Shown here: one piece after another, positions 1-64,000 of the stretch | Numbering within the stretch: the stretch's first letter is position 1 | How the letters are laid out: each line of letters starts with the position of its first letter | Origin: a virus | Taxonomy: Duplodnaviria; Caudoviricetes | Reading direction: 5' to 3' (one strand) | DNA length: 64,000 nt | IMG/VR virus record: IMGVR_UViG_3300021185_002017 | Program-made: the position numbers and the translations under genes | The notes under the pieces: model-generated | Seen by the model: only the letters and a program-made list of their open reading frames with translations | The model's database searches: none | What the model was told of the DNA's origin: nothing

Positions 1-296
1 CTAGTTAGTGTGTGTTCATCGTTTTCGTGCCAGAACACATTTCTTTTTATGCTGTGTAATAATATTAATGCATCTAAATTTTTTGCATGTATCCAAAATC
101 TAGGATCGTCTAAGAATGATGATAGTACACTGTATGTAGGTTCGTCATGTCCTAACATAAAGCCAGTATCAACATGATACCAAACATCTACTTCTACATC
201 GAATCCTTCTGCTAATGCAAGTTGTATTTGATCTGGATGATTTTCTATTTTAGGATCAGGCCCGTTCATTAATCCTCTGTGTGCTATTAATTTCAT
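1..296 (-). CDS. Glycerophosphodiester phosphodiesterase-like small protein (3' end runs off window)
   Basis: Manual translation, not in ORF track: MKLIAHRGLMNGPDPKIENHPDQIQLALAEGFDVEVDVW...GHDEP...WIHAKN. AHRG/EN/ExDV motifs. Start overlaps stop of the HAD gene. Confidence 0.7.
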   Translation of the reverse strand, partial: MKLIAHRGLMNGPDPKIENHPDQIQLALAEGFDVEVDVWYHVDTGFMLGHDEPTYSVLSSFLDDPRFWIHAKNLDALILLHSIKRNVFWHENDEHTLT

Positions 297-997
297 TTTA
301 GTAAATTCTTTGTTTCTTCATACCCACCACTAATATGAAATGATTTGCCTGCATTTGTAATTTTAATTTGATCTGCTAATGGTTTGTCAATCCCCCAATC
401 ACTCATTTTATCACCATAAAACCATATGTCTGGATTTGGAGCATAGTTGCACACAAACTCTAATATTTGTCCTTTGTGTGCTCCACGCAAACAAATATCT
501 ATACTTATGTCGCCACCTATAAAAACATCAAACCTTGGAAACTTTTCTTTAAATTCTTGTGCTATGCTAAGCCTTTCTTGTGTTTGCGAATCATAATGTT
601 TGTATTCTGCTCGTTGTCTAGTACTAGCATCTCTACCAACAATACTAAAGTTTACACTGCCTGGTCTTTTTGCAATATGTGTTCCTGCTCTAACAGGGTA
701 AGGACTAGAATTTATTTTGTTGAGTAAATATTGTTCTTCTTCCTCAGTGAATTCAAACTCATTTAGTACTACAGTTCTACCTTCCTGTGTAATACTATTA
801 CCCATACAATTTGCAACAATTATTGCTCTTTCGGTTATTTCACGACCAACTTGTTCTATTGTTCGTTCGTATGTGCTACCTGTTACAAGACCATAAGTTT
901 TTGTTGAGCTCCAGCCTATAAACCATTGCTTAAAATCTTCATTTATATTTACGCCAGTGTCTGTGAGTACACCGTCTATGTCAAACAGATATATCAT
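293..997 (-). CDS. HAD-IIB hydrolase, eukaryotic-type phosphomannomutase-like
   Basis: FDIDGVLT motif I, VTGS motif II, NFSIVGR, GGDISIDI, FYGDK...GID. Confidence 0.75.
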   Translation of the reverse strand: MIYLFDIDGVLTDTGVNINEDFKQWFIGWSSTKTYGLVTGSTYERTIEQVGREITERAIIVANCMGNSITQEGRTVVLNEFEFTEEEEQYLLNKINSSPYPVRAGTHIAKRPGSVNFSIVGRDASTRQRAEYKHYDSQTQERLSIAQEFKEKFPRFDVFIGGDISIDICLRGAHKGQILEFVCNYAPNPDIWFYGDKMSDWGIDKPLADQIKITNAGKSFHISGGYEETKNLLK

Positions 998-1323
998 TTA
1001 TCACCCACAACAACTTTGTCAGTGCTATCGCCTGGTACTTTAACACAAAGTATTTTACAGTCTTCGTGGAAAGTAGGATCAGCAATTTCTCCTGGGTGTA
1101 TAACAAAAATATCTCCTACTTCTAATTCTTTGTCGCATACATTCATTTTACCTTCTAGCAGTACATTGTACTCTGTACCAACAGGATGGTAGTGTGCAGG
1201 CCATACTTCACCTGCAGGGTGCGTTAATACACCTACTTCGAAATCTTTGGTTTTAAGAACACTAGGCTCAAAGTCACCAATTAACCAACCTCTGGTCATA
1301 TCTTTTAATTTACTTACTTCCAT
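994..1323 (-). CDS. Cupin-domain protein
   Basis: GWLIGDFEPS; HYH-x4-E cupin motif (AHYHPVGTEYNVLLEG). Confidence 0.75.
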   Translation of the reverse strand: MEVSKLKDMTRGWLIGDFEPSVLKTKDFEVGVLTHPAGEVWPAHYHPVGTEYNVLLEGKMNVCDKELEVGDIFVIHPGEIADPTFHEDCKILCVKVPGDSTDKVVVGDK

Positions 1324-2014
1324 TATATTTGTCTAAGTCCTCTGGTGTTCCAATAAAATGTATTTCGTTATCATCAATCATGTAGTCGCCAACTGTTAAG
1401 CCGTCTTCGATTAAATAATTATATGTAGCACTAATGTAAAACTCGTTTAATGATCTATTATCTTCTGCTATCATTCTTTTACCTGCGCCGACAAAGTCTG
1501 AGCCGTGTTTCCAATAGTGTATTCCTGTTAATGCATTGTTACTGATTACTTCCTTCTCAACAACTTTTGTTACAAAGGTAGACTCAGTGTCTAATAACGC
1601 ATAACTATGTTTAGGATTATCGTCGTCTATGGTAACAAGTCCTGCATCAAACATTCTTAATCGTGTAATAGCAGGTAACGAATTCCATTCCATAACTTGA
1701 TCGCAATTAGCAATAATTAGTTCTTCATCATTGTTAATGAGATCTTCTAGTAATAATACAGATTGAACAGCACCGTCTGTTACATAATCTATAACAGTAA
1801 ATGTACAGTTAGGCGTAAGTAGTTCTAGTTCTTCTTGTATAGTACTAGTATATTCGTGTGCTGGTAAAATATAATGATATGTTCCTGCTAAGTCAAGTGT
1901 TTTTACAGCAAGGGCAATCATAGACATACCGTCAACTTTTATGTACGGTTTTGGTTCAGTGTATAGCGGCTTAAATCTACTGCCAGCGCCTGCTGCAGGA
2001 ATGATTATGTTCAT
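1310..2014 (-). CDS. Sugar-phosphate nucleotidyltransferase
   Basis: IIPAAGAGSRF...PKP N-terminal signature; ANCDQ; GTPEDL. Confidence 0.8.
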   Translation of the reverse strand: MNIIIPAAGAGSRFKPLYTEPKPYIKVDGMSMIALAVKTLDLAGTYHYILPAHEYTSTIQEELELLTPNCTFTVIDYVTDGAVQSVLLLEDLINNDEELIIANCDQVMEWNSLPAITRLRMFDAGLVTIDDDNPKHSYALLDTESTFVTKVVEKEVISNNALTGIHYWKHGSDFVGAGKRMIAEDNRSLNEFYISATYNYLIEDGLTVGDYMIDDNEIHFIGTPEDLDKYNGSK

Positions 2015-2038
2015 GCTACTATTTATTTGGCGAATATG

Positions 2039-2680
2039 CTATAGACAGTCTTTTAACGGCAACACAATATCTCGAAGTTTATCGCCTCTGCCGTTGCGAT
2101 TGTCTTGTTCTTCTTCTTTTAATTGGCTCCATGTAGACAAATTAAATGCTGTACTTATTCGTAATACATCTGATGTATTCTTTTGCCCCCAATGCCATAT
2201 GTGCCCGGGCATCATAATAAAATGACCATTATAATTTGGTATTGGTGTTATTACCCTGTCAAAAGGATCGTTTGATGATGCATAGTATGTTTCTGTTCCA
2301 GTATCTCTGATAACATAATTGCCATGCCAGTCGCCATAATGCTTATGAGGATCTAATGTTTTTCCTTTTGGCCAAACATTAATCCAACTCTTAAAATAAT
2401 AGTCTTGGTAGTCATTGCCTACAAGTTCTAAAGCCTCAGCAATGCACCCAAATATAAATTTTAGTTTAGGAAAAACTTCTATGCAAGTGTAGTCATGATA
2501 TGTTCTCCAACTTCCGGACATGTAATCATAATCATTAAGTTCGTCGTCCCATGGAAATATTTCACTACTGCGTTCAATTATCTCATCACCTATAGCATCT
2601 AAATCTTCAGGAAGACATTTTCCATCTACTAGTGGATTTGCGTATATGCTAGATAATTTTAAATCTATCATCTGTGCCAC
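2039..2680 (-). CDS. Putative 2OG-Fe(II) oxygenase
   Basis: WINV...HKH, distal PGHIWH, RISTAFN; DSBH pattern. Confidence 0.6.
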   Translation of the reverse strand: MAQMIDLKLSSIYANPLVDGKCLPEDLDAIGDEIIERSSEIFPWDDELNDYDYMSGSWRTYHDYTCIEVFPKLKFIFGCIAEALELVGNDYQDYYFKSWINVWPKGKTLDPHKHYGDWHGNYVIRDTGTETYYASSNDPFDRVITPIPNYNGHFIMMPGHIWHWGQKNTSDVLRISTAFNLSTWSQLKEEEQDNRNGRGDKLRDIVLPLKDCL

Positions 2681-3240
2681 ACATTTTTTTGTTCATAACT
2701 TGAAGCTCGTAGTCCTTTTATATTACTAAAACTAAAATAGCCAGTTAGCCTAACAAAGTTATCTATTGGTGTGTCTGCTTTATGCCAAGTCCTGCCATCA
2801 AAAATTACTAACCTATTGAACACATTTTCGATCTCTTCGTCACCTACAGTCAAACCATTACCTATTGTGTACTTGGTTATCATTGGATTTAGAAATACTA
2901 AACAACTAACATAGTATGAGTCATCGGTAAATTTGTCAGGGTTTATATCAACATGTCCTACCATTTCATCTTGTTCTGTGTTTACATTCAAGTGCGATCT
3001 AGTAAGATGATTAATTTTAATTTTAGAATTAAATTGCTGTGCGTAAGGTAATAACCAAGATTCAACATCAAAAACATTGTACATATCTTGAATGCTAAAC
3101 AGTGTAGATAAAAATGCAGGATTAGATTCATCTGCTTCACGCCTACAAAGAGTTAGCCGAACATCATTAACATAATGGTTCTTCCATTTTTCTACAACAC
3201 TATCTGGCATTGCATTGTCTATAATCATTACATTTTTCAT
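2668..3240 (-). CDS. Putative 2OG-Fe(II) oxygenase (prolyl-hydroxylase-like)
   Basis: HVD...NRLVIFDGRTWHKA...RLT. Confidence 0.65.
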   Translation of the reverse strand: MKNVMIIDNAMPDSVVEKWKNHYVNDVRLTLCRREADESNPAFLSTLFSIQDMYNVFDVESWLLPYAQQFNSKIKINHLTRSHLNVNTEQDEMVGHVDINPDKFTDDSYYVSCLVFLNPMITKYTIGNGLTVGDEEIENVFNRLVIFDGRTWHKADTPIDNFVRLTGYFSFSNIKGLRASSYEQKNVWHR

Positions 3241-3252
3241 TCTATTCCTAAG

Positions 3253-3327
3253 TGGAGCGGATGCCGAGAATCGAACTCGGATCTAAACCTTGGCAAGGTC
3301 TCATAATAGCCGTTATACTACATCCGC
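3253..3327 (-). tRNA. tRNA-Gly(GCC)
   Basis: Cloverleaf, CCTTGCCAAGG anticodon arm, TTCGATT T-loop, encoded CCA. Confidence 0.95.
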
Positions 3328-3332
3328 AAACC

Positions 3333-3407
3333 TGGCGGTCTGACGGGGAATCGAACCCCGAACACCGCCGTGACAGGGCGGAATTATAACCGTTTAACTA
3401 CCAGACC
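3333..3407 (-). tRNA. tRNA-Asp(GTC)
   Basis: GGTCTGG/TCAGACC acceptor, CTGTCAC loop, TTCGATT, CCA. Confidence 0.95.
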
Positions 3408-3480
3408 GTAGTGTAGGGTTCGCCGCCCTACCCTCTACTCTACTGCATTATTTTGACAGTCCAAATGCTGTTGACTGATG

Positions 3481-3556
3481 TGGTGGAGCCGACAGGGGTC
3501 GAACCTGCGACCTTCTGGATGCAAACCAGACGCTCTCCCAACTGAGCTACGGCCCC
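3481..3556 (-). tRNA. tRNA-Ala(TGC)
   Basis: GGGGCCG...CGGCTCC ACCA with G3:U70; TTTGCAT loop. Confidence 0.95.
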
Positions 3557-3570
3557 GCGAACAAGTATTT

Positions 3571-3599
3571 ATTATACAGTCTTTGGGTATAACTGTCAA
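3571..3599 (-). promoter_or_regulatory. Sigma70-type promoter upstream of tRNA-Ala
   Basis: TTGACA-17 nt-TATAAT; overlapped by a late-type ATAAATA box. Confidence 0.8.
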
Positions 3600-4465
3600 C
3601 CTGGCAGTGAAACTATTTTTTGTAATTGTTCAAGTCCATAGAAAGTATTATCTCTGTCCTTTGTTATTCTCGAATCTGGATTACTAAACCATTTCTTTTC
3701 ATCTGCTTTTGCTAAATCTTTTGTGTAATTGCTAAAAGTACAATTAAATATTTTTTCTAAATAAACAACATGTTCAGTTGGTAACGGATGTATATCGTAT
3801 GTGTTTACTTTATACTTTGATTTAAGTAGTAACTCACGAGTTCTGTATTTGCTATACATCGCTGTTATTTCTGGTTCACTCTCTGTGTGTATTTTTACAA
3901 AGTTTTCCAATACATCACCGTATGAATTAGATGTCGGATATAACACACTAAGGAAACTTGGCAATGCTATTTTATCACTTATAGGAGACATTTGTAAATT
4001 AATACAAGTACATTTTAATGTATCTTGATATAGCAATGAGGATTCAATTGCTATTGCTGACTCTAGTTCTAGTGTTCTTTGTGTTTGGAATGATTGTATA
4101 CCCTCCATAACACTTTTTTTAAAATCAGTTGTTGCTCTTCCGTGTCCTTTCCATTTCTCAGTGATATCACCGTAGTGTTTCCATTCATTTGACTCACTCC
4201 AAAAACTATCACCAAGTACACTGAGTCTATTATGTCCAGTCCATTGTGTAATTACTAAATCATCTTCTGTGAGTTTATAAGTTTCATCAAGCAAAAACAA
4301 TTGGTTTTGTATGTACTTGTTACTTGCGCCGGAATGGCCTAAATTGTATAAAGGAATGTTTAATTCTTGTGATAGCACAGATGCCCAAGTAGGCCAATTA
4401 TTGTAGTTAGTAAAACTACAACCTATTGCAAACAGCCGGTTATACTTTTTGGAAAAGTCTATCAT
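3596..4465 (-). CDS. SGNH-hydrolase-like hypothetical protein (paralogue 1)
   Basis: GCSFT...WPTWA...GHSGASN...DIHP. Confidence 0.55.
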   Translation of the reverse strand: MIDFSKKYNRLFAIGCSFTNYNNWPTWASVLSQELNIPLYNLGHSGASNKYIQNQLFLLDETYKLTEDDLVITQWTGHNRLSVLGDSFWSESNEWKHYGDITEKWKGHGRATTDFKKSVMEGIQSFQTQRTLELESAIAIESSLLYQDTLKCTCINLQMSPISDKIALPSFLSVLYPTSNSYGDVLENFVKIHTESEPEITAMYSKYRTRELLLKSKYKVNTYDIHPLPTEHVVYLEKIFNCTFSNYTKDLAKADEKKWFSNPDSRITKDRDNTFYGLEQLQKIVSLPG

Positions 4466-4488
4466 AGTAATATTTATTCGACCGAATG

Positions 4489-4578
4489 TGGCGGAAAGGG
4501 AGAGATTCGAACTCTCGGTACAGTTACCCGTACTCTTCCTTAGCAGGGAAGTGCTTTAAGCCACTCAGCCACCTTTCC
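4489..4578 (-). tRNA. tRNA-Ser(GCT)
   Basis: Long variable arm, CTGCTAA loop, CCA. Confidence 0.95.
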
Positions 4579-4585
4579 GTGTTTT

Positions 4586-4662
4586 TGGCCTCCCGAGCAG
4601 GAGTCGAACCTGCAACCTACGGCTTAGAAGGCCGTTGCTCTATCCAATTGAGCTATCGGGAG
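4586..4662 (-). tRNA. tRNA-Arg(TCT)
   Basis: CTCCCGA/TCGGGAG acceptor, CTTCTAA loop, CCA. Confidence 0.95.
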
Positions 4663-4670
4663 TTACCCTT

Positions 4671-5243
4671 TTAATCGCTAGGATATTCAAACCATCCAGT
4701 AGCGATATATTTGTTCTCTTGTAAATCTGGTTCTGCTCTGTGCATATGAGTATATGACGCAGGCCAAATTACAAGAGTACCTTGTGTAGGTTTTATACTA
4801 CACTCTTGATGTAACCAACTTGTAGAACCTCCTAGTTCTACATCGTTTAAATATAACATCCAAACTGCAAATCTTGTTTTACCTAACACACCTTGTTCTG
4901 TGTGCCATTCTGTAAATCCTTCTCCAAGTCCTGATTTTTGATATTTAAATGTAGGAACTATAACAGCCTTGGAGGGCAATTTAGTTACAGTATACTGATT
5001 GTTGTACTTAATAAATTCTTGCCTTATTATAGACTTTATTTCTTTTGATACAGAAGCAAAAGGACTTTGTTTATCTTTTGTATCTGCAAATATTTCTACA
5101 TCGTTTCTTACAGGATTATTATCATTTACTAGCATGTCTTCAAAACCACTAGCAATACAACTTTCCATTATTTCGATTGCACTATTGCATGTGTTGCTTG
5201 ACACTGCATTTTTGCTAATCTGAATAAAAGTTTCTTGCTTCAT
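4671..5243 (-). CDS. 2OG-Fe(II) oxygenase (P4H-like)
   Basis: WHTE...MLYLNDVELGGST...GTLVIWPASYTHMHR...KYIATGW. Confidence 0.85.
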   Translation of the reverse strand: MKQETFIQISKNAVSSNTCNSAIEIMESCIASGFEDMLVNDNNPVRNDVEIFADTKDKQSPFASVSKEIKSIIRQEFIKYNNQYTVTKLPSKAVIVPTFKYQKSGLGEGFTEWHTEQGVLGKTRFAVWMLYLNDVELGGSTSWLHQECSIKPTQGTLVIWPASYTHMHRAEPDLQENKYIATGWFEYPSD

Positions 5244-5249
5244 AATTCA

Positions 5250-5370
5250 TCAGTTGAAGAGGCCCCGCACCAGTCTTCTCTGGCTTGTACTAAAAAATGT
5301 ACTGCACCTCACGACCCCTCTAATACTCAGGGACCGCCTCTTCTCGCCCTTGTTTACCCTCTGCTGATTC
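5250..5370 (-). ncRNA. Candidate structured RNA / long 5' leader
   Basis: GC-rich ORF-free segment. 8-bp closing stem GAAGAGGC/GCCTCTTC encloses three small hairpins; consensus promoter just upstream. Confidence 0.4.
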
Positions 5371-5376
5371 TATCTC

Positions 5377-5580
5377 CTAACATTCAAATTTGTGTTTATT
5401 ATACAGTTCTTGAGCAATGTTGTCAAGTCCTAAACCACAACAAATGTTCATTTGTCGACGAATCTCTTCTGCTTGTTCGTTGCCACGTTTCCATGCACGA
5501 TGATCATCACTATATTGATAAGTCCAATCGTGTGTTTTTAATAACTTTTCAAGGGTATCTAAGTCTGGATGTAATGACAT
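5377..5580 (-). CDS. Small hypothetical protein
   Basis: 67-aa ORF (HDWTYQYSDD) with upstream GGAAGG and promoter. Confidence 0.7.
   Translation of the reverse strand: MSLHPDLDTLEKLLKTHDWTYQYSDDHRAWKRGNEQAEEIRRQMNICCGLGLDNIAQELYNKHKFEC
5398..5426 (-). promoter_or_regulatory. Sigma70-type promoter (inside 3' end of upstream ORF)
   Basis: TTGACA-17 nt-TATAAT. Confidence 0.8.
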
Positions 5581-5613
5581 TTAACGCCTTCCTATGTTGT
5601 TAATTTCGAGGTT

Positions 5614-5641
5614 ATTATAGCACATACTACTACTAAGTCAA
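5614..5641 (-). promoter_or_regulatory. Sigma70-type promoter
   Basis: TTGACT-16 nt-TATAAT. Confidence 0.65.
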
Positions 5642-5646
5642 CCATT

Positions 5647-6528
5647 TTAAAGGGGATATTTTTCTATACTTCTAAAATTATATGGCCAGTCTATGCTATC
5701 TTCTAGGTACTGAGAATCAGTGGTTTCGTCAATTATTTTATCACAAAATATACAAAATTCCTTTACTCTTTTGGATAGGGGAATGCCTATGTTTCTTAGA
5801 AAAGCATAGTATTGTATACTATATGGATGGTAATCAACTTCAGGTCCCGGAAAGTCCCATACTATGTTATTTTGTTTATAATCTAAATAGTTGTATAGAC
5901 TTCTATTGCCTAATTGCTTTTCTTCTACTTCTTTGTAGAACTCTAATACATCTTCGTTGTATGTTTTAGGAGTAGTTGTATCGAATATATCCTGCTCATC
6001 CGGGGCCACAGACAGCATATAAGCGCCTGTGTACGCACTTTGTTCCATAACTGTTGCAACTGTATCAATTATTGCTAAATCACGCAATAAGAAGCCTCTA
6101 TCGCAGTTTGTGTAAGGGCTATCAAGTACTTGGGAACCAACTAAATCACCAGAACTGTTCCAACTCCATGTACTATATCTTATGTCTTTCTTGTCTGTTT
6201 TTTTCTTATCGTCATTGATAATTGCTTCTTGGAGTCTTTCACTATCTTCGTATGTATTATAATATGATAAACGATTAAAGGAACTCCACATTATTAATAC
6301 CATGTCACCCTTACCTATGTTGTACTCTTTTGTGATTTGATTCAACATAGTAAATATATAATCATTGCCACAACCACCTGTGCCAAAATTGTAATATACT
6401 AGATGAGGATGTTCTTTGGCAATAATATCAGCCCATGTAGGCCAAATCCATTTTGTAAAACTACAGCCAATAACAAACAGTCTGTTATGGGCAGTGAAGT
6501 CTAAATTTTTCGAATCCGATATTAGCAT
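5647..6528 (-). CDS. SGNH-hydrolase-like hypothetical protein (paralogue 2)
   Basis: GCSFT...WPTWA...GTGGCGN...DYHP. Confidence 0.55.
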   Translation of the reverse strand: MLISDSKNLDFTAHNRLFVIGCSFTKWIWPTWADIIAKEHPHLVYYNFGTGGCGNDYIFTMLNQITKEYNIGKGDMVLIMWSSFNRLSYYNTYEDSERLQEAIINDDKKKTDKKDIRYSTWSWNSSGDLVGSQVLDSPYTNCDRGFLLRDLAIIDTVATVMEQSAYTGAYMLSVAPDEQDIFDTTTPKTYNEDVLEFYKEVEEKQLGNRSLYNYLDYKQNNIVWDFPGPEVDYHPYSIQYYAFLRNIGIPLSKRVKEFCIFCDKIIDETTDSQYLEDSIDWPYNFRSIEKYPL

Positions 6529-6547
6529 GTTAAGATATTTAGTGTTG

Positions 6548-7057
6548 TTATACTAAAAATGACTCCCAACTTGGGTGTTTAATTGTGAATCCGAGTTGTT
6601 TTCTTTTAGCAACTAAATCCCAATAGTCTGGGCGATAAGGTGTGTGCAATGGTTTAATGTCCATTCTATTTGATTTAGAACTGTTGCATGGGTTACAAGC
6701 AGTAACAATATTAGTCCAAGAAGTTTTTCCTCCTTTGCTAATAGGAATTACATGATCTAATGTTAGTGTGCTTTGTGAAAAAGGCTTGGCGCAATATTGG
6801 CAAGTGAATAAGTCTCTGAGTTGAACGTTGTATTTTGAAAATCTAGGCTTACGGCCATGCCGGGCCATATTTTTTAGCATGATCACTGCCGGCACTTTAG
6901 TTTCCCAACTTTCACTACGAACTATCCAGTCGTCGTACCATTCAAGTACATTTACTTTGTCTAACCATAGGTATGTGATTGCTTCCTTCCATTGCACTGT
7001 TGAAGGAGGTAGCATTGAAATCGGCTGGCCATCTGCATTTAAAACAAGTGTATCCAT
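6548..7057 (-). CDS. HNH endonuclease (McrA-like, Zn-binding)
   Basis: RDLFTCQYC...TLDHVIPISKGG...WTNIVTACNPCN. Confidence 0.9.
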   Translation of the reverse strand: MDTLVLNADGQPISMLPPSTVQWKEAITYLWLDKVNVLEWYDDWIVRSESWETKVPAVIMLKNMARHGRKPRFSKYNVQLRDLFTCQYCAKPFSQSTLTLDHVIPISKGGKTSWTNIVTACNPCNSSKSNRMDIKPLHTPYRPDYWDLVAKRKQLGFTIKHPSWESFLV

Positions 7058-7080
7058 TACTAGTATTTATTCCGTGTTGC

Positions 7081-7473
7081 TTACTTTATAAGTTCTGCTA
7101 GATTTAGCAAAACTGCTGTTCCTGTGATAGCACTGCCAATCATAATTGCTTTGTCGTTCCAACAATGACCAACATATATCCATGCTATACTACTAAGTGC
7201 ATAAGCAATTTTTCCCAAGGTCATAAAATCAGCACTTTGCAAGAATACGCCTATAACTGCTAAAATGGTTGCCGCCCATTTAACATAACTATCAACTGTT
7301 CCAGTTGGTGTTGCAGGACTCAAGTCTTCAACTTGAACCTGTAATTCTTCCATCTCTTGTCTAAGACGAGATCGTTCAGCGGCAAGTTCCATAGCAAGTC
7401 GGCCAGTTTTAGTCATAGTACTGCCCTCAAACTTTTCTTTAACTTCCTCTCTTATTTCTTGCGTCTTTTCCAT
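7081..7473 (-). CDS. Membrane protein with N-terminal coiled coil
   Basis: Three hydrophobic segments in the C-terminal half. Confidence 0.65.
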   Translation of the reverse strand: MEKTQEIREEVKEKFEGSTMTKTGRLAMELAAERSRLRQEMEELQVQVEDLSPATPTGTVDSYVKWAATILAVIGVFLQSADFMTLGKIAYALSSIAWIYVGHCWNDKAIMIGSAITGTAVLLNLAELIK

Positions 7474-7495
7474 ATCACTATTTATTTGCTAAAAT

Positions 7496-7569
7496 TGGCA
7501 ACCCAGCAAGGAATCGAACCTCAATCTACGGTTTTGGAGACCGTCGTAATACCATTATACCACTGAGCT
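7496..7569 (-). tRNA. tRNA-Trp(CCA)
   Basis: CTCCAAA loop, TTCGATT, CCA. Confidence 0.93.
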
Positions 7570-7575
7570 ATTGTT

Positions 7576-7652
7576 TGGTCGGAGTAGCAGGATTCGAACC
7601 TACGACCCCCTGCTCCCAAAGCAGGTGCTCTACCAAACTGAGCTATACTCCG
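7576..7652 (-). tRNA. tRNA-Pro(TGG)
   Basis: CGGAGTA/TACTCCG acceptor, TTTGGGA loop, CCA. Confidence 0.95.
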
Positions 7653-7660
7653 TATTGCAT

Positions 7661-7751
7661 TGGCGGAGAAGATGAGATTCGAACTCATGAAAGGCTACTA
7701 ACCTTTGCTGGTTTTCAAGACCAGTGCATTCAACCACTCTGCCACTTCTCC
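7661..7751 (-). tRNA. tRNA-Ser(TGA)
   Basis: Long variable arm, CTTGAAA loop, CCA. Confidence 0.95.
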
Positions 7752-7755
7752 TGTT

Positions 7756-7832
7756 TGGTGGGCCCTGTAGGATTTGAACCTACGACCTGCCGATTATGAG
7801 TCGGATGCTCTAACCAACTGAGCTAAAGGCCC
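7756..7832 (-). tRNA. tRNA with CAT anticodon, probably Ile2 (lysidine) rather than Met
   Basis: CTCATAA loop; C4-G69 and C5-G68 pairs as in TilS substrates. Confidence 0.85.
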
Positions 7833-7878
7833 TAATTGTTGGCTCTACTATTTACCCTGGGAGAGCCTTACCAGAAGA

Positions 7879-7966
7879 TGGTACCTGAGGCCGGAATCGA
7901 ACCGGCATGGCCATTACAGCCGAGGGATTTTAAGTCCCTTGTGTCTACCTATTCCACCACTCAGGC
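7879..7966 (-). tRNA. tRNA-Leu(TAA)
   Basis: Long variable arm, CTTAAAA loop, discriminator A, CCA. Confidence 0.95.
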
Positions 7967-7972
7967 ATTTGT

Positions 7973-8152
7973 TCACAAGTCCAGTTCTGTTTGATACGGA
8001 CTATAATTTGATTCATGCTTATCTACATACCCTGTTAAGGCTGCAACAACTGCACTTTCAATTAATATTCTTGCTGTTTCATTGTCCATGTCTAGGACTA
8101 GTCTAGCAGTGCCATCCGGCTGTTCGTCGAGCTCAATCACTTCAATTGTCAT
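7973..8152 (-). CDS. 59-aa hypothetical protein (not in ORF track)
   Basis: MTIEVIELDEQPDGTARLVLDMD...; AGGA upstream and a consensus promoter. Confidence 0.7.
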   Translation of the reverse strand: MTIEVIELDEQPDGTARLVLDMDNETARILIESAVVAALTGYVDKHESNYSPYQTELDL

Positions 8153-8181
8153 TGATGTTATCCTACTTAGTTAGTTTGGCT

Positions 8182-8210
8182 ATTATACAGTTGTATATAC
8201 CATATGTCAA
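8182..8210 (-). promoter_or_regulatory. Sigma70-type promoter for small ORF and tRNA cluster
   Basis: TTGACA-17 nt-TATAAT. Confidence 0.8.
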
Positions 8211-8674
8211 GCATTCTTTTTCAAATAATCGAAATAATATTGAGCTAATTTGTCTTGCTTTGCATAGGCTTCTTTCTCCCATGGAGCGTCCCAATATTCA
8301 CTTTGATTCTTCTTAGCAACAAACTTTTTACCTTTGAACCTATTGTCACTTAGGTCAAGTTCGTCCTTAACAAATTGTTTTACATGAATCATTTCGTGTG
8401 CAAGAGTTTTAATCATGTCACGAAAACGCTTCTTACGCCAAACAAAAATACTTACTTCCCATGGCTTAGATTTTCTATACTGCTTTGCAAAACACCATCC
8501 TTCGCAGTCACCATCTGTTTTGCTTACAGTACGACCTAACATTACATCAAAACACATCGGTATGTGTGCAATTCCTAACTTAGTAGCCATTATAAGAACG
8601 GCTGACTCAATTTTTAACGCAACATTTTTATCGTAAGGTTGGCCCCCGGATGGTCCGGTAATGATGATTTCCAT
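8207..8674 (-). CDS. Putative zinc metallopeptidase (HExxH)
   Basis: TLAHEMIHVKQF...PWEKEAY. Confidence 0.75.
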   Translation of the reverse strand: MEIIITGPSGGQPYDKNVALKIESAVLIMATKLGIAHIPMCFDVMLGRTVSKTDGDCEGWCFAKQYRKSKPWEVSIFVWRKKRFRDMIKTLAHEMIHVKQFVKDELDLSDNRFKGKKFVAKKNQSEYWDAPWEKEAYAKQDKLAQYYFDYLKKNA

Positions 8675-8679
8675 TGTGT

Positions 8680-9219
8680 TTACCTCTCAGTTATGTTGAA
8701 GTGTTTGTATGTTTGCTGTACACAAACTGCTTGCCAAAAGGCATCAGCATCAGCACTATGTAAGTCCTGTTGTATTGCTTTACGAGGATCGACAGGCATC
8801 ATGTTAAAGATTGTTCTACAATCCATGATCTGCCAAAATGCCCAACCTCTGTGATGTTCAAATTGCTTGAACAAGTTCTCAAGTATAACCATATCAAACT
8901 GAGGACCTTGACACCAAATTTTGTCAACACCAACAAGGAATTTGTTTAACTCAGCCATAAACTGTGCTAAAGGTATTCTACCTTCTTCGCTAAATGCTTC
9001 GTCTTGGATATGTGCTGGTTGCTTTGCCCACCACTCTAATGTGCTATCTAGCACACTGCGATCAGCAGTTGTTTGTGCATCAATCTCAGGCTTCCACAGC
9101 GTCTTAGCATGTGGCTCTGTAGACATAAATGGGTCAAATTTAACAGCACCCACTGATAATACTACACAGTCTGGTTCTGTTCCAAGTGTTTCGATATCTA
9201 TCATTGCGTGTGTTTTCAT
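8680..9219 (-). CDS. DEDDh 3'-5' exonuclease (Rv2179c-like)
   Basis: MIDIETLG...VLSVGAVKF...FDMVILE...HSADADA. Confidence 0.85.
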   Translation of the reverse strand: MKTHAMIDIETLGTEPDCVVLSVGAVKFDPFMSTEPHAKTLWKPEIDAQTTADRSVLDSTLEWWAKQPAHIQDEAFSEEGRIPLAQFMAELNKFLVGVDKIWCQGPQFDMVILENLFKQFEHHRGWAFWQIMDCRTIFNMMPVDPRKAIQQDLHSADADAFWQAVCVQQTYKHFNITER

Positions 9220-9225
9220 GCTGTT

Positions 9226-9254
9226 ATTATAACAGTCTCACACTTAAAAGTCAA
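9226..9254 (-). promoter_or_regulatory. Sigma70-type promoter, probably leaderless transcript
   Basis: TTGACT-17-TATAAT ending 6 nt before the ATG. Confidence 0.75.
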
Positions 9255-9267
9255 CAAAAATTTTGTC

Positions 9268-9906
9268 TTATTTTTCAGTAACTTGCAAAGCCGTTAATCC
9301 AGCGGCATGCATTATATTAGCACTTGCTGGGTATTTGTCATCCAGTAACTTTGATGTATATGAATTTTCTTCTAGCATATCCCATAGTATAACAGTATCA
9401 TCCTCAAAATCTTGTTTAGTAAGCCATGGCAAATTAGGTATGAATACTAAGTCTGGGTGAGTAAATATTCCGTTTTGTTCTTGTTCAAGCCAACCTATAA
9501 ATCCTAAAGGCCGGTGGTGTGTGCATACTCGAAATGCTTGGCCACATATAAGTACTCTTAAAGTATTAGGTTCATTGTTAAAGTCTAATCCGGTATGTAG
9601 TGCTTCAGGAAATTCTCTAAACACTTCTATAATATTTTCGCATTTTCTAAATTTGAGATCAAAGCCATTATTTTTGCTCTGTATATTATCTACTAACCAT
9701 TTAGATGTATCTGGTATTAGATCTTCAAGATCCCATTTATTATGACTTGCTAGTACAACATTTTTAAAATTATAATTACTTAATTTTTTTACAATGCGGC
9801 TATAGAATTCAGGTGTCCTAGTTTCGAAGTTTACTTGTTCTTGTCCCCATTCACTTTCTAACTCCCAGCAATCTATTAAAATTACGAGGTCAAATGAAAT
9901 GCTCAT
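9268..9906 (-). CDS. Hypothetical protein, possibly isochorismatase/cysteine-hydrolase-like
   Basis: LVILIDCW and VLICGQAFRVC resemble the Asp and Cys motifs of the family. Confidence 0.4.
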   Translation of the reverse strand: MSISFDLVILIDCWELESEWGQEQVNFETRTPEFYSRIVKKLSNYNFKNVVLASHNKWDLEDLIPDTSKWLVDNIQSKNNGFDLKFRKCENIIEVFREFPEALHTGLDFNNEPNTLRVLICGQAFRVCTHHRPLGFIGWLEQEQNGIFTHPDLVFIPNLPWLTKQDFEDDTVILWDMLEENSYTSKLLDDKYPASANIMHAAGLTALQVTEK

Positions 9907-10766
9907 TACAATGTTAGTACAGTATCGTCAGGGAGTTGATCATCATTTACGGAGGCTAGTTGTCCTGCTCCTTTAACACCTTCGGCCCATTTCATTTTTT
10001 CAAATGGGTCTTGCTCACCTGCTTTTACTTTATTCCACCATGTTAGGTCACCTAAGTTTGCCTTTTCCATAAACCAAGCAATCTTATGTGCAGTTGCTAC
10101 ACGGGCATGTTGCATTTGTTCATGTCCAAAGTCTTTAGGGTCAGAAGGATTACCTTCCATGTACTTTCTATTTTTAAAAGTTTCATCATCATTGTTACCT
10201 GTGATGTCTGCTCTGTCGTGAATAAACTCTACATCGATTCTTTCAAAGATATCTAACATGTATGCAATGTGACTAAGCCATGCATCGTTCTGTGCATTTT
10301 GACTTAGGTGCCCAGTAAGTATGTACCAGTCTCTAGGCACGATAGGAAAAATTGCATAAGGATGACCATTGTGATTATCTCTTGGTGCTAGTAACTTAAA
10401 TTGTCCGTCATAAGTTTTGATTACATCGTCCCATCCTTGTGTTTCCATTAACCCATCATCATTCCAAAAGAATAACCATTCACCTAATGCTGCACCTGCT
10501 AATGTGTTTACATAAGTATGCAAGTTTTCGTAACCCAATGGTTGAAAAATATTTGCTCTTGCTTCTACACCTAGTTCTTGTAAGTAAGGTGCAATTTCAT
10601 CTTTGATATAGTCAATGGTTGCAGTATCATCTTCATCTAGTCCTAACATAATTTCAATATCGCTAGGATTAGTTGCTTTAGAAATAAGTGACTCTAAACT
10701 CTTTTTAAGAAGTTGAGGCCTACCTCTTGTTGGTAAAAGTATTGTTATTTTTTTCTCTGGAGTCAT
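9906..10766 (-). CDS. GT-A (family 2-like) glycosyltransferase
   Basis: ILLPTRGRP, LGLDEDD, FWNDD. Confidence 0.75.
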   Translation of the reverse strand: MTPEKKITILLPTRGRPQLLKKSLESLISKATNPSDIEIMLGLDEDDTATIDYIKDEIAPYLQELGVEARANIFQPLGYENLHTYVNTLAGAALGEWLFFWNDDGLMETQGWDDVIKTYDGQFKLLAPRDNHNGHPYAIFPIVPRDWYILTGHLSQNAQNDAWLSHIAYMLDIFERIDVEFIHDRADITGNNDDETFKNRKYMEGNPSDPKDFGHEQMQHARVATAHKIAWFMEKANLGDLTWWNKVKAGEQDPFEKMKWAEGVKGAGQLASVNDDQLPDDTVLTL

Positions 10767-10774
10767 TTTATTTC

Positions 10775-11716
10775 CTATGTGTTAGTAACAGGCTTATCGT
10801 TTTTTCCAGTAAATAACTTTCTAATGTTACCCCTGAATGTGTAGTGTCCAACATGATTAAGTGCTGTGCGTGGGTCTAACCAAACTTCGCCACCCATGTC
10901 CTGCCAGCGTCTGCAGAAGGTATAATCTTCTGATAAGTATCGTCTGCTTTCTGGGTCAATGATACAATCAAATAATGCATACATAAATGGCTCAAACTTT
11001 TGATCAACATTAATGTCATTTACATATTTTGTTTCAGGGTGTGTGTCAAACATTTTTTGTATTACTTCTTTGTTAATACACATAAAGCCTGTGCCAGCAT
11101 CTTTTAGTTTAACTAAGTTGTCTACGATTTGTACTTGGCCTGTTCTGTTACCTTCCTGATCTTTAACAAAGTCAAAGTTTACAACATAGTTTGAACTATG
11201 CCCTTCAATTGTTTCTGCTGTTTCTGTTTCATCGTGTCTTGCGGCTTCTATGATACTATTCCAATTCAATGCTTTTTTAGGATAAGCACCTACAACAATT
11301 GGTTTGTCATATGCAACCATACGCAAAATATCTTCTGGTTGGAATTCAATATCAGCATCAACAAAAAACAAATGTGTTGCTTCTTTGTTTTCCATGAAGA
11401 AACTTGTTAGTGTGTTACGCCCACGAGTAATTAAACTTTCGTTAGCAAGAGTACTAATTGTATACTTAATGTCGTACTTGTTACACAAGATTGCAAAACG
11501 CATCATACTTCTAAAGTAAGGCTCTCCTATTTGTCCACCGTAACAAGGTGTGGCAATAAAGATATGCTTTTGTCTTAATAGACCTAATGGTATTTCAATT
11601 TTAGCATCAAGAAGTTGATGCATTACATCGTTTTCTTTATTAGTATTATTCGATGCGGCTGCTGTTTTCTTTGCCGGGGTGCCTTTATTTTTAGACTTAC
11701 TTTTTCTGTTTGACAT
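10775..11716 (-). CDS. GT-A fold glycosyltransferase-like protein
   Basis: IATPCYGG, SLITRGRN, FVDADIEF, YLSEDYTFCRRW. Confidence 0.7.
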   Translation of the reverse strand: MSNRKSKSKNKGTPAKKTAAASNNTNKENDVMHQLLDAKIEIPLGLLRQKHIFIATPCYGGQIGEPYFRSMMRFAILCNKYDIKYTISTLANESLITRGRNTLTSFFMENKEATHLFFVDADIEFQPEDILRMVAYDKPIVVGAYPKKALNWNSIIEAARHDETETAETIEGHSSNYVVNFDFVKDQEGNRTGQVQIVDNLVKLKDAGTGFMCINKEVIQKMFDTHPETKYVNDINVDQKFEPFMYALFDCIIDPESRRYLSEDYTFCRRWQDMGGEVWLDPRTALNHVGHYTFRGNIRKLFTGKNDKPVTNT

Positions 11717-11737
11717 TTGTTGTCCTGTAGTGTGTAG

Positions 11738-11813
11738 TGGAGCTGCTGGTCAGAATCGAACTGACTACCTGCTGATTACAAATCAGCTGCTCTACCGAGT
11801 GAGCTACAGCAGC
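11738..11813 (-). tRNA. tRNA-Thr(TGT)
   Basis: GCTGCTG/CAGCAGC acceptor, TTTGTAA loop, CCA. Confidence 0.95.
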
Positions 11814-11887
11814 ATTTAAACTTTATGTTCTGTATATTTACTTTTATTCTTTAGGGGAGGACAAGATAAATGGCTAGATTTATCTTG

Positions 11888-12052
11888 TTATCTGGAAGGT
11901 TTGCTAGAAATGAATTCGTTGAGCTTTTCTGCCTCTGCGACAATTTCTTCTGTGCTAGGCATCTGTTCAGGTTGCTTTGCTTTTGCCTGGAGGATAAGCC
12001 TCGCTTCTTGGAGAAGTTCAAGTCTTATCTCATATGGTGTTTTATTAGACAA
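11888..12052 (-). CDS. 54-aa hypothetical phage protein (TTG start; not in ORF track)
   Basis: MSNKTPYEIRLELLQEARLIL...PSTEEIVAEAEKLNEFISSKPSR; AAAAGGAG SD directly upstream. Confidence 0.8.
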   Translation of the reverse strand: MSNKTPYEIRLELLQEARLILQAKAKQPEQMPSTEEIVAEAEKLNEFISSKPSR

Positions 12053-12140
12053 TGTAGTCTCCTTTTAATTATATGTGCATGTATTTATCTATACGCTAAA
12101 ATTATGATAACGGCACACTTAATCACTATATGAGATTTTG

Positions 12141-12947
12141 CTACTTAGGTTGCTCTCCTTTGTCGTCCATGTTAGCAATAAAATTATAGTAGTGTCCCAT
12201 GCCATGGTCTGCTACGCCGTCGATAAATTTAAACTGCTTGAGTGCTGCCCATCGACCTCTCCAGCCATCCTTGAATCTTTGCCAAGGTGTTGCTTTTCTA
12301 ATATTGCCATATGTGTTAATGTATCTAAGATGACCTTGGTGCTTGTACCAGAGGCCTCCGAGGCTTGGTGGCACACTAGGAACTACATCATTGTTGTTAA
12401 CATATCTAAAGTAAGGAAAGTCAATTGCTTTTAAGAAATCAACATTGCCAACTCTTGGTTGACCAAATGTGTACAACCCACCTTCGGGTTTAATATCCAT
12501 AGCAACTAGTACAGCCATTGCTCCACCTAAACTATGTCCACATACCCAAACACTCTTAGTATTTTTCTTGTCGTGCTTTGCTAATGCTTTTTTAATATCT
12601 GGCATTACTTTTTCATACTCTCCGTAGAAGCCTTGGTGTACTTTACCTGCTACTGGGTGAGGCATTCTGAATGTGTTCAAGTCTGCTTTAACATCATTCA
12701 ATGCTGTTGGTTCAGTTCCTCTACATGCAATCAGTACATCGTCCTTGTCGCTCATAACATAAGCCTGAGCTCCGTCAACATCGATGTATGTTGGTGGTAG
12801 TGGTTTGTTTAAAAACTTTTTAAGTGGTGCTAGATCTGGTATACCATTCTTTGGTTCAAATAATTGTTCCGGTGGTTGATAACATTGATTAGCGAATAAT
12901 GCAAGGACCATCCCTTTGTCCTTCGTAGAAAATTCTGATAATGCCAT
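12141..12947 (-). CDS. Lipase class 3 (alpha/beta hydrolase)
   Basis: RGTE, VHQGF, GHSLGG nucleophile elbow, FGQPRVG, NDVVP, DHGM. Confidence 0.9.
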   Translation of the reverse strand: MALSEFSTKDKGMVLALFANQCYQPPEQLFEPKNGIPDLAPLKKFLNKPLPPTYIDVDGAQAYVMSDKDDVLIACRGTEPTALNDVKADLNTFRMPHPVAGKVHQGFYGEYEKVMPDIKKALAKHDKKNTKSVWVCGHSLGGAMAVLVAMDIKPEGGLYTFGQPRVGNVDFLKAIDFPYFRYVNNNDVVPSVPPSLGGLWYKHQGHLRYINTYGNIRKATPWQRFKDGWRGRWAALKQFKFIDGVADHGMGHYYNFIANMDDKGEQPK

Positions 12948-12998
12948 TTGTTACTCCTATGTGTATTATAGCAGTATTTATCTTAATTATGGCTGTTA

Positions 12999-14048
12999 TT
13001 AAAAGTCGAAGTAGTATTCGTATATGTTTTTGCTATTGTTATCTTCTATAGCTGCTCGGTATCGCTCTGATAATTCTTGTGGCAGTTTGCCTGCTTTATA
13101 TCTAACAGTGCCGTCGGTTCCTGGGCTATCACCAAACTCAGCATCATGCGTTGCATCTCGTTGCATATCTCTATATGCTAGTTCCATTGGCGTTCTATAT
13201 TTTAAATCAAATGTGTTATATATACCTGACTGTGAAGCAAGATATTTTTTTAATCTTTCGAAGCCTGTGCTTTTCATTAACGGGTTAATACCACCTGGTA
13301 GTATTTCTTCGTATATTGCATGTTTTAATTTATGTGCATATCCGTTTGTATCACCTACTTCACAATGCATTTGATATTTTTCAACAATGTCTATGCTAAG
13401 TTCTAATGCTTTATATATTATTTGAGGTGTGCAATATAGAAGGTCTTTTATTATATCGAAGTTGTTGTCTCTTGCTACTGCATGATATGCCTGTGTATTT
13501 TTCATTATAAACGAACCACTAAGTCCTGCAATGTCTCCCGGGCCTTCTCCGTGTGGAGAGTCTTTGATCAGCATCGGAACATCACCACCTAGTACTACTG
13601 TGCCGTCAATGTCTTTGAATGCAGTATCTAAATAGTGAAGGTGTACTGCTATCTGTGGACTTGCTGTTGCGTATTTTTTACCGTATTCTAAATGTTTTTT
13701 GTCTTTGAAAAAATCATATAGTTCGATTTGTGTAACATGTAGTTCGATGTTTTCTCTATCGGTAAGCATTTTAGCAGTCATTACATCGTCAGAATTAATA
13801 GGTGCACCTTCCCAAGTAGTAAGGTAGGTATGTGCTGTTATAGGTATACCTAATTGTTGTAAAACTCTTAAAGCAAACTGACTATCGCCGCCACCGCTTA
13901 GGCAAATATGTGCTTTTTCAATATGCGACAGTTGTTCTTTTATTAAATCCAACAAGGAACTGTTGCCTGATGGCTTTTTGATTGTAATACTGAGAAACTT
14001 TTCTTCCTCGTAATACTGTAATGCTGGCGGATTTCCAAATTCTATCAT
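12999..14048 (-). CDS. Adenine-nucleotide alpha hydrolase (PP-loop)-like protein
   Basis: CLSGGGDS motif. Confidence 0.5.
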   Translation of the reverse strand: MIEFGNPPALQYYEEEKFLSITIKKPSGNSSLLDLIKEQLSHIEKAHICLSGGGDSQFALRVLQQLGIPITAHTYLTTWEGAPINSDDVMTAKMLTDRENIELHVTQIELYDFFKDKKHLEYGKKYATASPQIAVHLHYLDTAFKDIDGTVVLGGDVPMLIKDSPHGEGPGDIAGLSGSFIMKNTQAYHAVARDNNFDIIKDLLYCTPQIIYKALELSIDIVEKYQMHCEVGDTNGYAHKLKHAIYEEILPGGINPLMKSTGFERLKKYLASQSGIYNTFDLKYRTPMELAYRDMQRDATHDAEFGDSPGTDGTVRYKAGKLPQELSERYRAAIEDNNSKNIYEYYFDF

Positions 14049-14074
14049 AAATGATCTCTATCTTTGCAAAAGAT

Positions 14075-14082
14075 GATAAATA
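14075..14082 (+). promoter_or_regulatory. T4-like late promoter box
   Basis: GATAAATA upstream of the plus-strand subtilase gene. Confidence 0.6.
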
Positions 14083-14143
14083 TACTTAATACATACTTAT
14101 GGAGCTAAACCGAATACAAATTCGTTTTTTGGAGCAAAACTAA

Positions 14144-15775
14144 ATGGCAAACTTTATTATATCACTAGACTCGTCAACTTATGCAAACGCAGGGGCGGCA
14201 GAGCTGGCAATTACAAACAGTGGATTAACAATAACTAAAACTTATTCTTTCCCACTTACATACGGAGTTTCAGGAACAACAGGTCAAGTCTCAGGACTTG
14301 CAGGAGTAACTGAATCCTCTGAAAACGGCGAAGCACTTAACGTTGCACTTGAAGCATTTACTGAAGCAAGTGACGAACAAGATACTGAGCATTTATCAAC
14401 TACAGCAATTAACCCTAACTATCAGTATTACTGGCATCCACTAGACGGCACTTATGGTGCAACACAAACTGTCTACTTAATGGATACTGGTTTTGATCCG
14501 TATCACCAAGAGTTTGGCGAAACACCATTAGTAACTGATTTACACAGTTGCCCAGATGCAACTGCTTTCGGTGACACTGACGGTCACGGAACTAAAATGG
14601 CATCACTTATAATTGGTGAGTCAATTGGTAGTGCTAAAGGTACAACTATACAAAATGTTAAGATGTTCGACAATGCTACAGGTACAATTACAGCAGGCGA
14701 TGTTATTGATGCATTAGAAGCAGTATTAATACACCATAGAGCTAACGATGCGTCTAAGCCTAAAGTTGTATTAATGGCTTGGTCTATGACTAAGAACGCA
14801 TTAATTGATGCTAAACTTAACCAGATGTTAGCAGAAAACTTAATGCTAGTTGCAGCAGCAGGTAACGCAGGTTGTGGTGTTGATGTTGATACAATTACAC
14901 CAGGTGGTTTGGACACTATTACAACTGTTGGTTCACACAGCCAAACATTCCATGTATCAACTTTCAGTCAAATGCCATTGATTGATTATGTTGATGACGA
15001 AACAACTCCAGTTCGTAGAGGTCTAGTACAAAGTGCAGCCAAGATTGATATATTCGCAATTGGTGAAGAAGTATGTGTAGTAGACTTAGCAAACACAAGT
15101 AACTATGTACCAGCTCAAGGAACATCAGTATCATCTGCTATGGTAGCAGGTTGTGCTACGCACTTCATGAACTTATATCCAAGTGCATCAGCAGAAACAA
15201 TTAAATCATACATGGTAACACGTGGTAACGAAATGGCTCGTTTACCTAGATCAACTTCTACTGCTGAAAACTTCCAAACTATTCTTAGTTACGATAACTT
15301 AACTTACCCATCAGGTAAGATAGCAGAATATGAAAAAGTAAGTTTATCAATACTTTCACTACCGATGACATCAGATGTAACATTTACACAGATTCCATCA
15401 GGTAGGTTAACAAACATACAACATGGACAAACAGCAACTATCGATATTGGTTTACATGCAGATGTAACTAATGTCGCAGTGTTAGACTTTAGTCCGTTAG
15501 CACCATGGATGGCATTTGATGCCGCAACTGGTATTGTTACAATTACAGCAACAACTGCTGGAGGTTGTGCAGAAAGTTTAGCACCAGGTGTTTATCACTT
15601 TGCTGTTAAAGGCACAATGGGTGACAAAGTTTATGTTGAAGAGTATTCAATTGGTGTGTATGCAACTTCAGAAATAGAGTTAAATACATCAACAGAGTAT
15701 TACTATAACGATGATGATGCAGATTACGAAGAAGTAATTCAGTACTCAGCATCCATTAATAACCAAATCAAATAA
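14144..15775 (+). CDS. Subtilisin-like (S8) serine protease with C-terminal Ig-like region
   Basis: Triad motifs MDTG, HGT, GTS; oxyanion AAAGN; GGAG SD. Confidence 0.85.
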   Translation: MANFIISLDSSTYANAGAAELAITNSGLTITKTYSFPLTYGVSGTTGQVSGLAGVTESSENGEALNVALEAFTEASDEQDTEHLSTTAINPNYQYYWHPLDGTYGATQTVYLMDTGFDPYHQEFGETPLVTDLHSCPDATAFGDTDGHGTKMASLIIGESIGSAKGTTIQNVKMFDNATGTITAGDVIDALEAVLIHHRANDASKPKVVLMAWSMTKNALIDAKLNQMLAENLMLVAAAGNAGCGVDVDTITPGGLDTITTVGSHSQTFHVSTFSQMPLIDYVDDETTPVRRGLVQSAAKIDIFAIGEEVCVVDLANTSNYVPAQGTSVSSAMVAGCATHFMNLYPSASAETIKSYMVTRGNEMARLPRSTSTAENFQTILSYDNLTYPSGKIAEYEKVSLSILSLPMTSDVTFTQIPSGRLTNIQHGQTATIDIGLHADVTNVAVLDFSPLAPWMAFDAATGIVTITATTAGGCAESLAPGVYHFAVKGTMGDKVYVEEYSIGVYATSEIELNTSTEYYYNDDDADYEEVIQYSASINNQIK

Positions 15776-15793
15776 GTTATACTTACTTAAAAG

Positions 15794-15824
15794 AAGGTAC
15801 TAAATACAATTGGTACCTTTTTTT
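15794..15824 (+). terminator. Intrinsic terminator
   Basis: AAGGTAC-12 nt-GTACCTT followed by a T run. Confidence 0.6.
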
Positions 15825-16820
15825 ATGACTTTAGAAAACATACGAATAGACACAACAACACACAGTCGCGTTTTTAATCCACTAAGCGCCGCTGGTCAGT
15901 GGCTTTGTTCTGTGTTCAAGCATAGATCAATAGGCGACATAGAAGCATCATATCCTACCTTAGTTGAAATCACCCAAGACTTACCAGATTTAAAATCTAT
16001 TACAATGGATAACGAATACGGTGATGCATTAGAGTGGAGTAAACTTGCACCTTTTGTGCGTGTTATGACTATACAAGGTGTATACATTATGGTTAACACC
16101 TACGGAATGGCTGAGAATAAGGCAGTAAAAAGTATAGTAGATGCTAGTTGTTTATACAAAGAGCAAGATGCAAGTATAAACATTATCTTTAATATTGACG
16201 GCATATACGAACAATGTGGTAAAGTATTCTTAGGTGCTGAATGGAATCATATTAAAGAAAACATAATAACTGTAGGTAACAAAGCACACATAAAATTTTA
16301 CAAATTTAAGCACAATGCTCATCAACAACCTGCAATAGAACATTTTTGTAGAGCTATAGGTGCTACATTTGAAGTACTAGAAGACCCGTTGTTTGGTAAT
16401 AAATGCTTTAGTGTAATATCTAAACAAGGTAAATGGTTATACGATATTCATCCTGTTGGTTCAAATCAACCAACATTGGCACAAACAGCAATAGGATGGA
16501 ACTTATTAAAAACAAAAGTTAGAAGTATTAAAGGAACACCAATCGACGAACTAGAAAAATTACCTGTACCAATAACAGCAAAAGACTTGGACACAGATGA
16601 TATTATTAATATTACTATCAAAGGACATGTTATCAAAGGTTCGGGTATTGCTCAAATATTTAGTTACGCACTATGCGGTGATTGGGATTATTACGAAGTA
16701 GATACAAGTAATGCATATAACTTATCAGTAATGCAAGAACTTGCTAAGTTTGTAAGAATAGATTTGTCTACTATAAACATATACAATAATAGTATTACTG
16801 ATATATTAGAAGTTGTTTAA
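15825..16820 (+). CDS. Degenerate radical-SAM-like protein
   Basis: YGDA, NTYG, FNIDG, GAEW..I..NI, FKHNAHQ match phage radical-SAM motifs, but CxxxCxxC is absent. ATG start chosen over the track's start at 15810. Confidence 0.55.
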   Translation: MTLENIRIDTTTHSRVFNPLSAAGQWLCSVFKHRSIGDIEASYPTLVEITQDLPDLKSITMDNEYGDALEWSKLAPFVRVMTIQGVYIMVNTYGMAENKAVKSIVDASCLYKEQDASINIIFNIDGIYEQCGKVFLGAEWNHIKENIITVGNKAHIKFYKFKHNAHQQPAIEHFCRAIGATFEVLEDPLFGNKCFSVISKQGKWLYDIHPVGSNQPTLAQTAIGWNLLKTKVRSIKGTPIDELEKLPVPITAKDLDTDDIINITIKGHVIKGSGIAQIFSYALCGDWDYYEVDTSNAYNLSVMQELAKFVRIDLSTINIYNNSITDILEVV

Positions 16821-17086
16821 CTTACTTCAACAGTTGGCGAACCGCTACTAACATTATGTCCACATGTAGCAGTACTTCCTTGTTTAGCAGGAATACCGCC
16901 GTCTGCTAACACTGTAGTTGCACCATTTGACACTAGTGTAGGCGAAGTATGTGGTGCTTTGCCATGAGGAGCAACCTTATCTCCTATTAAAGAAACTTTT
17001 TTATTATCAGCAAATACTGTTGATGCTCCAGGTCCTAGTATAACACCTTTTGCTGTATCTGTTTTTACTCTTGCTATCTTTGCCAT
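16817..17086 (-). CDS. PAAR spike-tip protein (gp5.4-like)
   Basis: IGDKVAPH...H...GSTATCGH...GSPTV. Confidence 0.85.
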   Translation of the reverse strand: MAKIARVKTDTAKGVILGPGASTVFADNKKVSLIGDKVAPHGKAPHTSPTLVSNGATTVLADGGIPAKQGSTATCGHNVSSGSPTVEVS

Positions 17087-17094
17087 ACTACTAT

Positions 17095-17256
17095 TTATAT
17101 GATTATACTCGCCATTATTAGCAGTAACGATATAGAGCCTAAGAATGCAAAGCCTAATGCTATTGCTGTTATAAGAATTTGAAAGGGTGATGCAGTGTTA
17201 TGTTCTGACTTACCAACGCCTACTAGTAGTCTAAATGTGTTTCTAAAATAGGACAC
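17095..17256 (-). CDS. 53-aa membrane protein (GTG start)
   Basis: Manual translation MSYFRNTFRLLVGVGKSEHNTASPFQILITAIALGFAFLGSISLLLIMASIII. Confidence 0.55.
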   Translation of the reverse strand: MSYFRNTFRLLVGVGKSEHNTASPFQILITAIALGFAFLGSISLLLIMASIII

Positions 17257-17416
17257 TATTTAATTTAAATACTGCTAACATAGAAAAGAATACTACTATT
17301 TGTATAACTGCTGGTATAACCACAAACAGTTGCATAGCACTAAAATCGCCTTTCATGAAATAGTCTGTTTTAAACCATTCTGCTTGTTCTTCGGGTGTTG
17401 CGTCTCTAACGATCAT
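17243..17416 (-). CDS. 57-aa membrane protein
   Basis: MIVRDATPEEQAEWFKTDYFMKGDFSAMQLFVVIPAVIQIVVFFSMLAVFKLNSVLF. Confidence 0.65.
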   Translation of the reverse strand: MIVRDATPEEQAEWFKTDYFMKGDFSAMQLFVVIPAVIQIVVFFSMLAVFKLNSVLF

Positions 17417-17534
17417 TTTTTGGTTCCAGGTAGTAAATATTATTGTCTACATCACGCAATCCACGCATTATGCCTGCTATACTATCTGTATTGGCAGCAA
17501 AGAGTAATATCATGTAACACATTGCATGTTTCAT
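17406..17534 (-). CDS. 42-aa hypothetical peptide
   Basis: Start coupled to the upstream stop (TAATG). Confidence 0.5.
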   Translation of the reverse strand: MKHAMCYMILLFAANTDSIAGIMRGLRDVDNNIYYLEPKNDR

Positions 17535-17674
17535 TATACTGCTGGAGTTAACGCAAGTATAGAGAATAAGAAAATACTGGACAGTGTAAATATTTCTAAG
17601 TCTTCGACTAACCTAGGGAAGTTGTTGTTGTATCTTTTTTTCATGTCGTCTGCGTGTTGAGGGTTAACATGCAT
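17534..17674 (-). CDS. 46-aa (or 36-aa) peptide with hydrophobic C-terminus
   Basis: Manual translation ...MKKRYNNNFPRLVEDLEIFTLSSIFLFSILALTPAV. Confidence 0.45.
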   Translation of the reverse strand: MHVNPQHADDMKKRYNNNFPRLVEDLEIFTLSSIFLFSILALTPAV

Positions 17675-17761
17675 ATATAATTAACTTATATACACTTATA
17701 AAGAGTATTTATACAACAATTTAAATCAGCAGGGCATATACGGCTGTAATGCCCTATAATG

Positions 17762-18070
17762 CTATTCTTCTTCGATAATGCCTATGTCTGCTTCTTGTTC
17801 ATTAAGAGCTTCATAGTCCGCAATACTGTCTTCACTTGCTTTACAGACGCTTAGAATTGCTGACATGGGCATTGTAACCTCGTCTGTAGGTCCTGTAAAG
17901 ATATAAGGAATTAGTGCAAGATCAGCACCGTTAATAACAACAATCTTTGGTTCACCAACTGTAAACAGTTTGTTGTCCTCATCTACTCCTAGCAGTTGTG
18001 CTAGTACTTCGATGCCGCTCATAAGTTTTAAGGTGATAACTTCACCTGAGAGTTCTTCTAATTTATACAT
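17762..18070 (-). CDS. Sm-like small beta-barrel protein
   Basis: VITLKLMSGIEVLAQL pattern. Confidence 0.55.
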   Translation of the reverse strand: MYKLEELSGEVITLKLMSGIEVLAQLLGVDEDNKLFTVGEPKIVVINGADLALIPYIFTGPTDEVTMPMSAILSVCKASEDSIADYEALNEQEADIGIIEEE

Positions 18071-18100
18071 GTGTGTTTCCTCTGTGTGTGATTATTTATA

Positions 18101-18871
18101 TCATAACCTGGTAGCCATGACCGGATTCCAGAATCCTAAAGTATCATCTAAAGACTTGCACTTTAGAAGTGCTTTATTATAGTACCTTGCATAACCTGTC
18201 ATTTTGTCATTACAAGTATAAAAACTTTCTAAGTATTTTAGATAATTCAGTGGAGTAGGATGGTAGTCTGCTGTTTGCCCTTTATCGCCCCAACCTGATA
18301 TCTCAAGTGGCTTCCATTCGCCGTTATATATTACTTCGTGAATACTAGGCTTAACTTTTTGTGTTGTAGTATGATAAAAGTCTAAAACATCTGGATTACC
18401 TTCGTTATATTCGGGCGAGTCTCTGCCTCCTGATGTATCTTCGAATTCGATCATTTTAAGCATATCAAAATCACAAGGCAAACTTTTTAGATATGCATGA
18501 GACTGTTCTATAATTGCTAAGTCTCTCATAAGATAAAATCTATTATCTGCCCAATCTTCAACAAACTCTTTTGGTTCAAATACACCTTCGGCATAAATGT
18601 TTCCTGGAGTTGACCAAAGACCGTTTTTATAACGATCTTCTCTGCATATACTAGTCCACATAACCATAATTAAATCGTTTGTGGTAAAGTTGTGCTTAAG
18701 ATTTGCTTCTACTATGCTATTAGATATGAATAGATTGCCGCCACCACTTTGTGCATAATTGTAATATTCTGGAGTTACATGTCCTATAATGTCGGCCCAT
18801 GTAGGCCAATTGTATCTTGTAAAACTGCAACCAAAAGCAAAAAATCTTTTGTATTGATCAAAAGGTCTCAA
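18101..18871 (-). CDS. SGNH-hydrolase-like hypothetical protein (paralogue 3)
   Basis: GCSFT...WPTWA...QSGGGN...DYHP; TTG start overlaps the nrdB stop. Confidence 0.55.
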   Translation of the reverse strand: MRPFDQYKRFFAFGCSFTRYNWPTWADIIGHVTPEYYNYAQSGGGNLFISNSIVEANLKHNFTTNDLIMVMWTSICREDRYKNGLWSTPGNIYAEGVFEPKEFVEDWADNRFYLMRDLAIIEQSHAYLKSLPCDFDMLKMIEFEDTSGGRDSPEYNEGNPDVLDFYHTTTQKVKPSIHEVIYNGEWKPLEISGWGDKGQTADYHPTPLNYLKYLESFYTCNDKMTGYARYYNKALLKCKSLDDTLGFWNPVMATRL

Positions 18872-19968
18872 AGGGTTAAACCTTTAAAGGTTTCCTCCGT
18901 AACATCTTGTTTTGTACCACCAATTACATACGAACTAATCTCTGTCTCTTGTGGTGCTACTTGTACATCACTACCGCCTATCCATTTTTGTGTCCACGGT
19001 AATGGGTGTGTTCCTGCTGTGTAAACTTTTTCTAAGCCGATGTTAGTCATTCGCTTAGCCGCAATGTATTCTACATACTGCTTTAATAGCTCTGCGTTTA
19101 GTCCAATAATACTTCCATCTTTGAACAAGTATTCAGCCCATGCTTTTTCTTGCTCAACTGCTTCGATAAACATTTGCTTTGATTCTTCTCTAGTTTCTTC
19201 TGCAATCTTTGCAAAGTCTTCATCTTCTTTAGGTAATAATTTCAACATGTGCTGTGTACTTGCTAAGTGAACATTTTCATCTCTAGCAATTAACTTAATA
19301 ATTTTAGCATTACCTTCCATCTTTTTAACTTCAGCAAATGCCCAACTACATGCAAACGATACATAAAAACGCACACCTTCTAGTATGTTTACGCTCATTA
19401 AACATTTCCATAGTTTCTTCTTATGCTCGTATAAACTATACTTTGCTGCACCTTTACGCATTAAGTCATTGTAGTCATATAGATCGTTGTAGCATTGTGT
19501 AATGCTGTCAGCACAGTCTACAATTTCTTCGATGCTTGTCATCTCATCAAAAACTTTGCTCGGGTCAGGATATACATTTCTGATGATATGTGTATAACTT
19601 CTGCTGTGAATAGTTTCACTAAATGCCCAAGTCTCTATCCAGGTTTCTAATTCTGGTAGACTAACAATAGGCAAGAACACTAAGTTAGGTGAACGCCCTT
19701 GAACACTGTCCAAGAGTATTTGTCTTTTTAAGTTTGATGTAAAGATATGTTGCTCGTGTGCTTCTAAGTCTTTGAAGTCTTTTGAGTCTTTGGCAATATC
19801 AACCTCTTCTGGCCTCCAGAAGAATCCCAATTGTTTGTCGGTAAGTTTTTCAAACTGACGATACTTAATTGTATCATACCGTTGCATACACACACCGCCA
19901 TTGGGGTCTAGGAACATTTTTGCTTCCATGTGATTATATTTTTTATTTGTATTTAAAACTGATTTCAT
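18868..19968 (-). CDS. nrdB: Ribonucleotide reductase class Ia beta subunit
   Basis: FWRPEE, LLDSVQ, ETIHSRSY (radical Tyr), LEGVRFY, RDENVH; ATGA overlap with nrdA. Confidence 0.97.
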   Translation of the reverse strand: MKSVLNTNKKYNHMEAKMFLDPNGGVCMQRYDTIKYRQFEKLTDKQLGFFWRPEEVDIAKDSKDFKDLEAHEQHIFTSNLKRQILLDSVQGRSPNLVFLPIVSLPELETWIETWAFSETIHSRSYTHIIRNVYPDPSKVFDEMTSIEEIVDCADSITQCYNDLYDYNDLMRKGAAKYSLYEHKKKLWKCLMSVNILEGVRFYVSFACSWAFAEVKKMEGNAKIIKLIARDENVHLASTQHMLKLLPKEDEDFAKIAEETREESKQMFIEAVEQEKAWAEYLFKDGSIIGLNAELLKQYVEYIAAKRMTNIGLEKVYTAGTHPLPWTQKWIGGSDVQVAPQETEISSYVIGGTKQDVTEETFKGLTL

Positions 19969-22247
19969 ATTTTGCACGATTCGCAATCATCCTCTTCTAC
20001 TTCGGTAATTTCTAATGCTTCTAGTTTTTGTTCTGTATCTAACTCACCTTGTCCGTCGTTAGTATTATTATAGTACAATTGCTTACCGCCGTATTTGTAA
20101 AATGTAATTATATCTTTAATGAGAACGCTCATTGGCACTTTCTCATCTTCGTAGTGTTCTGGATTGTAAGATGTATTTACCGAAATACCTTGATCTATGT
20201 ATTTTTGTAATACAGCCATAATCTTTAAGTAACCTTCGGGCGACTTTTGATCCCACAATAAGTCATACTTATTTTTAAGTCTTGGGTAACCCGGCACTAC
20301 TTGTTTCAATACACCGTGCTTACTTTGTTTAACACTGATGTAACTGCGTGGTGGTTCAATACCATTTGTGCTGTTACTAATCTGTGCTGATGTTTCTGCT
20401 GGCATAAGTGCCATCAGTGTTGAATTACGGATACCAGTCTCTGCTAACTGCTTACGCAATCCTTTCCAATCTTGTCTTTCTTGATGCTTAACTAGCTCGT
20501 CAACTTCTTTCTTGTATGTTTGGTTAGGTGTTAATCCTCTACCGTACTTAGTTTCTACTGTTCCTGGGCACTCGCCTTTCTCAACTGCTAAATCTGCACT
20601 TGCCTTAATTAAGAAATAACTCCATGCTTCGGCCCATTCGTCAATTAACTCTAAGTTAGGATCTTGATATGTTGAGTCATTCTTTGCTAACCAATATGCA
20701 AAGTTAATAATACCAATACCTAACGGTCTGCGTTTCATTGTGCTTAACTGTGCTGCAAGTACTGGGTAACTTTGGTAGTCTAAGAGTGCGTCTAAGCCTC
20801 TTACAGCAAGGTTACATACTCGTTGCATCTGTTTGAAGTCTTTAATAACACCCCAATTGATAGCACTTAAAGTACATAAACTAATTTCACCTTCTGCATC
20901 ATCAACACTTGTTAATGGCTTAGTTGGTAAGTTAATCTCACAGCATAAATTACTTTGCTTAACAGGTGCTACATCCTCTACAAATGCTCCATGTGTGTTA
21001 GCATGATCAACATTCATTAAATATATTCTACCTGTGTCTTTGCGTTCTGTTGCAAACGCAGAAAATAAATCCATTGCCTTAACAGATCTCTTTTTAATAC
21101 GAGTGTTTCTTTCTGCTGTTTCGTATAGTTCTTTAAACTTATCTTGATCAGCAAAGAAAGCATCGTATAAGCCAGGTACATCATGCGGTGAGAACAATGT
21201 AATGTCTCCACCTGTTAATAACCTTTCATACATTAACTTGTTAAACTGCACACCGTAGTCCATGTGTCTTACACGATTTTCTTCTGTGCCTTTGTTGTTC
21301 TTGAGTACAAGCATGTCTTCAATTTCTGTGTGCCAAATAGGATAGTATAGTGTGGCTGCTCCACCTCTTACACCGCCCTGTGAACATGACTTAACTGCTG
21401 ATTGAAAAAGTTTATAGAAGGGGATAACTCCTGTATGAGTTGCATCTCCACTCCTAATAGGTGAACCAATAGCTCTAATAGCACCAGCACCAATACCAAT
21501 ACCTGCTTTCTGACTTACATACTTAACTACAGCACTTGTAGTTGCATTAATGCTGTCTAAACTGTCATCAGTTTCAATAAGCACACAACTACTAAACTGT
21601 CTTTGTGGTGTACGCACACCTGCCATAACTGGTGTAGGCAAACTTATTTCAAATGTACTAATTGCATCGTAGTATGCTTTAACATATTCAAGTCTTGTTT
21701 CTTTGTCGTACTTACTAAACAATGTCATAGCAATAAGCATATAACACACTTGTGGTGTTTCAAATATCTCACCTGTTGCTCTGTTCTGCACAAGATACTT
21801 GCCACGGAATTGTTCCATAGCCGCATAAGTTAAATACTCATCTCTACTGTGATTGATGTAGTTGCTTAGTGTATCAACTTCATCCTTTGTGTATGCGATT
21901 AAAATTTCTCTATCGTAAAACCCTTGCTTGATATTTTTGTCTATGATATCACATAAACACGGTGGCTGAAACTCACCATACACTGCTTTACGCAAATGAT
22001 AGTTGATTAGCCTTCCTGCTACATATTGATAATTTGGTGATTCTTCGCTAATTAAATCAGCGGCACTTTTGATAAGTGTCTCTTGTATATCAGTACTTGT
22101 AATTCCGTTGTACAATTGTATCTGACTGTTGATCTCTACTTCACTTGGTGCAACACCAGTAATGCCATCGCAGGCATATTGTACTACCTTGTGCAACTTG
22201 TCTATGTTGATGTCTTCGAGTTGCCCAGATCGTTTTTGTACTTGCAT
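19965..22247 (-). CDS. nrdA: Ribonucleotide reductase class Ia alpha subunit
   Basis: ATP-cone, FSSCVL, SNLCCEI, KQLYY, C-terminal CESC. Confidence 0.97.
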   Translation of the reverse strand: MQVQKRSGQLEDINIDKLHKVVQYACDGITGVAPSEVEINSQIQLYNGITSTDIQETLIKSAADLISEESPNYQYVAGRLINYHLRKAVYGEFQPPCLCDIIDKNIKQGFYDREILIAYTKDEVDTLSNYINHSRDEYLTYAAMEQFRGKYLVQNRATGEIFETPQVCYMLIAMTLFSKYDKETRLEYVKAYYDAISTFEISLPTPVMAGVRTPQRQFSSCVLIETDDSLDSINATTSAVVKYVSQKAGIGIGAGAIRAIGSPIRSGDATHTGVIPFYKLFQSAVKSCSQGGVRGGAATLYYPIWHTEIEDMLVLKNNKGTEENRVRHMDYGVQFNKLMYERLLTGGDITLFSPHDVPGLYDAFFADQDKFKELYETAERNTRIKKRSVKAMDLFSAFATERKDTGRIYLMNVDHANTHGAFVEDVAPVKQSNLCCEINLPTKPLTSVDDAEGEISLCTLSAINWGVIKDFKQMQRVCNLAVRGLDALLDYQSYPVLAAQLSTMKRRPLGIGIINFAYWLAKNDSTYQDPNLELIDEWAEAWSYFLIKASADLAVEKGECPGTVETKYGRGLTPNQTYKKEVDELVKHQERQDWKGLRKQLAETGIRNSTLMALMPAETSAQISNSTNGIEPPRSYISVKQSKHGVLKQVVPGYPRLKNKYDLLWDQKSPEGYLKIMAVLQKYIDQGISVNTSYNPEHYEDEKVPMSVLIKDIITFYKYGGKQLYYNNTNDGQGELDTEQKLEALEITEVEEDDCESCKI

Positions 22248-22309
22248 GTGTTTATCCGTTGTCTGTTTGTTTCTAATTAAGTTTTTAGTGTATTATTTAC
22301 CAGAAGCAA

Positions 22310-22338
22310 ATTGTACAATAAAACGGTGTAAATGTCAA
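22310..22338 (-). promoter_or_regulatory. Sigma70-type promoter of nrdAB
   Basis: TTGACA-17-TACAAT, plus a GGTAAATA late box just downstream. Confidence 0.65.
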
Positions 22339-22766
22339 GAAAAAAGTGCGGATGTTTTAATTTTATGGGAATTAAATCTAGTACTGTTATCTATAACTTC
22401 CTGCATACTTACAGTCTGTCCTGGGAGAAAATTATATGCTAAATTGTTGTGTATTAATACCAACCCTTCATTTCCGTTTATATGATTACTTATCACTTCA
22501 AAGTACAATTCTTCATCGGAAATGAATCCTTTATTGTGTAATGTAGCCGCTAATATTAAAGTGATTCCAGACTGGCAAAAGTATCCTTCAGATACTATTT
22601 CAAACACATTGGGCCAGTCACGAGGAGTGTAATAGTCTATATATCTAGGTATAGGTTTGATAGGCGCAAACGCTTCTAGCAAAGGTTCTACTGTTTTGTA
22701 TTCTTGCTGTCTTACTGTACGCCATGCATTCAAACGCTCTGATGACGTTTGGTGTTTGTTGAACAT
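22335..22766 (-). CDS. Hypothetical protein
   Basis: 143-aa ORF abutting its neighbours. Confidence 0.7.
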   Translation of the reverse strand: MFNKHQTSSERLNAWRTVRQQEYKTVEPLLEAFAPIKPIPRYIDYYTPRDWPNVFEIVSEGYFCQSGITLILAATLHNKGFISDEELYFEVISNHINGNEGLVLIHNNLAYNFLPGQTVSMQEVIDNSTRFNSHKIKTSALFS

Positions 22767-22780
22767 AAATTAAACTTGTA

Positions 22781-25306
22781 TTAGTCTGGCCATCTTCGTG
22801 CAATATATCTAACTTGCACCGAACAGGCAGGACTTAATGTGTTATTAGTTTTTATAAATCCAGTTGTACCTGTTACACCACCAACAAAGTCTACATTACC
22901 TGTTAGTGTACCTGAACGAGCATCTGTATAGTTATCTGTTAATACAACATCGTTAATTGTTGTATCACCGGAATACATTAGTGTACCTACACGACGATAA
23001 TTGCCTGAACTAGTTGTGGCATGCATAGCATATTCTACAAATACAGTATTTAATTGTCCTTCACCTGGTGACATTGAAATGTCTAATTCGTTAACAGGAT
23101 TGTTTGTTCCTGTTGGCAATGTTAATTGCTCTGGTGTAGGGAAATCTGTTGTTGCTTGTCCTGCCGCTAGTGCCTCTGCTGTTAAGAACTCAATGTTTGT
23201 TTTGATATTCATTAATCCTCTTATATCAGGATTAGTTGATTCAAAGTATAAGTTGTTTAATATTTTTGCAAAGTCTCGAGCCTCTGTTCTTTCCTCAAAA
23301 TTCATCTCACCAATTGAACTGTTTAAGTTCAATGGCCAATCAGTAAACACAGGATTACCGCCTGTTGCTGTGGAGTTAAATTCTGCATTTATATATACAT
23401 CTTTAAATATATTAACAGTAGGATCATTTAATGTTTCGTTTAACCAATCTTCAAGTTTTGCTTTAACAGTTGCAGTTGGTCTATCGTATTCGTCGGCTCT
23501 AAGTCCTAATGCTGTTACTGTACTTGATGTATCTTCGTGTAACGCAAAAGTAAATGGTGTTTTTTGTACTGCTTCAGCATGTGTTATGTACATCTTGTCA
23601 GCTGCGCCAGGTATACTATTGATTCTGGGCCATAAGTTTGCACCATTAACAAGTGTTTGTACATCAGCGGGGGTTGATGCTGAGGCTAAGTTCATTGAAA
23701 CAACCGGTGTTGCTTCAACTGTAGCACTAGATATAACTGGAGTAAATGTTAAGTTTGTTACATTACCAGTTATGTTTGAACCAGTGTTTAAAATAAATGT
23801 GTTATCAGTAACAGCGGCAACTGTTTTAGTACCTGTTGGATTTGCTGCTTCATTGTTTGTTAATGTTACAGAACCGCCAACTGGATTACCGTGTCTTTCA
23901 CTGCTTACAACAACATTAGAAGCATCTTTATTCTTGTATGTTATATAGACTAAGTTAGCAGGGTCTGTGGCCATTGCAGAGTTAAATGCTATATCCAAAC
24001 TGATAGTTTTACTTACTGTACTAACCGCACCTGCTCCAATTGCTGTGTCAACATTTACTACAGTACCATCTAAGCCTGATACATTAGTACCACTTAAATC
24101 TATAAATTTAACACTATCAACAATTTGTGTATTCTCAACATTCTCAACTGTTATTCTTAACTTACTTCCAACACCAGCATCAGCGCCTGTTACTTGTCTT
24201 GTTAAACTTGCTGCATTACTTGGTATTGTAGCAGTAACTTCACCTGACGATAAATCGTAGTCTGAAATAGATAGTACCTTACCATCTGCTAGCCAATCAG
24301 TGCCACCTTTAATATATGTATGGTTATAAACTCCATTAGGATCATAATCCTCATTAGAATCTAATGAATAACTTCCAGCAAGTATGTTTGCTGATAAAGT
24401 AATATCAGATGCTGTTGCAACTGCTGTAACATTTTCTCTTACAGTGTCGTTCTTTGTTAAAAGTAATGTACCTAATGTCTGCGAAAAGTCTGCTGAGTTA
24501 GGTGCATACTTTACATCTGTTGCTACTTGTATGTGCTTAAATTGCATACCAATAAAGCCAATACCAATACCTTCTGCAACTCTAATATTATTGTTGTCTA
24601 ATTCTCTGTAAGATGTAATACCTTTTGAAGCATAAAAACCAGGCTGACTTGTTAAACCAATGTTAGCACTAGTTACTGCATTAATTACTGCGGCATTACT
24701 GTAATAAGAGATTGAAACTGCATCTGCTCCTGACGGAGGCGATCTAAATGTAAGTGTATGAGAGTGAGTAGAAACACTTTGACCTGTAGCAGATTGTTCA
24801 AAGAAGTAATCTTCTCCTGAACTAATTGATGCTACCTTAGATGGTACAGTAACAGTACCATTTTTAACTACTTGTAAATCAGTAGGAACAAAGGCTGAAC
24901 CTGTTATGTTGTTTACAAAACTTGCACCGGCATTAATATTACCAAATACTTTTCCTTCTCTACCAACTGTTGTGCCACTTGACGCAACTACTGTTGCCGG
25001 AGTCCAACTAACAACATTTGCAACACCGTCGAATTCACCTTTATCATAAATTTTATGAGGCACTGTAAATTTAACCATTTGTATATTAGCAAGACTTGCT
25101 GTTATACTTTGGGCACTTGCTGTTTTTTCAAATATACCTGTTTTATTGTATATATCTGAAACTGGATCTGTTGTGTCGGCGCCAATGTACAACTGTCTAC
25201 TATCTGTTGCGAATCCAAGTTCTCCTGGACGCAACGGCTTAGGGAGGTCTTGTTTCTGACCTCTGCGTTGTTGCATTCGTACGATTTTTGTTGTTTCTTC
25301 TGCCAC
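22781..25306 (-). CDS. Virion structural protein (tail fibre/baseplate type)
   Basis: N-terminal QQRRG...LRPGELGFATDSRQLYIG; Thr/Ser/Gly/Asn-rich; late box GATAAATA at 25338-25345. Confidence 0.7.
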   Translation of the reverse strand: MAEETTKIVRMQQRRGQKQDLPKPLRPGELGFATDSRQLYIGADTTDPVSDIYNKTGIFEKTASAQSITASLANIQMVKFTVPHKIYDKGEFDGVANVVSWTPATVVASSGTTVGREGKVFGNINAGASFVNNITGSAFVPTDLQVVKNGTVTVPSKVASISSGEDYFFEQSATGQSVSTHSHTLTFRSPPSGADAVSISYYSNAAVINAVTSANIGLTSQPGFYASKGITSYRELDNNNIRVAEGIGIGFIGMQFKHIQVATDVKYAPNSADFSQTLGTLLLTKNDTVRENVTAVATASDITLSANILAGSYSLDSNEDYDPNGVYNHTYIKGGTDWLADGKVLSISDYDLSSGEVTATIPSNAASLTRQVTGADAGVGSKLRITVENVENTQIVDSVKFIDLSGTNVSGLDGTVVNVDTAIGAGAVSTVSKTISLDIAFNSAMATDPANLVYITYKNKDASNVVVSSERHGNPVGGSVTLTNNEAANPTGTKTVAAVTDNTFILNTGSNITGNVTNLTFTPVISSATVEATPVVSMNLASASTPADVQTLVNGANLWPRINSIPGAADKMYITHAEAVQKTPFTFALHEDTSSTVTALGLRADEYDRPTATVKAKLEDWLNETLNDPTVNIFKDVYINAEFNSTATGGNPVFTDWPLNLNSSIGEMNFEERTEARDFAKILNNLYFESTNPDIRGLMNIKTNIEFLTAEALAAGQATTDFPTPEQLTLPTGTNNPVNELDISMSPGEGQLNTVFVEYAMHATTSSGNYRRVGTLMYSGDTTINDVVLTDNYTDARSGTLTGNVDFVGGVTGTTGFIKTNNTLSPACSVQVRYIARRWPD

Positions 25307-25377
25307 TGTTAAGCCTCTCTAATTACTTACTTAACAGTATTTATCACTTTGAGTGACTAAACTTTATTATAATAGTC

Positions 25378-25836
25378 TTACCATACAAGCACCAACACAT
25401 GCCTATATCCTTTAGTAAGTTTTGTTACACCGTGCAATCTACCTTTGGGATGAAAAATATGGTCGCCTGATTTCATGTCAACAATTTCAAACTTATCTGT
25501 TTTTATACAAGTTTCTCCACCTTGTAAGTCGCTAGATGAATCTAATAAAATAATACTGGTTCCATAAGTACAGTCATCGTAGTGCATGTCGGCTTTTGCA
25601 CCAGCATTATATTTTAATAGTTTTATAACTGGCTGATGATCATCAGGTATATCCTCTGCAGGCTTTGTCACCAGTGATAGTATTTTGCTGTATAATGAAT
25701 CTGTTTTGTCTATGTAGCATTTTAGAACATCAGTAAGATATTCTCTACTTATGGGGCCGGTTTTTTCACCTTTTGCACCTGCGTAGAAATCGCCGGATTC
25801 AATTAAAGGTGTACATAATGTTAATAGTTTGTTCAT
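25378..25836 (-). CDS. 2OG-Fe(II) oxygenase
   Basis: KY...HYD...QGGET...HGVTKLTKGYR..LV; ATGA overlap with upstream gene. Confidence 0.8.
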   Translation of the reverse strand: MNKLLTLCTPLIESGDFYAGAKGEKTGPISREYLTDVLKCYIDKTDSLYSKILSLVTKPAEDIPDDHQPVIKLLKYNAGAKADMHYDDCTYGTSIILLDSSSDLQGGETCIKTDKFEIVDMKSGDHIFHPKGRLHGVTKLTKGYRHVLVLVW

Positions 25837-26507
25837 TGCAATGAGTAATAGTCTGCTAATCTCATTGCCCATTTATTGCAGTATTCTTCGAATTCGTCAC
25901 CATTAATAACAAAGTCAGCGTATTTGCCTTCTCTGTCGATCATTAAAATAGCAACTTGTTTGATGTTTGTACCAAACATTTCATTGTGTGCTAGTGCGTA
26001 TGCACAGCCTTGCATGAAGTAATCTTCAATCCATTCACGCTTTTTAATCTTTTTAGCAGTCTTGAAGTCTATAATACTTTCAACACCGTTAAACATGCCC
26101 ACAGCATCGCTTGTACCTGCGTATAAGCCTTGAGCTATTAGTGCTACTTCAACACCCCATATCTCATCTACTTGGCTTAAACCTTTGTCGATCATTTCAT
26201 CAACCATGTTTTTAGCCATAATACTTATGTGGTTATTACCTTTGATTTCGTACTCTTCAAGTAATACATATTTTTCTAAAGCATTATGTACTTTGGTACC
26301 TAAGCCTGCACTTTCTTGACTAATTCTGTTTGCTTCAGCATCGCCTACTCGCTTACGCCAGTTAATAAGTGCTGTCTTATCACCAGTATCAGAAAGTACT
26401 GTTGTGACACTTGGCACTGGTTGATTATCATCACCTGTGTATTGGCGTTGTCCGTTTTTTGCTGTTACCCTTTTGAGAGTCGGGTAAGTGAATTTTTCTA
26501 CAAGCAT
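25833..26507 (-). CDS. PD-(D/E)XK exonuclease
   Basis: PSVTTVL, GT.VH, YAGTSD, IIDFKT, Q..AYALA. Confidence 0.85.
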   Translation of the reverse strand: MLVEKFTYPTLKRVTAKNGQRQYTGDDNQPVPSVTTVLSDTGDKTALINWRKRVGDAEANRISQESAGLGTKVHNALEKYVLLEEYEIKGNNHISIMAKNMVDEMIDKGLSQVDEIWGVEVALIAQGLYAGTSDAVGMFNGVESIIDFKTAKKIKKREWIEDYFMQGCAYALAHNEMFGTNIKQVAILMIDREGKYADFVINGDEFEEYCNKWAMRLADYYSLQ

Positions 26508-26534
26508 TAAGTATACCTTTATTAGTTAAGATGT

Positions 26535-26563
26535 ATTATAACATGTGATGGATGTTGTGTCAA
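26535..26563 (-). promoter_or_regulatory. Sigma70-type promoter
   Basis: TTGACA-17-TATAAT. Confidence 0.8.
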
Positions 26564-26564
26564 T

Positions 26565-26589
26565 AAAAAAGGCACTTAAAAATGCCTTT
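26565..26589 (-). terminator. Intrinsic terminator ending the late block
   Basis: AAAGGCA...TGCCTTT plus T run. Confidence 0.7.
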
Positions 26590-26610
26590 CTTTTCAATAA
26601 CTTATAGGTA

Positions 26611-26928
26611 TTACCAACTAATATTCCACTGTAATGCTGTTGCATCGTTTGGATTTGTAATAATACTAACACCGTATCCTAACTTAGTGAAGTAGTTTTT
26701 TACATAGTTAAGTTGATCTAATTTAGTTGGATCTGTTGTAATGTTGTTCCATACATAGTAGTACACATTACTGTTAGTCATTGTAGAATTGTTTACATTT
26801 GCATATAGTATGCCAGCATCAACATTAGCATATACTGCGTTCTCAATAGCAGTTACTTCGTTGTGAATTACAGTATTGTTTCTAGTACTGCTTCGTGCTG
26901 TTTTAGCATTTATAAATATGCCTGGCAT
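26611..26928 (-). CDS. Hypothetical (probably virion) protein
   Basis: 105-aa ORF at the end of the late operon. Confidence 0.7.
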   Translation of the reverse strand: MPGIFINAKTARSSTRNNTVIHNEVTAIENAVYANVDAGILYANVNNSTMTNSNVYYYVWNNITTDPTKLDQLNYVKNYFTKLGYGVSIITNPNDATALQWNISW

Positions 26929-26930
26929 TG

Positions 26931-27269
26931 CTATGCTATCTCCGTGTTCATTGCAGTACTTGCTGCACCTTGAGCTAAGTCAGATACTGTGTCTGCTGCT
27001 TCTTCCCCGTCATCTGTGCTTACTTCGTCGGGTAATTGATTCTTAGTTTTAATGACTTCTCTGTTTACACTACTAGCATGTCCGCTCTTATCAATTGCTG
27101 CAATAAGTTCGTCTGTTGTAGTAACATATCCTTGCTTGGCTAGAAGTGCTCTAAATTGTTCAGTAGGAATATCCGTCTCACCTTTTGCTCCTACTTTTGT
27201 AAGTAGATCTTGAACAGTAAGAATTAAATCGGAAAAATATCCCTCTGATATCACTTCTCTAATTAGCAT
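26931..27269 (-). CDS. Hypothetical protein with capsid-targeting-like leader
   Basis: Starts MLIREVISE. Confidence 0.7.
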   Translation of the reverse strand: MLIREVISEGYFSDLILTVQDLLTKVGAKGETDIPTEQFRALLAKQGYVTTTDELIAAIDKSGHASSVNREVIKTKNQLPDEVSTDDGEEAADTVSDLAQGAASTAMNTEIA

Positions 27270-27270
27270 G

Positions 27271-28578
27271 TTAAACCTCTACAGGTGTTCTGCCTAATGG
27301 TTCTTCTTCTGGGCCTGCCGCTGCTGGTTCGTTAACATCCATTGCTGGCTCTTCTAATCCTACTTCAGGTTCTGCAGGTGCGCCTAAGTCAGCAGTGTCA
27401 CCTAAACCCATATCGTCAGTGTTTACAATTGTGCCTGCGCCGATTAAACCTGCTATAGCATTATCAATGCCATCTTTAGCAAGTTTTGAATTTTCTAAGT
27501 ATCCGCTTAGTAAACCATTAACACTGTCTGCAAAAGTAGCTGCTGCTTGAGCACCCATTTCGCCACGCATTTGATCTGCAATTGCAGGAAGACTTTCATT
27601 CATCATACGACCAATTTCTTCTACATGTCCTTGTATGTCGTCTGCTAATGCTCTTACTGCCATTACAACTTCTGCTTCTTCGATACTTGTACCTTCAACT
27701 TCTTCGTTTAGCATGTCGTCTATAATACTATCAAACATTGTGCTTTCGTTTTTCTTTTCGTCTTCAGTGTCGCCTGTTACTTCGTACTCTTCGCCGTCTA
27801 CTGTAAATTTCTTTTCGCCTTTAGCAATAGCGTCTTTTCTTGCGCCTGTGAATTTGTTTTGCTCTGCTACTTTAGCACCAAACATTTTAATACCGTTTGC
27901 AACTGCATCTTCATCTAAACCGTTTAAGAAACCAACAACTGCGTCTCTACTTTTTTCTGTTACTTTAGCAAAAGATTCTAACTTCTCTTCAATTGCTTCT
28001 AGGCTTTCTGTACCTGTTAATTCAACACCACACTCTTTAGCAAGTTCTCTAAGCAATGAATCGTTAAGGTCTGTTTCTGGGATATACTCGCCTTCTTCTT
28101 CAATACTTTCGTGATTCATACCACATGATTCCAAGTAGTTTTTTGCTGCTGAAAGGATAATTGGCATAACATGTTCATCATCGTATGCAAAACGAGAGTC
28201 CATTCTGTACTGATTCATGCATTCGCCACAAGCCTCGTCTACAGTGTAGCCGCTGTCCATTAAACTACAAACACTAGCATTAATCATTTCTTTCATCTCA
28301 CCATGTGCTGGTGATTCTGCGTACATGCCTTCGCTAATCATAGTTGTAAGAACATCTTTGATGCCTAAAAACTTTGCGTAATCAGGATCTTGTTGAAACT
28401 TAGTTTTACCGCTTTTGATTAAAGCAATACTTTTGTTAGCAGTTTCTAGTAAACTGTCTAATTTTGCTTTCTTAGGAAATCCGGAGGTCTTCAATGACAC
28501 ACCAAATTCTTCCTTTAGCATTTTGTTAACTTTGGCAATCTTCTTTGCCCCGTTTTGGTTGAATTCTTTTAAAAACAT
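27271..28578 (-). CDS. Acidic putative head-core/scaffold-like protein
   Basis: Starts MFLKEF; many xxE sites; late box at 28616-28623. Confidence 0.6.
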   Translation of the reverse strand: MFLKEFNQNGAKKIAKVNKMLKEEFGVSLKTSGFPKKAKLDSLLETANKSIALIKSGKTKFQQDPDYAKFLGIKDVLTTMISEGMYAESPAHGEMKEMINASVCSLMDSGYTVDEACGECMNQYRMDSRFAYDDEHVMPIILSAAKNYLESCGMNHESIEEEGEYIPETDLNDSLLRELAKECGVELTGTESLEAIEEKLESFAKVTEKSRDAVVGFLNGLDEDAVANGIKMFGAKVAEQNKFTGARKDAIAKGEKKFTVDGEEYEVTGDTEDEKKNESTMFDSIIDDMLNEEVEGTSIEEAEVVMAVRALADDIQGHVEEIGRMMNESLPAIADQMRGEMGAQAAATFADSVNGLLSGYLENSKLAKDGIDNAIAGLIGAGTIVNTDDMGLGDTADLGAPAEPEVGLEEPAMDVNEPAAAGPEEEPLGRTPVEV

Positions 28579-28638
28579 TTTTATTAATCCCAGGTATTAA
28601 ATTCTCTATTACTGTTATTTATCATCTTTGTGAACATT

Positions 28639-29028
28639 TTAGTTGAACCGTTTGAGTTCGTCTTTGGTATAATTGAACTTACATATTGTATCAAACAGTC
28701 TTGCTTCAACTACTTGGGATTTTGTAAAGTCTTTTGTGTTTTTTATAGTGTGTCTATAGAACATTATGTCGTTTTTACACCTATAATACTGTCCCATTAG
28801 CCCTTCTAACTTAATTTTAATAGTTATACTAGGTGCTTTTCCTTTATTACGAAGTCTGCATAAGTATGATGCAACACATTTCATTGGAATTTCTGTTGCT
28901 ACTAAAGATTTAGTAATGTGCTCTTGCACAGCAAATGAATCGTTATGTTTGGTTACAACATACACACCTTTTTTAGCAACATTAGTGGCTATAGTGTCTA
29001 ATTGCTTGGTAAGTCTTTGCTTGTTCAT
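28639..29028 (-). CDS. Hypothetical protein
   Basis: Start MNKQRL chosen because a CATAAATA box lies just upstream. Confidence 0.65.
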   Translation of the reverse strand: MNKQRLTKQLDTIATNVAKKGVYVVTKHNDSFAVQEHITKSLVATEIPMKCVASYLCRLRNKGKAPSITIKIKLEGLMGQYYRCKNDIMFYRHTIKNTKDFTKSQVVEARLFDTICKFNYTKDELKRFN

Positions 29029-29051
29029 ATAGGTATTTATGAACTGGTGTT

Positions 29052-29273
29052 CTATAATTTTTGTTTTGCTGAGTATATAATGTAGCACTCACACCCATTT
29101 TTGTTTACTTTATTGAAAATATTTTTTTGATGCATTACATCACAGAGATGTGCATCACGCTCAGACAGTTCATTTAATTTTAAACCGCCAAACAGTTCAG
29201 CCTGATCATATAGTTGTGTTTCAAACTTGTTAATTAGACTTAAGATGTTATCTTTACCTTTTACTGCTTTCAT
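29052..29273 (-). CDS. Small hypothetical protein
   Basis: 73-aa ORF coupled to the upstream stop. Confidence 0.65.
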   Translation of the reverse strand: MKAVKGKDNILSLINKFETQLYDQAELFGGLKLNELSERDAHLCDVMHQKNIFNKVNKNGCECYIIYSAKQKL

Positions 29274-29947
29274 ATCTTTTGCTGATGCCTTGACTTTTTA
29301 GGCTTACCGTATCCGCCTGTTTGTAAAGTAGCCTCGGCATGCATTGCTGCCATGTGCTTCTTATATTTTTTAGTGCCTTTTTTATGTGGGCTTTTGCCTT
29401 CAGGCATAGTATCTTTGATATCTTTAACCATATCAGGATGTCTAAATTTGCGTAAAATCATTGATTCTATTTGTCGTGTTCTTTCTCTAGTAATACCAAA
29501 CATTTTGCCAACATCTTCTAAACTATGTTGGTCCTCACCGTCAAGTCCATATCGTAAGGCTATAAGTTTTCTTTCTGCAGGTTTTAGTGTATCTAACATT
29601 TTAGAAAGTTTTTCATTTCTCTGCCTGTCCCTTATGTCTTTATCTAAGTCTTGATCGTATGTTAAGTCGTCATCGTCGAATGAATCAAAGTCTTGTGCTT
29701 TGTTTACAGGATCTCTATCATCTAAATGTGGCATAGGTTGTTGCCTGTAAGTTTTGCCATCTGGATTATACAGAGATGCTTGTTGATTTGCATTTGCTTC
29801 GCTTGTTTTTTTCTTCTTTTTCTTTTTAGGAGTTGTATTAGCAAACACACTTGCATTAGGTCTTTTTTGCATAGCACCCATAGGAGCTGCAACGGTAGCA
29901 ATACCACCTGCACTAGTTGTTTCTTGAATAATATCGTTGATCTTCAT
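29270..29947 (-). CDS. Putative head-packaged protein carrying a sigma70 region-4 HTH
   Basis: MKINDIIQE leader; LDTLKPAERKLIALRYGLDGEDQHSLEDVGKMFGITRERTRQIESMILRKFRHP. Confidence 0.8.
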   Translation of the reverse strand: MKINDIIQETTSAGGIATVAAPMGAMQKRPNASVFANTTPKKKKKKKTSEANANQQASLYNPDGKTYRQQPMPHLDDRDPVNKAQDFDSFDDDDLTYDQDLDKDIRDRQRNEKLSKMLDTLKPAERKLIALRYGLDGEDQHSLEDVGKMFGITRERTRQIESMILRKFRHPDMVKDIKDTMPEGKSPHKKGTKKYKKHMAAMHAEATLQTGGYGKPKKSRHQQKI

Positions 29948-29968
29948 AGTAGTATTTACCGTTTTTAA

Positions 29969-30505
29969 TTATGTTAGTCTAACGTTTACAATGTCCCAGT
30001 TAATAATACGCCACATATTGTTTAAGTATTTGCCTTTGTCATGTTGGTAATCTAATGCCCAAGCATGTTCCCACCAGTCAACTAACATTGCAATGTCATT
30101 TTTAACTTGATGATTAACTATTGTTTTGATATCACCGGATGTACTCATGTATACCCAGCCGCTACCTTGTATCTTCATTGCTACTTCTTCGAACTGTTCT
30201 TTGAATGTAGCAAAGTCTCCATACTTACTGTCTATAAGTTCTTTACTTGCACCAGTAGGATTATTACTACCACCTGGTGCTTTCAATTGTGGAAAAAATA
30301 TATTGTGTAAGAATGCACCTGCTTCCATAAACTGTGCATCGCCTTTGCCCTCGTTAAATTTTGTAACGTATGCTTTAGCAAGTTTACCATAGTGAAAGTT
30401 AATTGTGTCCTCACTCATAACAGGATCGAGATCGCTTTTACCGTAAGGTAATCTTTCTTGTACAAGTACTTTCTTTTCTTCTGTTAAAAAATCATTTAAG
30501 TTCAC
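29969..30505 (-). CDS. sod: Fe/Mn superoxide dismutase
   Basis: LPY...L.P...T..FHY.K...Y, LHNIFF, GSGW, DWWEHAW..DY; all four metal ligands present. Confidence 0.9.
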   Translation of the reverse strand: MNLNDFLTEEKKVLVQERLPYGKSDLDPVMSEDTINFHYGKLAKAYVTKFNEGKGDAQFMEAGAFLHNIFFPQLKAPGGSNNPTGASKELIDSKYGDFATFKEQFEEVAMKIQGSGWVYMSTSGDIKTIVNHQVKNDIAMLVDWWEHAWALDYQHDKGKYLNNMWRIINWDIVNVRLT

Positions 30506-31398
30506 TTCTTTTTTCCGCCTTTCATGTTAGCACACCAGTGATACATTTTGCCTTTTTCACCACTATACTTTTTAGCCTTTGCTCTTAAACTTGTTACAGA
30601 ACCTTTACAACTAGCACCTGCTTTTTTGACTCTACCAGGCTTGCTTTTGCCTTTCTTCTTACCGTCTGCAAAGTTTTCGTCGATTGCATTTAATAATGCT
30701 TGAAGGTCTTGCATTGCTTCTATTGTTTCGTATATGCTACCGCCAAACTTAACACTTGAAGTTTTCTTCTTTTTCTTCTTTTTCTTTTTCTTGTACGGTG
30801 CTAGTGTACCTATTCCTAAAAATCCTCTACTAACAGGAGCATCCATAGTAGGAGCATCGCCTGGATCAGCACCACCTACATCACCACCTGCATCACCACC
30901 GGAATCGCCTCCGCCTGTTGCTGCACCACCATCACCACCTGCACTTGCACCACCACTGGCTCCACCTGAGCCTCCTGCTCCGGCTCCACCGCCGGCTCCA
31001 CCACCACCGCCTCCGGCGCCGTCTTCGTATGTTTCTTCGTCTCTGGCTTTACTACTGTAATGCTTTATTAATTCTTCTATAGTAGCATCGACTCTAATTG
31101 CTTTAACTTTATCTAAGTCTAATTCTAATGCTACATCATATCTATGATGTCCGTTGACAATAAAATTATTTTTGTCTATAATTATAGGTCTTATACTACC
31201 ATCATCAAAGCCACGCTTTGCTTTATCTTTTAATCCTTTTACTCGTTGCTTTTGCACAGGCTTTAGATTAGATACTGATATGTTTCCTAACTTATATGAG
31301 AAAGGGCCGTCGTCAAGATCAGGTTGCCTAATCTGAGGCATAATCTTTCGCGGGAAGTTTTTTTCTTGCTCCGGCCTTTGTAACTCAGAAAGTTTCAT
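30502..31398 (-). CDS. ParB/Srx-like domain fused to Gly-rich, poly-Lys and basic C-terminal modules
   Basis: LKPVQ...PIIIDKNNFIVNGHHRY; GGAGGG tract; KKKKKKKKKK. Confidence 0.7.
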   Translation of the reverse strand: MKLSELQRPEQEKNFPRKIMPQIRQPDLDDGPFSYKLGNISVSNLKPVQKQRVKGLKDKAKRGFDDGSIRPIIIDKNNFIVNGHHRYDVALELDLDKVKAIRVDATIEELIKHYSSKARDEETYEDGAGGGGGGAGGGAGAGGSGGASGGASAGGDGGAATGGGDSGGDAGGDVGGADPGDAPTMDAPVSRGFLGIGTLAPYKKKKKKKKKKTSSVKFGGSIYETIEAMQDLQALLNAIDENFADGKKKGKSKPGRVKKAGASCKGSVTSLRAKAKKYSGEKGKMYHWCANMKGGKKK

Positions 31399-34300
31399 TA
31401 TCTCATTGATACCTGTACTGCTGGTCCATTCATCTTGTCACCCCAATCCAATGAACCCAATTTAAACTTGTCTAAGTGATTTTTATAATCATCTACATCA
31501 AATGCTAAACTTTTCTTGCCGCCAAGTTTTAAGAACAAGAACATACTAAAGCCTTTTTCTTTGAGTATGTTTGCATAACTGCTGTAAGATATTTCGCCTG
31601 CTAGTGTACTTGCATCCGCTCTATCCATGCCAGTGTAGTTTGCAATCATATAGTTAATCATGCTTTTATCGCCATATTTAAATGTAGCAGTAAATAGTTC
31701 TTGTATGTATGCTTTACCTGCACCTGCTGCAAGTGTGTCTAATTGAGTAGCAATATCCAGGAAGTGTGTTCCTGCTCTACTACCTGCGTTACCACTTGGT
31801 AAACGTTGTGGTCTATCTTCTGGTGCAATTTTAAACTTGTCGTAAACTGCATCTAACTGTGGCTGTCCGTAGTCGGCATTACTATTTTTAAGTCTGCCAC
31901 CACCACTTGACTTCTCACCTTTAACTTCAACTTCGACACCATCAATTTTTAAATCACCTACACTAGCAAATGTAATGTTAGGTGCTAACAGTGCAAGACC
32001 AACTTCGCCTGGTCCTCTATTAGAGCCTTCAATGTTTAGTGCTATGTTAAACAAGTTATCATATAGTTCTGTTATAAATTCTGTACTAACTCCTTCGGCA
32101 CCTTTTAGCCATTGATCCCATGTTGATGCACCGTCTGCCATTAAAACTTTAGTATCAACATAGCTCACTTGTCCGTATGTGGAAAGGAAGTTTTCGATGT
32201 CGTCAAAATCACCCTTAGTATTCATAATTGCTTTTACGAACTCTGGTAGTACACCTTTATAACTGTAGTCTGCTTCTGGTGCTGTTTTCTCTGGCTTTAA
32301 GAAATCTTCAGGGTGTACTCGTTCATGGTTTTCAGCATCTGTTCTCATAAAACGGTAAACTCGTTGTATGAATGCTGGGTTATCTTTTAATTTATCTATA
32401 ATAAAATTGAATCTTTCTTTATCTCTGTCTAAGTCATCTTCCGACAACATGCTTTCTTTAAGTCCTGCTTTTTGTTTAATAGTAGGATGTACTTTGTTTT
32501 GTACAAAGCCTTTGAATATAGAACGCAAATCAGTATCAGGACCTGCACCACTAGCGGCTTCTCTGAAAGCTCTAATCATACTAGGATCAGGTACTACAAA
32601 ATATGCTTCCATTTGTGCTTTTAAATCACTAGCAAGTAACGGAACATTTAGTAACTCTTGTATCTTCTTTTCTGGTGAGTTGTCTGGTACTGCACCTTCT
32701 ACATATTTTGCTTTTTTACCAGACTTATTAGGGTGTTCAAAACCTTTACCTTTCTTTTTATATGCTTCGTTGATTTTATTACTGTCAACTTTGTTCAATA
32801 AGTTTAATTGCTCTTCTAGTGGCAACTTGTCAAACTTGTTAAATGTACTTTCTTTACTCATCCTTCTAATCCTATCTCTTTGAGCTTGGGCGTCAGCTTC
32901 GCTACTATGTACTGTACTAACATCGTCTCCTAGACTACCATCAGCATTTAGTCTAAAATAGTTTCCGCCACTTACTTTATAATTTTTTTCTATGTATTCT
33001 TTAGCCGCTTTAACCGCAGCCGCCCATCTTTCTGTGCCTATTGCTTTTTCATTATCTGGGCGCCAGTTGTGATTGCTGTCAAATTGATCATAAACTTTCT
33101 GTAACAAGTTTACACCTTGATTGCCTACGCCACGCTCTATTTTTAAGTAGTCTGCTAGATTACCCCAATTTGTGCTATTTGCTACACCGTTTGAAGATGC
33201 TCCTTCAAGTCCTTCTACATCAGCGGCGTCAACCATACCCGATATTGCGTTCTTTGCTTTTTGTTGTTTTTCTTGGTCTGCTTTTGCCTTCTTAGAAAGT
33301 TCTGGATTATTTACATGCCACGAAGCTGCTGCCATTGTATCAAGCGGTTCGCCGTATGGTCCTTCTGCTTCTTCACTTGGAAGTAATGGCTTGAACTGAC
33401 CCATTCCTTCTCTGCCATCACCTAAGGATGGCTCAAATTTGACATTTCTTTGCTTTAATAAATTTTTAATTTCACCATCATTTGAATTTATGTTTATGTA
33501 ATTACTTTCGTCTGCTACTCCACTAAAACCAGCATCGTAAACTTGCTGGAATTTACGAAGTACTTTCATTGCTACTTTCTCTCTCCATGTACCTTTATGT
33601 GCATCATTTGCTAATATATCACTAGCAACTAATGCCTGATGATAATGAGCAGTAGGTATACTTAGTATGTTTCCAAGTCTACTTTGTACTTTACTTTGTG
33701 GGCTTTGTAATTCTTGGGCAATATCACGGTCAGTGATCATATCTTCGCCGGCTTTAAGATTTCTATAATACGAACTTGAAACAAATATTGAACCACCAAA
33801 TTTAAATACTGGAAGTGTACCAATGTGTGGAGACCCGTGTTTTTTCTTAAACTGATCCTGTTTTACATCTAATTTTTTCTTTTTATCAATGGCTGTTTGT
33901 TGAGAATCAAATCCAAACTCTTGTGCAATTTTATCAAACCCTTCTAAGAAATTTTTTATATTAGTGGTACGCTCGCCAATTAACTTTTGTATATACTCGT
34001 CATCGTAGTAATCAGGAGTTCCTTTCTTTTTATCGTAATATCTTTCGTATGAAGATCTTAAATAATCTTGCATTGTATTTCTAAATCTGTGTGCAACTGG
34101 TTCACTAAACGCATCTGGTCTGCCTCTAACTTCATCAATAGCATTTTCCAATGTCTCTGCAGCATATTTGCTCATTGCAAAATATGCAGGACCTTCACGC
34201 ACATCTTCATGTCTAGTGCCTTTTACTTGAGGATGGTTATCAACCATATAATTGTCTTCGGCTTTATTTTGCTTAACTAGTTTTTCTGCAAGATCAGCAA

Positions 34301-37274
34301 TTACCTTCATGCTATCATAATATTTTGCAGGCTGGTCTTGTCTAACATCTTCTAAATGTTCCCAACGAAGTCTCATTTTTTGCAACATTTTACTCATTGC
34401 ATTTTCAATATAACTGTCTTGTCCTTGCTGTAGATCTGGATTATGATCTCTAGAAACAGCATGTTCCCATTGTGGGAATTTTTTGATATAATCTTGTAAT
34501 TTGTTTAGCTCTTTTTTCATTATAGGCATGCCGGGTTCAAACATCTCTTGGTAATCATACCCTCCGGAAATTACTCTTTTATGAAAAATTTTATATTGTG
34601 AATTAATATCAGATGATGTTTGAGTTGCTTTGTCTATAAACTCACCAGCATAATCTTTGCTTACTCTTGGAGATGCTGTATCGATAAGGTCAGCAAGTTT
34701 TTCTTTGTCTAAGCCGTCTTCGGCATGCACAGCATTCCATAGTCCTTGTACAATTCTATCTGTTTGTGCCGCAGTTAAATAATCTGGTTCTACAACAACT
34801 GTCTTTTTAAATAATCTATCGGAACCATTCTTAATTCTACTTAAACGTTCTTTATGTGTTAAGGTACCGCCTGGGTTTCTACCAATCTCAACTGATTGAT
34901 TAACATCAGGCGTAATAATTATCTTTCCTAATTGTTCGACAGTTAATTTAAATTCAGGTAATGTTTTTCTTAGTACGCCAATGCCTTTAGCATTAATAGT
35001 TGCACGGTTTAAATTTTGACTTATATCATAACCTGCCTGTGCTATTGCTCTTGCAAATTTGTTTTGTGCTTTCTTTAAGTATGCTTCAGCCTGTTTGCTT
35101 GGTGCTATTGTACTTGGTTGTATATAACCTGTTGTGGTTTCATCTTCTTCTAATCCATCAAGTTTTGTACCTGTACCTTTTTCGAAATCCTTTACACTTT
35201 GTTTCCATTTTTTATCAGCACCCGGAGCACTTAATTTTTTATATTCTTCTAATGTGTTAAATGCTGATGCCACTAAGTACATACTGTTAACATAATTTTC
35301 TTTAGAAAAATAACCTTTTAATACATCTATTGCAGGATGTTCGACATCTGTTCTACTTTTTACACGCTCTTCATCATCAGGTGAAATAGTATCTAGTTTG
35401 CTTATCATTCTAAACAATGCTTTTACATAGTCGTCATTGTACATCTTGTCGCTATATGCAGCAGTCAATGTTGCCGCATATCTAACAATTGCTTTTACTG
35501 CTGTATTATAATTATTATGGTAATCGTTGCCACCACCAATTCTAAATTCAATTAATTGGTTGCCTGTCTCTTTGTCAGATTCTTGTTTAAAATTAATAGC
35601 ACTGAACTTATCTCTACTAATACCGCCTTTTAATATTTCTTCAATACCTTTTATAGTTTTAGTACTGTCAGGATTTCTTTTAAGTTCACTTGCCATTCTT
35701 TTTAAGTTATCCATTTGGCTTTTTGCATAAGAGTTTCCTTCTCTGCCAAATGTACTTAATAAATATTTGTCGCCTAACAGTACAGCAAGTTTAACATCGT
35801 TAATATCTTCTTTTTCTTCACTGTCTAGACTCATTGTAACATGTAATCCAGTTGAACTATTTGTTTCGGCGCCTTGCTCTTCTAACCACTCAAATAAACT
35901 TTTCATTTCACCGAGCATTTCTTTTGGTGTGCTGTACACTGGGCTAATTATTTCTGCCCCTGTGCCACCTGAATCAATCGAACTATCATCCTCTACACGC
36001 CAATAATCTATTCCACCGCTAGTGGAATGATATTCACCAACTTGTACTTCGTTGAACTTACTGTTATTGTACATCCAGTCTTCTAATCCCGCGGACACTT
36101 CCTCTAATCCGCCGCCTCCATTTGGATTGTAAAGATAAATTCCAAATTCTGAAAGACAACTACTCCAACTACCGTACTCGTTACTTGCCCAGTCGTCTAT
36201 GCTATTACTATCTCTTGCATCATCATAGGCTCTTTCCATTGCTTCGCCTTCGTCGCGAACACCATCTGCAAGCCATTCTTTGTACTCATCGAGTAATTCT
36301 TCTTCCACATACTGACGACCCCAAGCCATAAAGTCCCAATCTTCGAACTCTTCCAATTGGTCATCGTCCATGTCTTCTACTTGATTTTCTTTGTATTCCC
36401 TTATGTCATCTTCGTCTAATTCTTGATCTATGTAATCGTTGAGATATACTTCGTCCTCTTCTCTTTCGCTAACTATTTCCCAAACAATATCACTTTCGAG
36501 GTCCATCGCCTGTTCGCTAATCCATTCATCGTACGCATCATTAATAGTATCAACCGAGCCTCGACCATCTTGATCTGCAACAAAATCTTCAATGTCATAC
36601 CAGTTATATTCGTATAACCAGTCACCCTCATCATCATCACTTCCACCATAAATATTTTCCCAACTTGTTTCGGCTTCGAATCCACATTTAATAGGTGCAA
36701 CTAATGCTTCTTTTGCTAACTTCTGACTATTAAAATTAATCTCAAATAGTAGTTCGTCACCTTGCTCACGGCGTTTATGCTCTCGAGTAAGTCTCTTAAT
36801 TTTTTGGCCTATGTGACTTTTCTTTTGTCTTTTAGTAAGCATTTTGCCAAGTTTGCCTTCACTTACTTCCTGCTCTTCGCCTGGCAGTGTAATATCATCG
36901 TCTGGATTAAGTGTAAAAAATTCTTTGCTTTTTTGGTTTTGTACAACAACTGCATCTTTGTTTAAGCCATTGTCTACTGGGCTTACAACTTTAATAATGT
37001 CGCCTTTGTCGTCTTGGTATTCAAAGTCTTGTGCTAACTCTTTTGCTTTTGATATAGTTGGCTCAACTGGTGCTGGTTGTTCAGTGTCAGTCTTATTTTG
37101 CTGACTGCTAGGACTTACTTGAGGTTTGTTTACACTTGATTTTGGTGGTTTAGCGGCTGCTGTTGCTTTAGCAGTTGAACCTGTTTTTTGTTGAGATGTT
37201 GGTGTACTTGCACCACTAGACATGCCGTACTCAGAAATTAAAGACTTTAGTGTGCGTATATCCTTCGCTTTCAT
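31398..37274 (-). CDS. 1958-aa multidomain protein: amidoligase (COOH-NH2 ligase)-like domain plus C-terminal PD-(D/E)XK-like domain
   Basis: CGFEAE...DDSSI...GAEIISP...STGLHV...KFSAINF...IEFRIGGG; C-terminal GPGE...GDLKIDGVEVEVKG...GGRL. Confidence 0.7.
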   Translation of the reverse strand: MKAKDIRTLKSLISEYGMSSGASTPTSQQKTGSTAKATAAAKPPKSSVNKPQVSPSSQQNKTDTEQPAPVEPTISKAKELAQDFEYQDDKGDIIKVVSPVDNGLNKDAVVVQNQKSKEFFTLNPDDDITLPGEEQEVSEGKLGKMLTKRQKKSHIGQKIKRLTREHKRREQGDELLFEINFNSQKLAKEALVAPIKCGFEAETSWENIYGGSDDDEGDWLYEYNWYDIEDFVADQDGRGSVDTINDAYDEWISEQAMDLESDIVWEIVSEREEDEVYLNDYIDQELDEDDIREYKENQVEDMDDDQLEEFEDWDFMAWGRQYVEEELLDEYKEWLADGVRDEGEAMERAYDDARDSNSIDDWASNEYGSWSSCLSEFGIYLYNPNGGGGLEEVSAGLEDWMYNNSKFNEVQVGEYHSTSGGIDYWRVEDDSSIDSGGTGAEIISPVYSTPKEMLGEMKSLFEWLEEQGAETNSSTGLHVTMSLDSEEKEDINDVKLAVLLGDKYLLSTFGREGNSYAKSQMDNLKRMASELKRNPDSTKTIKGIEEILKGGISRDKFSAINFKQESDKETGNQLIEFRIGGGNDYHNNYNTAVKAIVRYAATLTAAYSDKMYNDDYVKALFRMISKLDTISPDDEERVKSRTDVEHPAIDVLKGYFSKENYVNSMYLVASAFNTLEEYKKLSAPGADKKWKQSVKDFEKGTGTKLDGLEEDETTTGYIQPSTIAPSKQAEAYLKKAQNKFARAIAQAGYDISQNLNRATINAKGIGVLRKTLPEFKLTVEQLGKIIITPDVNQSVEIGRNPGGTLTHKERLSRIKNGSDRLFKKTVVVEPDYLTAAQTDRIVQGLWNAVHAEDGLDKEKLADLIDTASPRVSKDYAGEFIDKATQTSSDINSQYKIFHKRVISGGYDYQEMFEPGMPIMKKELNKLQDYIKKFPQWEHAVSRDHNPDLQQGQDSYIENAMSKMLQKMRLRWEHLEDVRQDQPAKYYDSMKVIADLAEKLVKQNKAEDNYMVDNHPQVKGTRHEDVREGPAYFAMSKYAAETLENAIDEVRGRPDAFSEPVAHRFRNTMQDYLRSSYERYYDKKKGTPDYYDDEYIQKLIGERTTNIKNFLEGFDKIAQEFGFDSQQTAIDKKKKLDVKQDQFKKKHGSPHIGTLPVFKFGGSIFVSSSYYRNLKAGEDMITDRDIAQELQSPQSKVQSRLGNILSIPTAHYHQALVASDILANDAHKGTWREKVAMKVLRKFQQVYDAGFSGVADESNYININSNDGEIKNLLKQRNVKFEPSLGDGREGMGQFKPLLPSEEAEGPYGEPLDTMAAASWHVNNPELSKKAKADQEKQQKAKNAISGMVDAADVEGLEGASSNGVANSTNWGNLADYLKIERGVGNQGVNLLQKVYDQFDSNHNWRPDNEKAIGTERWAAAVKAAKEYIEKNYKVSGGNYFRLNADGSLGDDVSTVHSSEADAQAQRDRIRRMSKESTFNKFDKLPLEEQLNLLNKVDSNKINEAYKKKGKGFEHPNKSGKKAKYVEGAVPDNSPEKKIQELLNVPLLASDLKAQMEAYFVVPDPSMIRAFREAASGAGPDTDLRSIFKGFVQNKVHPTIKQKAGLKESMLSEDDLDRDKERFNFIIDKLKDNPAFIQRVYRFMRTDAENHERVHPEDFLKPEKTAPEADYSYKGVLPEFVKAIMNTKGDFDDIENFLSTYGQVSYVDTKVLMADGASTWDQWLKGAEGVSTEFITELYDNLFNIALNIEGSNRGPGEVGLALLAPNITFASVGDLKIDGVEVEVKGEKSSGGGRLKNSNADYGQPQLDAVYDKFKIAPEDRPQRLPSGNAGSRAGTHFLDIATQLDTLAAGAGKAYIQELFTATFKYGDKSMINYMIANYTGMDRADASTLAGEISYSSYANILKEKGFSMFLFLKLGGKKSLAFDVDDYKNHLDKFKLGSLDWGDKMNGPAVQVSMR

Positions 37275-37280
37275 CTTGTA

Positions 37281-37577
37281 TTAACGCCTTCTTCTTACTG
37301 GTCTATTGAGTGATTTTAACCTCTTTGCCATAGGATTAAATCTTTTAGTTCTACGAGCTTTACGAATCATTCGTTTGCCCATTTTGGCTTTTGTTCTTCT
37401 CAGTGTCATACGCTTTTTGAGATCAATTGGCTTTGCACATTGACTTGGATTAGCAACAACTCTGCCTGCTCGTGGACCGCTTGTACAACGGACAGCACGT
37501 TTAATCTTGTTGCCCATACGGCGCCAAACCATACGAGCTTCGAGGATTTCTCCCTCTACTATTTCATCAAGTCTCAT
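37281..37577 (-). CDS. Very basic small protein (putative DNA-condensing head protein)
   Basis: True start likely MRLDEIVEGEILE; 33 of the following 85 residues are Arg/Lys. Confidence 0.7.
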   Translation of the reverse strand: MRLDEIVEGEILEARMVWRRMGNKIKRAVRCTSGPRAGRVVANPSQCAKPIDLKKRMTLRRTKAKMGKRMIRKARRTKRFNPMAKRLKSLNRPVRRRR

Positions 37578-37825
37578 CCTAATAAGCTCTCTAATAATAT
37601 TGCTATTGTACCTAGCAATGAAGTAACAGTAACAGCAACTATGCCAATAATCCATCCTTCCATTTTATTTAATCTTTGCTTAGTATCATCTTTAAATTCA
37701 CGCAACTCAGTTGTTATTGCTTCAATACGAAGCATGTCAGCAATGATGTGTGCTTCGATATTTCCTGAGTATGCCGGTAGTGATTCAGCAGCTTGATCTA
37801 ACTCTGGTTTTGTTTTCTTTGGCAT
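37574..37825 (-). CDS. Coiled-coil plus single-TM small protein
   Basis: C-terminal hydrophobic helix WIIGIVAVTVTSLLGTIAILL. Confidence 0.7.
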   Translation of the reverse strand: MPKKTKPELDQAAESLPAYSGNIEAHIIADMLRIEAITTELREFKDDTKQRLNKMEGWIIGIVAVTVTSLLGTIAILLESLLG

Positions 37826-37826
37826 G

Positions 37827-38231
37827 TTATAATAAATCCTGTTTTGTGAATTCCATATTTACTGAATTCTTTGTATCTATTGTGCCTGCATTTAATACAA
37901 TACCGTCAAGTTCATCAACTAATGTAGTAATGCTATGCACACTCTCACGCTCAAAAGCAAATTTAAAAATCCAGCCAGCACCTGTCATAGTTGGTGCTCC
38001 ATATCCTTCTAGTACATTAGCACCTACTCCGCTTAATGCAACTGGCTTGTTCATGATAATTGGCATAGCTCTTAAGCCAATAACTTGAACAACACTTTCA
38101 AAATCTTTTTGCGTATTGTTTGTAAAATCACCAGTATGTGTAATGTCTAATGATGTATATAATGTGTAAAATTCTATGTTTCCTGTTACAACTTCTTGGC
38201 TGTTCATTGCGCCTGATCTATTTAATGTCAT
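37827..38231 (-). CDS. Putative virion protein
   Basis: GGAG SD before MTLNRSG; late box at 38253-38260. Confidence 0.7.
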   Translation of the reverse strand: MTLNRSGAMNSQEVVTGNIEFYTLYTSLDITHTGDFTNNTQKDFESVVQVIGLRAMPIIMNKPVALSGVGANVLEGYGAPTMTGAGWIFKFAFERESVHSITTLVDELDGIVLNAGTIDTKNSVNMEFTKQDLL

Positions 38232-38299
38232 GTGTGTCTCCGATATATACACTATTTATCATCAAACTGTTAACAGGTATCTAAAAATTTTTGCTGGTC

Positions 38300-38328
38300 A
38301 AAAAAAAGCACTCCGAAGAGTGCTCTTT
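38300..38328 (-). terminator. Intrinsic terminator with cUUCGg loop
   Basis: AGCACTC TTCG GAGTGCT followed by T7. Confidence 0.85.
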
Positions 38329-38373
38329 AATGTGACGCCTTGCAACATCACGTTCCTAAGGTAGTAAGGAATT

Positions 38374-38667
38374 CTAGCCGGAAAAGGAAGTTACCCCAGC
38401 CCATGCACAGCCAGTAACACCGAATGCGTTAGTAGCATCATCAGCAATTGCTGGGCCACCTTCGTATGCAATGTATATTGCTGTAGTTGCATCTACTGAG
38501 AAACCTTCAATACCAGTAATAGTGTAGTTTTGTACAGTTATTGCTTGTATTAAAGCATCCATTTTCGCTTGGGTCATGTTTGTTGAAACTGTTGCAGTTG
38601 CAATATGTATTACTCTACCGAAACCGTTTAGGTCTTCAGTAAAACCATTTACTCTTGTTTGTGCCAT
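38374..38667 (-). CDS. Small MAQ-start virion protein 1
   Basis: Own late box (38713-38720), GGAG SD and terminator. Confidence 0.75.
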   Translation of the reverse strand: MAQTRVNGFTEDLNGFGRVIHIATATVSTNMTQAKMDALIQAITVQNYTITGIEGFSVDATTAIYIAYEGGPAIADDATNAFGVTGCAWAGVTSFSG

Positions 38668-38731
38668 TTTGTTACTCCGATTTGAACGGGCTTACCTGTT
38701 GCCCTATGCAAATATTTATCTTATTATAGTC

Positions 38732-38762
38732 AAAAAAAATCCCCACATAGTGAGGATTTTTT
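38732..38762 (-). terminator. Intrinsic terminator
   Basis: ATCCTCAC TAT GTGGGGAT plus T run. Confidence 0.8.
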
Positions 38763-38779
38763 AAACTAAATGTTAAAAC

Positions 38780-39028
38780 TTAGCCAAAAGTTACAACTAA
38801 TGTTGCGCCTGTTAATGATGGTGTTGCGCCAGCGCCTTGTAAAGCGATGTGACAACCGTCATTTGCTACGTCATCTTCAATTGCTACAACGATAAAGCCT
38901 TCTGCTTGTGCTTCTGCTGTCACGTCTGCTACTGAGTTTGTTGATACATCAGTTACTGACATAATGTGAGTAGTTCCTACTAGGCCGTTAGCTGCTCTAA
39001 CTGCTGCGTTTGGGTTTGCTTGTGCCAT
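38780..39028 (-). CDS. Small MAQ-start virion protein 2
   Basis: Own late box (39078-39085), AGGAG SD and terminator. Confidence 0.75.
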   Translation of the reverse strand: MAQANPNAAVRAANGLVGTTHIMSVTDVSTNSVADVTAEAQAEGFIVVAIEDDVANDGCHIALQGAGATPSLTGATLVVTFG

Positions 39029-39096
39029 GGTTATTCTCCTAAATATAATGTAGAGCTAATTCTTTACTCTATGTACTTATTTATCAATCTAGTCAT

Positions 39097-39122
39097 AAAA
39101 AAAGGCAGTTAAACTGCCTTTT
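39097..39122 (-). terminator. Intrinsic terminator
   Basis: AAGGCAGT TTA ACTGCCTT plus T run. Confidence 0.8.
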
Positions 39123-39143
39123 AATATCTAAAGTTAGTTAAAC

Positions 39144-39404
39144 TTAGAATGATACATCAGCAATAACGTGTGCTGCAATGTCACCGTTTGCTAAGTTATC
39201 TGCACCTTCAACTATCATTTTAACTGTATCGCCTGATACTGCGCCAACTTTAAGTACTGAAAGGTTTAAGTTTTGAACAGAGCTAACTAATGCTGTTAAT
39301 TGAGTTGCTGAAATATTTCCTGATTGTTGTTGAAAACTTTTAAGAAATACATCTTTACCAATAAACTCGCCTGCTGCTGCTGATCTTCTATCTGCTTGTG
39401 CCAT
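39144..39404 (-). CDS. Small MAQ-start virion protein 3
   Basis: Own late box (39435-39442), AGGAG SD and terminator. Confidence 0.75.
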   Translation of the reverse strand: MAQADRRSAAAGEFIGKDVFLKSFQQQSGNISATQLTALVSSVQNLNLSVLKVGAVSGDTVKMIVEGADNLANGDIAAHVIADVSF

Positions 39405-39445
39405 GTTAATTCTCCTGAATTGAATATATGCTATTATTTATCAAT

Positions 39446-40003
39446 CTATGCTTTAAAATCCGATTTATTTATACTAAGAGCGTCTAAGTTTCTGGCTTGT
39501 GATTTTGCTTTTCCTAATGCTGAACTAAATGTTGTTCCAAGATCTGTTGTGTTTAGACCTGCTGTTGGATTTAATTTCTTTAATATTCTTTGTCTTGTGT
39601 TGCCATCACCGGCAGTATAATCTTTGACTGCATTCTGGTTACCTACTTGGGCACCTCGTTTTTTCTTAGGCTCTGCTGACAGTTTAACTGGAGAATCAGT
39701 ATTTGTTTTATCAGATTTCTTTTTAGATTTTCTGTCTTTTGTTTGTTTCTTGCCAGTTACATATTCACTGTCTGGGTACATATCTTGTACTGCTGCTTTG
39801 ATTGCTGTTCCTGCATTATAATTTGGCTTATTAAAATATTGTAAAGCATTCATAACAACTGAAGCCTTATGGAATTGCATTGCCCACTGATACTTGTTTC
39901 CGTTAGGATCTAAAAACTCGCCGTCAAATTCTTGATTAAGTAATTCAAGTGAATCTTTAGTACCTTGGGTTTCACGCTCTGCTATAATTTCATCAATTCT
40001 CAT
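39446..40003 (-). CDS. Putative head-packaged protein
   Basis: Starts MRIDEIIAE; basic central region. Confidence 0.7.
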   Translation of the reverse strand: MRIDEIIAERETQGTKDSLELLNQEFDGEFLDPNGNKYQWAMQFHKASVVMNALQYFNKPNYNAGTAIKAAVQDMYPDSEYVTGKKQTKDRKSKKKSDKTNTDSPVKLSAEPKKKRGAQVGNQNAVKDYTAGDGNTRQRILKKLNPTAGLNTTDLGTTFSSALGKAKSQARNLDALSINKSDFKA

Positions 40004-40806
40004 GTTTGTTTCTTCCTTCTACCAGCAGCCCAATAACCTGCTATAGCACCAATACCGGTACCTGCTTTTTTAACTGTATCAGGTTTTTCTTTAGCAAGTT
40101 TTGTTAATTTCTTAGCGGCATACCTACCTGCGGCTGCACCAATTGCTGCACCTGCTACTTTTTGTGCAAAACTAGTTCTTGGTACATCATATGCTGGTTC
40201 TGTGCTATACTTCCTATATTTAACCATAGTAGACATAGGTGTAAGTAATTCACTTCCTCTTCCTATGCTACGCATTGTTTGTAATATTTTTGTTACTACT
40301 AGTTGTCTACTTGAATACTTTAAATTACCCCAATCAGTAATAAATCTACGGTATTGTTTATACTTAGAATCTGTAATTTGTAGTTGTGCTTCTAGTCTAA
40401 AGAAGTAACTAACTGCTTCATTTTTTCTATCAGAGCCGTTTGCAATTTTTTTCATAAACATAAAATGCTTTCTAGCATCAAAGTTTATATTTTGTAAAAA
40501 AGAAGTACTTGCTACTCTGTTCTTTAATGTTATTTTATTACTCTTAGGATTTGCAATTGTAAAACATAGCATGTATAAGTCAGTAGCACTAGTTCTAAAT
40601 GTAGTATATCCACCATACTGGGAGGTTTGCTTTGCATAATTTGCTGCATAGCCATGTTGTACATCATCCTGTACCATCATATAAAGTGCAATGGTATTTA
40701 AATAAGTTAGATTAGCAACATCTCTACCAGTGAGCTGACGCATATTGCCAGAAGATCTGTATAATCTACTTTCAGATATTTCTTGATCTATAAATTCTAA
40801 TTCCAT
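40000..40806 (-). CDS. Putative head-packaged protein
   Basis: Starts MELEFIDQEISE; basic C-terminus. Confidence 0.7.
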   Translation of the reverse strand: MELEFIDQEISESRLYRSSGNMRQLTGRDVANLTYLNTIALYMMVQDDVQHGYAANYAKQTSQYGGYTTFRTSATDLYMLCFTIANPKSNKITLKNRVASTSFLQNINFDARKHFMFMKKIANGSDRKNEAVSYFFRLEAQLQITDSKYKQYRRFITDWGNLKYSSRQLVVTKILQTMRSIGRGSELLTPMSTMVKYRKYSTEPAYDVPRTSFAQKVAGAAIGAAAGRYAAKKLTKLAKEKPDTVKKAGTGIGAIAGYWAAGRRKKQT

Positions 40807-42095
40807 TATCCTGTTGGCTTCCCTGTTCCAAAGTTTAATCTACTGAATTCCATTCTGTCAACTAGTTTGAGAGCATTACCAATTCTGTCAATAGCAACAA
40901 AACCTTCTCCGCTTGTGGCTTTAAATCCTTCGCCATCGGCTGCAAAAGTTTGTGTGCTTTGTAATTTTCCTAACTTAGCAATAATGGCCAACTTTGCTTT
41001 GATCAACATCATGTATAAATCATACACTGCTGTGATTTCTCCTGCATGTTGTTTAATGAATGTTACAGTCTGAACCATTTTTTCAGTTTTAGCATCTTTA
41101 GTTGCTTGTCTTTTTACTTTGTCAATTTCTTTTGTAGACTTATCAATCCATTTTACAACAAATTCTTTTGCTAAACTTTCAGGGGAGCCAAAGTCTCCTG
41201 CTCTAATCTTATTGTTTACTGTGGCTTTTAGTTGTTGTAAGAAATCTTTGCCCACTAAGTCGTTGCCTTTCTCTAACCAATTAAACACATCTTTACTAAT
41301 TTGCTTAGTGTAAGTGTCAGCGGCTTTGATAGTTGCTAATACTTCTGCTGATTCTTCAGCAGTCATTGTTACTGTACCTGATACATCCTTAATGTTTGCA
41401 TCTGTTTGCCAAACACTAGATGTACTGCCTAATCTATTTGAATCGAATCCAAATGTTGCTGTTGTATCTGCTAGTGTTGGTCCGCCTGCGTACTCTGTGT
41501 GCCACACTATACCTAGCTCAGCACTTAGCATTTGCTGTGCTAGTTCACTGTCCTTTGGTAAAGCATAAGCAAGAGTATTAGGCTTAAAATATATTAAGGC
41601 TTCACCATCGTGATTCATTTCTTTGATGTCACCTTTTTGAAACATCAAGTCGCCTTGTGCAACTGTGTCCCATTTTAATTTGCTTAAATGTTTTAAACAA
41701 TTTTTTAATTTGATTCGTAAACCACTGCCGTCTTTGTCGCCTCTGTCTGCGTGGTACTTGTCGATGTCTTCTTCAGTGAAGTTAAGTTTTGCTTTTCCTG
41801 CAAACACACCTTTAGTACCTACAAAGAATTTGCCAGTTGCTGGATCTTTACCTGCTACGATTGCAGGTGAACCGTCCCACTTAACAGTCATATCAAATGC
41901 ACCTTTTGCGTTACCTTCTAACATTTGATGCAAACTATACAAGTAATCTACTGCTTCTTTGGCTCCTTGATATCCTTTGTTAAAGATATTATCTTCAAGG
42001 TGTTCCATGTGAGTGTTCTTGCCGTCTGCTTCTAACAACAAGCTCTCATTGATTACTCTAGTTACTAGAGGTTTTGATATCTCTATAAAACGCAT
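40806..42095 (-). CDS. Conserved T4-like phage protein with ligase/nucleotidyltransferase-like motifs (DUF6267-like)
   Basis: NTHMEHLED, VKWDGSPA, FFVGTK, EGFVAID, KLVDR. Confidence 0.6.
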   Translation of the reverse strand: MRFIEISKPLVTRVINESLLLEADGKNTHMEHLEDNIFNKGYQGAKEAVDYLYSLHQMLEGNAKGAFDMTVKWDGSPAIVAGKDPATGKFFVGTKGVFAGKAKLNFTEEDIDKYHADRGDKDGSGLRIKLKNCLKHLSKLKWDTVAQGDLMFQKGDIKEMNHDGEALIYFKPNTLAYALPKDSELAQQMLSAELGIVWHTEYAGGPTLADTTATFGFDSNRLGSTSSVWQTDANIKDVSGTVTMTAEESAEVLATIKAADTYTKQISKDVFNWLEKGNDLVGKDFLQQLKATVNNKIRAGDFGSPESLAKEFVVKWIDKSTKEIDKVKRQATKDAKTEKMVQTVTFIKQHAGEITAVYDLYMMLIKAKLAIIAKLGKLQSTQTFAADGEGFKATSGEGFVAIDRIGNALKLVDRMEFSRLNFGTGKPTG

Positions 42096-44960
42096 TTAGA
42101 TGCCTGCTAACTTTTTCATTTCTGACATTTGTACAACATCAGTTGGTATTAGCATAACATGTGATGTTACACTTTCTGAAATTAATACTTCGTATCCTAT
42201 ATCTGCCCAAGTAAGTCCTGCATGTTCTAGTATAGCACACATGTGTTCGTATGCTTCTGCTCTCATGCTTCTTGCCATTTTAACAAAAGTTGCGTATGCT
42301 TGTGGATCTGATTTTGCTAATCCACCTTTCTTCATTACTGGAGCTGCCGCTTGTATAAATTTATCTGCATCGTATCCTTTACTTTTTAGTTCACTTAATT
42401 TAGCAACTAATGCTTTTGCAGATGCTAAGTCACCTTGTAGTGTCTTAGACTGTAACATTTTTAACTCTGCTGTAGTAGGACCTGGTACTGCTTTAGGAGC
42501 ACCTTGTGCTGGCTGTTGTCCTTGTGGTTGTGCTGGCTGTTCACCTGCTTGTGGTTGTGCTGGTTGTCCTGGTTGTGCTGGTTGCTCTGGTGTTCCTGGT
42601 TCCTCTGGTGTTCCTGGTTCTGCTTGTTGTCCGCCACCGGACTTACCAAACATTCCACCAATTGCTGCTCCTACTACGCCTGCTGCTTTCTTTCCTAAAC
42701 TTGCTTTAGGATCTGATCTTGTTTTTTGTGCTAAGCCTGGTGTTTTACCTGATACCCAATCTTTTGCTCTTTGTATTAAACCAGGATTCTTTAATGCAGT
42801 ACCGTCACCGTTTCTGCCATACTTTGCCATTAAGTCTTGTTGCATTGCACCTTGTGCAGATCTACCTTGTGGGTCTTTCCAGCCTGTGCCGTCAAATGTA
42901 AACTTAATGCCATTAATTGTTTCTGACTTGCCTACTTTCAATTCTGGTAAATTTGAATCTTCTGCATCGCCATCTTGTGCTTGTTGTACACCTTTGCCTA
43001 TTGCGCCACTACCACCTGCAGAACCCCCTGTAGGACCGCTTGTAGTGCCCTGTGCGCCTGTTTGTTGTCCTCCGGCACCTTGTGCACCACCTTGAGGTTG
43101 ATCAGGCTGTGTGCCGCCCTGTGGTTGTTCTGGTTGCCCACCCTGTGGTTGTTCTGGTTGTTCTGGTTGTTCTGGTTGTTCTGGTTGTTCTGGTTGTTCA
43201 CCTTGTGGTTGCTCTGGCTGTTCGCCTTCTGGCTCTTCTTCTGGTGCTACTGCTTCTACACCAGCCGCTTTAAATGCCGCATCAACTTCTTCTTTTGTTG
43301 CACCTGCATTCTTTTGCAAGAATTTAGCAACATCATCTGACTCTGTTGGTGATTTAGCCGCTGTATAATCTGCTTGTAATTTCTCAGGATCTATTGCACC
43401 TTGCATACCTGTTATTGCTGCTATCTTATTTGTAAATGCTTTTACTGGAGCACTGTTAAGAATTGGCTTGATAACAGTATTAACTGCGGCAGTACCAACT
43501 GCTTTGGCTGCTTGTCCTACTTTGCCTACTGCTGACTTATATGCACCACCAACTTTTTTAGCAATGCCACCTAAATCTGGTGCTTCGCTCATTGTTTGTT
43601 CTATGTTTTCGATTAATTTATGCTCTTGTAAATGCTCCATGCCTTCGATAATAACTTTATTATCTTTAACATGTTTGTTGTACCATTCCAGCATAACAAA
43701 TACTGCTACTTCTTCACCTACTTGTTCAACTAATGCATCAAAGTCTTCGCCAACTTCTTCTGATAATACATTTTTCCACTCAGGATGTACAAAACTTTGA
43801 GTCAAGTTGTCTGCTACATCACCACCTACTTCGCTTTTTACTGCTCCACCAACTGATGCTGCAATTTGATTTCTAAATTCTCCAGCTTCTGCGGAAAATA
43901 ATCCATCCATGCCGCCGCCATTGGCTGCAACAATTTGATTGTATTCTGCAAATTCTTGTGGATCCATTAGCACACCCATTGATGAACCAAAGCCTTCTGC
44001 CTTCATTACAAGTTTGCCGTCTGTGATTTCAGCACTTCGTGCCATCATAGATTCGTATTTGTCTGCATACTCAGGACCAACATTCATTCTTCCTAAGAGT
44101 TCTTCGGTTGCTGTAGGCTGAGCTGAGAATAATTCATCTGCTAACGCATCTTCATCAGCATTTAGGTTATCGATAAACGAATCAATTTCGTCCATGCTCA
44201 TTCCTGCGTCTTGTCCTGCACTTGCTAAGTCAACTTCTTGAGCTGGGAAAGATGTTGACATTAAGTTTTCATCACCTTCTATTGGTACATCTCCAAATCC
44301 ACTTAGTATATTACCTGCAAGTCCTGCAATAGCACCTTTGGCTGCGCCTACGGCTGCTGTTTTAGCAATGTCTGCTACAGTTCCACCTGCGGCTGCTTTG
44401 ATAGCACTGTCTACTACTGTTCTAAATATTGCTGTTGTTCCTATAATACCAAGTACTGCTGGTCCACCTGCTCCTGCGACACCCATTCCAATAGTGATAA
44501 CTGTCATCATCAAGCCTTTGAATGCTGCAATGTCTTCATCATTTTCAATTGACTGAGCACCTTTTTGGATAGCGGCAACAACTGCTGATGCATTTTTGCC
44601 TGCAGGGTCTGGTAATTTTGCAACCATTACTTTTAATCTTTCAATAGGTACTGCGTTACCTACTTTAGATAGTATTGCTTTAAGTTTGGGATTACCAGTT
44701 ATTTTTGCAAATAATGGTGTTAGTTGAAGTTGAGCTTTCTTTGCTAGTTGAGCAGTGTTTCCACCTTCGCCACGATTAGTAACTAAGCTCTGAAATACAC
44801 CTTGTATTTGCTCTGGCGCAAGTGCTGCCTCGTTGAGTTTAGTTAACTCTCTAACTATTGTATTTAAATCTTCTCTAACAGAAACAGGCAGTTCTTGCCA
44901 GGCTTCGTTTATCTTAATATTTTCTGTTATTAGATCAATATCTTTACGAATTAGATTCAT
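42096..44960 (-). CDS. 954-aa putative head/ejection protein with Pro-Gln repeats
   Basis: Starts MNLIRKDIDLITE; Ala/Gly-rich; (EQP)n and (QPAQPG)n. Confidence 0.7.
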   Translation of the reverse strand: MNLIRKDIDLITENIKINEAWQELPVSVREDLNTIVRELTKLNEAALAPEQIQGVFQSLVTNRGEGGNTAQLAKKAQLQLTPLFAKITGNPKLKAILSKVGNAVPIERLKVMVAKLPDPAGKNASAVVAAIQKGAQSIENDEDIAAFKGLMMTVITIGMGVAGAGGPAVLGIIGTTAIFRTVVDSAIKAAAGGTVADIAKTAAVGAAKGAIAGLAGNILSGFGDVPIEGDENLMSTSFPAQEVDLASAGQDAGMSMDEIDSFIDNLNADEDALADELFSAQPTATEELLGRMNVGPEYADKYESMMARSAEITDGKLVMKAEGFGSSMGVLMDPQEFAEYNQIVAANGGGMDGLFSAEAGEFRNQIAASVGGAVKSEVGGDVADNLTQSFVHPEWKNVLSEEVGEDFDALVEQVGEEVAVFVMLEWYNKHVKDNKVIIEGMEHLQEHKLIENIEQTMSEAPDLGGIAKKVGGAYKSAVGKVGQAAKAVGTAAVNTVIKPILNSAPVKAFTNKIAAITGMQGAIDPEKLQADYTAAKSPTESDDVAKFLQKNAGATKEEVDAAFKAAGVEAVAPEEEPEGEQPEQPQGEQPEQPEQPEQPEQPEQPQGGQPEQPQGGTQPDQPQGGAQGAGGQQTGAQGTTSGPTGGSAGGSGAIGKGVQQAQDGDAEDSNLPELKVGKSETINGIKFTFDGTGWKDPQGRSAQGAMQQDLMAKYGRNGDGTALKNPGLIQRAKDWVSGKTPGLAQKTRSDPKASLGKKAAGVVGAAIGGMFGKSGGGQQAEPGTPEEPGTPEQPAQPGQPAQPQAGEQPAQPQGQQPAQGAPKAVPGPTTAELKMLQSKTLQGDLASAKALVAKLSELKSKGYDADKFIQAAAPVMKKGGLAKSDPQAYATFVKMARSMRAEAYEHMCAILEHAGLTWADIGYEVLISESVTSHVMLIPTDVVQMSEMKKLAGI
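42505..42625. repeat. Imperfect 9/18-bp coding tandem repeat
   Basis: Repeated tgtgctggctgt / ctggtgttcctggt units. Confidence 0.7.
43146..43199. repeat. Perfect 9-bp tandem repeat x6 (TGGTTGTTC)
   Basis: Directly visible; encodes EQP repeats on the minus strand. Confidence 0.9.
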
Positions 44961-45219
44961 TCTTTTCTTCCCGTTGGCTCTCTTTAATAACTTTTTTTAT
45001 GCCTCGGGAGAATTTGGAAGAATCTTTAGCACGAATGCTATTGACTATACGATTGGTTAAATCCTTTGCTTGATCTTCGCTGTAATGTGCTTCGATTCGT
45101 TCAATTAAATGTATTACACTTTCAATAAGGTGTTCGCCACGGTTTTCAACCGCATGATTTCTGTCTCTGTCTACAGAAATAAGATTTAATTCTTCTATTA
45201 TACTGCGAGTTTTACGCAC
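44944..45219 (-). CDS. Small hypothetical late protein
   Basis: Late box at 45248-45255; GGAG SD. Confidence 0.7.
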   Translation of the reverse strand: MRKTRSIIEELNLISVDRDRNHAVENRGEHLIESVIHLIERIEAHYSEDQAKDLTNRIVNSIRAKDSSKFSRGIKKVIKESQREEKNESNS

Positions 45220-45257
45220 ATTACGCTCCTGTTAATAGGCTTAACACTATTTATCAA

Positions 45258-46640
45258 TTAGAAGTCGTCATTCTTGCGTAAAAAGTCGACCATATTAAGT
45301 GCTTGTCCTACTGTGTCCTGTGTTTCAGGTTCATCTGCTTTAATACTACTGTTTCTTTTTAGTTGATCAACTAAACTGTTAGTACTCATTGTTAGAGAAT
45401 CTTCATCACCTTCTTCTAAATCTTCAATTCTTAATGTATCTGTATCAAATTTTAAATCAACTTTGCTACCAACACCTGCACTACTACGAGTTTTCATAAA
45501 TTGTATTTGATATCTACCTCGTTCTCGCATAGCATTACTTGTAAATATACCAATAACATTATCTGCTGTATTAACTTTACTGATACCACCTGCAATATGA
45601 CTGTGATCATATTCTACTTCTTCTACAGCACTTCTTCCTAACTGCGATGCTGTTGCATGTAGTATATCACGCTCTACTGCTAAGTTACGCAACTCTTCAG
45701 ATATGTATTTGTCTTTAACAAACAAGTTTTCTGCTGATATTTTAGCACTAATAGGCATCATTAAATCTAAGTAGTCAACTAATAAACAGTCTATTTTCTC
45801 ACCACATTCAATTTCATATTCTCGTAAAAATACTCTAACATCATTTGCATTTACACCACTTGGCATTTGCTTAACTCTGAGATTACCGGCGCCTTTTGCT
45901 TTCATACGCACTCGCAAATCAACATCGTCAATGTTTTTCATAACATCTCTTGTGCCATAACCACTAACCATTGCATCTAAACGCATACTAATAAGTTGTT
46001 CACTTAGCTCTAAACTGATATAGACTACATTTAGTCCAGCCATTACCCAATTAACTGCTAAGTTCTGTAAGAATAAACTTTTACCACCACCACTTGGAGC
46101 AGCAAATATATTAATCTCGCCTCTGTTCATGCCACCATATAACTTTTGATCAATACCTTTCCAACCTGTGCTAGTTGCACCTGCTTGTTGCTTGATCCAT
46201 TCAAGCCTTTCTTTAGGATTTTCAAAATAATCTAAGCCTAGATCTTTTACAAGACCAGTTTGTACTGCCGCTTTAATTTTATTTTCTACTGTGCCGTAGT
46301 CTTGTTTTTCGAGTAAGTCTGTGCTTTCAATGATTGCTGCTTCAAGTGCCTTGTGTCTACAAAATGTTTCAAACTCACGCAAGAACCAGTTGTGATGATC
46401 TGGTGTTATATTTTCAATTGGAAGTAATTCAACACCTCCTACTGCTTGTATTTGCTCCAGTGTGGGAATAGAATTAAATTCAGTGCTGTGATTTTGTAAT
46501 AATTCAACCGAAGGACGAAACTTTCTATTAAAGTATCCAGGGTCAACAATGTTTTGACATCTTGAGAACAATGTAGGATCACTGATCAAGAACCTCAAAA
46601 ACATTTCCTGTACTTCTTCGTTGTAATCTTTTATATCCAT
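45258..46640 (-). CDS. Replicative DnaB-like helicase (T4 gp41-like)
   Basis: APSGGGKS Walker A, SLELSE, LLVDYLDL, ASQLGRS, FMKTRSS. Confidence 0.93.
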   Translation of the reverse strand: MDIKDYNEEVQEMFLRFLISDPTLFSRCQNIVDPGYFNRKFRPSVELLQNHSTEFNSIPTLEQIQAVGGVELLPIENITPDHHNWFLREFETFCRHKALEAAIIESTDLLEKQDYGTVENKIKAAVQTGLVKDLGLDYFENPKERLEWIKQQAGATSTGWKGIDQKLYGGMNRGEINIFAAPSGGGKSLFLQNLAVNWVMAGLNVVYISLELSEQLISMRLDAMVSGYGTRDVMKNIDDVDLRVRMKAKGAGNLRVKQMPSGVNANDVRVFLREYEIECGEKIDCLLVDYLDLMMPISAKISAENLFVKDKYISEELRNLAVERDILHATASQLGRSAVEEVEYDHSHIAGGISKVNTADNVIGIFTSNAMRERGRYQIQFMKTRSSAGVGSKVDLKFDTDTLRIEDLEEGDEDSLTMSTNSLVDQLKRNSSIKADEPETQDTVGQALNMVDFLRKNDDF

Positions 46641-47623
46641 TATAGCATTCTCATCTTTACTTGTGATTTAATCTTATTATTGGTTGCGTATTTAATTATA
46701 CTCGCAACGGTTAAAAGTCTGCCATATTTGGCGACTGCATCTGCGGCATCTTTTACATCAACATGCCAAGGTGGGAAACTTATTTCCCAATTAAGTTCAA
46801 GAGCTTGTTCAATTAGCTCTTTACCTGCTGTATCTCTGTCAGGACATACAATAACTCGTTTACCTAATCTATCAATTAAGTGTGCCTGTTCTGGTGTTAT
46901 GCTGTTACCAAGTATACTAACACCGTCAACAAGTATAGCATCAAACACGCCTTCTGTGACAATTACAATTTCTCGTTCACTGTCAGCAAATGTATCAACA
47001 TTAAACACATATCCTGGTTGTAGTTTATGCAAATACTTTGGTGTTTGCTTGTCTGGTGGGGCAATATGTCTTCCTGTCCAGCCTACAATTTCTCCATTAT
47101 ATGTAAATGGCACAATAACTCTTTTCTTGTTTGCTATATCGTTAAAATGTAGCAAAGGGTATATGCCTAGTAGCCCTCGCTCTCTAGCATATTCTTTTAG
47201 AGCATTGCCATCTGCTAAACTATCAATTGTTTGTACATCTTCTGGCAATTCTACTGTGTCAAACTTGCTTAAATTATAAACATAGTTAGTACCTTCTGAC
47301 TCTTGTAAGTCGTCACTGTACTTTAACATTTCAACTTGCACTGCATGTATGTCACTTGTAGTGGCACCCATTTTCATTGCTAAGTCTTTATACTTCTTAC
47401 CCATGTAAGGATTAGGAGACCAACCTGTTTTGTGTCCACAGTTAAAGCAATTAAAACTAATCTTAGCACCATTAGAAATAACACCTGCACGTTTACGGTT
47501 ATCACTGCACACAGGACAATCAAATGTAGTCCAGCCACTAGGTGTCCTTGTACTACGCACTGGAAGATTGTCTACTAACAATCTATGTATTTGCTCTATT
47601 ACAGAATCCACACTCATAGGCAT
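46640..47623 (-). CDS. DNA primase (T4 gp61-like); start may be 47617
   Basis: CPVC...CFNC Zn ribbon, PKYL, VTEGVFDA, CPDRDTAG, KDAAD. Confidence 0.9.
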   Translation of the reverse strand: MPMSVDSVIEQIHRLLVDNLPVRSTRTPSGWTTFDCPVCSDNRKRAGVISNGAKISFNCFNCGHKTGWSPNPYMGKKYKDLAMKMGATTSDIHAVQVEMLKYSDDLQESEGTNYVYNLSKFDTVELPEDVQTIDSLADGNALKEYARERGLLGIYPLLHFNDIANKKRVIVPFTYNGEIVGWTGRHIAPPDKQTPKYLHKLQPGYVFNVDTFADSEREIVIVTEGVFDAILVDGVSILGNSITPEQAHLIDRLGKRVIVCPDRDTAGKELIEQALELNWEISFPPWHVDVKDAADAVAKYGRLLTVASIIKYATNNKIKSQVKMRML

Positions 47624-47659
47624 ATTATAGCAGAGTTAAATATCAAAGTCAAATAGAAT

Positions 47660-48448
47660 TTAGTTTCTAACGTGAATATTGGAAATAGTACTATTGGCAT
47701 CGTCCGGGTAACTTATAACTCTTACCCAGTTGCAATTGACAGAAAATGATTTATGTAGGATATCAGTGGTACCAGAAATGGCTACATTACTTACTACATC
47801 AAACCAATCTGAATGTGCATCGTCGGCATCGGGTGTTGTATGCAAACAACTTGCTTGTATTTTTATATTTCCTGTATAGGTTGAATGATACACTGCTACA
47901 CTGTGTTGGGCATTTTGGAAGTTACTATCCAAGTTACCAAAGAACGCACTCGAAACAAAAACATTGTTTGTTGGTTCTAACATTGTAGTATTAAACTGTG
48001 TAGGGATTGGTTCGAGAACTGCTTGTTCAGATATTTCAATATCTAATGCAACATCATTATTTTGATTTGAATACATTGGTAAGTCTACACCGTTCTCGTT
48101 TGTTCTAGTAATATACATTCTATATAGACCTGGGTTAATATTTTGTAAATCGCCTTCTGTGAGATGTAACTTTACCATTCCTGTGTCGCTAGTAACTTCG
48201 ATTCTTTTAGTGAGTAGTCTAGTTCTAGATGCTGGATTCACAATGTATGCAACAACATCATCTGTGAATACAGGTTGTAGTTTTCTATCGCGGTTTCTAA
48301 TATTAAAGTTGATTGTATTAGTTAACCCTTTGTGTGCTATTAGTGATTTATTGTTCATTGGTTTGTTATCCACATGTAAGTTGTCGGCCTCAATTACGAG
48401 ATCTACTGAATTCTCGTACAAATATAGTCTGTTATTGGCATGATTCAT
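47660..48448 (-). CDS. Putative virion/baseplate protein
   Basis: Beta-rich; late box at 48473-48480. Confidence 0.6.
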   Translation of the reverse strand: MNHANNRLYLYENSVDLVIEADNLHVDNKPMNNKSLIAHKGLTNTINFNIRNRDRKLQPVFTDDVVAYIVNPASRTRLLTKRIEVTSDTGMVKLHLTEGDLQNINPGLYRMYITRTNENGVDLPMYSNQNNDVALDIEISEQAVLEPIPTQFNTTMLEPTNNVFVSSAFFGNLDSNFQNAQHSVAVYHSTYTGNIKIQASCLHTTPDADDAHSDWFDVVSNVAISGTTDILHKSFSVNCNWVRVISYPDDANSTISNIHVRN

Positions 48449-48502
48449 ATAATATATACCTTTCTATTACAGTATTTATCTATTACTAAGGTAAATATCG
48501 TT

Positions 48503-48874
48503 ATGCAAGAAATTGATCAAGAGCGGTTTCCGTTCATTACTGGAATTACCTATGCTAGTTCCGAGTATTACGGGATAGTAGTTAATTATGATAACACTAT
48601 ACTAACAATGTACGACCTAGCAAAAATGCCAGACTTGGAAACTAGAACTTCGTTTGTTACCATGGGTGAAACTTGGTGGTGGGAATCTAATCGACTATTA
48701 CCAATTGATGTGTTTTTGCATCACGAAATGAAACCTTACCAAAAATACTTAACCACAATGGTTATGAAAGATGTAGACCATATGTTTGGTCCAATGACTA
48801 CCTTACAGAATATGTTAAAGAAGCGTATTAAGAGGAGAGGTATTCAGTTACAAAATGTTAGGCGAACAGACTAA
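48503..48874 (+). CDS. Conserved hypothetical protein (plus strand)
   Basis: MQEIDQERFPFIT...GETWWWESNRLLPI; divergent GGTAAATA box at 48490-48497. Confidence 0.75.
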   Translation: MQEIDQERFPFITGITYASSEYYGIVVNYDNTILTMYDLAKMPDLETRTSFVTMGETWWWESNRLLPIDVFLHHEMKPYQKYLTTMVMKDVDHMFGPMTTLQNMLKKRIKRRGIQLQNVRRTD

Positions 48875-49440
48875 CCTTCACAAATTCTATTTAACTGTAC
48901 CACAATCGCTGTAGCAAATGCAATAGCATGAGCCTTCTTGAAATAGTATTCACCGGACTCAGGTTTTACCCAAACAGTTTTCTCTATCTCTTCAAAAGAT
49001 TTGCCTTGTAAATGTTTTTTACCTGGACGAATAATAGCAAGTATCATTGCTAGTTCTTCAACACTAGTAGGTTTGTATTCTTGCAATACATTTAAATAAT
49101 TGTTTACATGGTACAACTGAGATACTACTTCGTTGTGTAGCAAAAGTTCCCACAGTGGTTCAGTGTTAAGCAGTTTGTTTAAGTGTGCTTCGTCTTTGAT
49201 ATTTGCATACACACTGTTATTAAGATAGTCAACTTTGAACCAACCCTCTTCTTCTGCTTGTTTGTGATCTATTGTGCTGTATCCTTCTAATGGAAACTTA
49301 GGAATGTTCTGAAAGTAGACACCAGTATTGTGTTTGGTAAACTTACCATCCTTCTCAATACTTGCGGGTGTATGCTTGATAAGGTCGAGAAAGTTATCTC
49401 GATTAGCCATATCAATATCTACATCAAAATTAATCTTCAC
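48871..49440 (-). CDS. Miniature DNA polymerase III alpha (DnaE)-like catalytic core
   Basis: DVDID, KHNTGVY, FKVDYLN, LAIIRPG, YFKKAHA. Confidence 0.8.
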   Translation of the reverse strand: MKINFDVDIDMANRDNFLDLIKHTPASIEKDGKFTKHNTGVYFQNIPKFPLEGYSTIDHKQAEEEGWFKVDYLNNSVYANIKDEAHLNKLLNTEPLWELLLHNEVVSQLYHVNNYLNVLQEYKPTSVEELAMILAIIRPGKKHLQGKSFEEIEKTVWVKPESGEYYFKKAHAIAFATAIVVQLNRICEG

Positions 49441-49681
49441 TGAACAATAAACTCCACTTCATTAGTTTTTCTTTTTTAACTTTTATTCTATCTGCTATTT
49501 GTTTATCACTTACGAGGCCACCATCACGCAAAATTTCGATCATACACATAACATCACCAATTTCTTCTTGTAACTGTTTTGTGTCACATGGCTCGTCAAA
49601 ACGAATCATCTTACTACATGCTTGAATTAGTTCTCCACATTCTTCCATTGTGATTACTAGCATTTCTTCTCTTTTCTTCAT
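49430..49681 (-). CDS. MazG-like NTP pyrophosphohydrolase
   Basis: MEECGELIQ...EEIGDV. Confidence 0.8.
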   Translation of the reverse strand: MKKREEMLVITMEECGELIQACSKMIRFDEPCDTKQLQEEIGDVMCMIEILRDGGLVSDKQIADRIKVKKEKLMKWSLLFSED

Positions 49682-49682
49682 A

Positions 49683-51356
49683 TTATTTTCCATACCAAAT
49701 ATTAATATAACCTGACTTATTTTCAAATGCTGTACCATCATTTATCCATTCTGGTAAGTTAGGAACCTGTGTACCTGTGTGGTACTGTATTAGGTCTGTG
49801 ATACCATCGCCATTTAAGTCTCCAAGTACACCTTCAGGTGTTGATACAATACAGTTGTTATCTGCATCGCAGATATCTTGCTGTGGTAAAGGTGGCAGTT
49901 GATTTCGTTGATGAAATACCAAGTTACCTTCTTTGTCATTGATGTAAATATAAGGTTCACCTTCTTGATCGTAACCACCTGATGACCAATAGTCCATGTA
50001 ACCATCGCCATTTAAATCAACAGTTTGCTTATGCACACCGGCACCAGTAATAAACTTTTCTGGGAATGGATTATCTTGCATTACAAGTTCGTTGCCTTCC
50101 ATAGCAAAAAGTACTCTAATTGTGCCGCCTTCGAGTTGTGTGTTACAGTCGTACTCAGCATTCTCATTGTATTGCTCGCCGTTAGCAAGACGCTGTACAG
50201 CCGCAAACGCCAACAGCATTGGTTCACTATCTGGTGTTGGCCACCAAAGTTCAAAGTGATCCCATGCAAGTCCACCAAAGTAATATTCGCCGTCTACTGC
50301 TACAATTTCGTTACGAGCACACCAAGTTGATACTTGTGGGTCTCCCCATTCGAGACATCCTAATTCATCACATGTATCGTACACTAATGTTTCATTTACA
50401 ATACCCTGTGTTATGTCGTATATAGCAAATCCTTCTCCACCTGAACCAATAGCATAGTTAGAAGTTACAGATCTTACTTCACCAAAAGGTCTGTGATCGT
50501 TAGTATCAAATGTTTGTAAATATGCCCACTGTGCCATTTTGTATTTGTCATCATCTGCTTCGTACTCAGCACTAACATCACGCCACTTTTGGCCTTCATT
50601 ACGATATGCTAAAGGAGTATTTCCTGTAGTAAAGTCACTATCCCAATAACCAAACAATATATCCCAATTGTAATTCATATTAGGTAAAGCGGCAACGCCT
50701 TGTGCCCAAATAGGTTCTTCACCAAGTTCTTTTAGATTGTATACATTGTTGAAATCTGCTGTAAACACACCCTGCATTGAATTATGATTACTAAAGTCTT
50801 CAGCTCGTTGTCTTTGAAAATCATCTCTTGAAACAATATATGTAATATGAGGCAAGCCAATACCACTGTTAGTATCTTCTAGCATTGTAAAAAACCCTGC
50901 AATGCCTCCTTTGTCTCCACCAATTTGTACATGATTTTGACCAAAAACTTCAATGTTGTTTACATTGTACGAACCGTACCCGTCACTCAAAAGTGCTAAC
51001 ATTGTGTTTGGTGACGGATCATCGTGTACAACATCAGGGCCTTGATTGGGGTGGTCTAAGTGTCCACACATCACAAACATTATTATATCTTTGTAGTTGT
51101 CGTTATTGATATCTACTAACATTGTTTGCTGTATTCGTGATAATGTGCAAGTAGGTATATCTAACTCGCTTACTGCATCAAGGATTGATACATCTGGTGC
51201 ATTATTGTATCGCACATCGAAAGAAGGCGTACTCGGAGGTGGTGTAGTCGAGGGTGGTGGAGGTGTTTGTACTGCTGGAGCAGCAGAGCTGCCCCCGCCG
51301 CCACCGCAGCCTATTAGTAATAGTGTACAAAGTACTGCCGGTATATTCATTCGCAT
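49683..51356 (-). CDS. Lipoprotein with FG-GAP/VCBS-like repeats
   Basis: Signal plus lipobox LLIG-C, Gly/Pro linker, DINNDNYKDI, DLNGDGYMD, GDLNGDGITDL. Confidence 0.8.
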   Translation of the reverse strand: MRMNIPAVLCTLLLIGCGGGGGSSAAPAVQTPPPPSTTPPPSTPSFDVRYNNAPDVSILDAVSELDIPTCTLSRIQQTMLVDINNDNYKDIIMFVMCGHLDHPNQGPDVVHDDPSPNTMLALLSDGYGSYNVNNIEVFGQNHVQIGGDKGGIAGFFTMLEDTNSGIGLPHITYIVSRDDFQRQRAEDFSNHNSMQGVFTADFNNVYNLKELGEEPIWAQGVAALPNMNYNWDILFGYWDSDFTTGNTPLAYRNEGQKWRDVSAEYEADDDKYKMAQWAYLQTFDTNDHRPFGEVRSVTSNYAIGSGGEGFAIYDITQGIVNETLVYDTCDELGCLEWGDPQVSTWCARNEIVAVDGEYYFGGLAWDHFELWWPTPDSEPMLLAFAAVQRLANGEQYNENAEYDCNTQLEGGTIRVLFAMEGNELVMQDNPFPEKFITGAGVHKQTVDLNGDGYMDYWSSGGYDQEGEPYIYINDKEGNLVFHQRNQLPPLPQQDICDADNNCIVSTPEGVLGDLNGDGITDLIQYHTGTQVPNLPEWINDGTAFENKSGYINIWYGK

Positions 51357-51393
51357 AATAATAGTCCTACCTATAATTTAAAATACAGTAGTT

Positions 51394-51453
51394 ATTATAG
51401 CAGAATTTATGTTAAAGTCAAGTGAATATACGACAGTTAAATCAACGACTTAC
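51394..51453 (-). promoter_or_regulatory. Sigma70-type promoter with upstream 15-bp motif
   Basis: GTAAGTCGTTGATTT-17-TTGACT-16-TATAAT. Confidence 0.7.
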
Positions 51454-52124
51454 AGTGTTTTGTGCTTGAATTCTTCAGCCATAGGGAAGATTTTAGTAAT
51501 AGCATCCGCTACTGCCCATGCTAATTCCATATGTTCTAATTGTGTGCCGTTGTCGCCACGCAATTCAATGTAGTGAATCCAACTACGCAATGTACCATTA
51601 ACATACAAACGGCTCACAGTATTGCCTTCTGGTAGTACTGCTCTTGCTTGTTCTTTAGCAATACCATTTTCTATAGCCCAATTGTATAGCTCGGTTGTTT
51701 GCCTAATATGCTTCATTTGTTTCATACGCCAGTCTTCGTTGATTCTGCGTTGGCTTTCGTCACTGGTATCAATTGCAATACTGTTTTGGCGATTCTTTGT
51801 GTCTTGCAGTCTTGCTTCTCGTGGAATCATTTCTAATTCCTTAACAGGGTCTGCATATCGTTGACTAAACTCTTGGAAACTAAAACTCCTATGGCGTAAT
51901 AGTTGTCGTGCAATGTCTCTGGTTGTTTCAATCTCAAGACACACTGATACCATTTCAAGTGGCGACCAGTGTTTATGTTTCATTAGATACTTAACAAGTC
52001 CTGTTGCTGTTTCTTTATTATTTTGATTATCTGGATTACTTACTCTCGCACAATAGGCTACTAAGTCTAATGCTGATTCGTTGTAATCTGGTGCTTGGCT
52101 ATAACTAATTAGTTTTGCTTTCAT
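51450..52124 (-). CDS. thyX: Flavin-dependent thymidylate synthase
   Basis: HWSPLE, RQLLRHRSFSFQEFSQRY, ARAVLP, LRSW.HY. Confidence 0.95.
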   Translation of the reverse strand: MKAKLISYSQAPDYNESALDLVAYCARVSNPDNQNNKETATGLVKYLMKHKHWSPLEMVSVCLEIETTRDIARQLLRHRSFSFQEFSQRYADPVKELEMIPREARLQDTKNRQNSIAIDTSDESQRRINEDWRMKQMKHIRQTTELYNWAIENGIAKEQARAVLPEGNTVSRLYVNGTLRSWIHYIELRGDNGTQLEHMELAWAVADAITKIFPMAEEFKHKTL

Positions 52125-52137
52125 TTCTTTCCTTTGG

Positions 52138-52848
52138 TTAGATTCCTGCCGCCCGGCAAGTTTGTTGTATCTCTTTTACTTCTTCTCTATTTTTCTTAAA
52201 CAGTTGCATCCAAAATGGAGCATCAATAATATGCTCAATCATTTTTACTTGCTCATCGTTAAGTCGTGTTAACAACTTATCTCCTGTGTTAGACAAATAT
52301 AACAACCACGGTGATATTTTTGCACTTCGAATATCATACACTGCTCTATTAGGACTTACTTCTGTAAAGTATGTTTGCCATACTAAATTATTTTCATCTG
52401 CCCATTTAGAGAGATACATTATGTTTCTTTCTAATGCTCTCATACCACTTTCTTTTTTTACATACTCTAATAAGTATTCGTCATACAAGGCATCACTTGC
52501 CCAATCCTTTAACTTTTTGCTATTCTTAATTAACCATTCGGCAAACTTTTCTGGTTCTAAATATTCGTTGCGTACACAACTGCGACCAAACTTAACAAAG
52601 CCTTCATAGTATTGACTGTTAATAAAATCATCTATGCTTTTAGATTTACTTGCACTAGTATTCATTTCATAAAACATTTGATATACTCGATAACCAAGTC
52701 TTACATGCGTCATATCTTTGTCAGCATTTCGACGCTTCTTAACACACATATGAACACTAAGAGTTCTTTCACTCTTAAAGTTCTTCCCACACCATTTACA
52801 AGTGTTATTTTCCGAAGATGTCTTTAATTGTTTTGTCGTCGTATCCAT
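52138..52848 (-). CDS. Zn-finger-containing hypothetical protein
   Basis: CKWC...HMC near the N-terminus; start uncertain (52848 or 52860). Confidence 0.65.
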   Translation of the reverse strand: MDTTTKQLKTSSENNTCKWCGKNFKSERTLSVHMCVKKRRNADKDMTHVRLGYRVYQMFYEMNTSASKSKSIDDFINSQYYEGFVKFGRSCVRNEYLEPEKFAEWLIKNSKKLKDWASDALYDEYLLEYVKKESGMRALERNIMYLSKWADENNLVWQTYFTEVSPNRAVYDIRSAKISPWLLYLSNTGDKLLTRLNDEQVKMIEHIIDAPFWMQLFKKNREEVKEIQQTCRAAGI

Positions 52849-53275
52849 GGGACCTTGCATATTCTTTTAGTTCATCTTTAGAGTTTATCTGCTTTAGTAA
52901 GTCTACTTCTTCACCTTTCATATGAGGGAAGATACTGTAGATAAACTCGCTTACTTTATCTTTTTTCTTTTTAGCATTAGGTGGCTTTAGGTACGGATGG
53001 AATTGTACTTTACCAACACCACATGCACTTAGTAACAACCATTGCAATTCTGGGTGCTTACTAACTTCGCTATAATCTCTATTAACAAGTTCGTTGGTCA
53101 TATAGATGTAGTGAGCGGCATCCTTGCCTTGTACACTACTTGCGTAACGCATCATCATCCATGAACTAAATGCTTTCTTTTGTTCTGGTGTTAAGTTATT
53201 GTAGTACTTCCTATCACGCTTGTCAAGTGCGGCCATAATATCCTTTAACGGTATTGCTGGTGCCTTCTTAGCCAT
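52805..53275 (-). CDS. Clamp-loader small subunit-like (T4 gp62-like)
   Basis: WMMMRYASS...ELVN...KHPELQWLLL...QFHPYL; replication context. Confidence 0.55.
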   Translation of the reverse strand: MAKKAPAIPLKDIMAALDKRDRKYYNNLTPEQKKAFSSWMMMRYASSVQGKDAAHYIYMTNELVNRDYSEVSKHPELQWLLLSACGVGKVQFHPYLKPPNAKKKKDKVSEFIYSIFPHMKGEEVDLLKQINSKDELKEYARSHGYDDKTIKDIFGK

Positions 53276-53798
53276 TAGTGTTTTCCTTGTATATTTTTAT
53301 GTAATGCTCTTCGCCTTTGGCAACATTTTCTATCCATGTAGTGTCAGCAGAATCGTCTGCACTATCGCTTACATACTTGTAGCACTTAAAGTCTACTTTT
53401 CTATCAGTACATGCTTTAGCAATTGCAAATGCTTCCATGTCAACAACATGGGCAGGATATTCTAAGTCTGGATCTGTAACAAAGTTATCGCCTGTGCTAC
53501 ATGTATATCCAACTCCTAACGAAATAGTAATAGGGTCTTTTGGTAAAAATAATTCAATTGCTTCTGGGCACTTGCCTTTGTCTCGCTCAACAAAATTTAC
53601 CATTTCGTGACATCCAGATTCTAACTTAATTCCACCTGCTGTACCAAAGTTCCAAACAGTTTGTGGGTTATGTTTTTCAATAAGTCTTGCCGCTGTTAAT
53701 GCCGCATTAATTTTACCAACGCCTGTAAAGAAAACATTATCCCACTTAGCCATAGTGGGTGCTTCACTTTCAAGTGCAATTAATATTAGATCTTTCAT
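53268..53798 (-). CDS. MTA/SAH nucleosidase-like (PNP/UDP family)
   Basis: TGVGKINAA, NFGTAGG, STGDNFV, VDMEAFAIA, KYVSD; ATGA-coupled to apt. Confidence 0.8.
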   Translation of the reverse strand: MKDLILIALESEAPTMAKWDNVFFTGVGKINAALTAARLIEKHNPQTVWNFGTAGGIKLESGCHEMVNFVERDKGKCPEAIELFLPKDPITISLGVGYTCSTGDNFVTDPDLEYPAHVVDMEAFAIAKACTDRKVDFKCYKYVSDSADDSADTTWIENVAKGEEHYIKIYKENTNG

Positions 53799-54325
53799 TC
53801 GTTTATATCCATGACGCTGAATGTTTCCACTCCGCAATAGTCCTTTAGTTTAGCAGTTCCTTCTAAGAAAGTCAAGTCTATTATGCAGGCATAATTTATA
53901 TCATACCCTCCTGCTTGTTTAATTAGTTCTACCATAGCATTAGCAGTTCCACCTGTAGCACTAACATCATCTACGATGCATATTCTATCAGTATATGCAA
54001 ACTCAACACTGTCTAGCATTTCTAAAGTTTCTTCACCATACTCTAATGTATATGAATACGACTTTACTTTGCCTGGCAATTTACCTGGCTTACGAACAAT
54101 GTGTAAAGGGATACCTAGTGCTAGTGCAACAGGAGCACCCCATATAAAGCCACGAGCATCGGGTGCAACAATCTGTGTTGCTTTGATACTTCTGCAATAT
54201 GCAACGACCTTATCTACAGTGTACTTAAATGCTTTTGGGTCTTCGAGTATGCTTGATATATCTTTGAACATGACTCCCTCTATTGGGAAGTCAGGTACAG
54301 TACGGAGTATTTTATTGAGATCCAT
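53795..54325 (-). CDS. apt: Adenine phosphoribosyltransferase
   Basis: PDFPIEGVMFKDIS, ARGF, RKPGKLP, YTLEYG, IVDDVSATGGT. Confidence 0.95.
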   Translation of the reverse strand: MDLNKILRTVPDFPIEGVMFKDISSILEDPKAFKYTVDKVVAYCRSIKATQIVAPDARGFIWGAPVALALGIPLHIVRKPGKLPGKVKSYSYTLEYGEETLEMLDSVEFAYTDRICIVDDVSATGGTANAMVELIKQAGGYDINYACIIDLTFLEGTAKLKDYCGVETFSVMDINE

Positions 54326-55418
54326 ATAAGTCTAACTGCTCCCATGGTAAATCTTCTTTTCCAAAATGCCCATAGTTTGTGGTAGTAGTTAGATCTAAAT
54401 TGAATAAATCAAATCTATCAATTATTCCCTTTGGTGTTAAGTCAACAAGTTCTTGTAATTCTGCAACTAAGTCAGGCCTGACCTCGCCGTCAGCATAAAC
54501 ATACAAACTAGTTGGTTCAACTACACCAATAGCATAACTTAGTTGTACAGTACAGTTGTCTGCTTTGCCTGATGCTACAATGTTCTTTGCCAAATAGCGA
54601 GCCATATATGCTGCTGATCTGTCGACCTTAGTGCAGTCCTTACCTGAAAAAGCACCGCCCCCATGTGGAGCATAGCCGCCATAAGTATCAACAATAATTT
54701 TTCGTCCAGTAAGTCCTGTATCTCCATCTGGTCCTCCAATAACAAATCTACCCGTTGGGTTGATTAAAAATTCAGTTTCTGATAAATTAAACACACCGTC
54801 TAACTCATCGATAATGATTTGCTCAATTCTGTCACGAACAGTTTGTATACTTACATCATCGCTATGCTGAGTACTGCAAACAATCTTGCTAATACCTACA
54901 GGTTGATTAATGCTATCGTAATCCATTGTAACTTGACTTTTACTATCAGGTCCAATCCATTCTTCGCCGTTGCGTCTTTCTTTTGCAAGTCTGCGTAGAA
55001 TTTTATGACTATAGTAAATAGCACTTGGCATATACTCAGGTGTTTCTTTACATGCATAGCCAAACATAAGTCCTTGGTCACCTGCACCAAACTCATCAGT
55101 ACCTAATGCAATATCTGCACTTTGTCCGTGTAGTTTGTTTACTACTGTTAGGTTAGCCCAATGGAAACCTTCTTGTTCGTATCCAATATTCTTAACTACT
55201 TGTCTAACTATAGATTCTACAGTTTCATCATCGATAGGCATGTCTCTTTTGTATTCGCCAGCAACAACAACACTATTAGTTGTTACAAGTGTTTCTACTG
55301 CCGCTCTATGATTAATATTACCGTTGATTATTGCATTAGCAATACTATCTGAAATTAAGTCAGATATTTTGTCTGGGTGTCCTTCGCTAACGCTCTCGCT
55401 AGTAAATTGATAAGACAT
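54312..55418 (-). CDS. metK: S-adenosylmethionine synthetase
   Basis: FTSESVSEGHPDK, GAGDQG, GGPDGDTGLTGRKIIVDTYGG, KVDRSAAY; AAGGAG SD sets the start at 55418. Confidence 0.97.
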   Translation of the reverse strand: MSYQFTSESVSEGHPDKISDLISDSIANAIINGNINHRAAVETLVTTNSVVVAGEYKRDMPIDDETVESIVRQVVKNIGYEQEGFHWANLTVVNKLHGQSADIALGTDEFGAGDQGLMFGYACKETPEYMPSAIYYSHKILRRLAKERRNGEEWIGPDSKSQVTMDYDSINQPVGISKIVCSTQHSDDVSIQTVRDRIEQIIIDELDGVFNLSETEFLINPTGRFVIGGPDGDTGLTGRKIIVDTYGGYAPHGGGAFSGKDCTKVDRSAAYMARYLAKNIVASGKADNCTVQLSYAIGVVEPTSLYVYADGEVRPDLVAELQELVDLTPKGIIDRFDLFNLDLTTTTNYGHFGKEDLPWEQLDLYGSQ

Positions 55419-55491
55419 ATATTCTATCTCCTTTTTAATTTTATGTACCTTGTATTTACAGTTTCTGCGAACTGTATACACGGTTTACTGG

Positions 55492-56286
55492 TTACTCTCT
55501 ATCTTCGTACCAATCGTCAAACATTTCTTTAACATATTCAGTTTCTTCCATATCATAACTGACATATTTTTCTGATACATCATGCCATTTAGTGTTAACA
55601 AAACCAACACCAGCATAATAACCTTTGCCCATTGAATCCGAATAATCATAGTCAACTTGTAAAGGTTTACGGTCATACCAATATGACTCAATAAACTCGC
55701 CCATATCAGATTCAAGTTGTCCTGTTTGAAGTAACTCTGGGTCAAAGTCTTCGCCATCAGTTTCAACATACACTTCACCAAATGTACCTTTTTCTGAACT
55801 TAAGAAAAACAATGTTGGTTGATAGTCTTCTTCATTTTCAGAATCAATTTCGTCACTGCTATAACATTCTCTACTATAGATACAAGCCTCGTAGGAATAA
55901 TAATTGCTGTCATCTAATTCTTCAAACATCATTGTACTGTAGTCGTGATCTACATCTTCCTTCCACTGTATCAATCCATCTTCATAAATTGCATCTTCAT
56001 GTAATGTGATTTCAGTAACTTCAAACTCATTGTCAGCGAATGGACTATTAATGTGTTCTAGATCATCGTTCTCATTCCAACAATAAAAATCTTCCAATTT
56101 AGGTGACGCTGAATCCATCATGTCTTCGTCGTCCCACTCAATGCCTTGTAGATGCTCGATTAAATCTCCATCGCCATCTTCTGCAACTTTTGGCTTCCAG
56201 TAGTCAACAAACTCTTTGCTAACTCCGCCAACTGCTAATTCACCGCCATAACGACCGGTGTTAATTCTAAAATATCTTTTGCTCAT
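55492..56286 (-). CDS. Acidic hypothetical protein
   Basis: 264-aa Asp/Glu-rich ORF. Confidence 0.7.
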   Translation of the reverse strand: MSKRYFRINTGRYGGELAVGGVSKEFVDYWKPKVAEDGDGDLIEHLQGIEWDDEDMMDSASPKLEDFYCWNENDDLEHINSPFADNEFEVTEITLHEDAIYEDGLIQWKEDVDHDYSTMMFEELDDSNYYSYEACIYSRECYSSDEIDSENEEDYQPTLFFLSSEKGTFGEVYVETDGEDFDPELLQTGQLESDMGEFIESYWYDRKPLQVDYDYSDSMGKGYYAGVGFVNTKWHDVSEKYVSYDMEETEYVKEMFDDWYEDRE

Positions 56287-56780
56287 AATAATTCTCCAAA
56301 GTCTATATCTTTCACTTTGTTTGCTTCTTTAACAAACATAGCACATTTAGGTTCCTTTTTATCTTCCAAAGGAATTACCAATATATGGCCGTTTTTTAGT
56401 CTTGGGAAATACCATTTAACATCTTGGTATACATTGGTAATCTGTATTTCTTCATTGTCCGGAATGCCATTACGCATTGGGTTGAAGACTGGTGTAACAA
56501 AGCCTCTATTGTTTAGGCTTGCTAATGGAATAACTTCTAAACTACCGAAATCTTCATCGCTAGTTAGAATACTCCAATCCATAGGCATTTGTAATTGAAA
56601 CTCGCCTATCTGTAAACATATCGCTGGAGCATGAAAACTCTCTAAGAATATGAGTGGTAAGAAATAGTAGTCTTTGTAATCTGGTTCGCTAGTATCGAAC
56701 ACACAATATCTTAAATCATCTATTTCGTCTGGTACTGTATCTAGTTCGTATACTGCATTTTCAACTGTTAATATTTTCAT
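56283..56780 (-). CDS. Conserved hypothetical protein next to UvsW
   Basis: ATGA-coupled to the helicase. Confidence 0.7.
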   Translation of the reverse strand: MKILTVENAVYELDTVPDEIDDLRYCVFDTSEPDYKDYYFLPLIFLESFHAPAICLQIGEFQLQMPMDWSILTSDEDFGSLEVIPLASLNNRGFVTPVFNPMRNGIPDNEEIQITNVYQDVKWYFPRLKNGHILVIPLEDKKEPKCAMFVKEANKVKDIDFGELL

Positions 56781-58234
56781 TTATACTCCACTTTGGTTAC
56801 CGAGTATCTAAACTTTTGTTCAGCATAAAATTGCTTTCTTTTTGTTAGATGTCTCTTACTATACTTTAGATTACTCGTTAAGTCAATCACTTTCAGATAA
56901 TCTTTATCTTCTGCTTTACGGATTCCTCTGCCAATGCTTTGTATAACACGAACAAAACTCTTTCCAGGTTCGAGCAATACAAGGTTAAATATTCGAGGAA
57001 TGTTAATTCCTACTGCGGCAACTCCGTATGTTGCAACAATAACTTTATTATCTGCTTCAGACACTTCAGCATATTCATCCTGCCTGTCTGTTGTTTTCAT
57101 TTTGCCACTGATAAATGTCCAATCAGGATTTCTTTCAGATAGCATTTCTCCAGTTGCAATTCGATCTATTAGTACTAATGTATTGCCATTTACTGCAAGT
57201 CCATTAATGATAGAACTAATTTGATCTATGCGTTGTGGGTCTGTGACCAACCATTTAAGTTCTTGTGCATACCCATTAAACCCTAGTGTACCATCTTGCA
57301 ATTGAAATATATCAATGTCTAAGTCTGCTAGTACGCCCATGTCTTGTAGTTCTTTACTGCTTAGTTCACCTACAACAGGACCTAAGCAACAAGTACAAGC
57401 CACTGCTTCATGTTCGTCTTTGGGTATAGTTCCTGTTAATCCCCAACGCACTGGTACATTAGAGAAAACACTGCTTAGAAGGTCTCTAAGCACATCTGCT
57501 TTTGCTTTGTGTACTTCGTCTACCATTACACATACTACTTCATCTAAAAACTGTTCTATGTCAATTGGTGCTTCACCTTTCTTTGACTTCTTAGATAGCA
57601 TGGATAAACTTTGCCAAGTACAAATGGTATGTGTCTTTGTATACTCTTTTCTATCGCCGAATAGTACTCCAACATCTAAACCTAAATTCTTGTAATCTCT
57701 TTCTGTTTGCACTACCAAGTCTTTGTTTGGTACGATTACTATTGTGCGACCATACTTCTCACACTTGTGACTCAGTACGGCTGTAATAAGTGTTTTACCT
57801 GCTCCTGTTGCTACTTGTTGTAAACACTGTGGATTCTGTAAAAACTTATTAATAACTTTAACTTGATAATCACGCAATATAACTGGCATGCCTTCAACTG
57901 GATGTCCTTTAGGCCATGCTACATGATCATAGTCTGTTGATGTAACATCTTCAAAAGACAATTGAATAGGTTGCCTTTGATCGTTTACTTCTATCTCATA
58001 ACCGGCTTCGGTTACTAATGGTAATAAACGATCAAGCAAATTAAGATAAGTTCTGCCGCCAACATCACAGAATCTTACACAGCCATCCCATCTACCTAGT
58101 TTGTATGCAGGCATATGATATGCATACGGTAAAAAGTATTTGGCTGCTTCGGATATCTTTCTGCGAGTTGCTACATCAAGTCCAACGAACTTGACATTTA
58201 CTTCATCTCTTATTTCTAAAGTTACTTTAGGCAT
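56777..58234 (-). CDS. uvsW: SF2 DNA helicase (UvsW-like)
   Basis: LRDYQ, ATGAGKT, VDEVH, GLTGT, QSIGRGIR. Confidence 0.9.
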   Translation of the reverse strand: MPKVTLEIRDEVNVKFVGLDVATRRKISEAAKYFLPYAYHMPAYKLGRWDGCVRFCDVGGRTYLNLLDRLLPLVTEAGYEIEVNDQRQPIQLSFEDVTSTDYDHVAWPKGHPVEGMPVILRDYQVKVINKFLQNPQCLQQVATGAGKTLITAVLSHKCEKYGRTIVIVPNKDLVVQTERDYKNLGLDVGVLFGDRKEYTKTHTICTWQSLSMLSKKSKKGEAPIDIEQFLDEVVCVMVDEVHKAKADVLRDLLSSVFSNVPVRWGLTGTIPKDEHEAVACTCCLGPVVGELSSKELQDMGVLADLDIDIFQLQDGTLGFNGYAQELKWLVTDPQRIDQISSIINGLAVNGNTLVLIDRIATGEMLSERNPDWTFISGKMKTTDRQDEYAEVSEADNKVIVATYGVAAVGINIPRIFNLVLLEPGKSFVRVIQSIGRGIRKAEDKDYLKVIDLTSNLKYSKRHLTKRKQFYAEQKFRYSVTKVEYK

Positions 58235-58239
58235 ACGCT

Positions 58240-58268
58240 ATTATAGTCTACTTGTATGTTAATGTCAA
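58240..58268 (-). promoter_or_regulatory. Sigma70-type promoter, probably leaderless transcript
   Basis: TTGACA-17-TATAAT ending 5 nt before the ATG. Confidence 0.75.
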
Positions 58269-59822
58269 GAAGAACTTGCGTCCTCCTGCGTCATATCCTG
58301 GTAATACTTCAACAACATCATCTAGTACATCTTGTACTGTAAATGCTAATCCAAGTTTATCAGATAGTTGTTTTCTCAATACAAAGTCTACTGACTTAAT
58401 ATCATCCAACGATGCACCATCATACGGTCCAGGGTCTCTATCAAACTGTGCTGTATAACTTAATTCAGCAGTTGTTTCACCGAAACTAGCAAAGTATGAA
58501 ATACGACCTTTGTACGCAGGTACTCTAGGTTGATCAGTATCTGTATATGCTACAAAAACATTTAAACTACCATAAGGTACAGCATACATGTCTTGGAATC
58601 TGACACCTTTGGTTTCATATTCGCCTGTGTTAACATATTGCTGAGAACTGCCATCGTAGTCAATATTTTCATCAAAGTCATATGCAAAGTATGAAAGACC
58701 TAAGTAACCAATTTCAAATCCAGTTCCTTCTTCAGGCTTCAAACCTAAGTTTGGTTTTACCCATGAGTCGCCGTATTGTTGATACAATGTAGGATTACGA
58801 TAACTTGTACTAATGTTAGCAAAGAAACCTTTACTATTATCAAAGCCAAGTCTGTATACTCTTGCATCTTCACTTACTCGTGTGCCAAACTGCAACTGGT
58901 TGTTATATGTAATAACAGCATAGCCACTAACATCATCCTGTGACTCACCAATGTAGTTTTCTTTATCGTATGTAATACCTGACACAATAGTTGTTACAGG
59001 ATTAAGATTAAAAGTATCTCTGGCATCAAAGTAATAACGATCTGCATCATTTGAATAAGTACTTACACCTTCGGTGAAGTATTCACTTTCAGTTTTGTTA
59101 TAACCAATTGTTACATGTTCGTTCCTTACACTAATGTCAGTCCTTGTACCTTCTTGTACACATTCATTTGACTGTGAAAAAGATGATGTATAACAATTAT
59201 CATAATCGTATTCATAATCTACATGTGACATTGCTAAAGTAAAACCATAAATGTCTCTGACTGATTTAATAGATGTATTTTTATAGTCATCTCTTTCAGT
59301 ATTATCGTTTCGCACACTGTCATTAGATACATCAAATGATGATACACTTATGGAGTCAAGTATTGCTACATTTAGCAATTGATGATGCTCCCCAAGTCTA
59401 AGAACTGCTTGGTCTTCGATTTTGTCATTTATAAACACTGTTCCGCCTAGGCTACCAGAGCCATAAAGAACACTGTTAGGTCCTGAAACAATGTTAACTG
59501 TCTCGAGTCCACTCACAACATCATGTGCAAAGTCATACCAGCCTGAGCCGGAATCATTTGCTGGTACACCGTTCCTGTACACGGTTGTGTGTGTAGTTTG
59601 AGTACCTCGTTCATTAAAGCCAGCAAATCCACCATATCCACCTGCTACAAATGAAGTAGCCGGCATAACAATTTCAATAATTGACATGTCGTCTGTTACA
59701 TCTGTGGTGTCTACTTGACTTACTGTTCCAACGACTACAATCTCTTCAATGAGATTAGAGTCTTCTGCTAAAACTGCATTACTCGTTGCGAGTAATAAAA
59801 GCAGTGTTACTAAGTTTTTCAT
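58248..59822 (-). CDS. TonB-dependent outer-membrane receptor (BtuB-like, short)
   Basis: Signal peptide, TonB-box-like EEIVVVG, plug motifs (NGVP.ND; GPNSVLYGSGSLGGTVFI), C-terminal GRKFFLTLTY. Confidence 0.85.
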   Translation of the reverse strand: MKNLVTLLLLLATSNAVLAEDSNLIEEIVVVGTVSQVDTTDVTDDMSIIEIVMPATSFVAGGYGGFAGFNERGTQTTHTTVYRNGVPANDSGSGWYDFAHDVVSGLETVNIVSGPNSVLYGSGSLGGTVFINDKIEDQAVLRLGEHHQLLNVAILDSISVSSFDVSNDSVRNDNTERDDYKNTSIKSVRDIYGFTLAMSHVDYEYDYDNCYTSSFSQSNECVQEGTRTDISVRNEHVTIGYNKTESEYFTEGVSTYSNDADRYYFDARDTFNLNPVTTIVSGITYDKENYIGESQDDVSGYAVITYNNQLQFGTRVSEDARVYRLGFDNSKGFFANISTSYRNPTLYQQYGDSWVKPNLGLKPEEGTGFEIGYLGLSYFAYDFDENIDYDGSSQQYVNTGEYETKGVRFQDMYAVPYGSLNVFVAYTDTDQPRVPAYKGRISYFASFGETTAELSYTAQFDRDPGPYDGASLDDIKSVDFVLRKQLSDKLGLAFTVQDVLDDVVEVLPGYDAGGRKFFLTLTYK

Positions 59823-59845
59823 TATTTCTCCTTATTAATATAAAT

Positions 59846-59881
59846 GAAAAAAAGTACACTCCCCATAATTGAGGAGTGTAC
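59846..59881 (-). terminator. Intrinsic terminator between ATPase and TBDR genes
   Basis: GTACACTCC...GGAGTGTAC plus T7. Confidence 0.85.
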
Positions 59882-59913
59882 CAGTCGAAGCGTCTAGGCT
59901 ACTGTGGGAGTAT

Positions 59914-60945
59914 TTAAAATCCCAAACGCTTCATACAAGTGCTCTCGGCCAATCCTTTCCAGGTGTCCGGAGACATTTGTTTTAAGTCGGCTATCTTAAG
60001 TACCATTCTTAATGATATCTCTCGAAGCCTACTAGCCTTTTCATGCATAAAGTCTACGACTTCTGCATTACCTTCATCACCAAACTTGTACTCGTCTAGC
60101 ATACCGTCCTTAACAATCTGGTTGATTCTTAAGAAACGATCTTTAACACTATCCATTTCCAAGTCCATGTAGTGACATCTCGACATCAACGCCGCTAAGT
60201 GGTCTTGTATCTTCTTACTACGAACATTCTCGAAGTTCACATTAGTGATAAAGATACAACCTCCTGAGAATTCAAACCTATCTGGAATTCCTTCTCTTCG
60301 CAATGCCGCTGATTCTGACTTCCAACTAATTGTACGCTTCTTACCTGAGTCAAGTACTGCCTTCAACATGTTCAAGCATACCTCATCAAATAAGATACTG
60401 TCACAGTCATCAAACACAAGGATGTCACCTTTGTTTGAATTGTTAAACAATGTTTGGTACAAACCAATTGGTGTCATTGAACCTTTTACAACTTCTGTTC
60501 TCGGTGGACGACCTGCAAGTTTAGTTTCTGCATCGTACATATCGAGAATAGACTCAACACCAAACGACTTACCAACACCCGGAGGGCCACTTACAATAAG
60601 ACCTCTAACAACACCGTTTGCCACAGCATCAGTCATTTGGTCTAGTATATCGAAACGCTCACGGATTCTAGCCATTGCCTGCTCATCAGTTTCTTTAGGC
60701 TTAGCCTCAGTCTCTGGAGCAGTTTCAACAAGTTTCTCACCTTCGGCATCTGCTAAAGGCTCAACACTTGCTAGTGTTGGTACTACAACACGGATTGAAG
60801 TACGCTCTGGTCCTAATAATGCTGATGCATCTACAGTCACAAAGTATCCTTTCTTTCCTTGTTGAGTTGGTTTAATCAAAGGAAACACTCCTTCAATCGG
60901 TTGATTACGGTATACACCATTTTCTATTTTTACAAAGTTTGACAT
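59914..60945 (-). CDS. AAA-family ATPase
   Basis: SGPPGVGKS Walker A, VFDDCD Walker B; GGGAGG SD sets the start. Confidence 0.85.
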   Translation of the reverse strand: MSNFVKIENGVYRNQPIEGVFPLIKPTQQGKKGYFVTVDASALLGPERTSIRVVVPTLASVEPLADAEGEKLVETAPETEAKPKETDEQAMARIRERFDILDQMTDAVANGVVRGLIVSGPPGVGKSFGVESILDMYDAETKLAGRPPRTEVVKGSMTPIGLYQTLFNNSNKGDILVFDDCDSILFDEVCLNMLKAVLDSGKKRTISWKSESAALRREGIPDRFEFSGGCIFITNVNFENVRSKKIQDHLAALMSRCHYMDLEMDSVKDRFLRINQIVKDGMLDEYKFGDEGNAEVVDFMHEKASRLREISLRMVLKIADLKQMSPDTWKGLAESTCMKRLGF

Positions 60946-60985
60946 ATCTAGCCCTCCCACAGGCGTTAATTTAAACAATACATGT

Positions 60986-61014
60986 ATTATACAGTATCAA
61001 TGAGTTCGTGTCAA
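60986..61014 (-). promoter_or_regulatory. Sigma70-type promoter
   Basis: TTGACA-17-TATAAT. Confidence 0.8.
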
Positions 61015-61016
61015 CC

Positions 61017-61163
61017 TTAAAATATAAGGCTAAAAATCCAAAGAACAAGTAAAATACCAGCAAAAGAACCAAGCAATTCTGCACCGTTTTTAGAGCTAAA
61101 CACAGAACCAATAATTGCATACACAAAGTATAATGGTATTAGTGCGGCTATAAACGATAACAT
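61017..61163 (-). CDS. 48-aa two-TM membrane peptide (not in ORF track)
   Basis: MLSFIAALIPLYFVYAIIGSVFSSKNGAELLGSFAGILLVLWIFSLIF; AAGGAG SD and own promoter. Confidence 0.75.
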   Translation of the reverse strand: MLSFIAALIPLYFVYAIIGSVFSSKNGAELLGSFAGILLVLWIFSLIF

Positions 61164-61194
61164 ATTTCTTACTCCTTTTTTGCTTTATGTGTAT

Positions 61195-61255
61195 ATTATA
61201 CAGTCAAAAGCATAAGAAGTCAAGTGAAAATATCACAAATAAATCAATGACTTAC
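61195..61255 (-). promoter_or_regulatory. Sigma70-type promoter with upstream 15-bp motif
   Basis: GTAAGTCATTGATTT-17-TTGACT-17-TATAAT. Confidence 0.75.
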
Positions 61256-61257
61256 GC

Positions 61258-61719
61258 CTAATCTATTGTGATATCTTCCATTCCTGCTGTTCTTAGTTTA
61301 GTGATATGCCCAATTTGCCATTGTTTAGTATCTAGGCCTTTCATAATGCCCAAATACCTATTACGCAATAATGCAAACTGATTGCACAAATGGGTTAGAT
61401 CTATAACAGATTGCTCACCATCAACATACTTTTCAGCATCTCTGCTGGTAAGTTGTCTATTATATGTCTCGAAGAACTTCCTAAACACAACACTACGCTC
61501 CTTACGGAGTGCAATATTTAAGTGTTCAAGGATTGCTTCGATCTCTTGTAATTGATTGAATCGGTGTTCTGTAATACCGGGCAGGGAGGCACTGGCTCTT
61601 TCCAGGCTCCCTTTGATTCGGCATTCATACTTGGCACCGTCAAGTTCATTCTCGAAGTAACTAATAGCATCTACTATGTCACCAAGGTTCGAAGTAACTT
61701 TATTATACCAAGTACTCAT
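61258..61719 (-). CDS. uvsY: Recombination mediator UvsY-like
   Basis: YNRQLTSRDAEKYVDGE...GIMKGLDTKQWQI; next to UvsX. Confidence 0.8.
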   Translation of the reverse strand: MSTWYNKVTSNLGDIVDAISYFENELDGAKYECRIKGSLERASASLPGITEHRFNQLQEIEAILEHLNIALRKERSVVFRKFFETYNRQLTSRDAEKYVDGEQSVIDLTHLCNQFALLRNRYLGIMKGLDTKQWQIGHITKLRTAGMEDITID

Positions 61720-61962
61720 TTAATCCCAATCCCCGTCTTCGTCGTCTTCGTCATCATTTACTGAACTGATTTCAAAATGTGATACAATAGATGCTCTCAT
61801 AATGCCATCAAATTCGTTTAATGAATCTTCGATTTCTCCGATATCTGCGTTTTCGTCAAACACACGAACTAGTTGTTCTGCAGTTTGCAATTTGTCTTTC
61901 TTAGGGACAAAGTGCTTAATGCTATCCCACAACTCGTGTAGGAAACTAATATCATGATTCAT
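61720..61962 (-). CDS. Small acidic hypothetical protein
   Basis: Coupled to the uvsX stop. Confidence 0.7.
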   Translation of the reverse strand: MNHDISFLHELWDSIKHFVPKKDKLQTAEQLVRVFDENADIGEIEDSLNEFDGIMRASIVSHFEISSVNDDEDDEDGDWD

Positions 61963-63058
61963 CTAATGAGTCCTCCATAGGATCAATTACATCTGGCTCA
62001 TCTACCATGTCTTCGTCAACTTCTGCAACTTCTGGAATTTTATCCCATTCATCGATAATGACTTGCAACTTGTCAGATGTCCATCCTTTTCTAAATTCCT
62101 TTATCTCTTCGCCTGTTACAGGTGAGACATAGGATAGTTTATTACCAACTTTAGTAAGTAGACTTTTCTGTTCTAGCATTTCTACTAGACCACTATAAGG
62201 GTCCATTCCGCTTTCATATGGAATCTTGATTTGCACACCTTCAAAAGGTTTGCTGTATCTAGACTTCATAACTTTACATGCGGCACGAATACCTTGTACA
62301 GTAGAAACTTTGTTTCCGTCTAAGTCTTCTTTAAGTTTTAGTTTACGCATAGCAACAACAATACTACTTGCATAGATAAAGCCTTGACCACCGCTGATTT
62401 TATCATCTGGGTCAAACATGTCTTGCGAAGCGTATGTGTGGTTAGTTGCAACAATACCTACTGGGAATGGTGCAATTTGGTTAACCATGTTACGCACTAG
62501 GGCAGTTAGAGCCTTTGGCTTTCTACCCATATCACCTTTCATGTCACCTTTTTCAAATTGTGCTACATCAGTTGGTGTAAGTAACATACCTAAACTATCA
62601 ATAACAAACAACAACTTAGGCATTTCGTCATACTCTAAATCACCGTAGTTACTTTTATAGTCTTTCATAAAGTCACTTAGTGTTTTGGCAACATCATCAA
62701 TCATGCTAACACTAATCTTGAGAAGTTTCTCAGGAGTTGTGTCTACATCTAATGCTTGTAGCCAGTCTTCGTCAAGTGCGTTTTCTGAATCAAACAATAC
62801 AACTTGGCATCCTTGATCCTGTGCCGCCTTTACAATGTTACCGGAACAGATAAAACTTTTACCTGAACCGGACTCACCTGCAAAAACACTTACTTTGCCT
62901 AGTGGAATACCTCTATTGAAGTCTCCACTAATTAAATAGTTAAGTGTGTGGTTACCTGTGCTGATCCAATCTTTTGGATCATGGAAGCCTGCACTAATTC
63001 CACTAATGGATTTAGTCACGGACGTCCTGAACTTTGTTAAGTCAAATGGTTTCTGCAT
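61952..63058 (-). CDS. uvsX: RecA-like recombinase (UvsX)
   Basis: ISTG...LN.LISG, AGESGSGKS, DSENA, VIDSLG, GGQG..YASS. Confidence 0.93.
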   Translation of the reverse strand: MQKPFDLTKFRTSVTKSISGISAGFHDPKDWISTGNHTLNYLISGDFNRGIPLGKVSVFAGESGSGKSFICSGNIVKAAQDQGCQVVLFDSENALDEDWLQALDVDTTPEKLLKISVSMIDDVAKTLSDFMKDYKSNYGDLEYDEMPKLLFVIDSLGMLLTPTDVAQFEKGDMKGDMGRKPKALTALVRNMVNQIAPFPVGIVATNHTYASQDMFDPDDKISGGQGFIYASSIVVAMRKLKLKEDLDGNKVSTVQGIRAACKVMKSRYSKPFEGVQIKIPYESGMDPYSGLVEMLEQKSLLTKVGNKLSYVSPVTGEEIKEFRKGWTSDKLQVIIDEWDKIPEVAEVDEDMVDEPDVIDPMEDSLDES

Positions 63059-63068
63059 GTTAGTCTCC

Positions 63069-64000
63069 TTAAGAACGGTTTCTAATCATGTTCAGAATAT
63101 CATCTGCACTCGCATTACTTGCAGGAGCCGCCGCTGCTGGTTCTGCTACTGGAGCAGGCTCAGGAGTTACCGGTGCTGGTGCTGGTGCTGCAGGTGCCGC
63201 TGTTTCTACTACAGGTGCTGTTGGTGCTACCGGAGCCGGAGCCGGTGCTTGTTGAGCTGGTGCTGTAGTTGCTTGTACGCCTGATTGCACAGCATTTGCA
63301 GGAACTTCAACGCCATATGGCTTGTAGAAGTTACCCCATCTTGCTGGATCATAAAGTTCGCCATCTACACTTGCTTGGAACATTTCGCTAATTGCTTGGT
63401 AATGTTCAGCAGTAGGTTGTGCAGGTAAGTAATCTTTTAGATTAAACAAACCGTTTGCATCAATAGCTGCAAGTTGAGTTTCATCTAATGAACTCTCTTT
63501 ACGAGCCCACTTTGAAGTACTGTAGTCTGCATATTGACCTTTGGTTGTTTTACTAACACGGAAGTCTGTACCGTTAAGGTAATCAGTTGGAATATTTTCC
63601 ATATCCGGGTCCATCAAAGATGACTTGATGATGTTAAAGATTTGAGGTGAAATTACAAATCTACGAATTGGGTTTTCAGGTGCTTCCTCGTTCAAAGGAT
63701 TATCTGTAACAAAACCGTTAAAGATATATGAACGCTTTTTCCAGTACTTACGACCCATGTCTTCTAGACTTGCATCTTTAAACCAAGGACGAACCTCAGT
63801 TAATACTGGACAAGTGTCACCGTACATTTCACCGCAAGGTACTTGTACTGTAACTGGTTTGTTTTCTCCGCCTAATACACCTGGGAAGGTTAGACGAATC
63901 ATTTGACGCTCTACCCAAAAGAAGTCGTTAGTAGTGTCACTGTCAGGTAAAAACCTAAGTGTTGCACTTGTTCCTTCGTCGATATTCCAGTGTGGATAAA
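63069..64000 (-). CDS. Single-stranded DNA-binding protein (gp32-like), 5' end outside window
   Basis: Frame stays open to the window edge: YPHWNIDEGTSATLRFLPD...FFWVERQMI...CPV...KYWKK; Pro/Ala linker. Confidence 0.88.
   Translation of the reverse strand, partial: YPHWNIDEGTSATLRFLPDSDTTNDFFWVERQMIRLTFPGVLGGENKPVTVQVPCGEMYGDTCPVLTEVRPWFKDASLEDMGRKYWKKRSYIFNGFVTDNPLNEEAPENPIRRFVISPQIFNIIKSSLMDPDMENIPTDYLNGTDFRVSKTTKGQYADYSTSKWARKESSLDETQLAAIDANGLFNLKDYLPAQPTAEHYQAISEMFQASVDGELYDPARWGNFYKPYGVEVPANAVQSGVQATTAPAQQAPAPAPVAPTAPVVETAAPAAPAPAPVTPEPAPVAEPAAAAPASNASADDILNMIRNRS

Follow-up and report, generated by a model that had tools for sequence, protein, structure and literature searches.

T4-like leader peptides on proteins with enzymatic domains in a jumbo phage gene block: candidate capsid-targeted cargo

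The internal proteins of phage T4 are the closest described system. In the T4 record, IPII and IPIII start with MKTYQEFIAE and IPI with MKTFKEF...TITE; residues 4 and 7 of the leader have been assigned to targeting and residues 8 and 10 to cleavage (PMC9026906). In phiKZ, 201phi2-1 and SPN3US, a gp21-related protease cuts ejection or inner-body proteins at S/A-x-Glu sites (PMC5694885), and delivery with the DNA has been proposed for the polyvalent proteins of phages and conjugative elements (Iyer et al., 2017; PMC5512222). The Cu/Zn superoxide dismutase (SOD) of chlorovirus PBCV-1 is late-expressed and packaged in the virion, with a proposed role in reducing superoxide soon after infection (PMC7019647). 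A virion proteome has been published for Pseudomonas phage PA5oct, in a paper that contains no analysis of leaders or processing (PMC7318152).

Here we analyzed a 64,000-nucleotide stretch (the window) of a marine jumbo (~360 kb) T4-related myovirus, a member of the PA5oct/Rak2/121Q-related T4-like group. Roughly twenty genes form a block of ~18 kb on its minus strand (26611-45219), about ten of which begin with a similar leader. We assign a probability of about 0.7 to the reading that these tags form a system of capsid-targeting propeptides of the T4 type, whose enzymatic cargo is enlarged, and that the block is a late-transcribed set of virion proteins. If a T4-like load-then-cut tag does act on late proteins, the capsid of this phage probably comes supplied with a ready-made set of enzymes. 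All genes, domains and boxes located below are on the minus strand.

Gene block and leader motif

The block is situated between a replicative helicase gene and an exonuclease gene, as in PA5oct. The upstream flank, outside the block, encodes a DnaB-like (gp41-type) helicase (45258..46640; Pfam DnaB_C), whose position is the same in PA5oct, Melnitz, HTVC008M and E9.1. Downstream, also outside the block, lies the gene of an exonuclease-like protein (25833..26507) that is 44% identical to the same-position PA5oct "exonuclease." A late-promoter-like GATAAATA box (45248..45255) heads the operon encoding, in order, the 91-aa, 954-aa, DUF6267, 268-aa and 185-aa proteins, and further boxes in the block are found at 39435, 39078, 38713, 38253, and 28616. 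The window holds 11 such matches versus 4.8 expected, six of them inside the block, and each of the 11 precedes a gene and points the same way as that gene. The preliminary description had placed the leader-bearing frames behind late boxes; the boxes do head operons, but only the first gene of each operon is preceded by one, and most leader genes are internal operon members that are translationally coupled.

The leaders follow the consensus M-x-h-x-[DE]-h-h-x-E or a variant of 12-17 residues ending in [LIV]-x-E. All nine that had been quoted from the letters alone are real gene starts on the minus strand. They are amphipathic in shape: positions -6, -3, and -2 are hydrophobic and the last residue is Glu. 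The hydrophobic positions and final Glu of the T4 leader are retained; most have 8-9 residues, one less than the 10 of T4. Codon choice in the leaders varies, and the likeness therefore lies at the peptide level and not in a DNA repeat. Using the pattern h..hh.E, derived from T4 IPII/IPIII and required to end by residue 16 (background rate 0.002 per position), we found matches in 5/19 block genes versus 0/51 other window genes (Fisher p about 0.001). Among all ATG-started open reading frames of at least 30 aa in a 340-kb relative (G004), the strict leader expression had seven matches, five of them in the homologous block, and in the called proteins of this genome it occurred past residue 45 once in 108,787 residues. 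Weakly leader-like N-termini are present in the 435-, 298-, and 91-aa proteins of the block, and no leader of any kind in three paralogues with MAQ starts or in the genes of 141, 83, 129, 73, and 105 aa. In PA5oct, several of the leaderless proteins count among those of the virion, and tagged cargo is therefore not all that the block encodes.

Tagged proteins and exchange of their cargo

The cargo domains are real, namely Sigma70_r4, Sod_Fe_N/Sod_Fe_C, Amidoligase_2, DUF6267, and ParB-like PHROGs. The first block gene encodes a 91-aa protein (44944..45219) that starts with (GTG) RKTRSIIEE, matches phrog_11854 "virion structural protein" (E 6e-18), and has homologues in PA5oct (gp259) and in 121Q/Asteriusvirus-like jumbo phages. 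It is followed by a 954-aa protein (42096..44960; leader MNLIRKDIDLITE, then N) that is hydrophobic over about residues 149-180, contains P/E/Q-rich repeats, and had no match in Pfam or PHROG searches. Its length among relatives is 322-954 aa, and conservation is limited to the last ~215-320 residues, the N-terminal and central parts being hypervariable. The 429-aa DUF6267 protein (40806..42095; E 4e-99; leader MRFIEISKPLVTRVINE, then SLLLE) has a ligase-like (covalent nucleotidyltransferase) fold with an invariant KWDG motif (KxDG). In DUF6267 proteins of 40%-identical marine T4-like contigs, a T4-register 10-mer start stands immediately before the conserved core, and homologues in 466 phage records are annotated only as hypothetical, never as structural. 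Two basic proteins complete this operon. The 268-aa protein (pI 10; 40000..40806) has the leader MELEFIDQEISE followed by SRLYR, and the boundary of E and SRL(Y/F)R is kept in relatives. The 185-aa protein (39446..40003) begins with MRIDEIIAE, its orthologues with MRIDEIIILE, MRINEIIE, MKISDIILE, and MKIYEITE; in four relatives the leader is 44-78% identical versus 20-34% for the body.

Three tandem small paralogues (86, 82, and 97 aa; 38374..39404) come next, all starting with MAQ and each equipped with an AGGAG ribosome-binding site and its own GATAAATA box; their copy number in relatives is 1-3. They are probably abundant virion proteins. The adjoining leaderless genes encode a 141-aa protein (37827..38252), whose PA5oct homologue gp250 (E 2.5e-26) carries an ESI-MS/MS note, and an 83-aa protein with a C-terminal hydrophobic helix (37574..37825) that is kept in relatives. 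The very basic 98-aa protein (37281..37577; pI 12, 35% K+R; leader MRLDEIVE, then GEILE), whose start at 37577 overlaps the stop of the upstream gene (ATGA), comes closest to the small, basic internal proteins of T4. In the corresponding place of the PA5oct block, gp254 starts with MRLDEIQSK and is MS-positive; BLASTP gave no sequence match between the two.

The largest tagged product is a multi-domain protein of 1958 aa (31398..37274; leader MKAKDIRTLKSLISE, then Y). Its parts include an acidic insert and, at residues 423-535 (nt 35670-36008), an Amidoligase_2 domain (Pfam, E 5.8e-5), as well as a variable middle, a leader-like junction ...LKESMLSE(1612) followed by DD, and a C-terminal PD-(D/E)XK-type, restriction-endonuclease-like module (residues 1613-1958; 31401..32438). 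Its counterparts in relatives have 1622-2199 aa and differ in their modules. The 298-aa protein (30502..31398; PHROG ParB-like, E about 1e-9) starts with MKLSE; its ParB/Srx-like N-domain (NGHHR) is followed by a Gly-rich linker and a poly-Lys run, and these by a junction ...LNAIDE(241) and a basic module of 57 residues (nt 30505-30675). The 178-aa Fe/Mn SOD (29969..30505; Pfam Sod_Fe_N and Sod_Fe_C) has a 9-residue leader, (GTG) NLNDFLTE followed by E, and its SOD fold begins at about residue 17; it aligns with FeSOD 8avm (E 1e-26) in the metal-ligand His/Asp columns, and ATG-started orthologues begin with MKLHDFLTE, MKVNDFLTE, or MKLNEFLTE. In the basic 225-aa protein (29270..29947; leader MKINDIIQE, then TTSAGGIATV), a sigma-70 region 4 domain is inserted at residues 111-181 (nt 29405-29617; Pfam Sigma70_r4, E 3e-13; RpoD region 4, 4g6d, E 9e-17); sigma regions 2 and 3 are absent, and the protein ends in a basic tail.

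Two small basic leaderless proteins of 73 and 129 aa (28639..29273), kept in relatives, had no family match. The acidic 435-aa protein (pI 4.3; 27271..28578) starts with MFLKEF behind its own GATAAATA box and matches phrog_14154 "virion structural protein"; its PA5oct homologue gp247 starts with MFLKDVKITE and is MS-positive. The block closes with an acidic 112-aa protein (26931..27269; leader MLIREVISE, then G), homologous to MS-positive PA5oct gp246 ((GTG) KIKDILVE), and a leaderless 105-aa protein (26611..26928), homologous to MS-positive gp245 (E 9e-20).

Cargo is swapped among relatives while leaders persist, as the preliminary description had suggested might be seen. In a 95%-identical relative (G002), the orthologue of the 225-aa protein retains the tail and, at 95% identity, residues 1-40, and gave no Sigma70_r4 match. 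In G002 and G004 the 57-residue basic module (90-95% identity) stands as a separate gene behind the leader MKIVEITE; in G003 it forms part of a ParB fusion, and in G006 it is joined to another protein. Stand-alone amidoligase homologues have leaders of their own (MISFKQFLTE, MRFAEIISE, MKIQNILHE), as do stand-alone homologues of the nuclease-like C-domain, and the leaders of both align to the internal junction of the 1958-aa protein. Fusion junctions fall exactly on [LI]-x-E sites.

Virion evidence and alternative explanations

In PA5oct, the syntenic counterpart of the block is gp259-gp245; 11/15 PA5oct block genes carry an ESI-MS/MS virion note versus 93/445 genome-wide (PMC7318152), and five window proteins have BLASTP homologues there. 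The SOD of PA5oct (gp223), which begins with the leader MNDSIKKYISIAE, is also MS-positive; in the jumbo Vibrio phage 2.275.O, the SOD is leaderless and lies amid early-type genes. Relatives encode a Peptidase_S77 (gp21-type) prohead protease (G004, E 6e-25; PA5oct, E 7e-25); the source phage's own protease gene lies outside the window. The PA5oct head module has the T4 order portal-gp67-gp68-gp21-gp22-gp23; the gp67-position protein starts with MKINDIITE, and its neighbors bear ...LLLNE and ...HILNE. Some findings weigh against packaging, among them the shorter length of most leaders compared with T4 and the hypothetical-only annotation of DUF6267 homologues. Genome-wide in PA5oct, the loose leader expression showed no enrichment among MS-detected proteins (5/22 versus the background of 93/445, 21%), and the depletion of internal [LI]xE sites in small cargo proteins is only weak after composition correction (2 versus 7.5 expected, p about 0.02). 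The MS list includes enzymes that its authors termed virion-unrelated (PMC7318152), and being on it therefore does not prove that a protein is packaged.

The preliminary description had proposed that a T4-like tag loads cargo into heads, and this is supported in part, by analogy (hydrophobic residues in T4 register and the final Glu), by the protease in relatives, by PA5oct synteny and MS data, and by the cargo swaps. In such a mechanism, the leader would dock the precursor onto the prohead core, and the gp21-type protease (Peptidase_S77) would cut after [LIV]-x-Glu, releasing the mature protein within the head. Sites of the same type would join modules in large proteins (E1612 of the 1958-aa protein, E241 of the ParB-like protein), which are thus probably cut into separate pieces. 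The putative cargo would include the Fe/Mn SOD, a stand-alone sigma-70 region 4, the ParB/Srx-like domain, and the DUF6267 ligase-like nucleotidyltransferase, together with the amidoligase, the restriction-endonuclease-like module, and several small basic T4 IP-like proteins. We infer targeting, cleavage, head residence, and co-ejection with the DNA, so that the cargo would act before phage transcription.

It is also conceivable, but unlikely, that the tagged proteins are building blocks of the prohead core, scaffold, or "inner body," with leader and [LI]xE sites serving assembly and later degradation; they would be cut up, expelled, or left as inert packing, and the enzyme domains would not be delivered in working form. 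The 12 [LI]xE sites of the acidic 435-aa protein and the 29 (versus 19.4 expected) of the 1958-aa protein point this way, a richness resembling that of T4 gp22/gp67/gp68 (PMC5694885), as does the same leader on the PA5oct gp67-position core protein. The putative PA5oct scaffold gp330 likewise bears a leader and is MS-negative, as a degraded scaffold would be. However, past the leader [LI]xE sites are absent from the SOD and from the sigma-4, 185-aa, and 268-aa proteins, which would thus survive intact. The metal ligands are kept in the SOD, KxDG is invariant in DUF6267, and the PA5oct SOD and gp246/247/249/254 were found in mature virions, all of which argues against inert packing.

Somewhat less probable again is a recognition tag unrelated to the capsid, read by a modifying enzyme as for RiPP-like leader peptides, by a chaperone or Clp adaptor, or as an in-cell localization signal, with the T4 likeness being convergent. 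The ClpS-like gene that adjoins the PA5oct SOD would suit it, and so would the strict leader on PA5oct gp213 and gp077, both undetected by MS; yet the tag terminates in the cleavage motif of a protease family encoded by the lineage, a head-core-position protein bears it, and the PA5oct block is MS-positive. A partner gene for the tag was also sought in the block with Pfam and PHROGs, and neither a radical-SAM enzyme nor a peptidase nor another candidate came up. Chance, or a translation-initiation or composition bias of AT-rich late genes, is close to refuted: the loose motif does have a noticeable chance rate (25/509 PA5oct ORFs, many in tiny early genes), but non-block window genes lack matches, the strict form is nearly confined to the block in G004, leaders are conserved over orthologues whose bodies diverge, and the terminal Glu coincides with module boundaries.

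Comparison with known systems

PBCV-1 likewise has a late-expressed SOD, but its host is eukaryotic, and its SOD, of an unrelated family (Cu/Zn instead of Fe/Mn), is not known to have a targeting propeptide. The phiKZ-like giants are also jumbo phages in which many internal head proteins are cut after Glu by a T4-related prohead protease; their propeptides, however, mostly exceed 100 residues and end in A/S-x-E, whereas the leaders here are of T4 length, and that lineage packages a virion RNA polymerase, the source phage instead being PA5oct/Rak2/121Q-related. Polyvalent proteins resemble the present case in the giant late-gene protein with unrelated enzymatic domains and in ParB-like domains beside virion genes. 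Different from them, the 1958-aa protein has no Pfam match to an MPTase or any other autopeptidase domain, and processing is proposed to proceed via the prohead protease at leader-like junctions. PA5oct shares the syntenic helicase-to-exonuclease block with its five homologues, and leader-bearing proteins and the SOD were detected in its virions (PMC7318152); its block is shorter (~10 kb) and without DUF6267, the giant protein, and the sigma-4 and ParB cargo.

With T4 IPI, IPII, IPIII and Alt, the tagged proteins have in common a short N-terminal propeptide, an MKTYQEFIAE-like hydrophobic spacing, and a terminal [LI]-x-Glu, as well as small basic cargo (the 98-aa protein, pI 12), late genes, and a gp21-type protease; Alt is a precedent for enzymatic cargo. 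Unlike in T4, where the leader has 10 residues, most here have 8-9 or 12-17, about ten tagged genes are gathered in one 18-kb block beside a helicase gene, and the SOD, sigma region 4, ParB-like, ligase-like, amidoligase, and nuclease-like cargo has no T4 counterpart. Leader-like junctions inside large proteins are a further difference. Like the hyperplastic internal-protein loci of T2, T6 and other T-even relatives, where further basic proteins open with CTS-like sequences (PMC9026906), the block combines a constant leader with exchangeable, fast-evolving cargo, but here whole enzyme domains (sigma-4, ParB, and the nuclease module) are exchanged, and modules shift between stand-alone genes and fusions.

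Phage affiliation and organization of a putative late gene block

All genes of the window lie on the minus strand. Eleven of them encode tRNAs, and others a class I ribonucleotide reductase, a DnaB-like helicase and a Toprim primase. The closest contigs (95–62% identical) are fragments of very large genomes: the estimated completeness is 25% for a 92-kb piece and 91% for a 63%-identical relative of 340 kb (G004), which indicates that the phage is a T4-related jumbo phage of roughly 360 kb. No isolate phage matched the putative late gene block (26611–45219, minus strand, between the helicase and exonuclease genes) by megablast. At the protein level, the DUF6267 protein of the block (40806–42095) matches the marine T4-like phages Melnitz, HTVC008M and cyanomyoviruses at ~39% identity, and it also recovers 80 viral contigs. 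The tRNA genes form three clusters with small genes interspersed (3253–11813, minus strand). Three paralogues (3596–4465, 5647–6528 and 18101–18871, minus strand) share an N-terminal F-[AV]-[IF]-G-C-S-F-T, an SGNH/GDSL hydrolase-like motif, and in relatives similar genes adjoin the helicase-primase region and also lie close to the portal gene.

Nine clear leaders, that is, short N-termini resembling the T4 capsid-targeting sequence (CTS), were identified in the block, and every leader listed in the preliminary description is a genuine gene start. The leaders fit the T4-type propeptide, defined as an N-terminal stretch of 10–20 residues that is hydrophobic at T4 positions 4, 7 and 8 and ends in [LI]-x-Glu, although most are one residue shorter than those of T4. 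In the T4 record, IPII and IPIII begin MKTYQEFIAE and IPI begins MKTFKEF...TITE; residues 4 and 7 of the T4 CTS serve targeting and residues 8 and 10 serve processing (review PMC9026906). Enrichment of the leaders in the block, previously only proposed, was borne out with a motif derived from T4 proteins and not from the window: h..hh.E ending at or before residue 16 matches five of the 19 block genes and none of the other 51 genes of the window (Fisher p ~0.001), with a background of 0.002 per position. Among all ATG ORFs of G004, a strict leader expression found seven matches, five of them inside the homologous block, and in the called proteins of that genome it occurs a single time past residue 45 in 108,787 residues. 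In the small cargo proteins, internal [LI]xE sites are only weakly depleted once compared with shuffled sequences. Because codons differ among the leaders, their conservation is at the peptide level, and a DNA-level repeat or gene conversion is ruled out as their origin.

Among the block proteins, a leader-bearing 98-aa protein with a pI of 12 (37281–37577) comes closest to the small basic internal proteins of T4. Translational coupling is indicated at two starts: the ATG at 37577 overlaps the preceding stop, and the superoxide dismutase (SOD) gene (29969–30505) opens with a GTG overlapping the stop codon of the ParB-like gene (30502–31398). Those SOD orthologues in relatives that start with ATG have the same leader. 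It had been suggested that the leader genes sit behind TAAATA late boxes. The box GATAAATA, one base different from the T4 late promoter TATAAATA, is indeed enriched (11 in the window vs. 4.8 expected, always 5′ of a gene and in gene orientation, six of the 11 in the block). This suggestion is only partly right because the boxes head operons, whereas most of the leader genes follow further inside operons as tightly coupled members. Three tandem paralogues of 86, 82 and 97 aa (38374–39404, minus strand) all start MAQ... and have no leader; every one of them comes with a separate GATAAATA box and a strong AGGAG ribosome-binding site. They are present in one to three copies across relatives and are probably very abundant late proteins, possibly of the virion.

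Cargo domains and their exchange among relatives

Family searches confirmed the cargo domains SOD, sigma4, ParB-like, amidoligase and DUF6267; the nuclease part is assigned with moderate confidence. The SOD matches Sod_Fe_N (E 6e-9, this domain being shortened) and Sod_Fe_C (E 4e-22) in Pfam; its His, His, Asp and His metal-ligand columns align with those of FeSOD 8avm, placing it among Fe/Mn SODs, and the fold begins at about residue 17 behind a 9-residue leader. The sigma-4 protein (29270–29947) matches Sigma70_r4 (Pfam, E 3e-13), and its residues 111–181 align with RpoD region 4 (E 9e-17). Its PDB matches span residues 79–187 only, and sigma regions 2 and 3 were not found in Pfam or PDB matches, so that it represents a stand-alone region 4 domain and not a sigma factor. 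Among the PDB matches, the SigA chains 8h3v_G and 8gzg_F extend furthest upstream, to residue 79.

The 298-aa protein is ParB-like (PHROGs, E ~1e-9) and contains an NGHHR motif. The DUF6267 domain (E 4e-99) contains the KxDG of motif I, including the catalytic Lys, in a nucleotidyltransferase fold, as expected of covalent nucleotidyltransferases of the ATP-dependent RNA/DNA ligase type. In the giant 1958-aa protein (31398–37274), Amidoligase_2 covers residues 423–535 (Pfam), and the last 346 residues form a C-terminal module with invariant E, D and E-x-K. The predicted structure of this module (pLDDT 83.9) has as best, albeit weak, matches by two methods the restriction enzymes HinP1I and HhaI, and we regard it with moderate confidence as nuclease-like, resembling PD-(D/E)XK enzymes. 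The giant protein would thus combine at least two unrelated enzymatic domains among late or virion genes. In Pfam and PHROGs it matches no peptidase family, MPTase or otherwise, and phmmer retrieved nothing for it from PDB. Another tagged protein of 954 aa (42096–44960, minus strand) contains a transmembrane-like stretch at about residues 149–180 and long P/E/Q-rich repeats; conservation is limited to its C-terminal ~215–320 residues, and over the N-terminal two thirds even the 95%-identical relative (G002) has unrelated sequence.

Comparison of the whole block among five relatives agrees with the earlier proposal that cargo is swapped while leaders persist, as seen for the sigma-4 protein, a basic module, the modules of the giant protein and fast-evolving bodies. 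The sigma-4 orthologue of G002 (20638–21147 in that contig) retains residues 1–40 (95% identical) and the basic tail, and its middle is shorter and lacks a Sigma70_r4 match. The presence of this domain in the window and its absence from so close a relative imply a very recent acquisition or loss, probably an insertion into a carrier protein that already bore the leader. The basic module, which makes up the final 57 residues of the ParB-like protein (NFADGKKKGK...), is 90–95% identical everywhere compared. In the window and G003 it comes after ...LNAIDE/NF behind the ParB-like domain (the slash marks the putative cut point after Glu), in G002 and G004 it is a separate 65-aa gene starting MKIVEITE/NF, and in G006 it forms the C-terminal end of a different protein; in every case its boundary lies immediately after I-x-E.

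The C-terminal module of the giant protein has dozens of stand-alone homologues of ~352 aa, with starts including MRYREFIRE, MRFKELIIE, MLIKQIINE and MRLYELF...NE, and in alignment these leaders overlie the internal ...LKESMLSE(1612)/DD of the giant protein exactly. Stand-alone amidoligases start with MISFKQFLTE, MRFAEIISE, MKIQNILHE or MKFNEIASDLQE. In fast-evolving cargo the leader is better conserved than the body (44–78% vs. 20–34% in a 185-aa protein). On a 58.8-kb TARA scaffold from another T4-like phage, a leader-bearing stand-alone nuclease-like module lies beside T4 gp13/gp15 neck genes and a curli-type module (CsgF, CsgG, curlin repeats, FecR).

DUF6267 in marine phages and virion proteins of PA5oct

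In contigs with 40–43% identical DUF6267, an exact T4-register 10-mer, M-x-x-[LF]-x-x-[YF]-[IL]-x-E, abuts an invariant KNTHMEHLED; examples from marine T4-like contigs are MKRLRTYITE, MKKFNSFLAE and MISFKEFLKE, and Melnitz also has such a 10-mer directly before the conserved core. Since an exact T4-register leader directly precedes this invariant sequence, the arrangement suggests that marine T4-like phages as a group may package the ligase-like DUF6267 enzyme. DUF6267 homologues are never annotated as structural in phage records. PA5oct, a Pseudomonas jumbo phage, gives no virion evidence for DUF6267 because hhalign detected no relationship between this family and gp217, the MS-positive "putative DNA ligase" of that phage. 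In the syntenic post-helicase block, proteins of Melnitz (13634–15586, 650 aa) and HTVC008M (14392–16182, 596 aa) start MKKFSEIIE or MKTLKELL and have FGRxNPPTxGH after this leader-like start, a motif typical of HxGH nucleotidyltransferases; they are possibly a further tagged enzyme.

Two proteins of the block fall into PHROG families labelled "virion structural protein", and tblastn traced them to PA5oct and to 121Q/Rak2-type phages. The gene order in PA5oct is that of the window: primase, helicase, a block of 15 genes, exonuclease, a structural protein with an Mtd_N start and ribonucleotide reductase. The PA5oct record bears an ESI-MS/MS note on 11 of these 15 block genes; the phage has 93 virion-associated products among ~445 genes (PMC7318152). 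BLASTP gave homologues in the PA5oct block for five proteins of the window. Homologues with the MS note are gp245, gp246, gp247 and gp250, together with the SOD gp223 from outside that block, and the MS-noted, leader-bearing gp249 and gp254 have no BLASTP homologue in the window. Leader starts in PA5oct include (GTG) KIKDILVE, MFLKDVKITE, MRLDEIQSK and MNKIKLEQILKE. Ten PA5oct block proteins and ten cargo proteins of relatives yielded almost no Pfam families.

The head module of PA5oct is in T4 order. At the gp67 position, the small protein gp333 (NC_071039 82921–83142) starts MKINDIITE and is MS-positive; the adjacent gp332 has ...LDLLLNE, and gp330, at the scaffold position, has ...FEHILNE and is MS-negative, as expected of a degraded scaffold. 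A Peptidase_S77 (gp21-type) protease is encoded by G004 (E 6e-25) and PA5oct (gp331, E 7e-25), and the head module lies outside the window. The most telling single case is the SOD. In PA5oct, gp223 (NC_071039 172979–173527), encoded elsewhere in the genome, is MS-positive and has MNDSIKKYISIAE at its start, ahead of the SOD fold, whereas the SOD of Vibrio phage 2.275.O, which lies among topoisomerase and ribosomal-protein genes, has no such N-terminal extension. Genome-wide in PA5oct, a loose leader expression showed no enrichment for ESI-MS/MS notes (5 of 22 annotated matches vs. a 21% background), and gp213 and gp077 have a strict leader yet are MS-negative. The PA5oct virion list contains proteins that its authors deem virion-unrelated, and leaders, processing and SOD are not discussed in that paper (PMC7318152).

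Proposed packaging route, alternatives and known systems

We consider it somewhat less than an even chance (probability roughly 0.4) that this lineage, and through DUF6267 marine T4-like phages at large, packs a changeable kit of enzymes into the head by means of a tag readable in the sequence. The kit would comprise a functional SOD, a decoy made of sigma-70 region 4, a repair enzyme resembling RNA/DNA ligases, an amidoligase and a nuclease; the prohead protease would free these both from single proteins and from polyproteins, and after injection they would act ahead of all phage transcription. The simplest account of the leader system is that of T4: the leader would dock the precursor on the prohead core, a gp21-type protease would cut after [LIV]-x-Glu, and the mature proteins would stay in the head; the giant and ParB-like proteins would also be cut at their internal leader-like junctions. 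Ejection and action before transcription are proposed by analogy with T4 IPI*, Alt and phiKZ-type phages (PMC5694885).

That the tagged proteins are pure scaffold or inner-body components fits in part, suiting an acidic 435-aa protein and parts of the giant protein, but such a role is mismatched with the SOD, the sigma-4 protein and the basic proteins, which are intact and free of cut sites. A reading of the leader as a recognition tag for a non-capsid partner lacks a candidate partner gene in the block, where Pfam and PHROGs showed none, and leaves the protease motif and virion data unaccounted for. A chance likeness of the leaders is excluded, being contradicted by the statistics and the module boundaries.

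If packaging into the head holds true, sequence alone could suffice to predict which proteins uncultured phages inject, a likely place of action could be assigned to DUF6267, a family widespread in marine T4-like phages, and the packaged SOD and sigma region 4 fragment would be candidate new mechanisms of early takeover. The evidence is unusually concrete in that identical modules are found either as separate genes that begin with a leader or as fusions that follow a leader-like cut site, and the reading is directly testable in PA5oct, a cultivable relative with existing virion MS data.

The principle is T4's own, and the same logic appears to load enzymes in an abundant, uncultured marine jumbo-phage lineage. 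In the literature collection searched, its extension to this PA5oct-related lineage seems unreported, as do the cargo types, the leader-delimited polyproteins and the canonical tag on DUF6267; no report on DUF6267, CTS in cyanophages or SOD packaged in bacteriophage virions was found there, although such absence is not proof. Among known systems, the chlorovirus PBCV-1 packages a late-expressed SOD in its virion (PMC7019647). Polyvalent proteins (Iyer et al., 2017, PMC5512222) are alike in idea, whereas Pfam shows no peptidase domain in the giant protein described here. Finally, the T4 CTS is known on three small internal proteins and Alt, whereas here it apparently marks a wider and fast-changing set of enzymes.

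Follow-up and report, generated by a model that had tools for sequence, protein, structure and literature searches.

What could a phage gain from the C-terminal end of a primary sigma factor when the rest of that factor is missing? This question is raised by one open reading frame (ORF) of the window, by which we mean the whole stretch of 64,000 nucleotides analysed here (IMG/VR virus record IMGVR_UViG_3300021185_002017, Caudoviricetes). An initial annotation, made from the letters and their translations, had read the residues encoded near 29435-29596 as a near-canonical RpoD region 4 without any region 2, flanked by a leader, a lysine run, an acidic stretch and a basic module, and had proposed an injected competitor for -35 boxes or for the beta flap, or a sponge for anti-sigma factors. 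The parts of the gene and of its product, as we read them, are collected in Table 1. All the flanking elements described earlier are present, namely the leader MKINDIIQE, the K7 run, the Asp-rich stretch and the basic tail (EGKSPHKKGTKKYKKH...), and a protein identical to this one (P0001) is contained in public metagenomes.

Table 1. Features of the sigma-module gene and its surroundings (positions in the window)
Feature	Position	Strand	Remarks
225-aa ORF, ATG start	29270..29947	(-)	Taken to encode a cargo precursor made up of leader, spacer, sigma module and basic tail
Late-promoter-like box GTAAATA	29953..29959	(-)	ATG 5 nt downstream; T4-late-like by sequence only
Leader MKINDIIQE, aa 1-9	29921..29947	(-)	T4-type, capsid-targeting-like; ends I-x-E
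Spacer, aa 10-50, TTSAGGIATVAAPMG.M.KRPN... and K7 run	29798..29920	(-)	Conserved; ends T-S-E
Phage-specific extension, aa 51-110	29618..29797	(-)	ANANQQASLY, YNPDGKTYR hairpin, MPHLD..DPV, Asp-rich Glu-free linker
Sigma70 region 4 (4.1, 4.2 and C-terminal helix), aa 111-181	29405..29617	(-)	Profile, PDB, AlphaFold and Foldseek matches
HTH recognition helix TRERTRQIESMILRKFRH, aa 153-170	29438..29491	(-)	Equals E. coli sigma70 583-600 (phmmer and VIA-align mapping)
Basic tail GKSPHKKGTKKYKKHMAAMHAEATLQTGGYGKPKKSRHQQKI, aa 184-225	29273..29398	(-)	M-P-E precedes, followed by G

Region 4 and the module around it

The Pfam profile Sigma70_r4 (PF04545) matched aa 118-170 with an E-value of 3e-13 and a score of 49.5 bits, the cut-off being 24.1, and PHROG 351, 'RNA polymerase sigma factor', matched at E 3e-15, which bears out the initial annotation on this point. 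Region 4 was the sole sigma region found, as Sigma70_r1, r2 and r3 gave no Pfam match at E <= 0.1 in the window protein, whose other 150 residues are taken up by the leader, the spacer, the extension and the tail. Region 2, to which a functional sigma-70 factor owes core binding, -10 recognition and melting, is indeed absent, and promoters could therefore not be opened by the module.

In phmmer searches of the PDB, aa 111-181 aligned to region 4 of S. aureus sigmaA (4g6d, E 9e-17) and aa 79-178 to a cyanobacterial SigA with the region 3.2 linker included. A helix-turn-helix (HTH) fold was predicted by AlphaFold2, with pLDDT values of 80-96 for aa 100-178 and of 65-86 for the extension (prediction with the family alignment). 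The top Foldseek matches were all region 4 of sigmaA or sigma70, with rmsd values of 1.2-1.5 A over ~79 residues, and VIA-align placed module residues 48-127 on E. coli sigma70 527-605 (Z 9.0; 78 residues aligned to 528-605, rmsd 4.4 A) and the module on 4g6d (Z 8.9; 62 residues aligned, rmsd 1.8 A). Within TRERTRQ (aa 153-159), R154, E155, R156, R158 and Q159 correspond to sigma70 R584, E585, R586, R588 and Q589, and all the -35 contact residues are kept in the window member; the roles of R584, E585 and R588 in contacting the -35 element have been described (PMC2613000). Compared with the primary (group 1) sigmas RpoD and SigA, region 4 of the window protein shows ~50% identity, the same fold and the same five residues, and it shares with them a loop of the GLDG type and an acidic linker that resembles region 3.2. 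These results identify aa 111-181 as a true region 4 of the primary-sigma kind. Unlike RpoD and SigA, the module has no regions 1, 2 and 3.0/3.1, and therefore neither recognises a -10 element nor melts DNA, while it carries in addition a phage-only hairpin extension and is absent from cellular genomes.

By sequence comparison, this region 4 belongs to a phage-only module of ~130 aa, made up of a conserved N-terminal extension, a region-3.2-like Asp-rich linker and region 4. When the extension alone was used as query, 31 cluster representatives were obtained, nearly always with region 4 next to it, and the module was found in more than 25 architectures of 139 to 1510 aa in marine viromes. A scan of genome contigs gave no relative of it among 185,579 prokaryote species genomes. 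In cultured phages the module was absent: all tblastn matches of the window protein fell in the region 4 part of sigma genes, either phage-borne or of the bacterial rpoD type, and megablast with 14 kb returned no cultured relative of the phage. No second copy exists in the window, where the family profile, run by hmmsearch on all six translated frames, recovered only the ORF of Table 1.

Conservation across the module was highest in the extension, not in region 4. Its T, Y, P and D columns are invariant across 33 modules, and its conserved motif in the family is YNPDGKTYR..MPxLD..DPV, of which the part MPHLD..DPV of the window protein resembles the start of sigma region 3.2. Asp outnumbers Glu in the extension by 298:104 family-wide and by 15 to 0 in aa 51-110 of the window protein, and aliphatic-x-Glu triplets occur only 3 times in about 1950 residues of acidic extension. 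The functional unit thus extends beyond region 4 to the phage-specific extension and the region-3.2-like linker. In region 4 itself, R584 (the -31 contact) is kept in 12/33 modules and E585 in 19/33, and reading of TTGACA is therefore not a common function of the family.

Leader, candidate junctions and gene neighbourhood

At the N-terminal boundary of the module, P1 is Glu in 29/33 members, 24/29 have I, L or V at P3 (background 0.21, p 1.5e-12), and Ala occupies P1' in 21/29. This junction, (I/L/V)-x-Glu followed by Ala, is the motif of the T4 protease gp21, which cuts the Glu-Ala bond behind L/I-X-E and is blocked by Asp at P1 (PMC9026906). The candidate sites of the window protein have Thr at P3 of Glu50 and Met at P3 of Glu183, where I/L/V is commonest. 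The sequence MKINDIIQE, ending in I-Q-E, falls under the definition of a T4 capsid-targeting leader as ~10 residues that end in L/I-X-E (PMC9026906), and free-standing members of the family consist of nothing but a T4-like leader of 8-10 residues and the module, such as MRIIEILE followed directly by ANPNQQ.... Leaders of T4 type were counted in 8/18 ORFs of the block from 26.9 to 45.2 kb and in 3/49 elsewhere (Fisher p 7e-4, post hoc).

In the jumbo phage PA5oct, a series of virion proteins detected by mass spectrometry is encoded in synteny with this block, the sigma-module gene has a neighbour homologous to gp247 of PA5oct, and PA5oct encodes a protease of the gp21 type (Peptidase_S77, E 7e-25). 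In ten fragments from relatives, each 9-31% complete, PF03420 (gp21) and PF07068 (gp23) gave no match, the controls being silent as well. A likeness of the spacer motif AGGIATVAAPMG to the C-terminal residues of gp249 of PA5oct (AAISGVVTPLGEIKRR) was not significant (BLASTP E 0.23) and was discarded. The earlier proposal that the protein is injected thus gains comparative support from the T4-type leader, the (I/L/V)-x-Glu/Ala junctions and the synteny with PA5oct virion genes, from which we infer packaging and ejection.

The T4 proteins IPI-III and Alt are alike in having a ~10-residue leader that ends aliphatic-x-Glu, junctions before Ala, swappable cargo and apparently late expression among virion genes, and Alt targets the host RNA polymerase (PMC9026906, PMC5512222) after being packaged and injected (PMC5512222). 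Proteins fused to the T4 capsid-targeting sequence are packed at 20-200 copies per particle (PMC9026906). In contrast to IPI-III and Alt, the presumably packaged cargo here is a sigma fragment instead of an enzyme or nuclease inhibitor, and it is accompanied by an extra 41-aa basic spacer and 42-aa basic tail, the polyproteins of relatives reaching 1510 aa. The polyvalent proteins of phages and conjugative elements (Iyer et al. 2017, PMC5512222) are comparable to the module carriers of relatives, which combine many unrelated domains (HExxH peptidase-like, basic modules and others) in one chain, are located in virion contexts and are predicted to be injected; a ParB-like neighbour is present here, as in P1 DdrB. 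However, 'sigma' is absent from PMC5512222, the junctions here carry the T4 protease motif, and only a single domain can be recognised in the window protein, whereas HExxH and other modules are found in relatives with the same sigma module.

Exchange of cargo and selection

The leader and the basic tail are common to relatives with unrelated middles, and the cargo is therefore swappable. The spacer is 73-98% identical to that of relatives carrying other cargos, and the tail forms a constant C-terminal module that follows many different ones; Pfam searches with other cargos of this leader and tail family (P0004, P0009, P0011, P0012, P0029) gave no informative match. In the nearest relative (G001), the orthologous gene lacks the module and carries another cargo, which makes the module accessory and dispensable for this type of phage.

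Where the module is present, it is under purifying selection. Values of dN/dS were 0.22 for the module, 0.30 for the extension and 0.17 for the sigma region 4, the last against a TARA relative with 83% identity. Neither of the two findings that, according to the initial annotation, would speak against it was obtained: an HTH fold is predicted, and the sigma4 segment does not drift neutrally.

Possible roles at the host RNA polymerase

The reading that we favour, tentatively, is that of a head-packaged, protease-released sigma mimic which acts on the host RNA polymerase or on -35 DNA. In this uncultured giant marine phage, a distant relative of T4, the gene would encode a precursor of head cargo that is sent into the prohead by the MKINDIIQE leader, like proteins with a T4 capsid-targeting sequence. 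A prohead protease of the gp21 type would cut behind Glu9, Glu50 and Glu183 and so release two basic peptides, from the spacer and the tail, and an acidic module of ~15.7 kDa (aa 51-183). This module is the C-terminal end of a primary sigma, with an acidic linker similar to region 3.2 and with region 4 placed behind the phage-specific YNPDGKTYR hairpin. The module would enter the cell with the DNA, would also be present there late in infection, and would take the sites of host sigma70 region 3.2/4 at the beta-flap tip and in the RNA-exit channel; the window member, with all its base contacts kept, would occupy TTGACA -35 boxes as well. As a result, host promoters that depend on the -35 element might be weakened, while the early promoters of the phage, with a consensus -35 and a TG-flanked -10, might be more robust.

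Early promoters with consensus -35 boxes had been noticed before, and we counted 12 copies of TTGAC-N16-19-TATAAT in the window against 0.38 expected, 11 of them on the coding strand; in most, TG directly precedes the -10. An injected competitor for the -35 or the flap would also threaten these consensus promoters of the phage itself; T4 early promoters with extra elements withstand the loss of -35 reading (PMC2613000). The expected outcome, interference at sigma region 4, the flap or the -35, is similar to that of T4 AsiA, P23-45 gp39, Xp10 P7 and G1 gp67, but these are foreign folds that bind region 4 or the flap, whereas here a copy of region 4 would compete, and no search by sequence or fold revealed a relation to any of the four. 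We consider rather doubtful a bolder version, in which a family of marine giant phages packs and injects the sigma fragment as a stoichiometric mimic that plugs the docking site at the flap and RNA-exit channel of the host RNA polymerase at time zero, the YNPDGKTYR/MPxLD extension being a new RNA-polymerase-binding element.

It is unlikely that the protein is a late cytoplasmic regulator which is never packaged and which competes for the flap, sits on phage -35 boxes and thereby shuts off early genes, or fills the flap beside a gp55-type late sigma as T4 gp33 does. Such a role would agree with the late-type box directly upstream of the ORF, an arrangement repeated with ATAAATA, 5-6 nt and ATG at five other genes, as well as with the full set of -35 contacts and the consensus -35 boxes of the early promoters, and it has a precedent in T4 gp33, which, like region 4 of sigma, clamps on the tip helix of the flap (PMC7892883). 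But the leader, the (I/L/V)-x-Glu/Ala junctions, the Glu-free linker, the mosaic embedding and the virion synteny would be left unexplained, the ortholog of the nearest relative carries other cargo, and no TTGAC-like element at -35 spacing was found within 45 nt upstream of 22 late-type boxes beside gene starts. Both gp33 and the window protein are small phage proteins, the latter expected to replace sigma region 4 at the flap tip helix, but gp33 is unrelated in structure to region 4, has no DNA binding of its own and ends in a C-terminal clamp motif (PMC7892883). The window protein is a true region 4 with DNA-reading residues and a basic C-terminal tail, and has neither the five-helix fold nor the C-terminal clamp motif of gp33. 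A precedent for regions 2 and 4 that work from separate polypeptides is SigO-RsoA, the two-subunit sigma of Bacillus subtilis; that system is cellular, whereas the gene studied here has no linked region-2 partner and no -35-like box upstream of late boxes. A split sigma acting with gp55 at hybrid promoters was not supported, since the 22 late-type boxes are not preceded by a -35-like element.

A role as decoy or sponge for binding partners of region 4, be they a host Rsd-like anti-sigma, activators, a defence sensor or an AsiA-like factor of the phage itself, seems improbable. The KALRKLRHP surface is strongly kept, with R596 in 27/33, L598 in 33/33 (as L/M/F) and R599 in 27/33 modules, and region 4 is a hub for phage and host regulators, its PDB neighbours including complexes with G1 ORF67, WhiB proteins and lambda cI, as a sponge would predict. 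However, the extension is more conserved than region 4, and a pure region-4 decoy needs no extension. Still less credit is given to a structural internal head protein, whose HTH and basic peptides would condense packaged DNA with no role in transcription. The spacer and the tail are basic (pI 10.8 and 10.5), like the DNA-associated internal proteins of T4 (PMC3012670), and the tail is the most constrained part of all, being 98% identical to that of the G001 ortholog at a dS of 0.64, with a dN/dS of 0.027. Against this, the sigma module to be released is acidic (pI 5.1), it keeps the region-3.2-like linker and the C-terminal helix, which are features linked to RNA polymerase and not to DNA, and cargo is swapped while the basic parts stay, so that these parts and not the cargo would do the condensing. 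A bridge that tethers the sliding clamp to the beta flap like T4 gp33, by way of the N-terminal QQ(A/L)S(L)Y, is very improbable: although this motif resembles the beta-clamp consensus QL(S/D)LF (PMC11139829), would lie at the new N-terminus if cleavage occurs, and has precedents in the clamp-activated transcription of T4 and Mu (PMC7892883, PMC12867686), its last residue is Tyr in 30/33 modules where F or L is canonical, position 4 is Arg in 9/33, and Q-A-S-L-Y of the window protein, with Ala at position 2, departs from Q-aliphatic-x-[L/M]-[F/L] (PMC11139829).

Returning to the packaged sigma mimic, the literature that we found holds no description of interference with host transcription by a head-packaged sigma-tail fragment. 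Phages retarget the host RNA polymerase by foreign small proteins (AsiA, gp33, gp39, P7), by head enzymes (Alt) and by complete sigmas. The bolder version given above would, if true, provide the first instance of a virus that ejects part of sigma itself as an effector, and fragment mimicry that acts before any phage gene expression would be a different strategy. Small marine bacteria are assumed to hold few polymerase molecules, and on that assumption tens of module copies could matter. The family provides natural, shuffled and protease-delimited cargo modules for studying head loading and exchange of the T4-like kind; within it, the conserved extension of ~60 residues is a compact element of interest, and the 15.7-kDa module is a testable reagent for occupancy of the flap and the exit channel.

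The phage is common in seawater. Near-identical DNA was present in 14 or more runs from seawater, and also in the RNA libraries of three studies, whose contigs span the gene, although such contigs cannot prove transcription, ends or strand. As a side observation, and as a weak hint only, the RNA-library contigs share an end near 29199-29204.

An isolated sigma region 4 in a phage-specific module

The gene under study, coding for a 225-aa protein, lies in a tight co-directional block, with genes for a 1958-aa protein, a ParB-like protein and an Fe/Mn superoxide dismutase (SOD) upstream and ORFs of 73, 149 and 435 aa downstream. The single Pfam domain in its product is Sigma70_r4 (aa 118-170, E 3e-13, 49.5 bits with a cut-off of 24.1), while no Pfam match to sigma regions 1, 2 or 3 was obtained, and PHROG 351, 'RNA polymerase sigma factor', matched the protein with E 3e-15. 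When phmmer was run against the PDB, aa 111-181 aligned with region 4 of S. aureus sigmaA (4g6d, E 9e-17), and cyanobacterial SigA chains aligned from aa 79, covering a remnant of the region 3.2 linker. AlphaFold2 gave pLDDT values of 80-96 at aa 100-178 and low confidence in the rest of the protein; the best PDB matches of Foldseek were all sigmaA/sigma70 region 4 (rmsd 1.2-1.5 Å over ~79 residues), and VIA-align paired E. coli sigma70 527-605 with module residues 48-127. According to this mapping, R154, E155, R156, R158 and Q159 are equivalent to sigma70 R584, E585, R586, R588 and Q589; genetic and structural data tie R584, E585 and R588 to the -35 box at its positions -31 and -33 (PMC2613000). 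The protein belongs to the Sigma70_r4 domain family and, since it lacks region 2, is not a sigma factor. What the initial annotation had observed, an isolated region 4 without region 2, was borne out in all details.

In a search of 5.8 billion proteins, the ~130 residues of aa 51-181 recurred within different protein architectures (see table), and a scan of IMG/VR and metagenomes added L023-L027, L030 and L031 to the family. The non-sigma part alone (aa 50-117), used as query, matched 31 of 1.84 billion cluster representatives, and in nearly all of them region 4 follows this extension; region 4 was confirmed by Pfam in every carrier tested. Carriers of the module are thus numerous. Across 33 aligned modules, the most conserved columns are located in the extension and not in region 4: Thr-Tyr of TYR and Pro of MPxLD are present in all 33, Asp of DPV in 32 and Tyr of (L)Y-N-P in 30. 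The stretch MPxLD..DPV..A resembles bacterial SLExPIG, the opening of region 3.2, in agreement with the phmmer alignment, and is followed by the acidic linker. The family alignment raised the AlphaFold pLDDT of the extension to 65-86, with a short helix and a beta hairpin predicted at YNPDGKTY; no solved structure matched this part. The module had no match among 185,579 prokaryote species (one genome each) and was not found in cultured phages. Phages invented it on the basis of a sigma C-terminus that they had captured, and the window has only one copy. Against the TARA relative L030 (83% aa identity, dS 0.44), the module as a whole has a dN/dS of 0.22, its region 4 a value of 0.17 and its extension one of 0.30; the module is not drifting. 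Family-wide, R586 (28/33), R588 (30/33), Q589 (29/33), E591 (29/33), L598 (33/33, as L/M/F) and R599 (27/33) are kept, but R584 only in 12 and E585 in 19 of the 33 modules; strict TTGACA reading is therefore confined to the window member and close kin and does not characterise the family. The family as a whole has retained the extension above all, together with the fold, the backbone of the recognition helix and the C-terminal helix.

Distant relatives (25% identity) with a degenerate extension (PYTGKSPVYKGKRLPTDD) were seen in 264-aa proteins of the IMG/VR sequences L013-L015, where the domain before the module may, as read from sequence, be pterin-4a-carbinolamine dehydratase-like and the module is followed by a ...KKSIDC.NPKGFSQKAHCAGRKK tail. 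Several relatives combine the sigma module in one polypeptide with an HExxH metallopeptidase-like domain on its N- or C-terminal side (HELVHCKQ / FHELTHVRQ), and small basic modules containing Cys recur in these proteins as well (...WPSAYASGALVQCRKKGAKNWG, ...RLDPKCWKG.K..GTKMKGG..VNNCV).

Positions of the gene, its predicted products, related proteins and other features
Feature	Position	Strand	Remarks
ORF, ATG start	29270-29947	-	225 aa
Predicted leader product	aa 1-9		
Predicted basic spacer	aa 10-50 (29798-29920)		pI 10.8
Predicted module product	aa 51-183		15.7 kDa, pI 5.1
Predicted basic tail	aa 184-225		pI 10.5
SOD gene	29969-30505		
MAQ... paralogous ORFs	38374-39404	-	97, 82 and 86 aa
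Close late-type boxes	29953-29959, 17092-17098, 7479-7485, 7064-7070, 4471-4477, 2020-2026	-	
Eleven tRNA genes, three clusters	3253-11813	-	Gly, Asp, Ala, Ser, Arg, Trp, Pro, Ser, Met, Leu, Thr
P0002, 364 aa			91% identity; leader and tail as in the window protein, extra unrelated domain before module
P0003 / L030, 260 aa, TARA			83%; different leader and N-terminal domain
P0006 / P0008 / L031, 324 aa			54-59%; further context, Cys-containing C-terminal domain
HExxH and module carriers	L023 4973-6646; L026 5770-6723		also P0122, P0135

Leaders, junctions and exchange of cargo

The protein starts with MKINDIIQE, and similar starts (MLIREVISE, MNLNDFLTE, MRIDEIIAE, MKLSELQ...) were found in 8 of 18 ORFs of the block at 26.9-45.2 kb versus 3 of 49 elsewhere (Fisher p 7e-4, for a pattern defined post hoc). 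For head loading in T4, the 10 N-terminal residues of IPIII are enough, and the prohead protease gp21 removes them after L/I-X-E; Asp at P1 blocks processing, and the first gp21 bond mapped was Glu-Ala (PMC9026906). Several family members consist of leader and module and nothing else (MRIIEILE|ANPNQQ..., MRANEFTAE|ASAKQQ..., MKIAEIIE|ANINQQ..., MKVKDIISE|ANYW...). Among 33 architectures with unrelated sequence upstream of the module, Glu directly precedes it in 29; of these 29, 24 have I/L/V at P3 (binomial p 1.5e-12 with a background of 0.21) and 21 have Ala at P1'. A like pattern marks the C-terminal border (MPE|GKSPH, VRE|AEY, LTE|NFADG, IPE|AANP, ITE|AEQ). Inside the acidic extension, Asp:Glu is 15:0 in the window protein and 298:104 family-wide, compared with 92:139 in region 4 and ~1:1 in other window proteins, and aliphatic-x-Glu occurs 3 times in ~1950 residues.

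What lies between the two ends is exchanged. The ortholog at the same place in the nearest relative, G001, has 79% identity in leader and spacer, 98% in the tail and an unrelated 130-aa middle, and other relatives carry a zinc-ribbon-like piece, helical pieces or acidic domains there. With respect to G001, the tail has a dN/dS of 0.027 at dS 0.64, indicating extreme constraint. The SOD gene is missing from G001 (window 29270-31398 versus L001 1498-2768). The ParB-like protein has 298 aa in the window versus 182 aa in G001, which lacks an insert of ~115 aa; in this insert, a long Gly/Ala/Ser/Asp-rich run is followed by GFLGIGTLAPY, by K11 and by a segment that ends in ...AIDE|NFADG, so that inserts in the block also end at x-x-Glu. 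The spacer motif TTSAGGIATVAAPMG.M.KRP with poly-Lys recurs on ~90-aa marine-phage proteins (L009, L018, L022) and is faintly like the C-terminus of gp249 of the jumbo phage PA5oct (L038 5881-6507; AAISGVVTPLGEIKRRHKKPKK; BLASTP E 0.23), a protein detected by MS; it may be a second head-anchoring element.

The block is syntenic throughout with PA5oct (RNR subunits, exonuclease, gp245-247). The adjacent 435-aa protein is homologous to PA5oct gp247, a virion protein detected by ESI-MS/MS (PMC7318152); at the position of the window gene, PA5oct has a run of small MS-detected virion proteins, and it encodes a gp21-type protease (Peptidase_S77, E 7e-25) and relies on host RNA polymerase (PMC7318152). 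The window gene has a late-type box, GTAAATA, 5 nt before its ATG, and the coding strand around it has no sigma70-type promoter (see below), which suggests late expression. On this comparative basis, the 225-aa protein is probably capsid-targeted, protease-processed and packaged cargo. Its sequence logic is that of the T4 cargo with a capsid-targeting sequence (IPs, Alt), and longer module relatives resemble in the same way the polyvalent proteins of Iyer et al. 2017 (PMC5512222), where sigma is never mentioned.

Three small paralogous ORFs, each starting with MAQ..., match by position PA5oct gp250/gp251, which are small MS-detected virion proteins; each has its own ATAAATA box, an AGGAG site and a T-rich hairpin-like sequence behind.

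Possible action on host RNA polymerase

On RNA polymerase, sigma places region 4 at the beta flap and its acidic 3.2-4 linker in the RNA-exit channel. The module has both of these, and the part of sigma responsible for clamp-helix binding and DNA opening is missing from it; hence, the best-supported reading is a sigma mimic that would compete for the flap and exit-channel sites of host RNA polymerase and, in the window member, also for TTGACA boxes. Region 4 contacts the flap tip helix (PMC7892883) and reads the -35 box (PMC2613000). The module would weaken host initiation that depends on -35, with an effect comparable to that of AsiA. T4 early promoters with additional elements withstand AsiA (PMC2613000), and the phage's own early promoters, with full consensus and mostly TG before TATAAT, may be similarly robust. 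Late in the producing cell, the same protein could also help to silence early promoters. We infer every step beyond the identification of a sigma 3.2-4 module within a cargo frame that is shuffled and delimited by Glu. The protein is unrelated to AsiA, gp39, P7 and gp67, and no phage-encoded region-4 decoys or packaged sigma fragments were found in literature searches.

A late regulator that is not packaged, or a gp33-like occupant of the flap, is an unlikely alternative, although the late-type box would suit it. No -35-like box was found upstream of late boxes in the window. The protein is not gp33 itself, which has a different fold and a C-terminal clamp motif that the 225-aa protein lacks. 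A sponge for proteins binding region 4 is rather improbable, and a DNA-binding head protein with a purely structural role slightly more so. A clamp bridge is very improbable; QQASLY as a clamp-binding motif is weakened, as it departs from the published definition.

Promoters, RNA and occurrence

Early promoters with a consensus -35, also claimed by the initial annotation, were confirmed: TTGAC-N16-19-TATAAT occurs 12 times versus 0.38 expected, 11 of them on the coding strand. No sigma70-type promoter was found on that strand from 26.6 to 47.6 kb; the sole match in this span, at 31154, is on the opposite strand. Most of the 12 promoters (3571-61223) have TG immediately or one base before the -10 (CTGTATAAT, TGCTATAAT, TGTTATAAT), an extended -10-like feature added to the consensus -35. 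At six genes, an (A/G)TAAATA box lies just 5-6 nt before the ATG with no Shine-Dalgarno, and their late mRNAs may be leaderless or nearly so; at other late genes the box is 25-50 nt upstream, followed by AGGAG. Small late-box genes are interleaved with the tRNA genes, and several listed '+ strand ORFs' are tRNA antisense.

At least 14 runs from seawater or marine metagenomes contained near-identical DNA. RNA-library contigs from three studies extend across the entire gene with 100% identity, which shows presence in RNA libraries and not proven transcription. In three of the runs, which come from two studies (X15 and X16 from one sample, X17 from the second study), contigs end within 6 nt of each other at 29199-29204, ~70 nt beyond the stop codon and inside the next ORF, which hints weakly at a transcript 3' end.

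What the first reader, a model, noticed from the sequence alone, without database searches (positions are those of the whole stretch)
58248..59822. Phage-encoded compact TonB-dependent receptor inserted among recombination genes
It has a signal peptide, TonB box, plug and barrel, but is only 524 aa and ends in YK rather than the usual terminal Phe. It sits between the AAA ATPase and UvsW. Inference: an auxiliary uptake system (B12 or iron) or a receptor decoy/superinfection-exclusion factor; suggests a diderm host.
Basis: partly seen in the sequence, partly recalled or inferred. Interest (0 to 1): 0.6.

Follow-up and report, generated by a model that had tools for sequence, protein, structure and literature searches.

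The report
Phage-only miniature BtuB-type outer-membrane transporter
An uncultured marine jumbo phage carries an intact, trimmed-down copy of a bacterial vitamin-B12-type outer-membrane import gate. This version occurs in hundreds of related phage contigs but in no cellular genome searched, so the phages probably install their own nutrient gate in the host they infect.

Summary
ORF 58248-59822 (-) encodes 524 aa with a signal peptide, a TonB box, a plug and a 22-strand barrel. The AlphaFold model has pLDDT 93.9 and matches E. coli BtuB at Z 37.9, rmsd 2.3 A over 493 residues.

It stops one residue short of BtuB's terminal Phe. Most of the family lacks that aromatic too.

It is not an artefact or a recent capture:
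- 265 IMG/VR contigs encode relatives.
- 79 of 80 examined loci have the order AAA ATPase - receptor - UvsW.
- dN/dS is 0.08-0.24.
- No decayed copies were seen.
- No family member turned up in 185,579 species genomes.
- Among 1.84 billion representatives the family scores 415-780 bits. The nearest full-length outsiders score 122 bits or less and are all BtuB-like.

It behaves as an exchangeable cassette between a conserved terminator and the UvsW promoter. Alleles can be 59% identical where the flanking genes are 95-98% identical, and 11 of 64 relatives have an empty site.

My best reading is a working TonB-dependent importer of a corrinoid-like cofactor. The ligand is unproven. I could not verify a link to B12 enzymes, and the loops BtuB uses for high-affinity binding are trimmed.

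Other agents of this scan noted the same family in at least 8 other genomes. I found no paper on it.

The parts
58248..59822 (-). Gene for the 524-aa compact BtuB-type TonB-dependent transporter (stop codon TAG at 58248-58250)
   Evidence: ORF list and translation. Pfam Plug. TIGR01779 is the best NCBIfam hit. AlphaFold2 pLDDT 93.9. BtuB match at Z 37.9.
59766..59822 (-). Signal peptide, residues 1-19 (MKNLVTLLLLLATSNAVLA)
   Evidence: Read directly from the sequence. The model shows a helix at 2-12 followed by a low-confidence linker. No predictor was available.
59727..59750 (-). TonB box region, residues 25-32 (IEEIVVVG)
   Evidence: E26 is invariant; I25 and V30 are at least 90% conserved. 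Same position and pattern as BtuB DTLVVTA; the BtuB motif is from my own knowledge, with the BtuB sequence taken from L164.
59412..59720 (-). Plug (hatch) domain, residues 35-137
   Evidence: PF07715 covers residues 46-128. It is one of the best conserved parts of the family, with mean top-residue frequency 0.69. It is confidently folded in the second model.
58251..59411 (-). 22-strand beta-barrel, residues 138-524. Extracellular loops are short: L1, L4 and L5 are 2 aa, L6 is 3, L8 is 4, L9 is 5, L2 is 9, L10 is 12, L3 is 13 with invariant C210/C221, and L7 is 21.
   Evidence: DSSP strands of both models. Invariant residues. Alignment to BtuB over residues 22-524.
59853..59882 (-). Intrinsic terminator between the AAA ATPase gene and the transporter gene: 13-bp stem followed by a T run
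   Evidence: Terminator scan. A hairpin is kept at the same place in relatives with different, compensating stem sequences. It is also present at empty sites.
59828..59833 (-). Shine-Dalgarno AAGGAG, 5 nt before the ATG
   Evidence: Read from the sequence.
58240..58268 (-). Perfect sigma-70 promoter (TTGACA-17-TATAAT) for UvsW. Its -35 box is formed by codons Leu519-Thr520 of the transporter's last strand, and its -10 box lies just after the stop codon.
   Evidence: Promoter scan scores 12/12. Sequence. The same overlap occurs in 23 of 41 distinct relatives.
60986..61014 (-). Perfect sigma-70 promoter in front of the AAA ATPase gene. It is the likely source of read-through transcripts that reach the transporter gene.
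   Evidence: Promoter scan scores 12/12. Sequence. The read-through is my inference.
59914..60978 (-). Upstream neighbour: AAA ATPase (phrog_1250)
   Evidence: PHROG E-value 7e-83. 40% identity to PA5oct-group jumbo phages.
56777..58234 (-). Downstream neighbour: UvsW-type helicase
   Evidence: Pfam ResIII/DEAD/Helicase_C. phrog_16. 54% identity to PA5oct-group phages.

Best explanation
The gene encodes a working, miniaturised TonB-dependent outer-membrane transporter that descends from the BtuB (cobalamin receptor) branch. It now exists only in a clade of uncultured marine T4-like jumbo phages.

Proposed mechanism:
1. Host RNA polymerase transcribes the gene with the early replication and recombination genes.
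2. In this phage, transcription probably reaches it at a reduced level by read-through of the conserved terminator behind the AAA ATPase gene.
3. The protein is exported by Sec, folded into the host outer membrane by BAM, and energised through its conserved TonB box by the host TonB-ExbBD complex.
4. It then brings a scarce small cofactor into the infected cell. A corrinoid is the most likely ligand; a haem or metal chelate is the main alternative.

What is shown: the gene is intact, the fold is complete, it derives from the BtuB branch, it is found only in phage contigs, it is under purifying selection, and it behaves as a cassette.

What is inferred: the time and level of expression, insertion into the outer membrane, coupling to TonB, and the ligand.
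For: Fold and descent:
- Complete TBDT architecture at high model confidence (pLDDT 93.9, pTM 0.90).
- E. coli BtuB is the top structural match: Z 37.9, rmsd 2.3 A, 493 residues. B. thetaiotaomicron BtuB scores 33-34, ChuA/ShuA 32-33, and most other transporters listed 29-31.
- BtuB is the only full-length PDB hit of the family profile, at E 1e-23.
- hhalign against E. coli BtuB gives probability 98.8 over 462 columns.
- All 30 nearest full-length non-family proteins tested, drawn from 1.84 billion representatives, match TIGR01779 TonB-B12.

Signs that transport function is kept:
- The TonB box is conserved (E26 invariant).
- The plug is among the best conserved parts (0.69).
- The short extracellular loops are better conserved than the periplasmic turns: L2 0.77, L9 0.81, L11 0.69, L7 0.68 against 0.18-0.44 for nine of the ten turns. 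That fits a conserved outward-facing binding site rather than an arms-race surface.

Selection and distribution:
- dN/dS is 0.08-0.24.
- Only 4 of 80 loci lack a full ORF, and all 4 are cut by a contig end.
- 265 IMG/VR contigs carry the gene.
- Synteny holds in 79 of 80 loci.

Expression:
- Distant members (L077-L080) have a consensus TTGACA-17-TATAAT promoter directly upstream, so they fall in the early, host-polymerase class.

Metabolic context:
- A SAM synthetase lies 2.8 kb downstream.
- Presence of the transporter goes with presence of MetK in 49 loci (28/14/1/6), but the lineages are not independent.
Against: - No experiment exists, and the ligand is not established.
- High-affinity B12 binding in BtuB depends on loops L2-L5 and a five-aspartate calcium cage. 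Partial deletions in L7, L8, L9 and L11 strongly reduce binding and transport (PMC7360065). Here L4 and L5 are 2 residues, L8 is 4 and L9 is 5.
- The TIGR01779 score is 58.7 bits against a cut-off of 599.7.
- The phage ribonucleotide reductase in the window is class Ia, so it does not need B12.
- No B12-binding domain (PF02310) was found in 10 related contigs, about 700 kb in total.
- The one large radical SAM gene near the transporter in a relative is an N-twitch type, not a B12 type.
- The terminal aromatic residue of the usual BAM signal is missing in about 90% of the family.
- No TonB or ExbB gene was found in 5 related contigs. The system therefore needs a host TonB, and the host is unknown.
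- Another agent's note says a related phage infects SAR11, which lacks TonB. I did not test this.
- In this phage there is no room for a full promoter between the terminator and the Shine-Dalgarno sequence, so expression is inferred.
Confidence: 0.5

Rival explanations
1. The machine is the same but the cargo differs. It imports an iron complex or haem to feed the phage's many iron enzymes, not a corrinoid.
For: - The second-best NCBIfam hits are haem/haemoglobin receptor families: TIGR01786 at E 1.9e-11 and TIGR01785 at E 8.9e-8.
- ChuA and ShuA are the next structural matches after the BtuBs, at Z 32-33.
- The window encodes a class Ia ribonucleotide reductase, which has a di-iron subunit.
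- Relatives carry several radical SAM (Fe-S) genes close to the transporter.
- The plug apex carries a family-specific invariant motif rich in aromatics and His (W95, D97, H100). The corresponding BtuB stretch has different residues.
- No B12-binding domain was found in 10 related contigs.
Against: - All 30 nearest cellular relatives tested match the BtuB model, with the top member showing it as its best hit.
- BtuB outranks haem and siderophore receptors by 4-8 Z units.
- There is no His in the L7 region between the FRAP-like and NPNL-like boxes, where haem receptors usually have one. That rule is from my own knowledge; the sequence is.
Confidence: 0.2
2. It is not primarily an importer. It acts as a surface or TonB decoy that protects the infected cell. 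A loop-less receptor could take the place of the host receptors that other phages and bacteriocins dock on. Its TonB box could also soak up the limited TonB, giving superinfection exclusion.
For: - The extracellular loops, which are the usual docking sites of phages and colicins on BtuB/FhuA-type receptors, are trimmed to a minimum.
- The TonB box is conserved.
- The gene is dispensable, with an empty site in 11 of 64 relatives.
- Alleles are swapped between otherwise nearly identical phages. For example, L001 against L014 shows 98% UvsW identity, 95% AAA identity and 59% receptor identity, with dS 2.4 in the receptor against 0.2-0.3 in the flanks. That pattern is typical of genes at the host or competitor interface.
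- Competition of receptors for limited TonB is known in E. coli (from my own knowledge).
Against: - The outward-facing loops and the plug are the most conserved parts, and the periplasmic turns the least. A target of antagonistic evolution should show the opposite.
- A TonB sink would not need an intact, highly conserved plug and full barrel.
- A newly made receptor does not remove host receptors already in the membrane.
Confidence: 0.2
3. It is a non-functional passenger, an assembly chimera or a decaying gene.
For: - It lacks the canonical terminal aromatic residue.
- It scores far below the BtuB equivalog cut-off.
- It lies behind a terminator with no obvious promoter of its own.
Against: - The same gene at the same site occurs on hundreds of independent contigs.
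- dN/dS is 0.08-0.24.
- No internal stops were seen in 76 complete copies.
- The high-confidence fold is complete.
Confidence: 0.03

Closest known systems
E. coli BtuB, the outer-membrane cobalamin transporter (PDB 1NQE/1NQH/2GSK; NCBIfam TIGR01779, NF007926)
   Same: - Signal peptide.
- TonB box at the same distance from the mature N-terminus.
- Plug and 22-strand barrel.
- Best structural match: Z 37.9, rmsd 2.3 A, 493 residues.
- Only full-length PDB sequence hit of the family profile.
- hhalign probability 98.8.
- The C-terminal half is clearly alignable, including the SYRxP...NxxLxPE and PGYxxxGR motifs.
   Different: - About 19% identity.
- The mature protein has about 505 residues against 594.
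- The plug is about 17 residues shorter at its N-terminal side.
- Most extracellular loops are cut to 2-5 residues.
- L3 carries an invariant Cys pair.
- The terminal Phe is absent.
- There is no cobalamin riboswitch upstream.
- It is encoded by phages only.
- It scores 58.7 bits against the 599.7-bit equivalog cut-off.
Putative TonB-dependent receptor SusC of the marine megaphage Mar_Mega_1 (UniProt A0A8D9FQQ5; PMC9723777)
   Same: It is a phage-encoded TonB-dependent receptor homologue from an uncultured marine phage, read by its authors as an uptake AMG. It is the only other TBDT fold in the BFVD viral structure library.
   Different: - It is SusC-type and 805 aa long.
- The structural similarity is weak: E 2.6e-9, TM 0.51/0.35, 9% identity.
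- It is a different family, in a different phage group, and was reported only as an annotation.
Other phage-encoded envelope uptake or surface genes, such as cyanophage PstS and phage-borne porins
   Same: The concept is the same: a lytic phage carries a host-type nutrient-acquisition or outer-membrane protein and expresses it during infection. This comparison rests on my own knowledge. BFVD lists phage OmpC-like and OprP-like proteins.
   Different: Those proteins are binding proteins or passive porins. This one is an energy-coupled gated transporter that must engage the host TonB. It forms a phage-exclusive clade rather than a recent host copy.

Membership tests
TonB-dependent transporters (TBDT; Pfam Plug PF07715 + TonB_dep_Rec PF00593) | N-terminal Sec signal peptide | tested here: met
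   The N-terminus MKNLVTLLLLLATSNAVLA/ED has a charged n-region, a hydrophobic core and an A-x-A site. I judged this by eye because no predictor was available.
TonB-dependent transporters (TBDT; Pfam Plug PF07715 + TonB_dep_Rec PF00593) | TonB box near the mature N-terminus | tested here: met
   EEIVVVG at residues 26-32. E26 is invariant; I25 and V30 are at least 90% conserved in 36 relatives.
TonB-dependent transporters (TBDT; Pfam Plug PF07715 + TonB_dep_Rec PF00593) | Plug domain | tested here: met
   PF07715 scores 44 bits against a cut-off of 23.9. The plug is folded at high confidence inside the barrel.
TonB-dependent transporters (TBDT; Pfam Plug PF07715 + TonB_dep_Rec PF00593) | 22-strand beta-barrel | tested here: met
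   I counted 22 strands from DSSP. Residues 22-524 align to BtuB residues 15-593 at rmsd 2.3 A. Pfam PF00593 itself does not reach E 0.01 for this member, but it is on record for several relatives.
TonB-dependent transporters (TBDT; Pfam Plug PF07715 + TonB_dep_Rec PF00593) | C-terminal aromatic residue (beta-signal for BAM) | tested here: not met
   The protein ends in YK. Last residues in 117 family members: K 36, P 25, R 24, W 9, N 8, E 8, F 3. As a control, 69 cellular TBDRs end in F 40, L 12, W 2, I 2. This residue is usual but not strictly required (from my own knowledge).
BtuB cobalamin receptor (NCBIfam TIGR01779 / NF007926 equivalogs) | Score above the equivalog cut-off | tested here: not met
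   TIGR01779 gives 58.7 bits against 599.7. NF007926 gives 44.1 bits against 836. TIGR01779 is still the best-scoring family.
BtuB cobalamin receptor (NCBIfam TIGR01779 / NF007926 equivalogs) | Calcium cage of aspartates in L2/L3 and long loops L2-L5 that bind cobalamin | tested here: inconclusive
   Acidic residues are invariant in L2 and at the start of L3 (D173, E176, D178, D206, D208). E176, D178 and D208 are also kept in BtuB-like outgroups. However, L4 and L5 are only 2 residues, and hhalign is unreliable in this half of the barrel.
BtuB cobalamin receptor (NCBIfam TIGR01779 / NF007926 equivalogs) | Cobalamin riboswitch in the leader (usual for bacterial btuB) | tested here: not met
   There was no Rfam match at E <= 1 in 56000-64000. 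Only 91 nt separate the two genes, and a terminator fills most of that space.
BtuB cobalamin receptor (NCBIfam TIGR01779 / NF007926 equivalogs) | Binds and transports cobalamin | not testable with these tools
   This needs uptake or binding assays.

The most novel reading that the evidence does not exclude
A globally distributed lineage of marine jumbo phages maintains its own exclusive clade of minimal, energy-coupled outer-membrane transporters, among the smallest natural TonB-dependent transporters. The phages swap alleles of it as a cassette to suit the envelope (TonB, BAM) of whichever host they infect. A lytic virus would thus install a private cofactor gate in the host surface. It would be the first viral TonB-dependent transporter shown to work, and a natural minimal scaffold for studying this transporter class.
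Probability: 0.4. Interest if true: 0.8.

Novelty: new variant of a known kind. Interest (0 to 1): 0.62.

Why it matters
If the protein works, it shows that lytic phages remodel the energy-coupled uptake machinery of the host outer membrane, not only cytoplasmic metabolism. That would add a viral route to the marine cycling of scarce cofactors such as B12, haem or iron.

The family is also a natural experiment in how far a TonB-dependent transporter can be trimmed and still be kept by selection. It has about 505 mature residues, loops of 2-5 residues and no terminal aromatic. That is useful for structural and engineering work, and for understanding what BAM and TonB really require.

The cassette behaviour gives a marker that may track host envelope type in an uncultured phage clade. 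Alleles are swapped between near-identical phages, and some relatives have empty sites.

Tried and rejected
I therefore could not read the 200-250 kb contigs that carry relatives P0012 and P0015.
- The window's own assembly is not held. The B12-dependent radical SAM genes that other readers report elsewhere in this genome could not be checked.
- The Pfam B12-binding domain was sought in 10 related contigs and not found.
- A 603-aa radical SAM gene near the transporter in a relative proved to be an N-twitch type, not a B12 type.
- TonB_C and ExbB were sought in 5 related contigs and not found.
- There is no match to the protein, or to 10 kb of flanking DNA, in 50,697 deposited phage genomes.
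- There is no Rfam match around the gene.
- The nearest cellular relatives give no clear sister group or donor; all score 105-135 bits. I therefore built no tree for donor inference.
- I could not assign a host. Hints from other agents' notes point both to SAR86 and to SAR11.
- Seven literature searches found no paper on this family. They found only the Mar_Mega_1 SusC annotation and an unrelated 'TonB-dependent receptor' label in pelagiphage Skadi.
- I considered that the lost terminal Phe was forced by the overlapping UvsW promoter. I rejected this because members that end in W fit the same promoter with an 18-nt spacer.
Full report
**What is there**

The minus-strand ORF 58248-59822 encodes 524 residues. 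It starts with a typical Sec signal (MKNLVTLLLLLATSNAVLA, then EDS). A TonB box (EEIVVVG, residues 26-32) follows at the same distance from the mature N-terminus as DTLVVTA in E. coli BtuB.

Pfam finds the Plug domain above its cut-off (44 against 23.9 bits). The best NCBIfam model is the vitamin B12 receptor TIGR01779. It spans residues 60-524 but scores only 58.7 bits against a cut-off of 599.7.

A first AlphaFold2 model built on 36 relatives was confident in the barrel only. A second model, built on 130 sequences that included BtuB-like outsiders, reached mean pLDDT 93.9 and pTM 0.90. It shows a plug inside a barrel in which I count 22 strands.

VIA-align places E. coli BtuB first, at Z 37.9, rmsd 2.3 A and 493 aligned residues, with model residues 22-524 on BtuB 15-593. 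Bacteroides BtuBs score 33-34, the haem transporters ChuA/ShuA 32-33, and most of the siderophore, zinc and copper transporters listed 29-31. The fold is therefore a complete TonB-dependent transporter, and its closest solved relative is BtuB.

**Why it is compact**

The mature protein has about 505 residues against 594 in BtuB. The plug is about 17 residues shorter on its N-terminal side. The predicted extracellular loops are minimal:
- L1, L4 and L5: 2 residues each
- L6: 3
- L8: 4
- L9: 5
- L2: 9
- L10: 12
- L3: 13, with invariant C210 and C221
- L7: 21

In hhalign (probability 98.8, 462 columns) the last residue K524 pairs with BtuB T613, and BtuB's terminal F614 has no partner.

This is a family trait. 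Among 117 full-length relatives the last residue is K in 36, P in 25, R in 24, W in 9, N in 8, E in 8 and F in 3. Of 69 cellular receptors fetched as a control, 56 end in F, L, W or I. A minority of the family ends in Y-x-W, so the usual ending was probably ancestral and then lost.

**How widespread it is, and where**

The word-indexed protein search found 492 clusters at 90% identity. The best 120 score E < 1e-122, are 405-571 aa long, and reach down to 41% identity.

In IMG/VR, 265 viral contigs encode a relative. In 79 of the 80 loci kept, the order is gp32-type SSB, UvsX, UvsY, AAA ATPase, transporter, UvsW, phrog_11279 protein. This holds while UvsW falls to 55% identity and the ATPase to 45%. 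That rules out chimerism.

Scanning one genome for each of 185,579 prokaryote species gave no family member. The best match was 23% identical, and most matches covered only the plug.

An exhaustive profile search of 1.84 billion representatives shows a clean gap. Full-length family members score 415-780 bits. The next full-length proteins are 590-650 aa long and score 122 bits or less. I tested 30 of those outsiders and all match TIGR01779.

The family is absent from 50,697 deposited phage genomes. The only TBDT fold in the BFVD viral structure library is the unrelated 805-aa SusC of megaphage Mar_Mega_1. The flanking genes are most similar to those of the PA5oct group and other jumbo phages.

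**How it evolves**

Pairwise NG86 dN/dS for the transporter is 0.08-0.24. For UvsW it is 0.04-0.10, and for the ATPase 0.06-0.22. The only 4 loci without a full ORF are cut by contig ends. The gene is therefore under purifying selection.

Its divergence is uncoupled from that of its neighbours. The Spearman correlation with UvsW identity is 0.48 for the transporter and 0.86 for the ATPase. In L001 against L014, UvsW is 98% identical and the ATPase 95%, but the transporter only 59%. Its dS is 2.4 against 0.23-0.31 in the flanks. Whole alleles are being exchanged by recombination, rather than one allele evolving fast.

I then anchored on UvsW instead of the transporter. Of 64 loci with enough upstream sequence, 53 have the transporter and 11 do not. 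At several empty sites the ATPase gene, the terminator and a TTGACA promoter directly precede UvsW. The gene is thus an old, widely kept but dispensable cassette at a fixed site.

Within the family, the plug (0.69) and the short outward loops are the best conserved parts: L2 0.77, L9 0.81, L11 0.69, L7 0.68, L3 0.66. The periplasmic turns are the least conserved, with nine of the ten at 0.18-0.44. This is the reverse of what an arms-race surface would show, and it fits a conserved outward-facing binding site.

**Expression signals**

A 13-bp intrinsic terminator (59882-59853) separates the ATPase gene from the transporter gene. Relatives keep a hairpin at this place with different, compensating stems.

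Only about 15-30 nt lie between the T run and the Shine-Dalgarno sequence. That is too little for a sigma-70 promoter plus a leader. In this phage the gene is therefore most likely transcribed by read-through from the perfect TTGACA-17-TATAAT promoter in front of the ATPase gene (61014-60986). That would give a reduced level. This is my inference.

More distant members (L077-L080) have a perfect sigma-70 promoter directly upstream. In another subclade the gene overlaps an unknown 381-aa ORF by 4 nt.

A second perfect promoter, for UvsW, is built into the end of the transporter gene. Its -35 box is formed by the Leu519-Thr520 codons of the last strand, and its -10 box follows the stop codon. 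The same overlap occurs in 23 of 41 distinct relatives. There is no riboswitch or other Rfam match.

**What it most likely does**

The conserved TonB box, plug and outward face, together with purifying selection and descent from BtuB, point to a working TonB-dependent importer placed in the host outer membrane during infection. A corrinoid is the first guess for the ligand because every nearest relative is BtuB-like.

The evidence for B12 itself is thin:
- The loops that BtuB needs for high-affinity binding are trimmed (PMC7360065).
- The phage ribonucleotide reductase is class Ia.
- I found no B12-binding domain in 10 related contigs of 35-102 kb.
- The radical SAM gene near the transporter in one relative is of the N-twitch type.
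- Other readers of this scan report B12-type radical SAM genes elsewhere in this genome. I could not read that DNA.

A weak link to SAM metabolism exists. MetK lies 2.8 kb downstream, and presence of the transporter goes with presence of MetK (28/14/1/6 loci, Fisher p 0.014). The lineages are not independent.

Iron or haem import is a serious alternative, given the iron enzymes of these phages and the second-best family and fold matches. A decoy or TonB-sink role in superinfection exclusion fits the trimmed loops, the dispensability and the allele swapping. It fits the conservation pattern poorly.

No phage TonB or ExbB was found in about 435 kb of related contigs, so a host TonB system is required. 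The host is unknown. The missing terminal aromatic remains unexplained.

**Novelty**

Phage-borne uptake genes are a known idea, and a SusC-type receptor has been annotated in one marine megaphage (PMC9723777). Seven full-text searches found nothing on this family.

The new points are:
- a phage-exclusive, deeply separated, minimal BtuB-type clade;
- its fixed cassette site between a terminator and a promoter;
- allele exchange and empty sites;
- family-wide loss of the terminal aromatic.

Other agents of this scan noted the same family in at least 8 other genomes, so within the scan this is a repeat sighting. I class it as a new variant of a known kind.

Noticed in passing
window 58232-58268 (-): The perfect sigma-70 promoter of UvsW overlaps the transporter's last codons. 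The -35 TTGACA is formed by codons Leu519-Thr520. The -10 TATAAT ends only 5 nt before the UvsW ATG, with no Shine-Dalgarno sequence, so the early UvsW mRNA may be leaderless. The same overlap occurs in 23 of 41 distinct relatives.
   Followed up: partly
window 59902-59910 and 60954-60962 (-): CTCCCACAG lies 4 nt after the AAA ATPase stop codon. The CTCCCAC core recurs at the same place in diverged relatives. It is the exact complement of CTGTGGGAG, which lies at the Shine-Dalgarno-like GGGAGG near the start of the same gene. This may be an anti-Shine-Dalgarno or long-range pairing element.
   Followed up: no
L182:3893-4001 and 10 other loci (L179, L183, L184, L187, L199-L201, L237, L238, L240): These related phages have an empty site. 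In several of them the AAA ATPase gene, the terminator and a TTGACA promoter directly precede UvsW, with no transporter gene.
   Followed up: partly
L030:8859-10004 (+), and the equivalent place in L027-L058: In a distant subclade a 381-aa ORF with no Pfam or NCBIfam match and no signal peptide sits between the ATPase and the transporter. It overlaps the transporter's start by 4 nt, which suggests translational coupling.
   Followed up: partly
family members P0014-P0020 and many IMG/VR loci (e.g. L010, L033): Many relatives carry a conserved N-terminal extension, M-N-K-L-D-K-N-F-H-x-N-F, before the hydrophobic core of the signal peptide. The window's protein lacks it. It may be an extended signal region.
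   Followed up: no
window 60978-61014 (-): The listed TTG start of the AAA ATPase ORF lies 7 nt after the -10 box of its promoter. The PHROG alignment begins only at residue 16. The true start is probably further downstream, behind the GGGAGG.
   Followed up: no
window 18868-22247 (-): The window carries class Ia ribonucleotide reductase genes: NrdA with an ATP-cone and NrdB. The phage's own dNTP synthesis therefore does not need B12.
   Followed up: partly
L064 locus, in contig IMGVR_UViG_3300004369_000597 (L162, L163): In one relative two radical SAM genes flank the module: a 404-aa SPASM type between UvsY and the ATPase, and a 603-aa N-twitch type (NF033640) about 5 kb downstream of the transporter.
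   Followed up: partly
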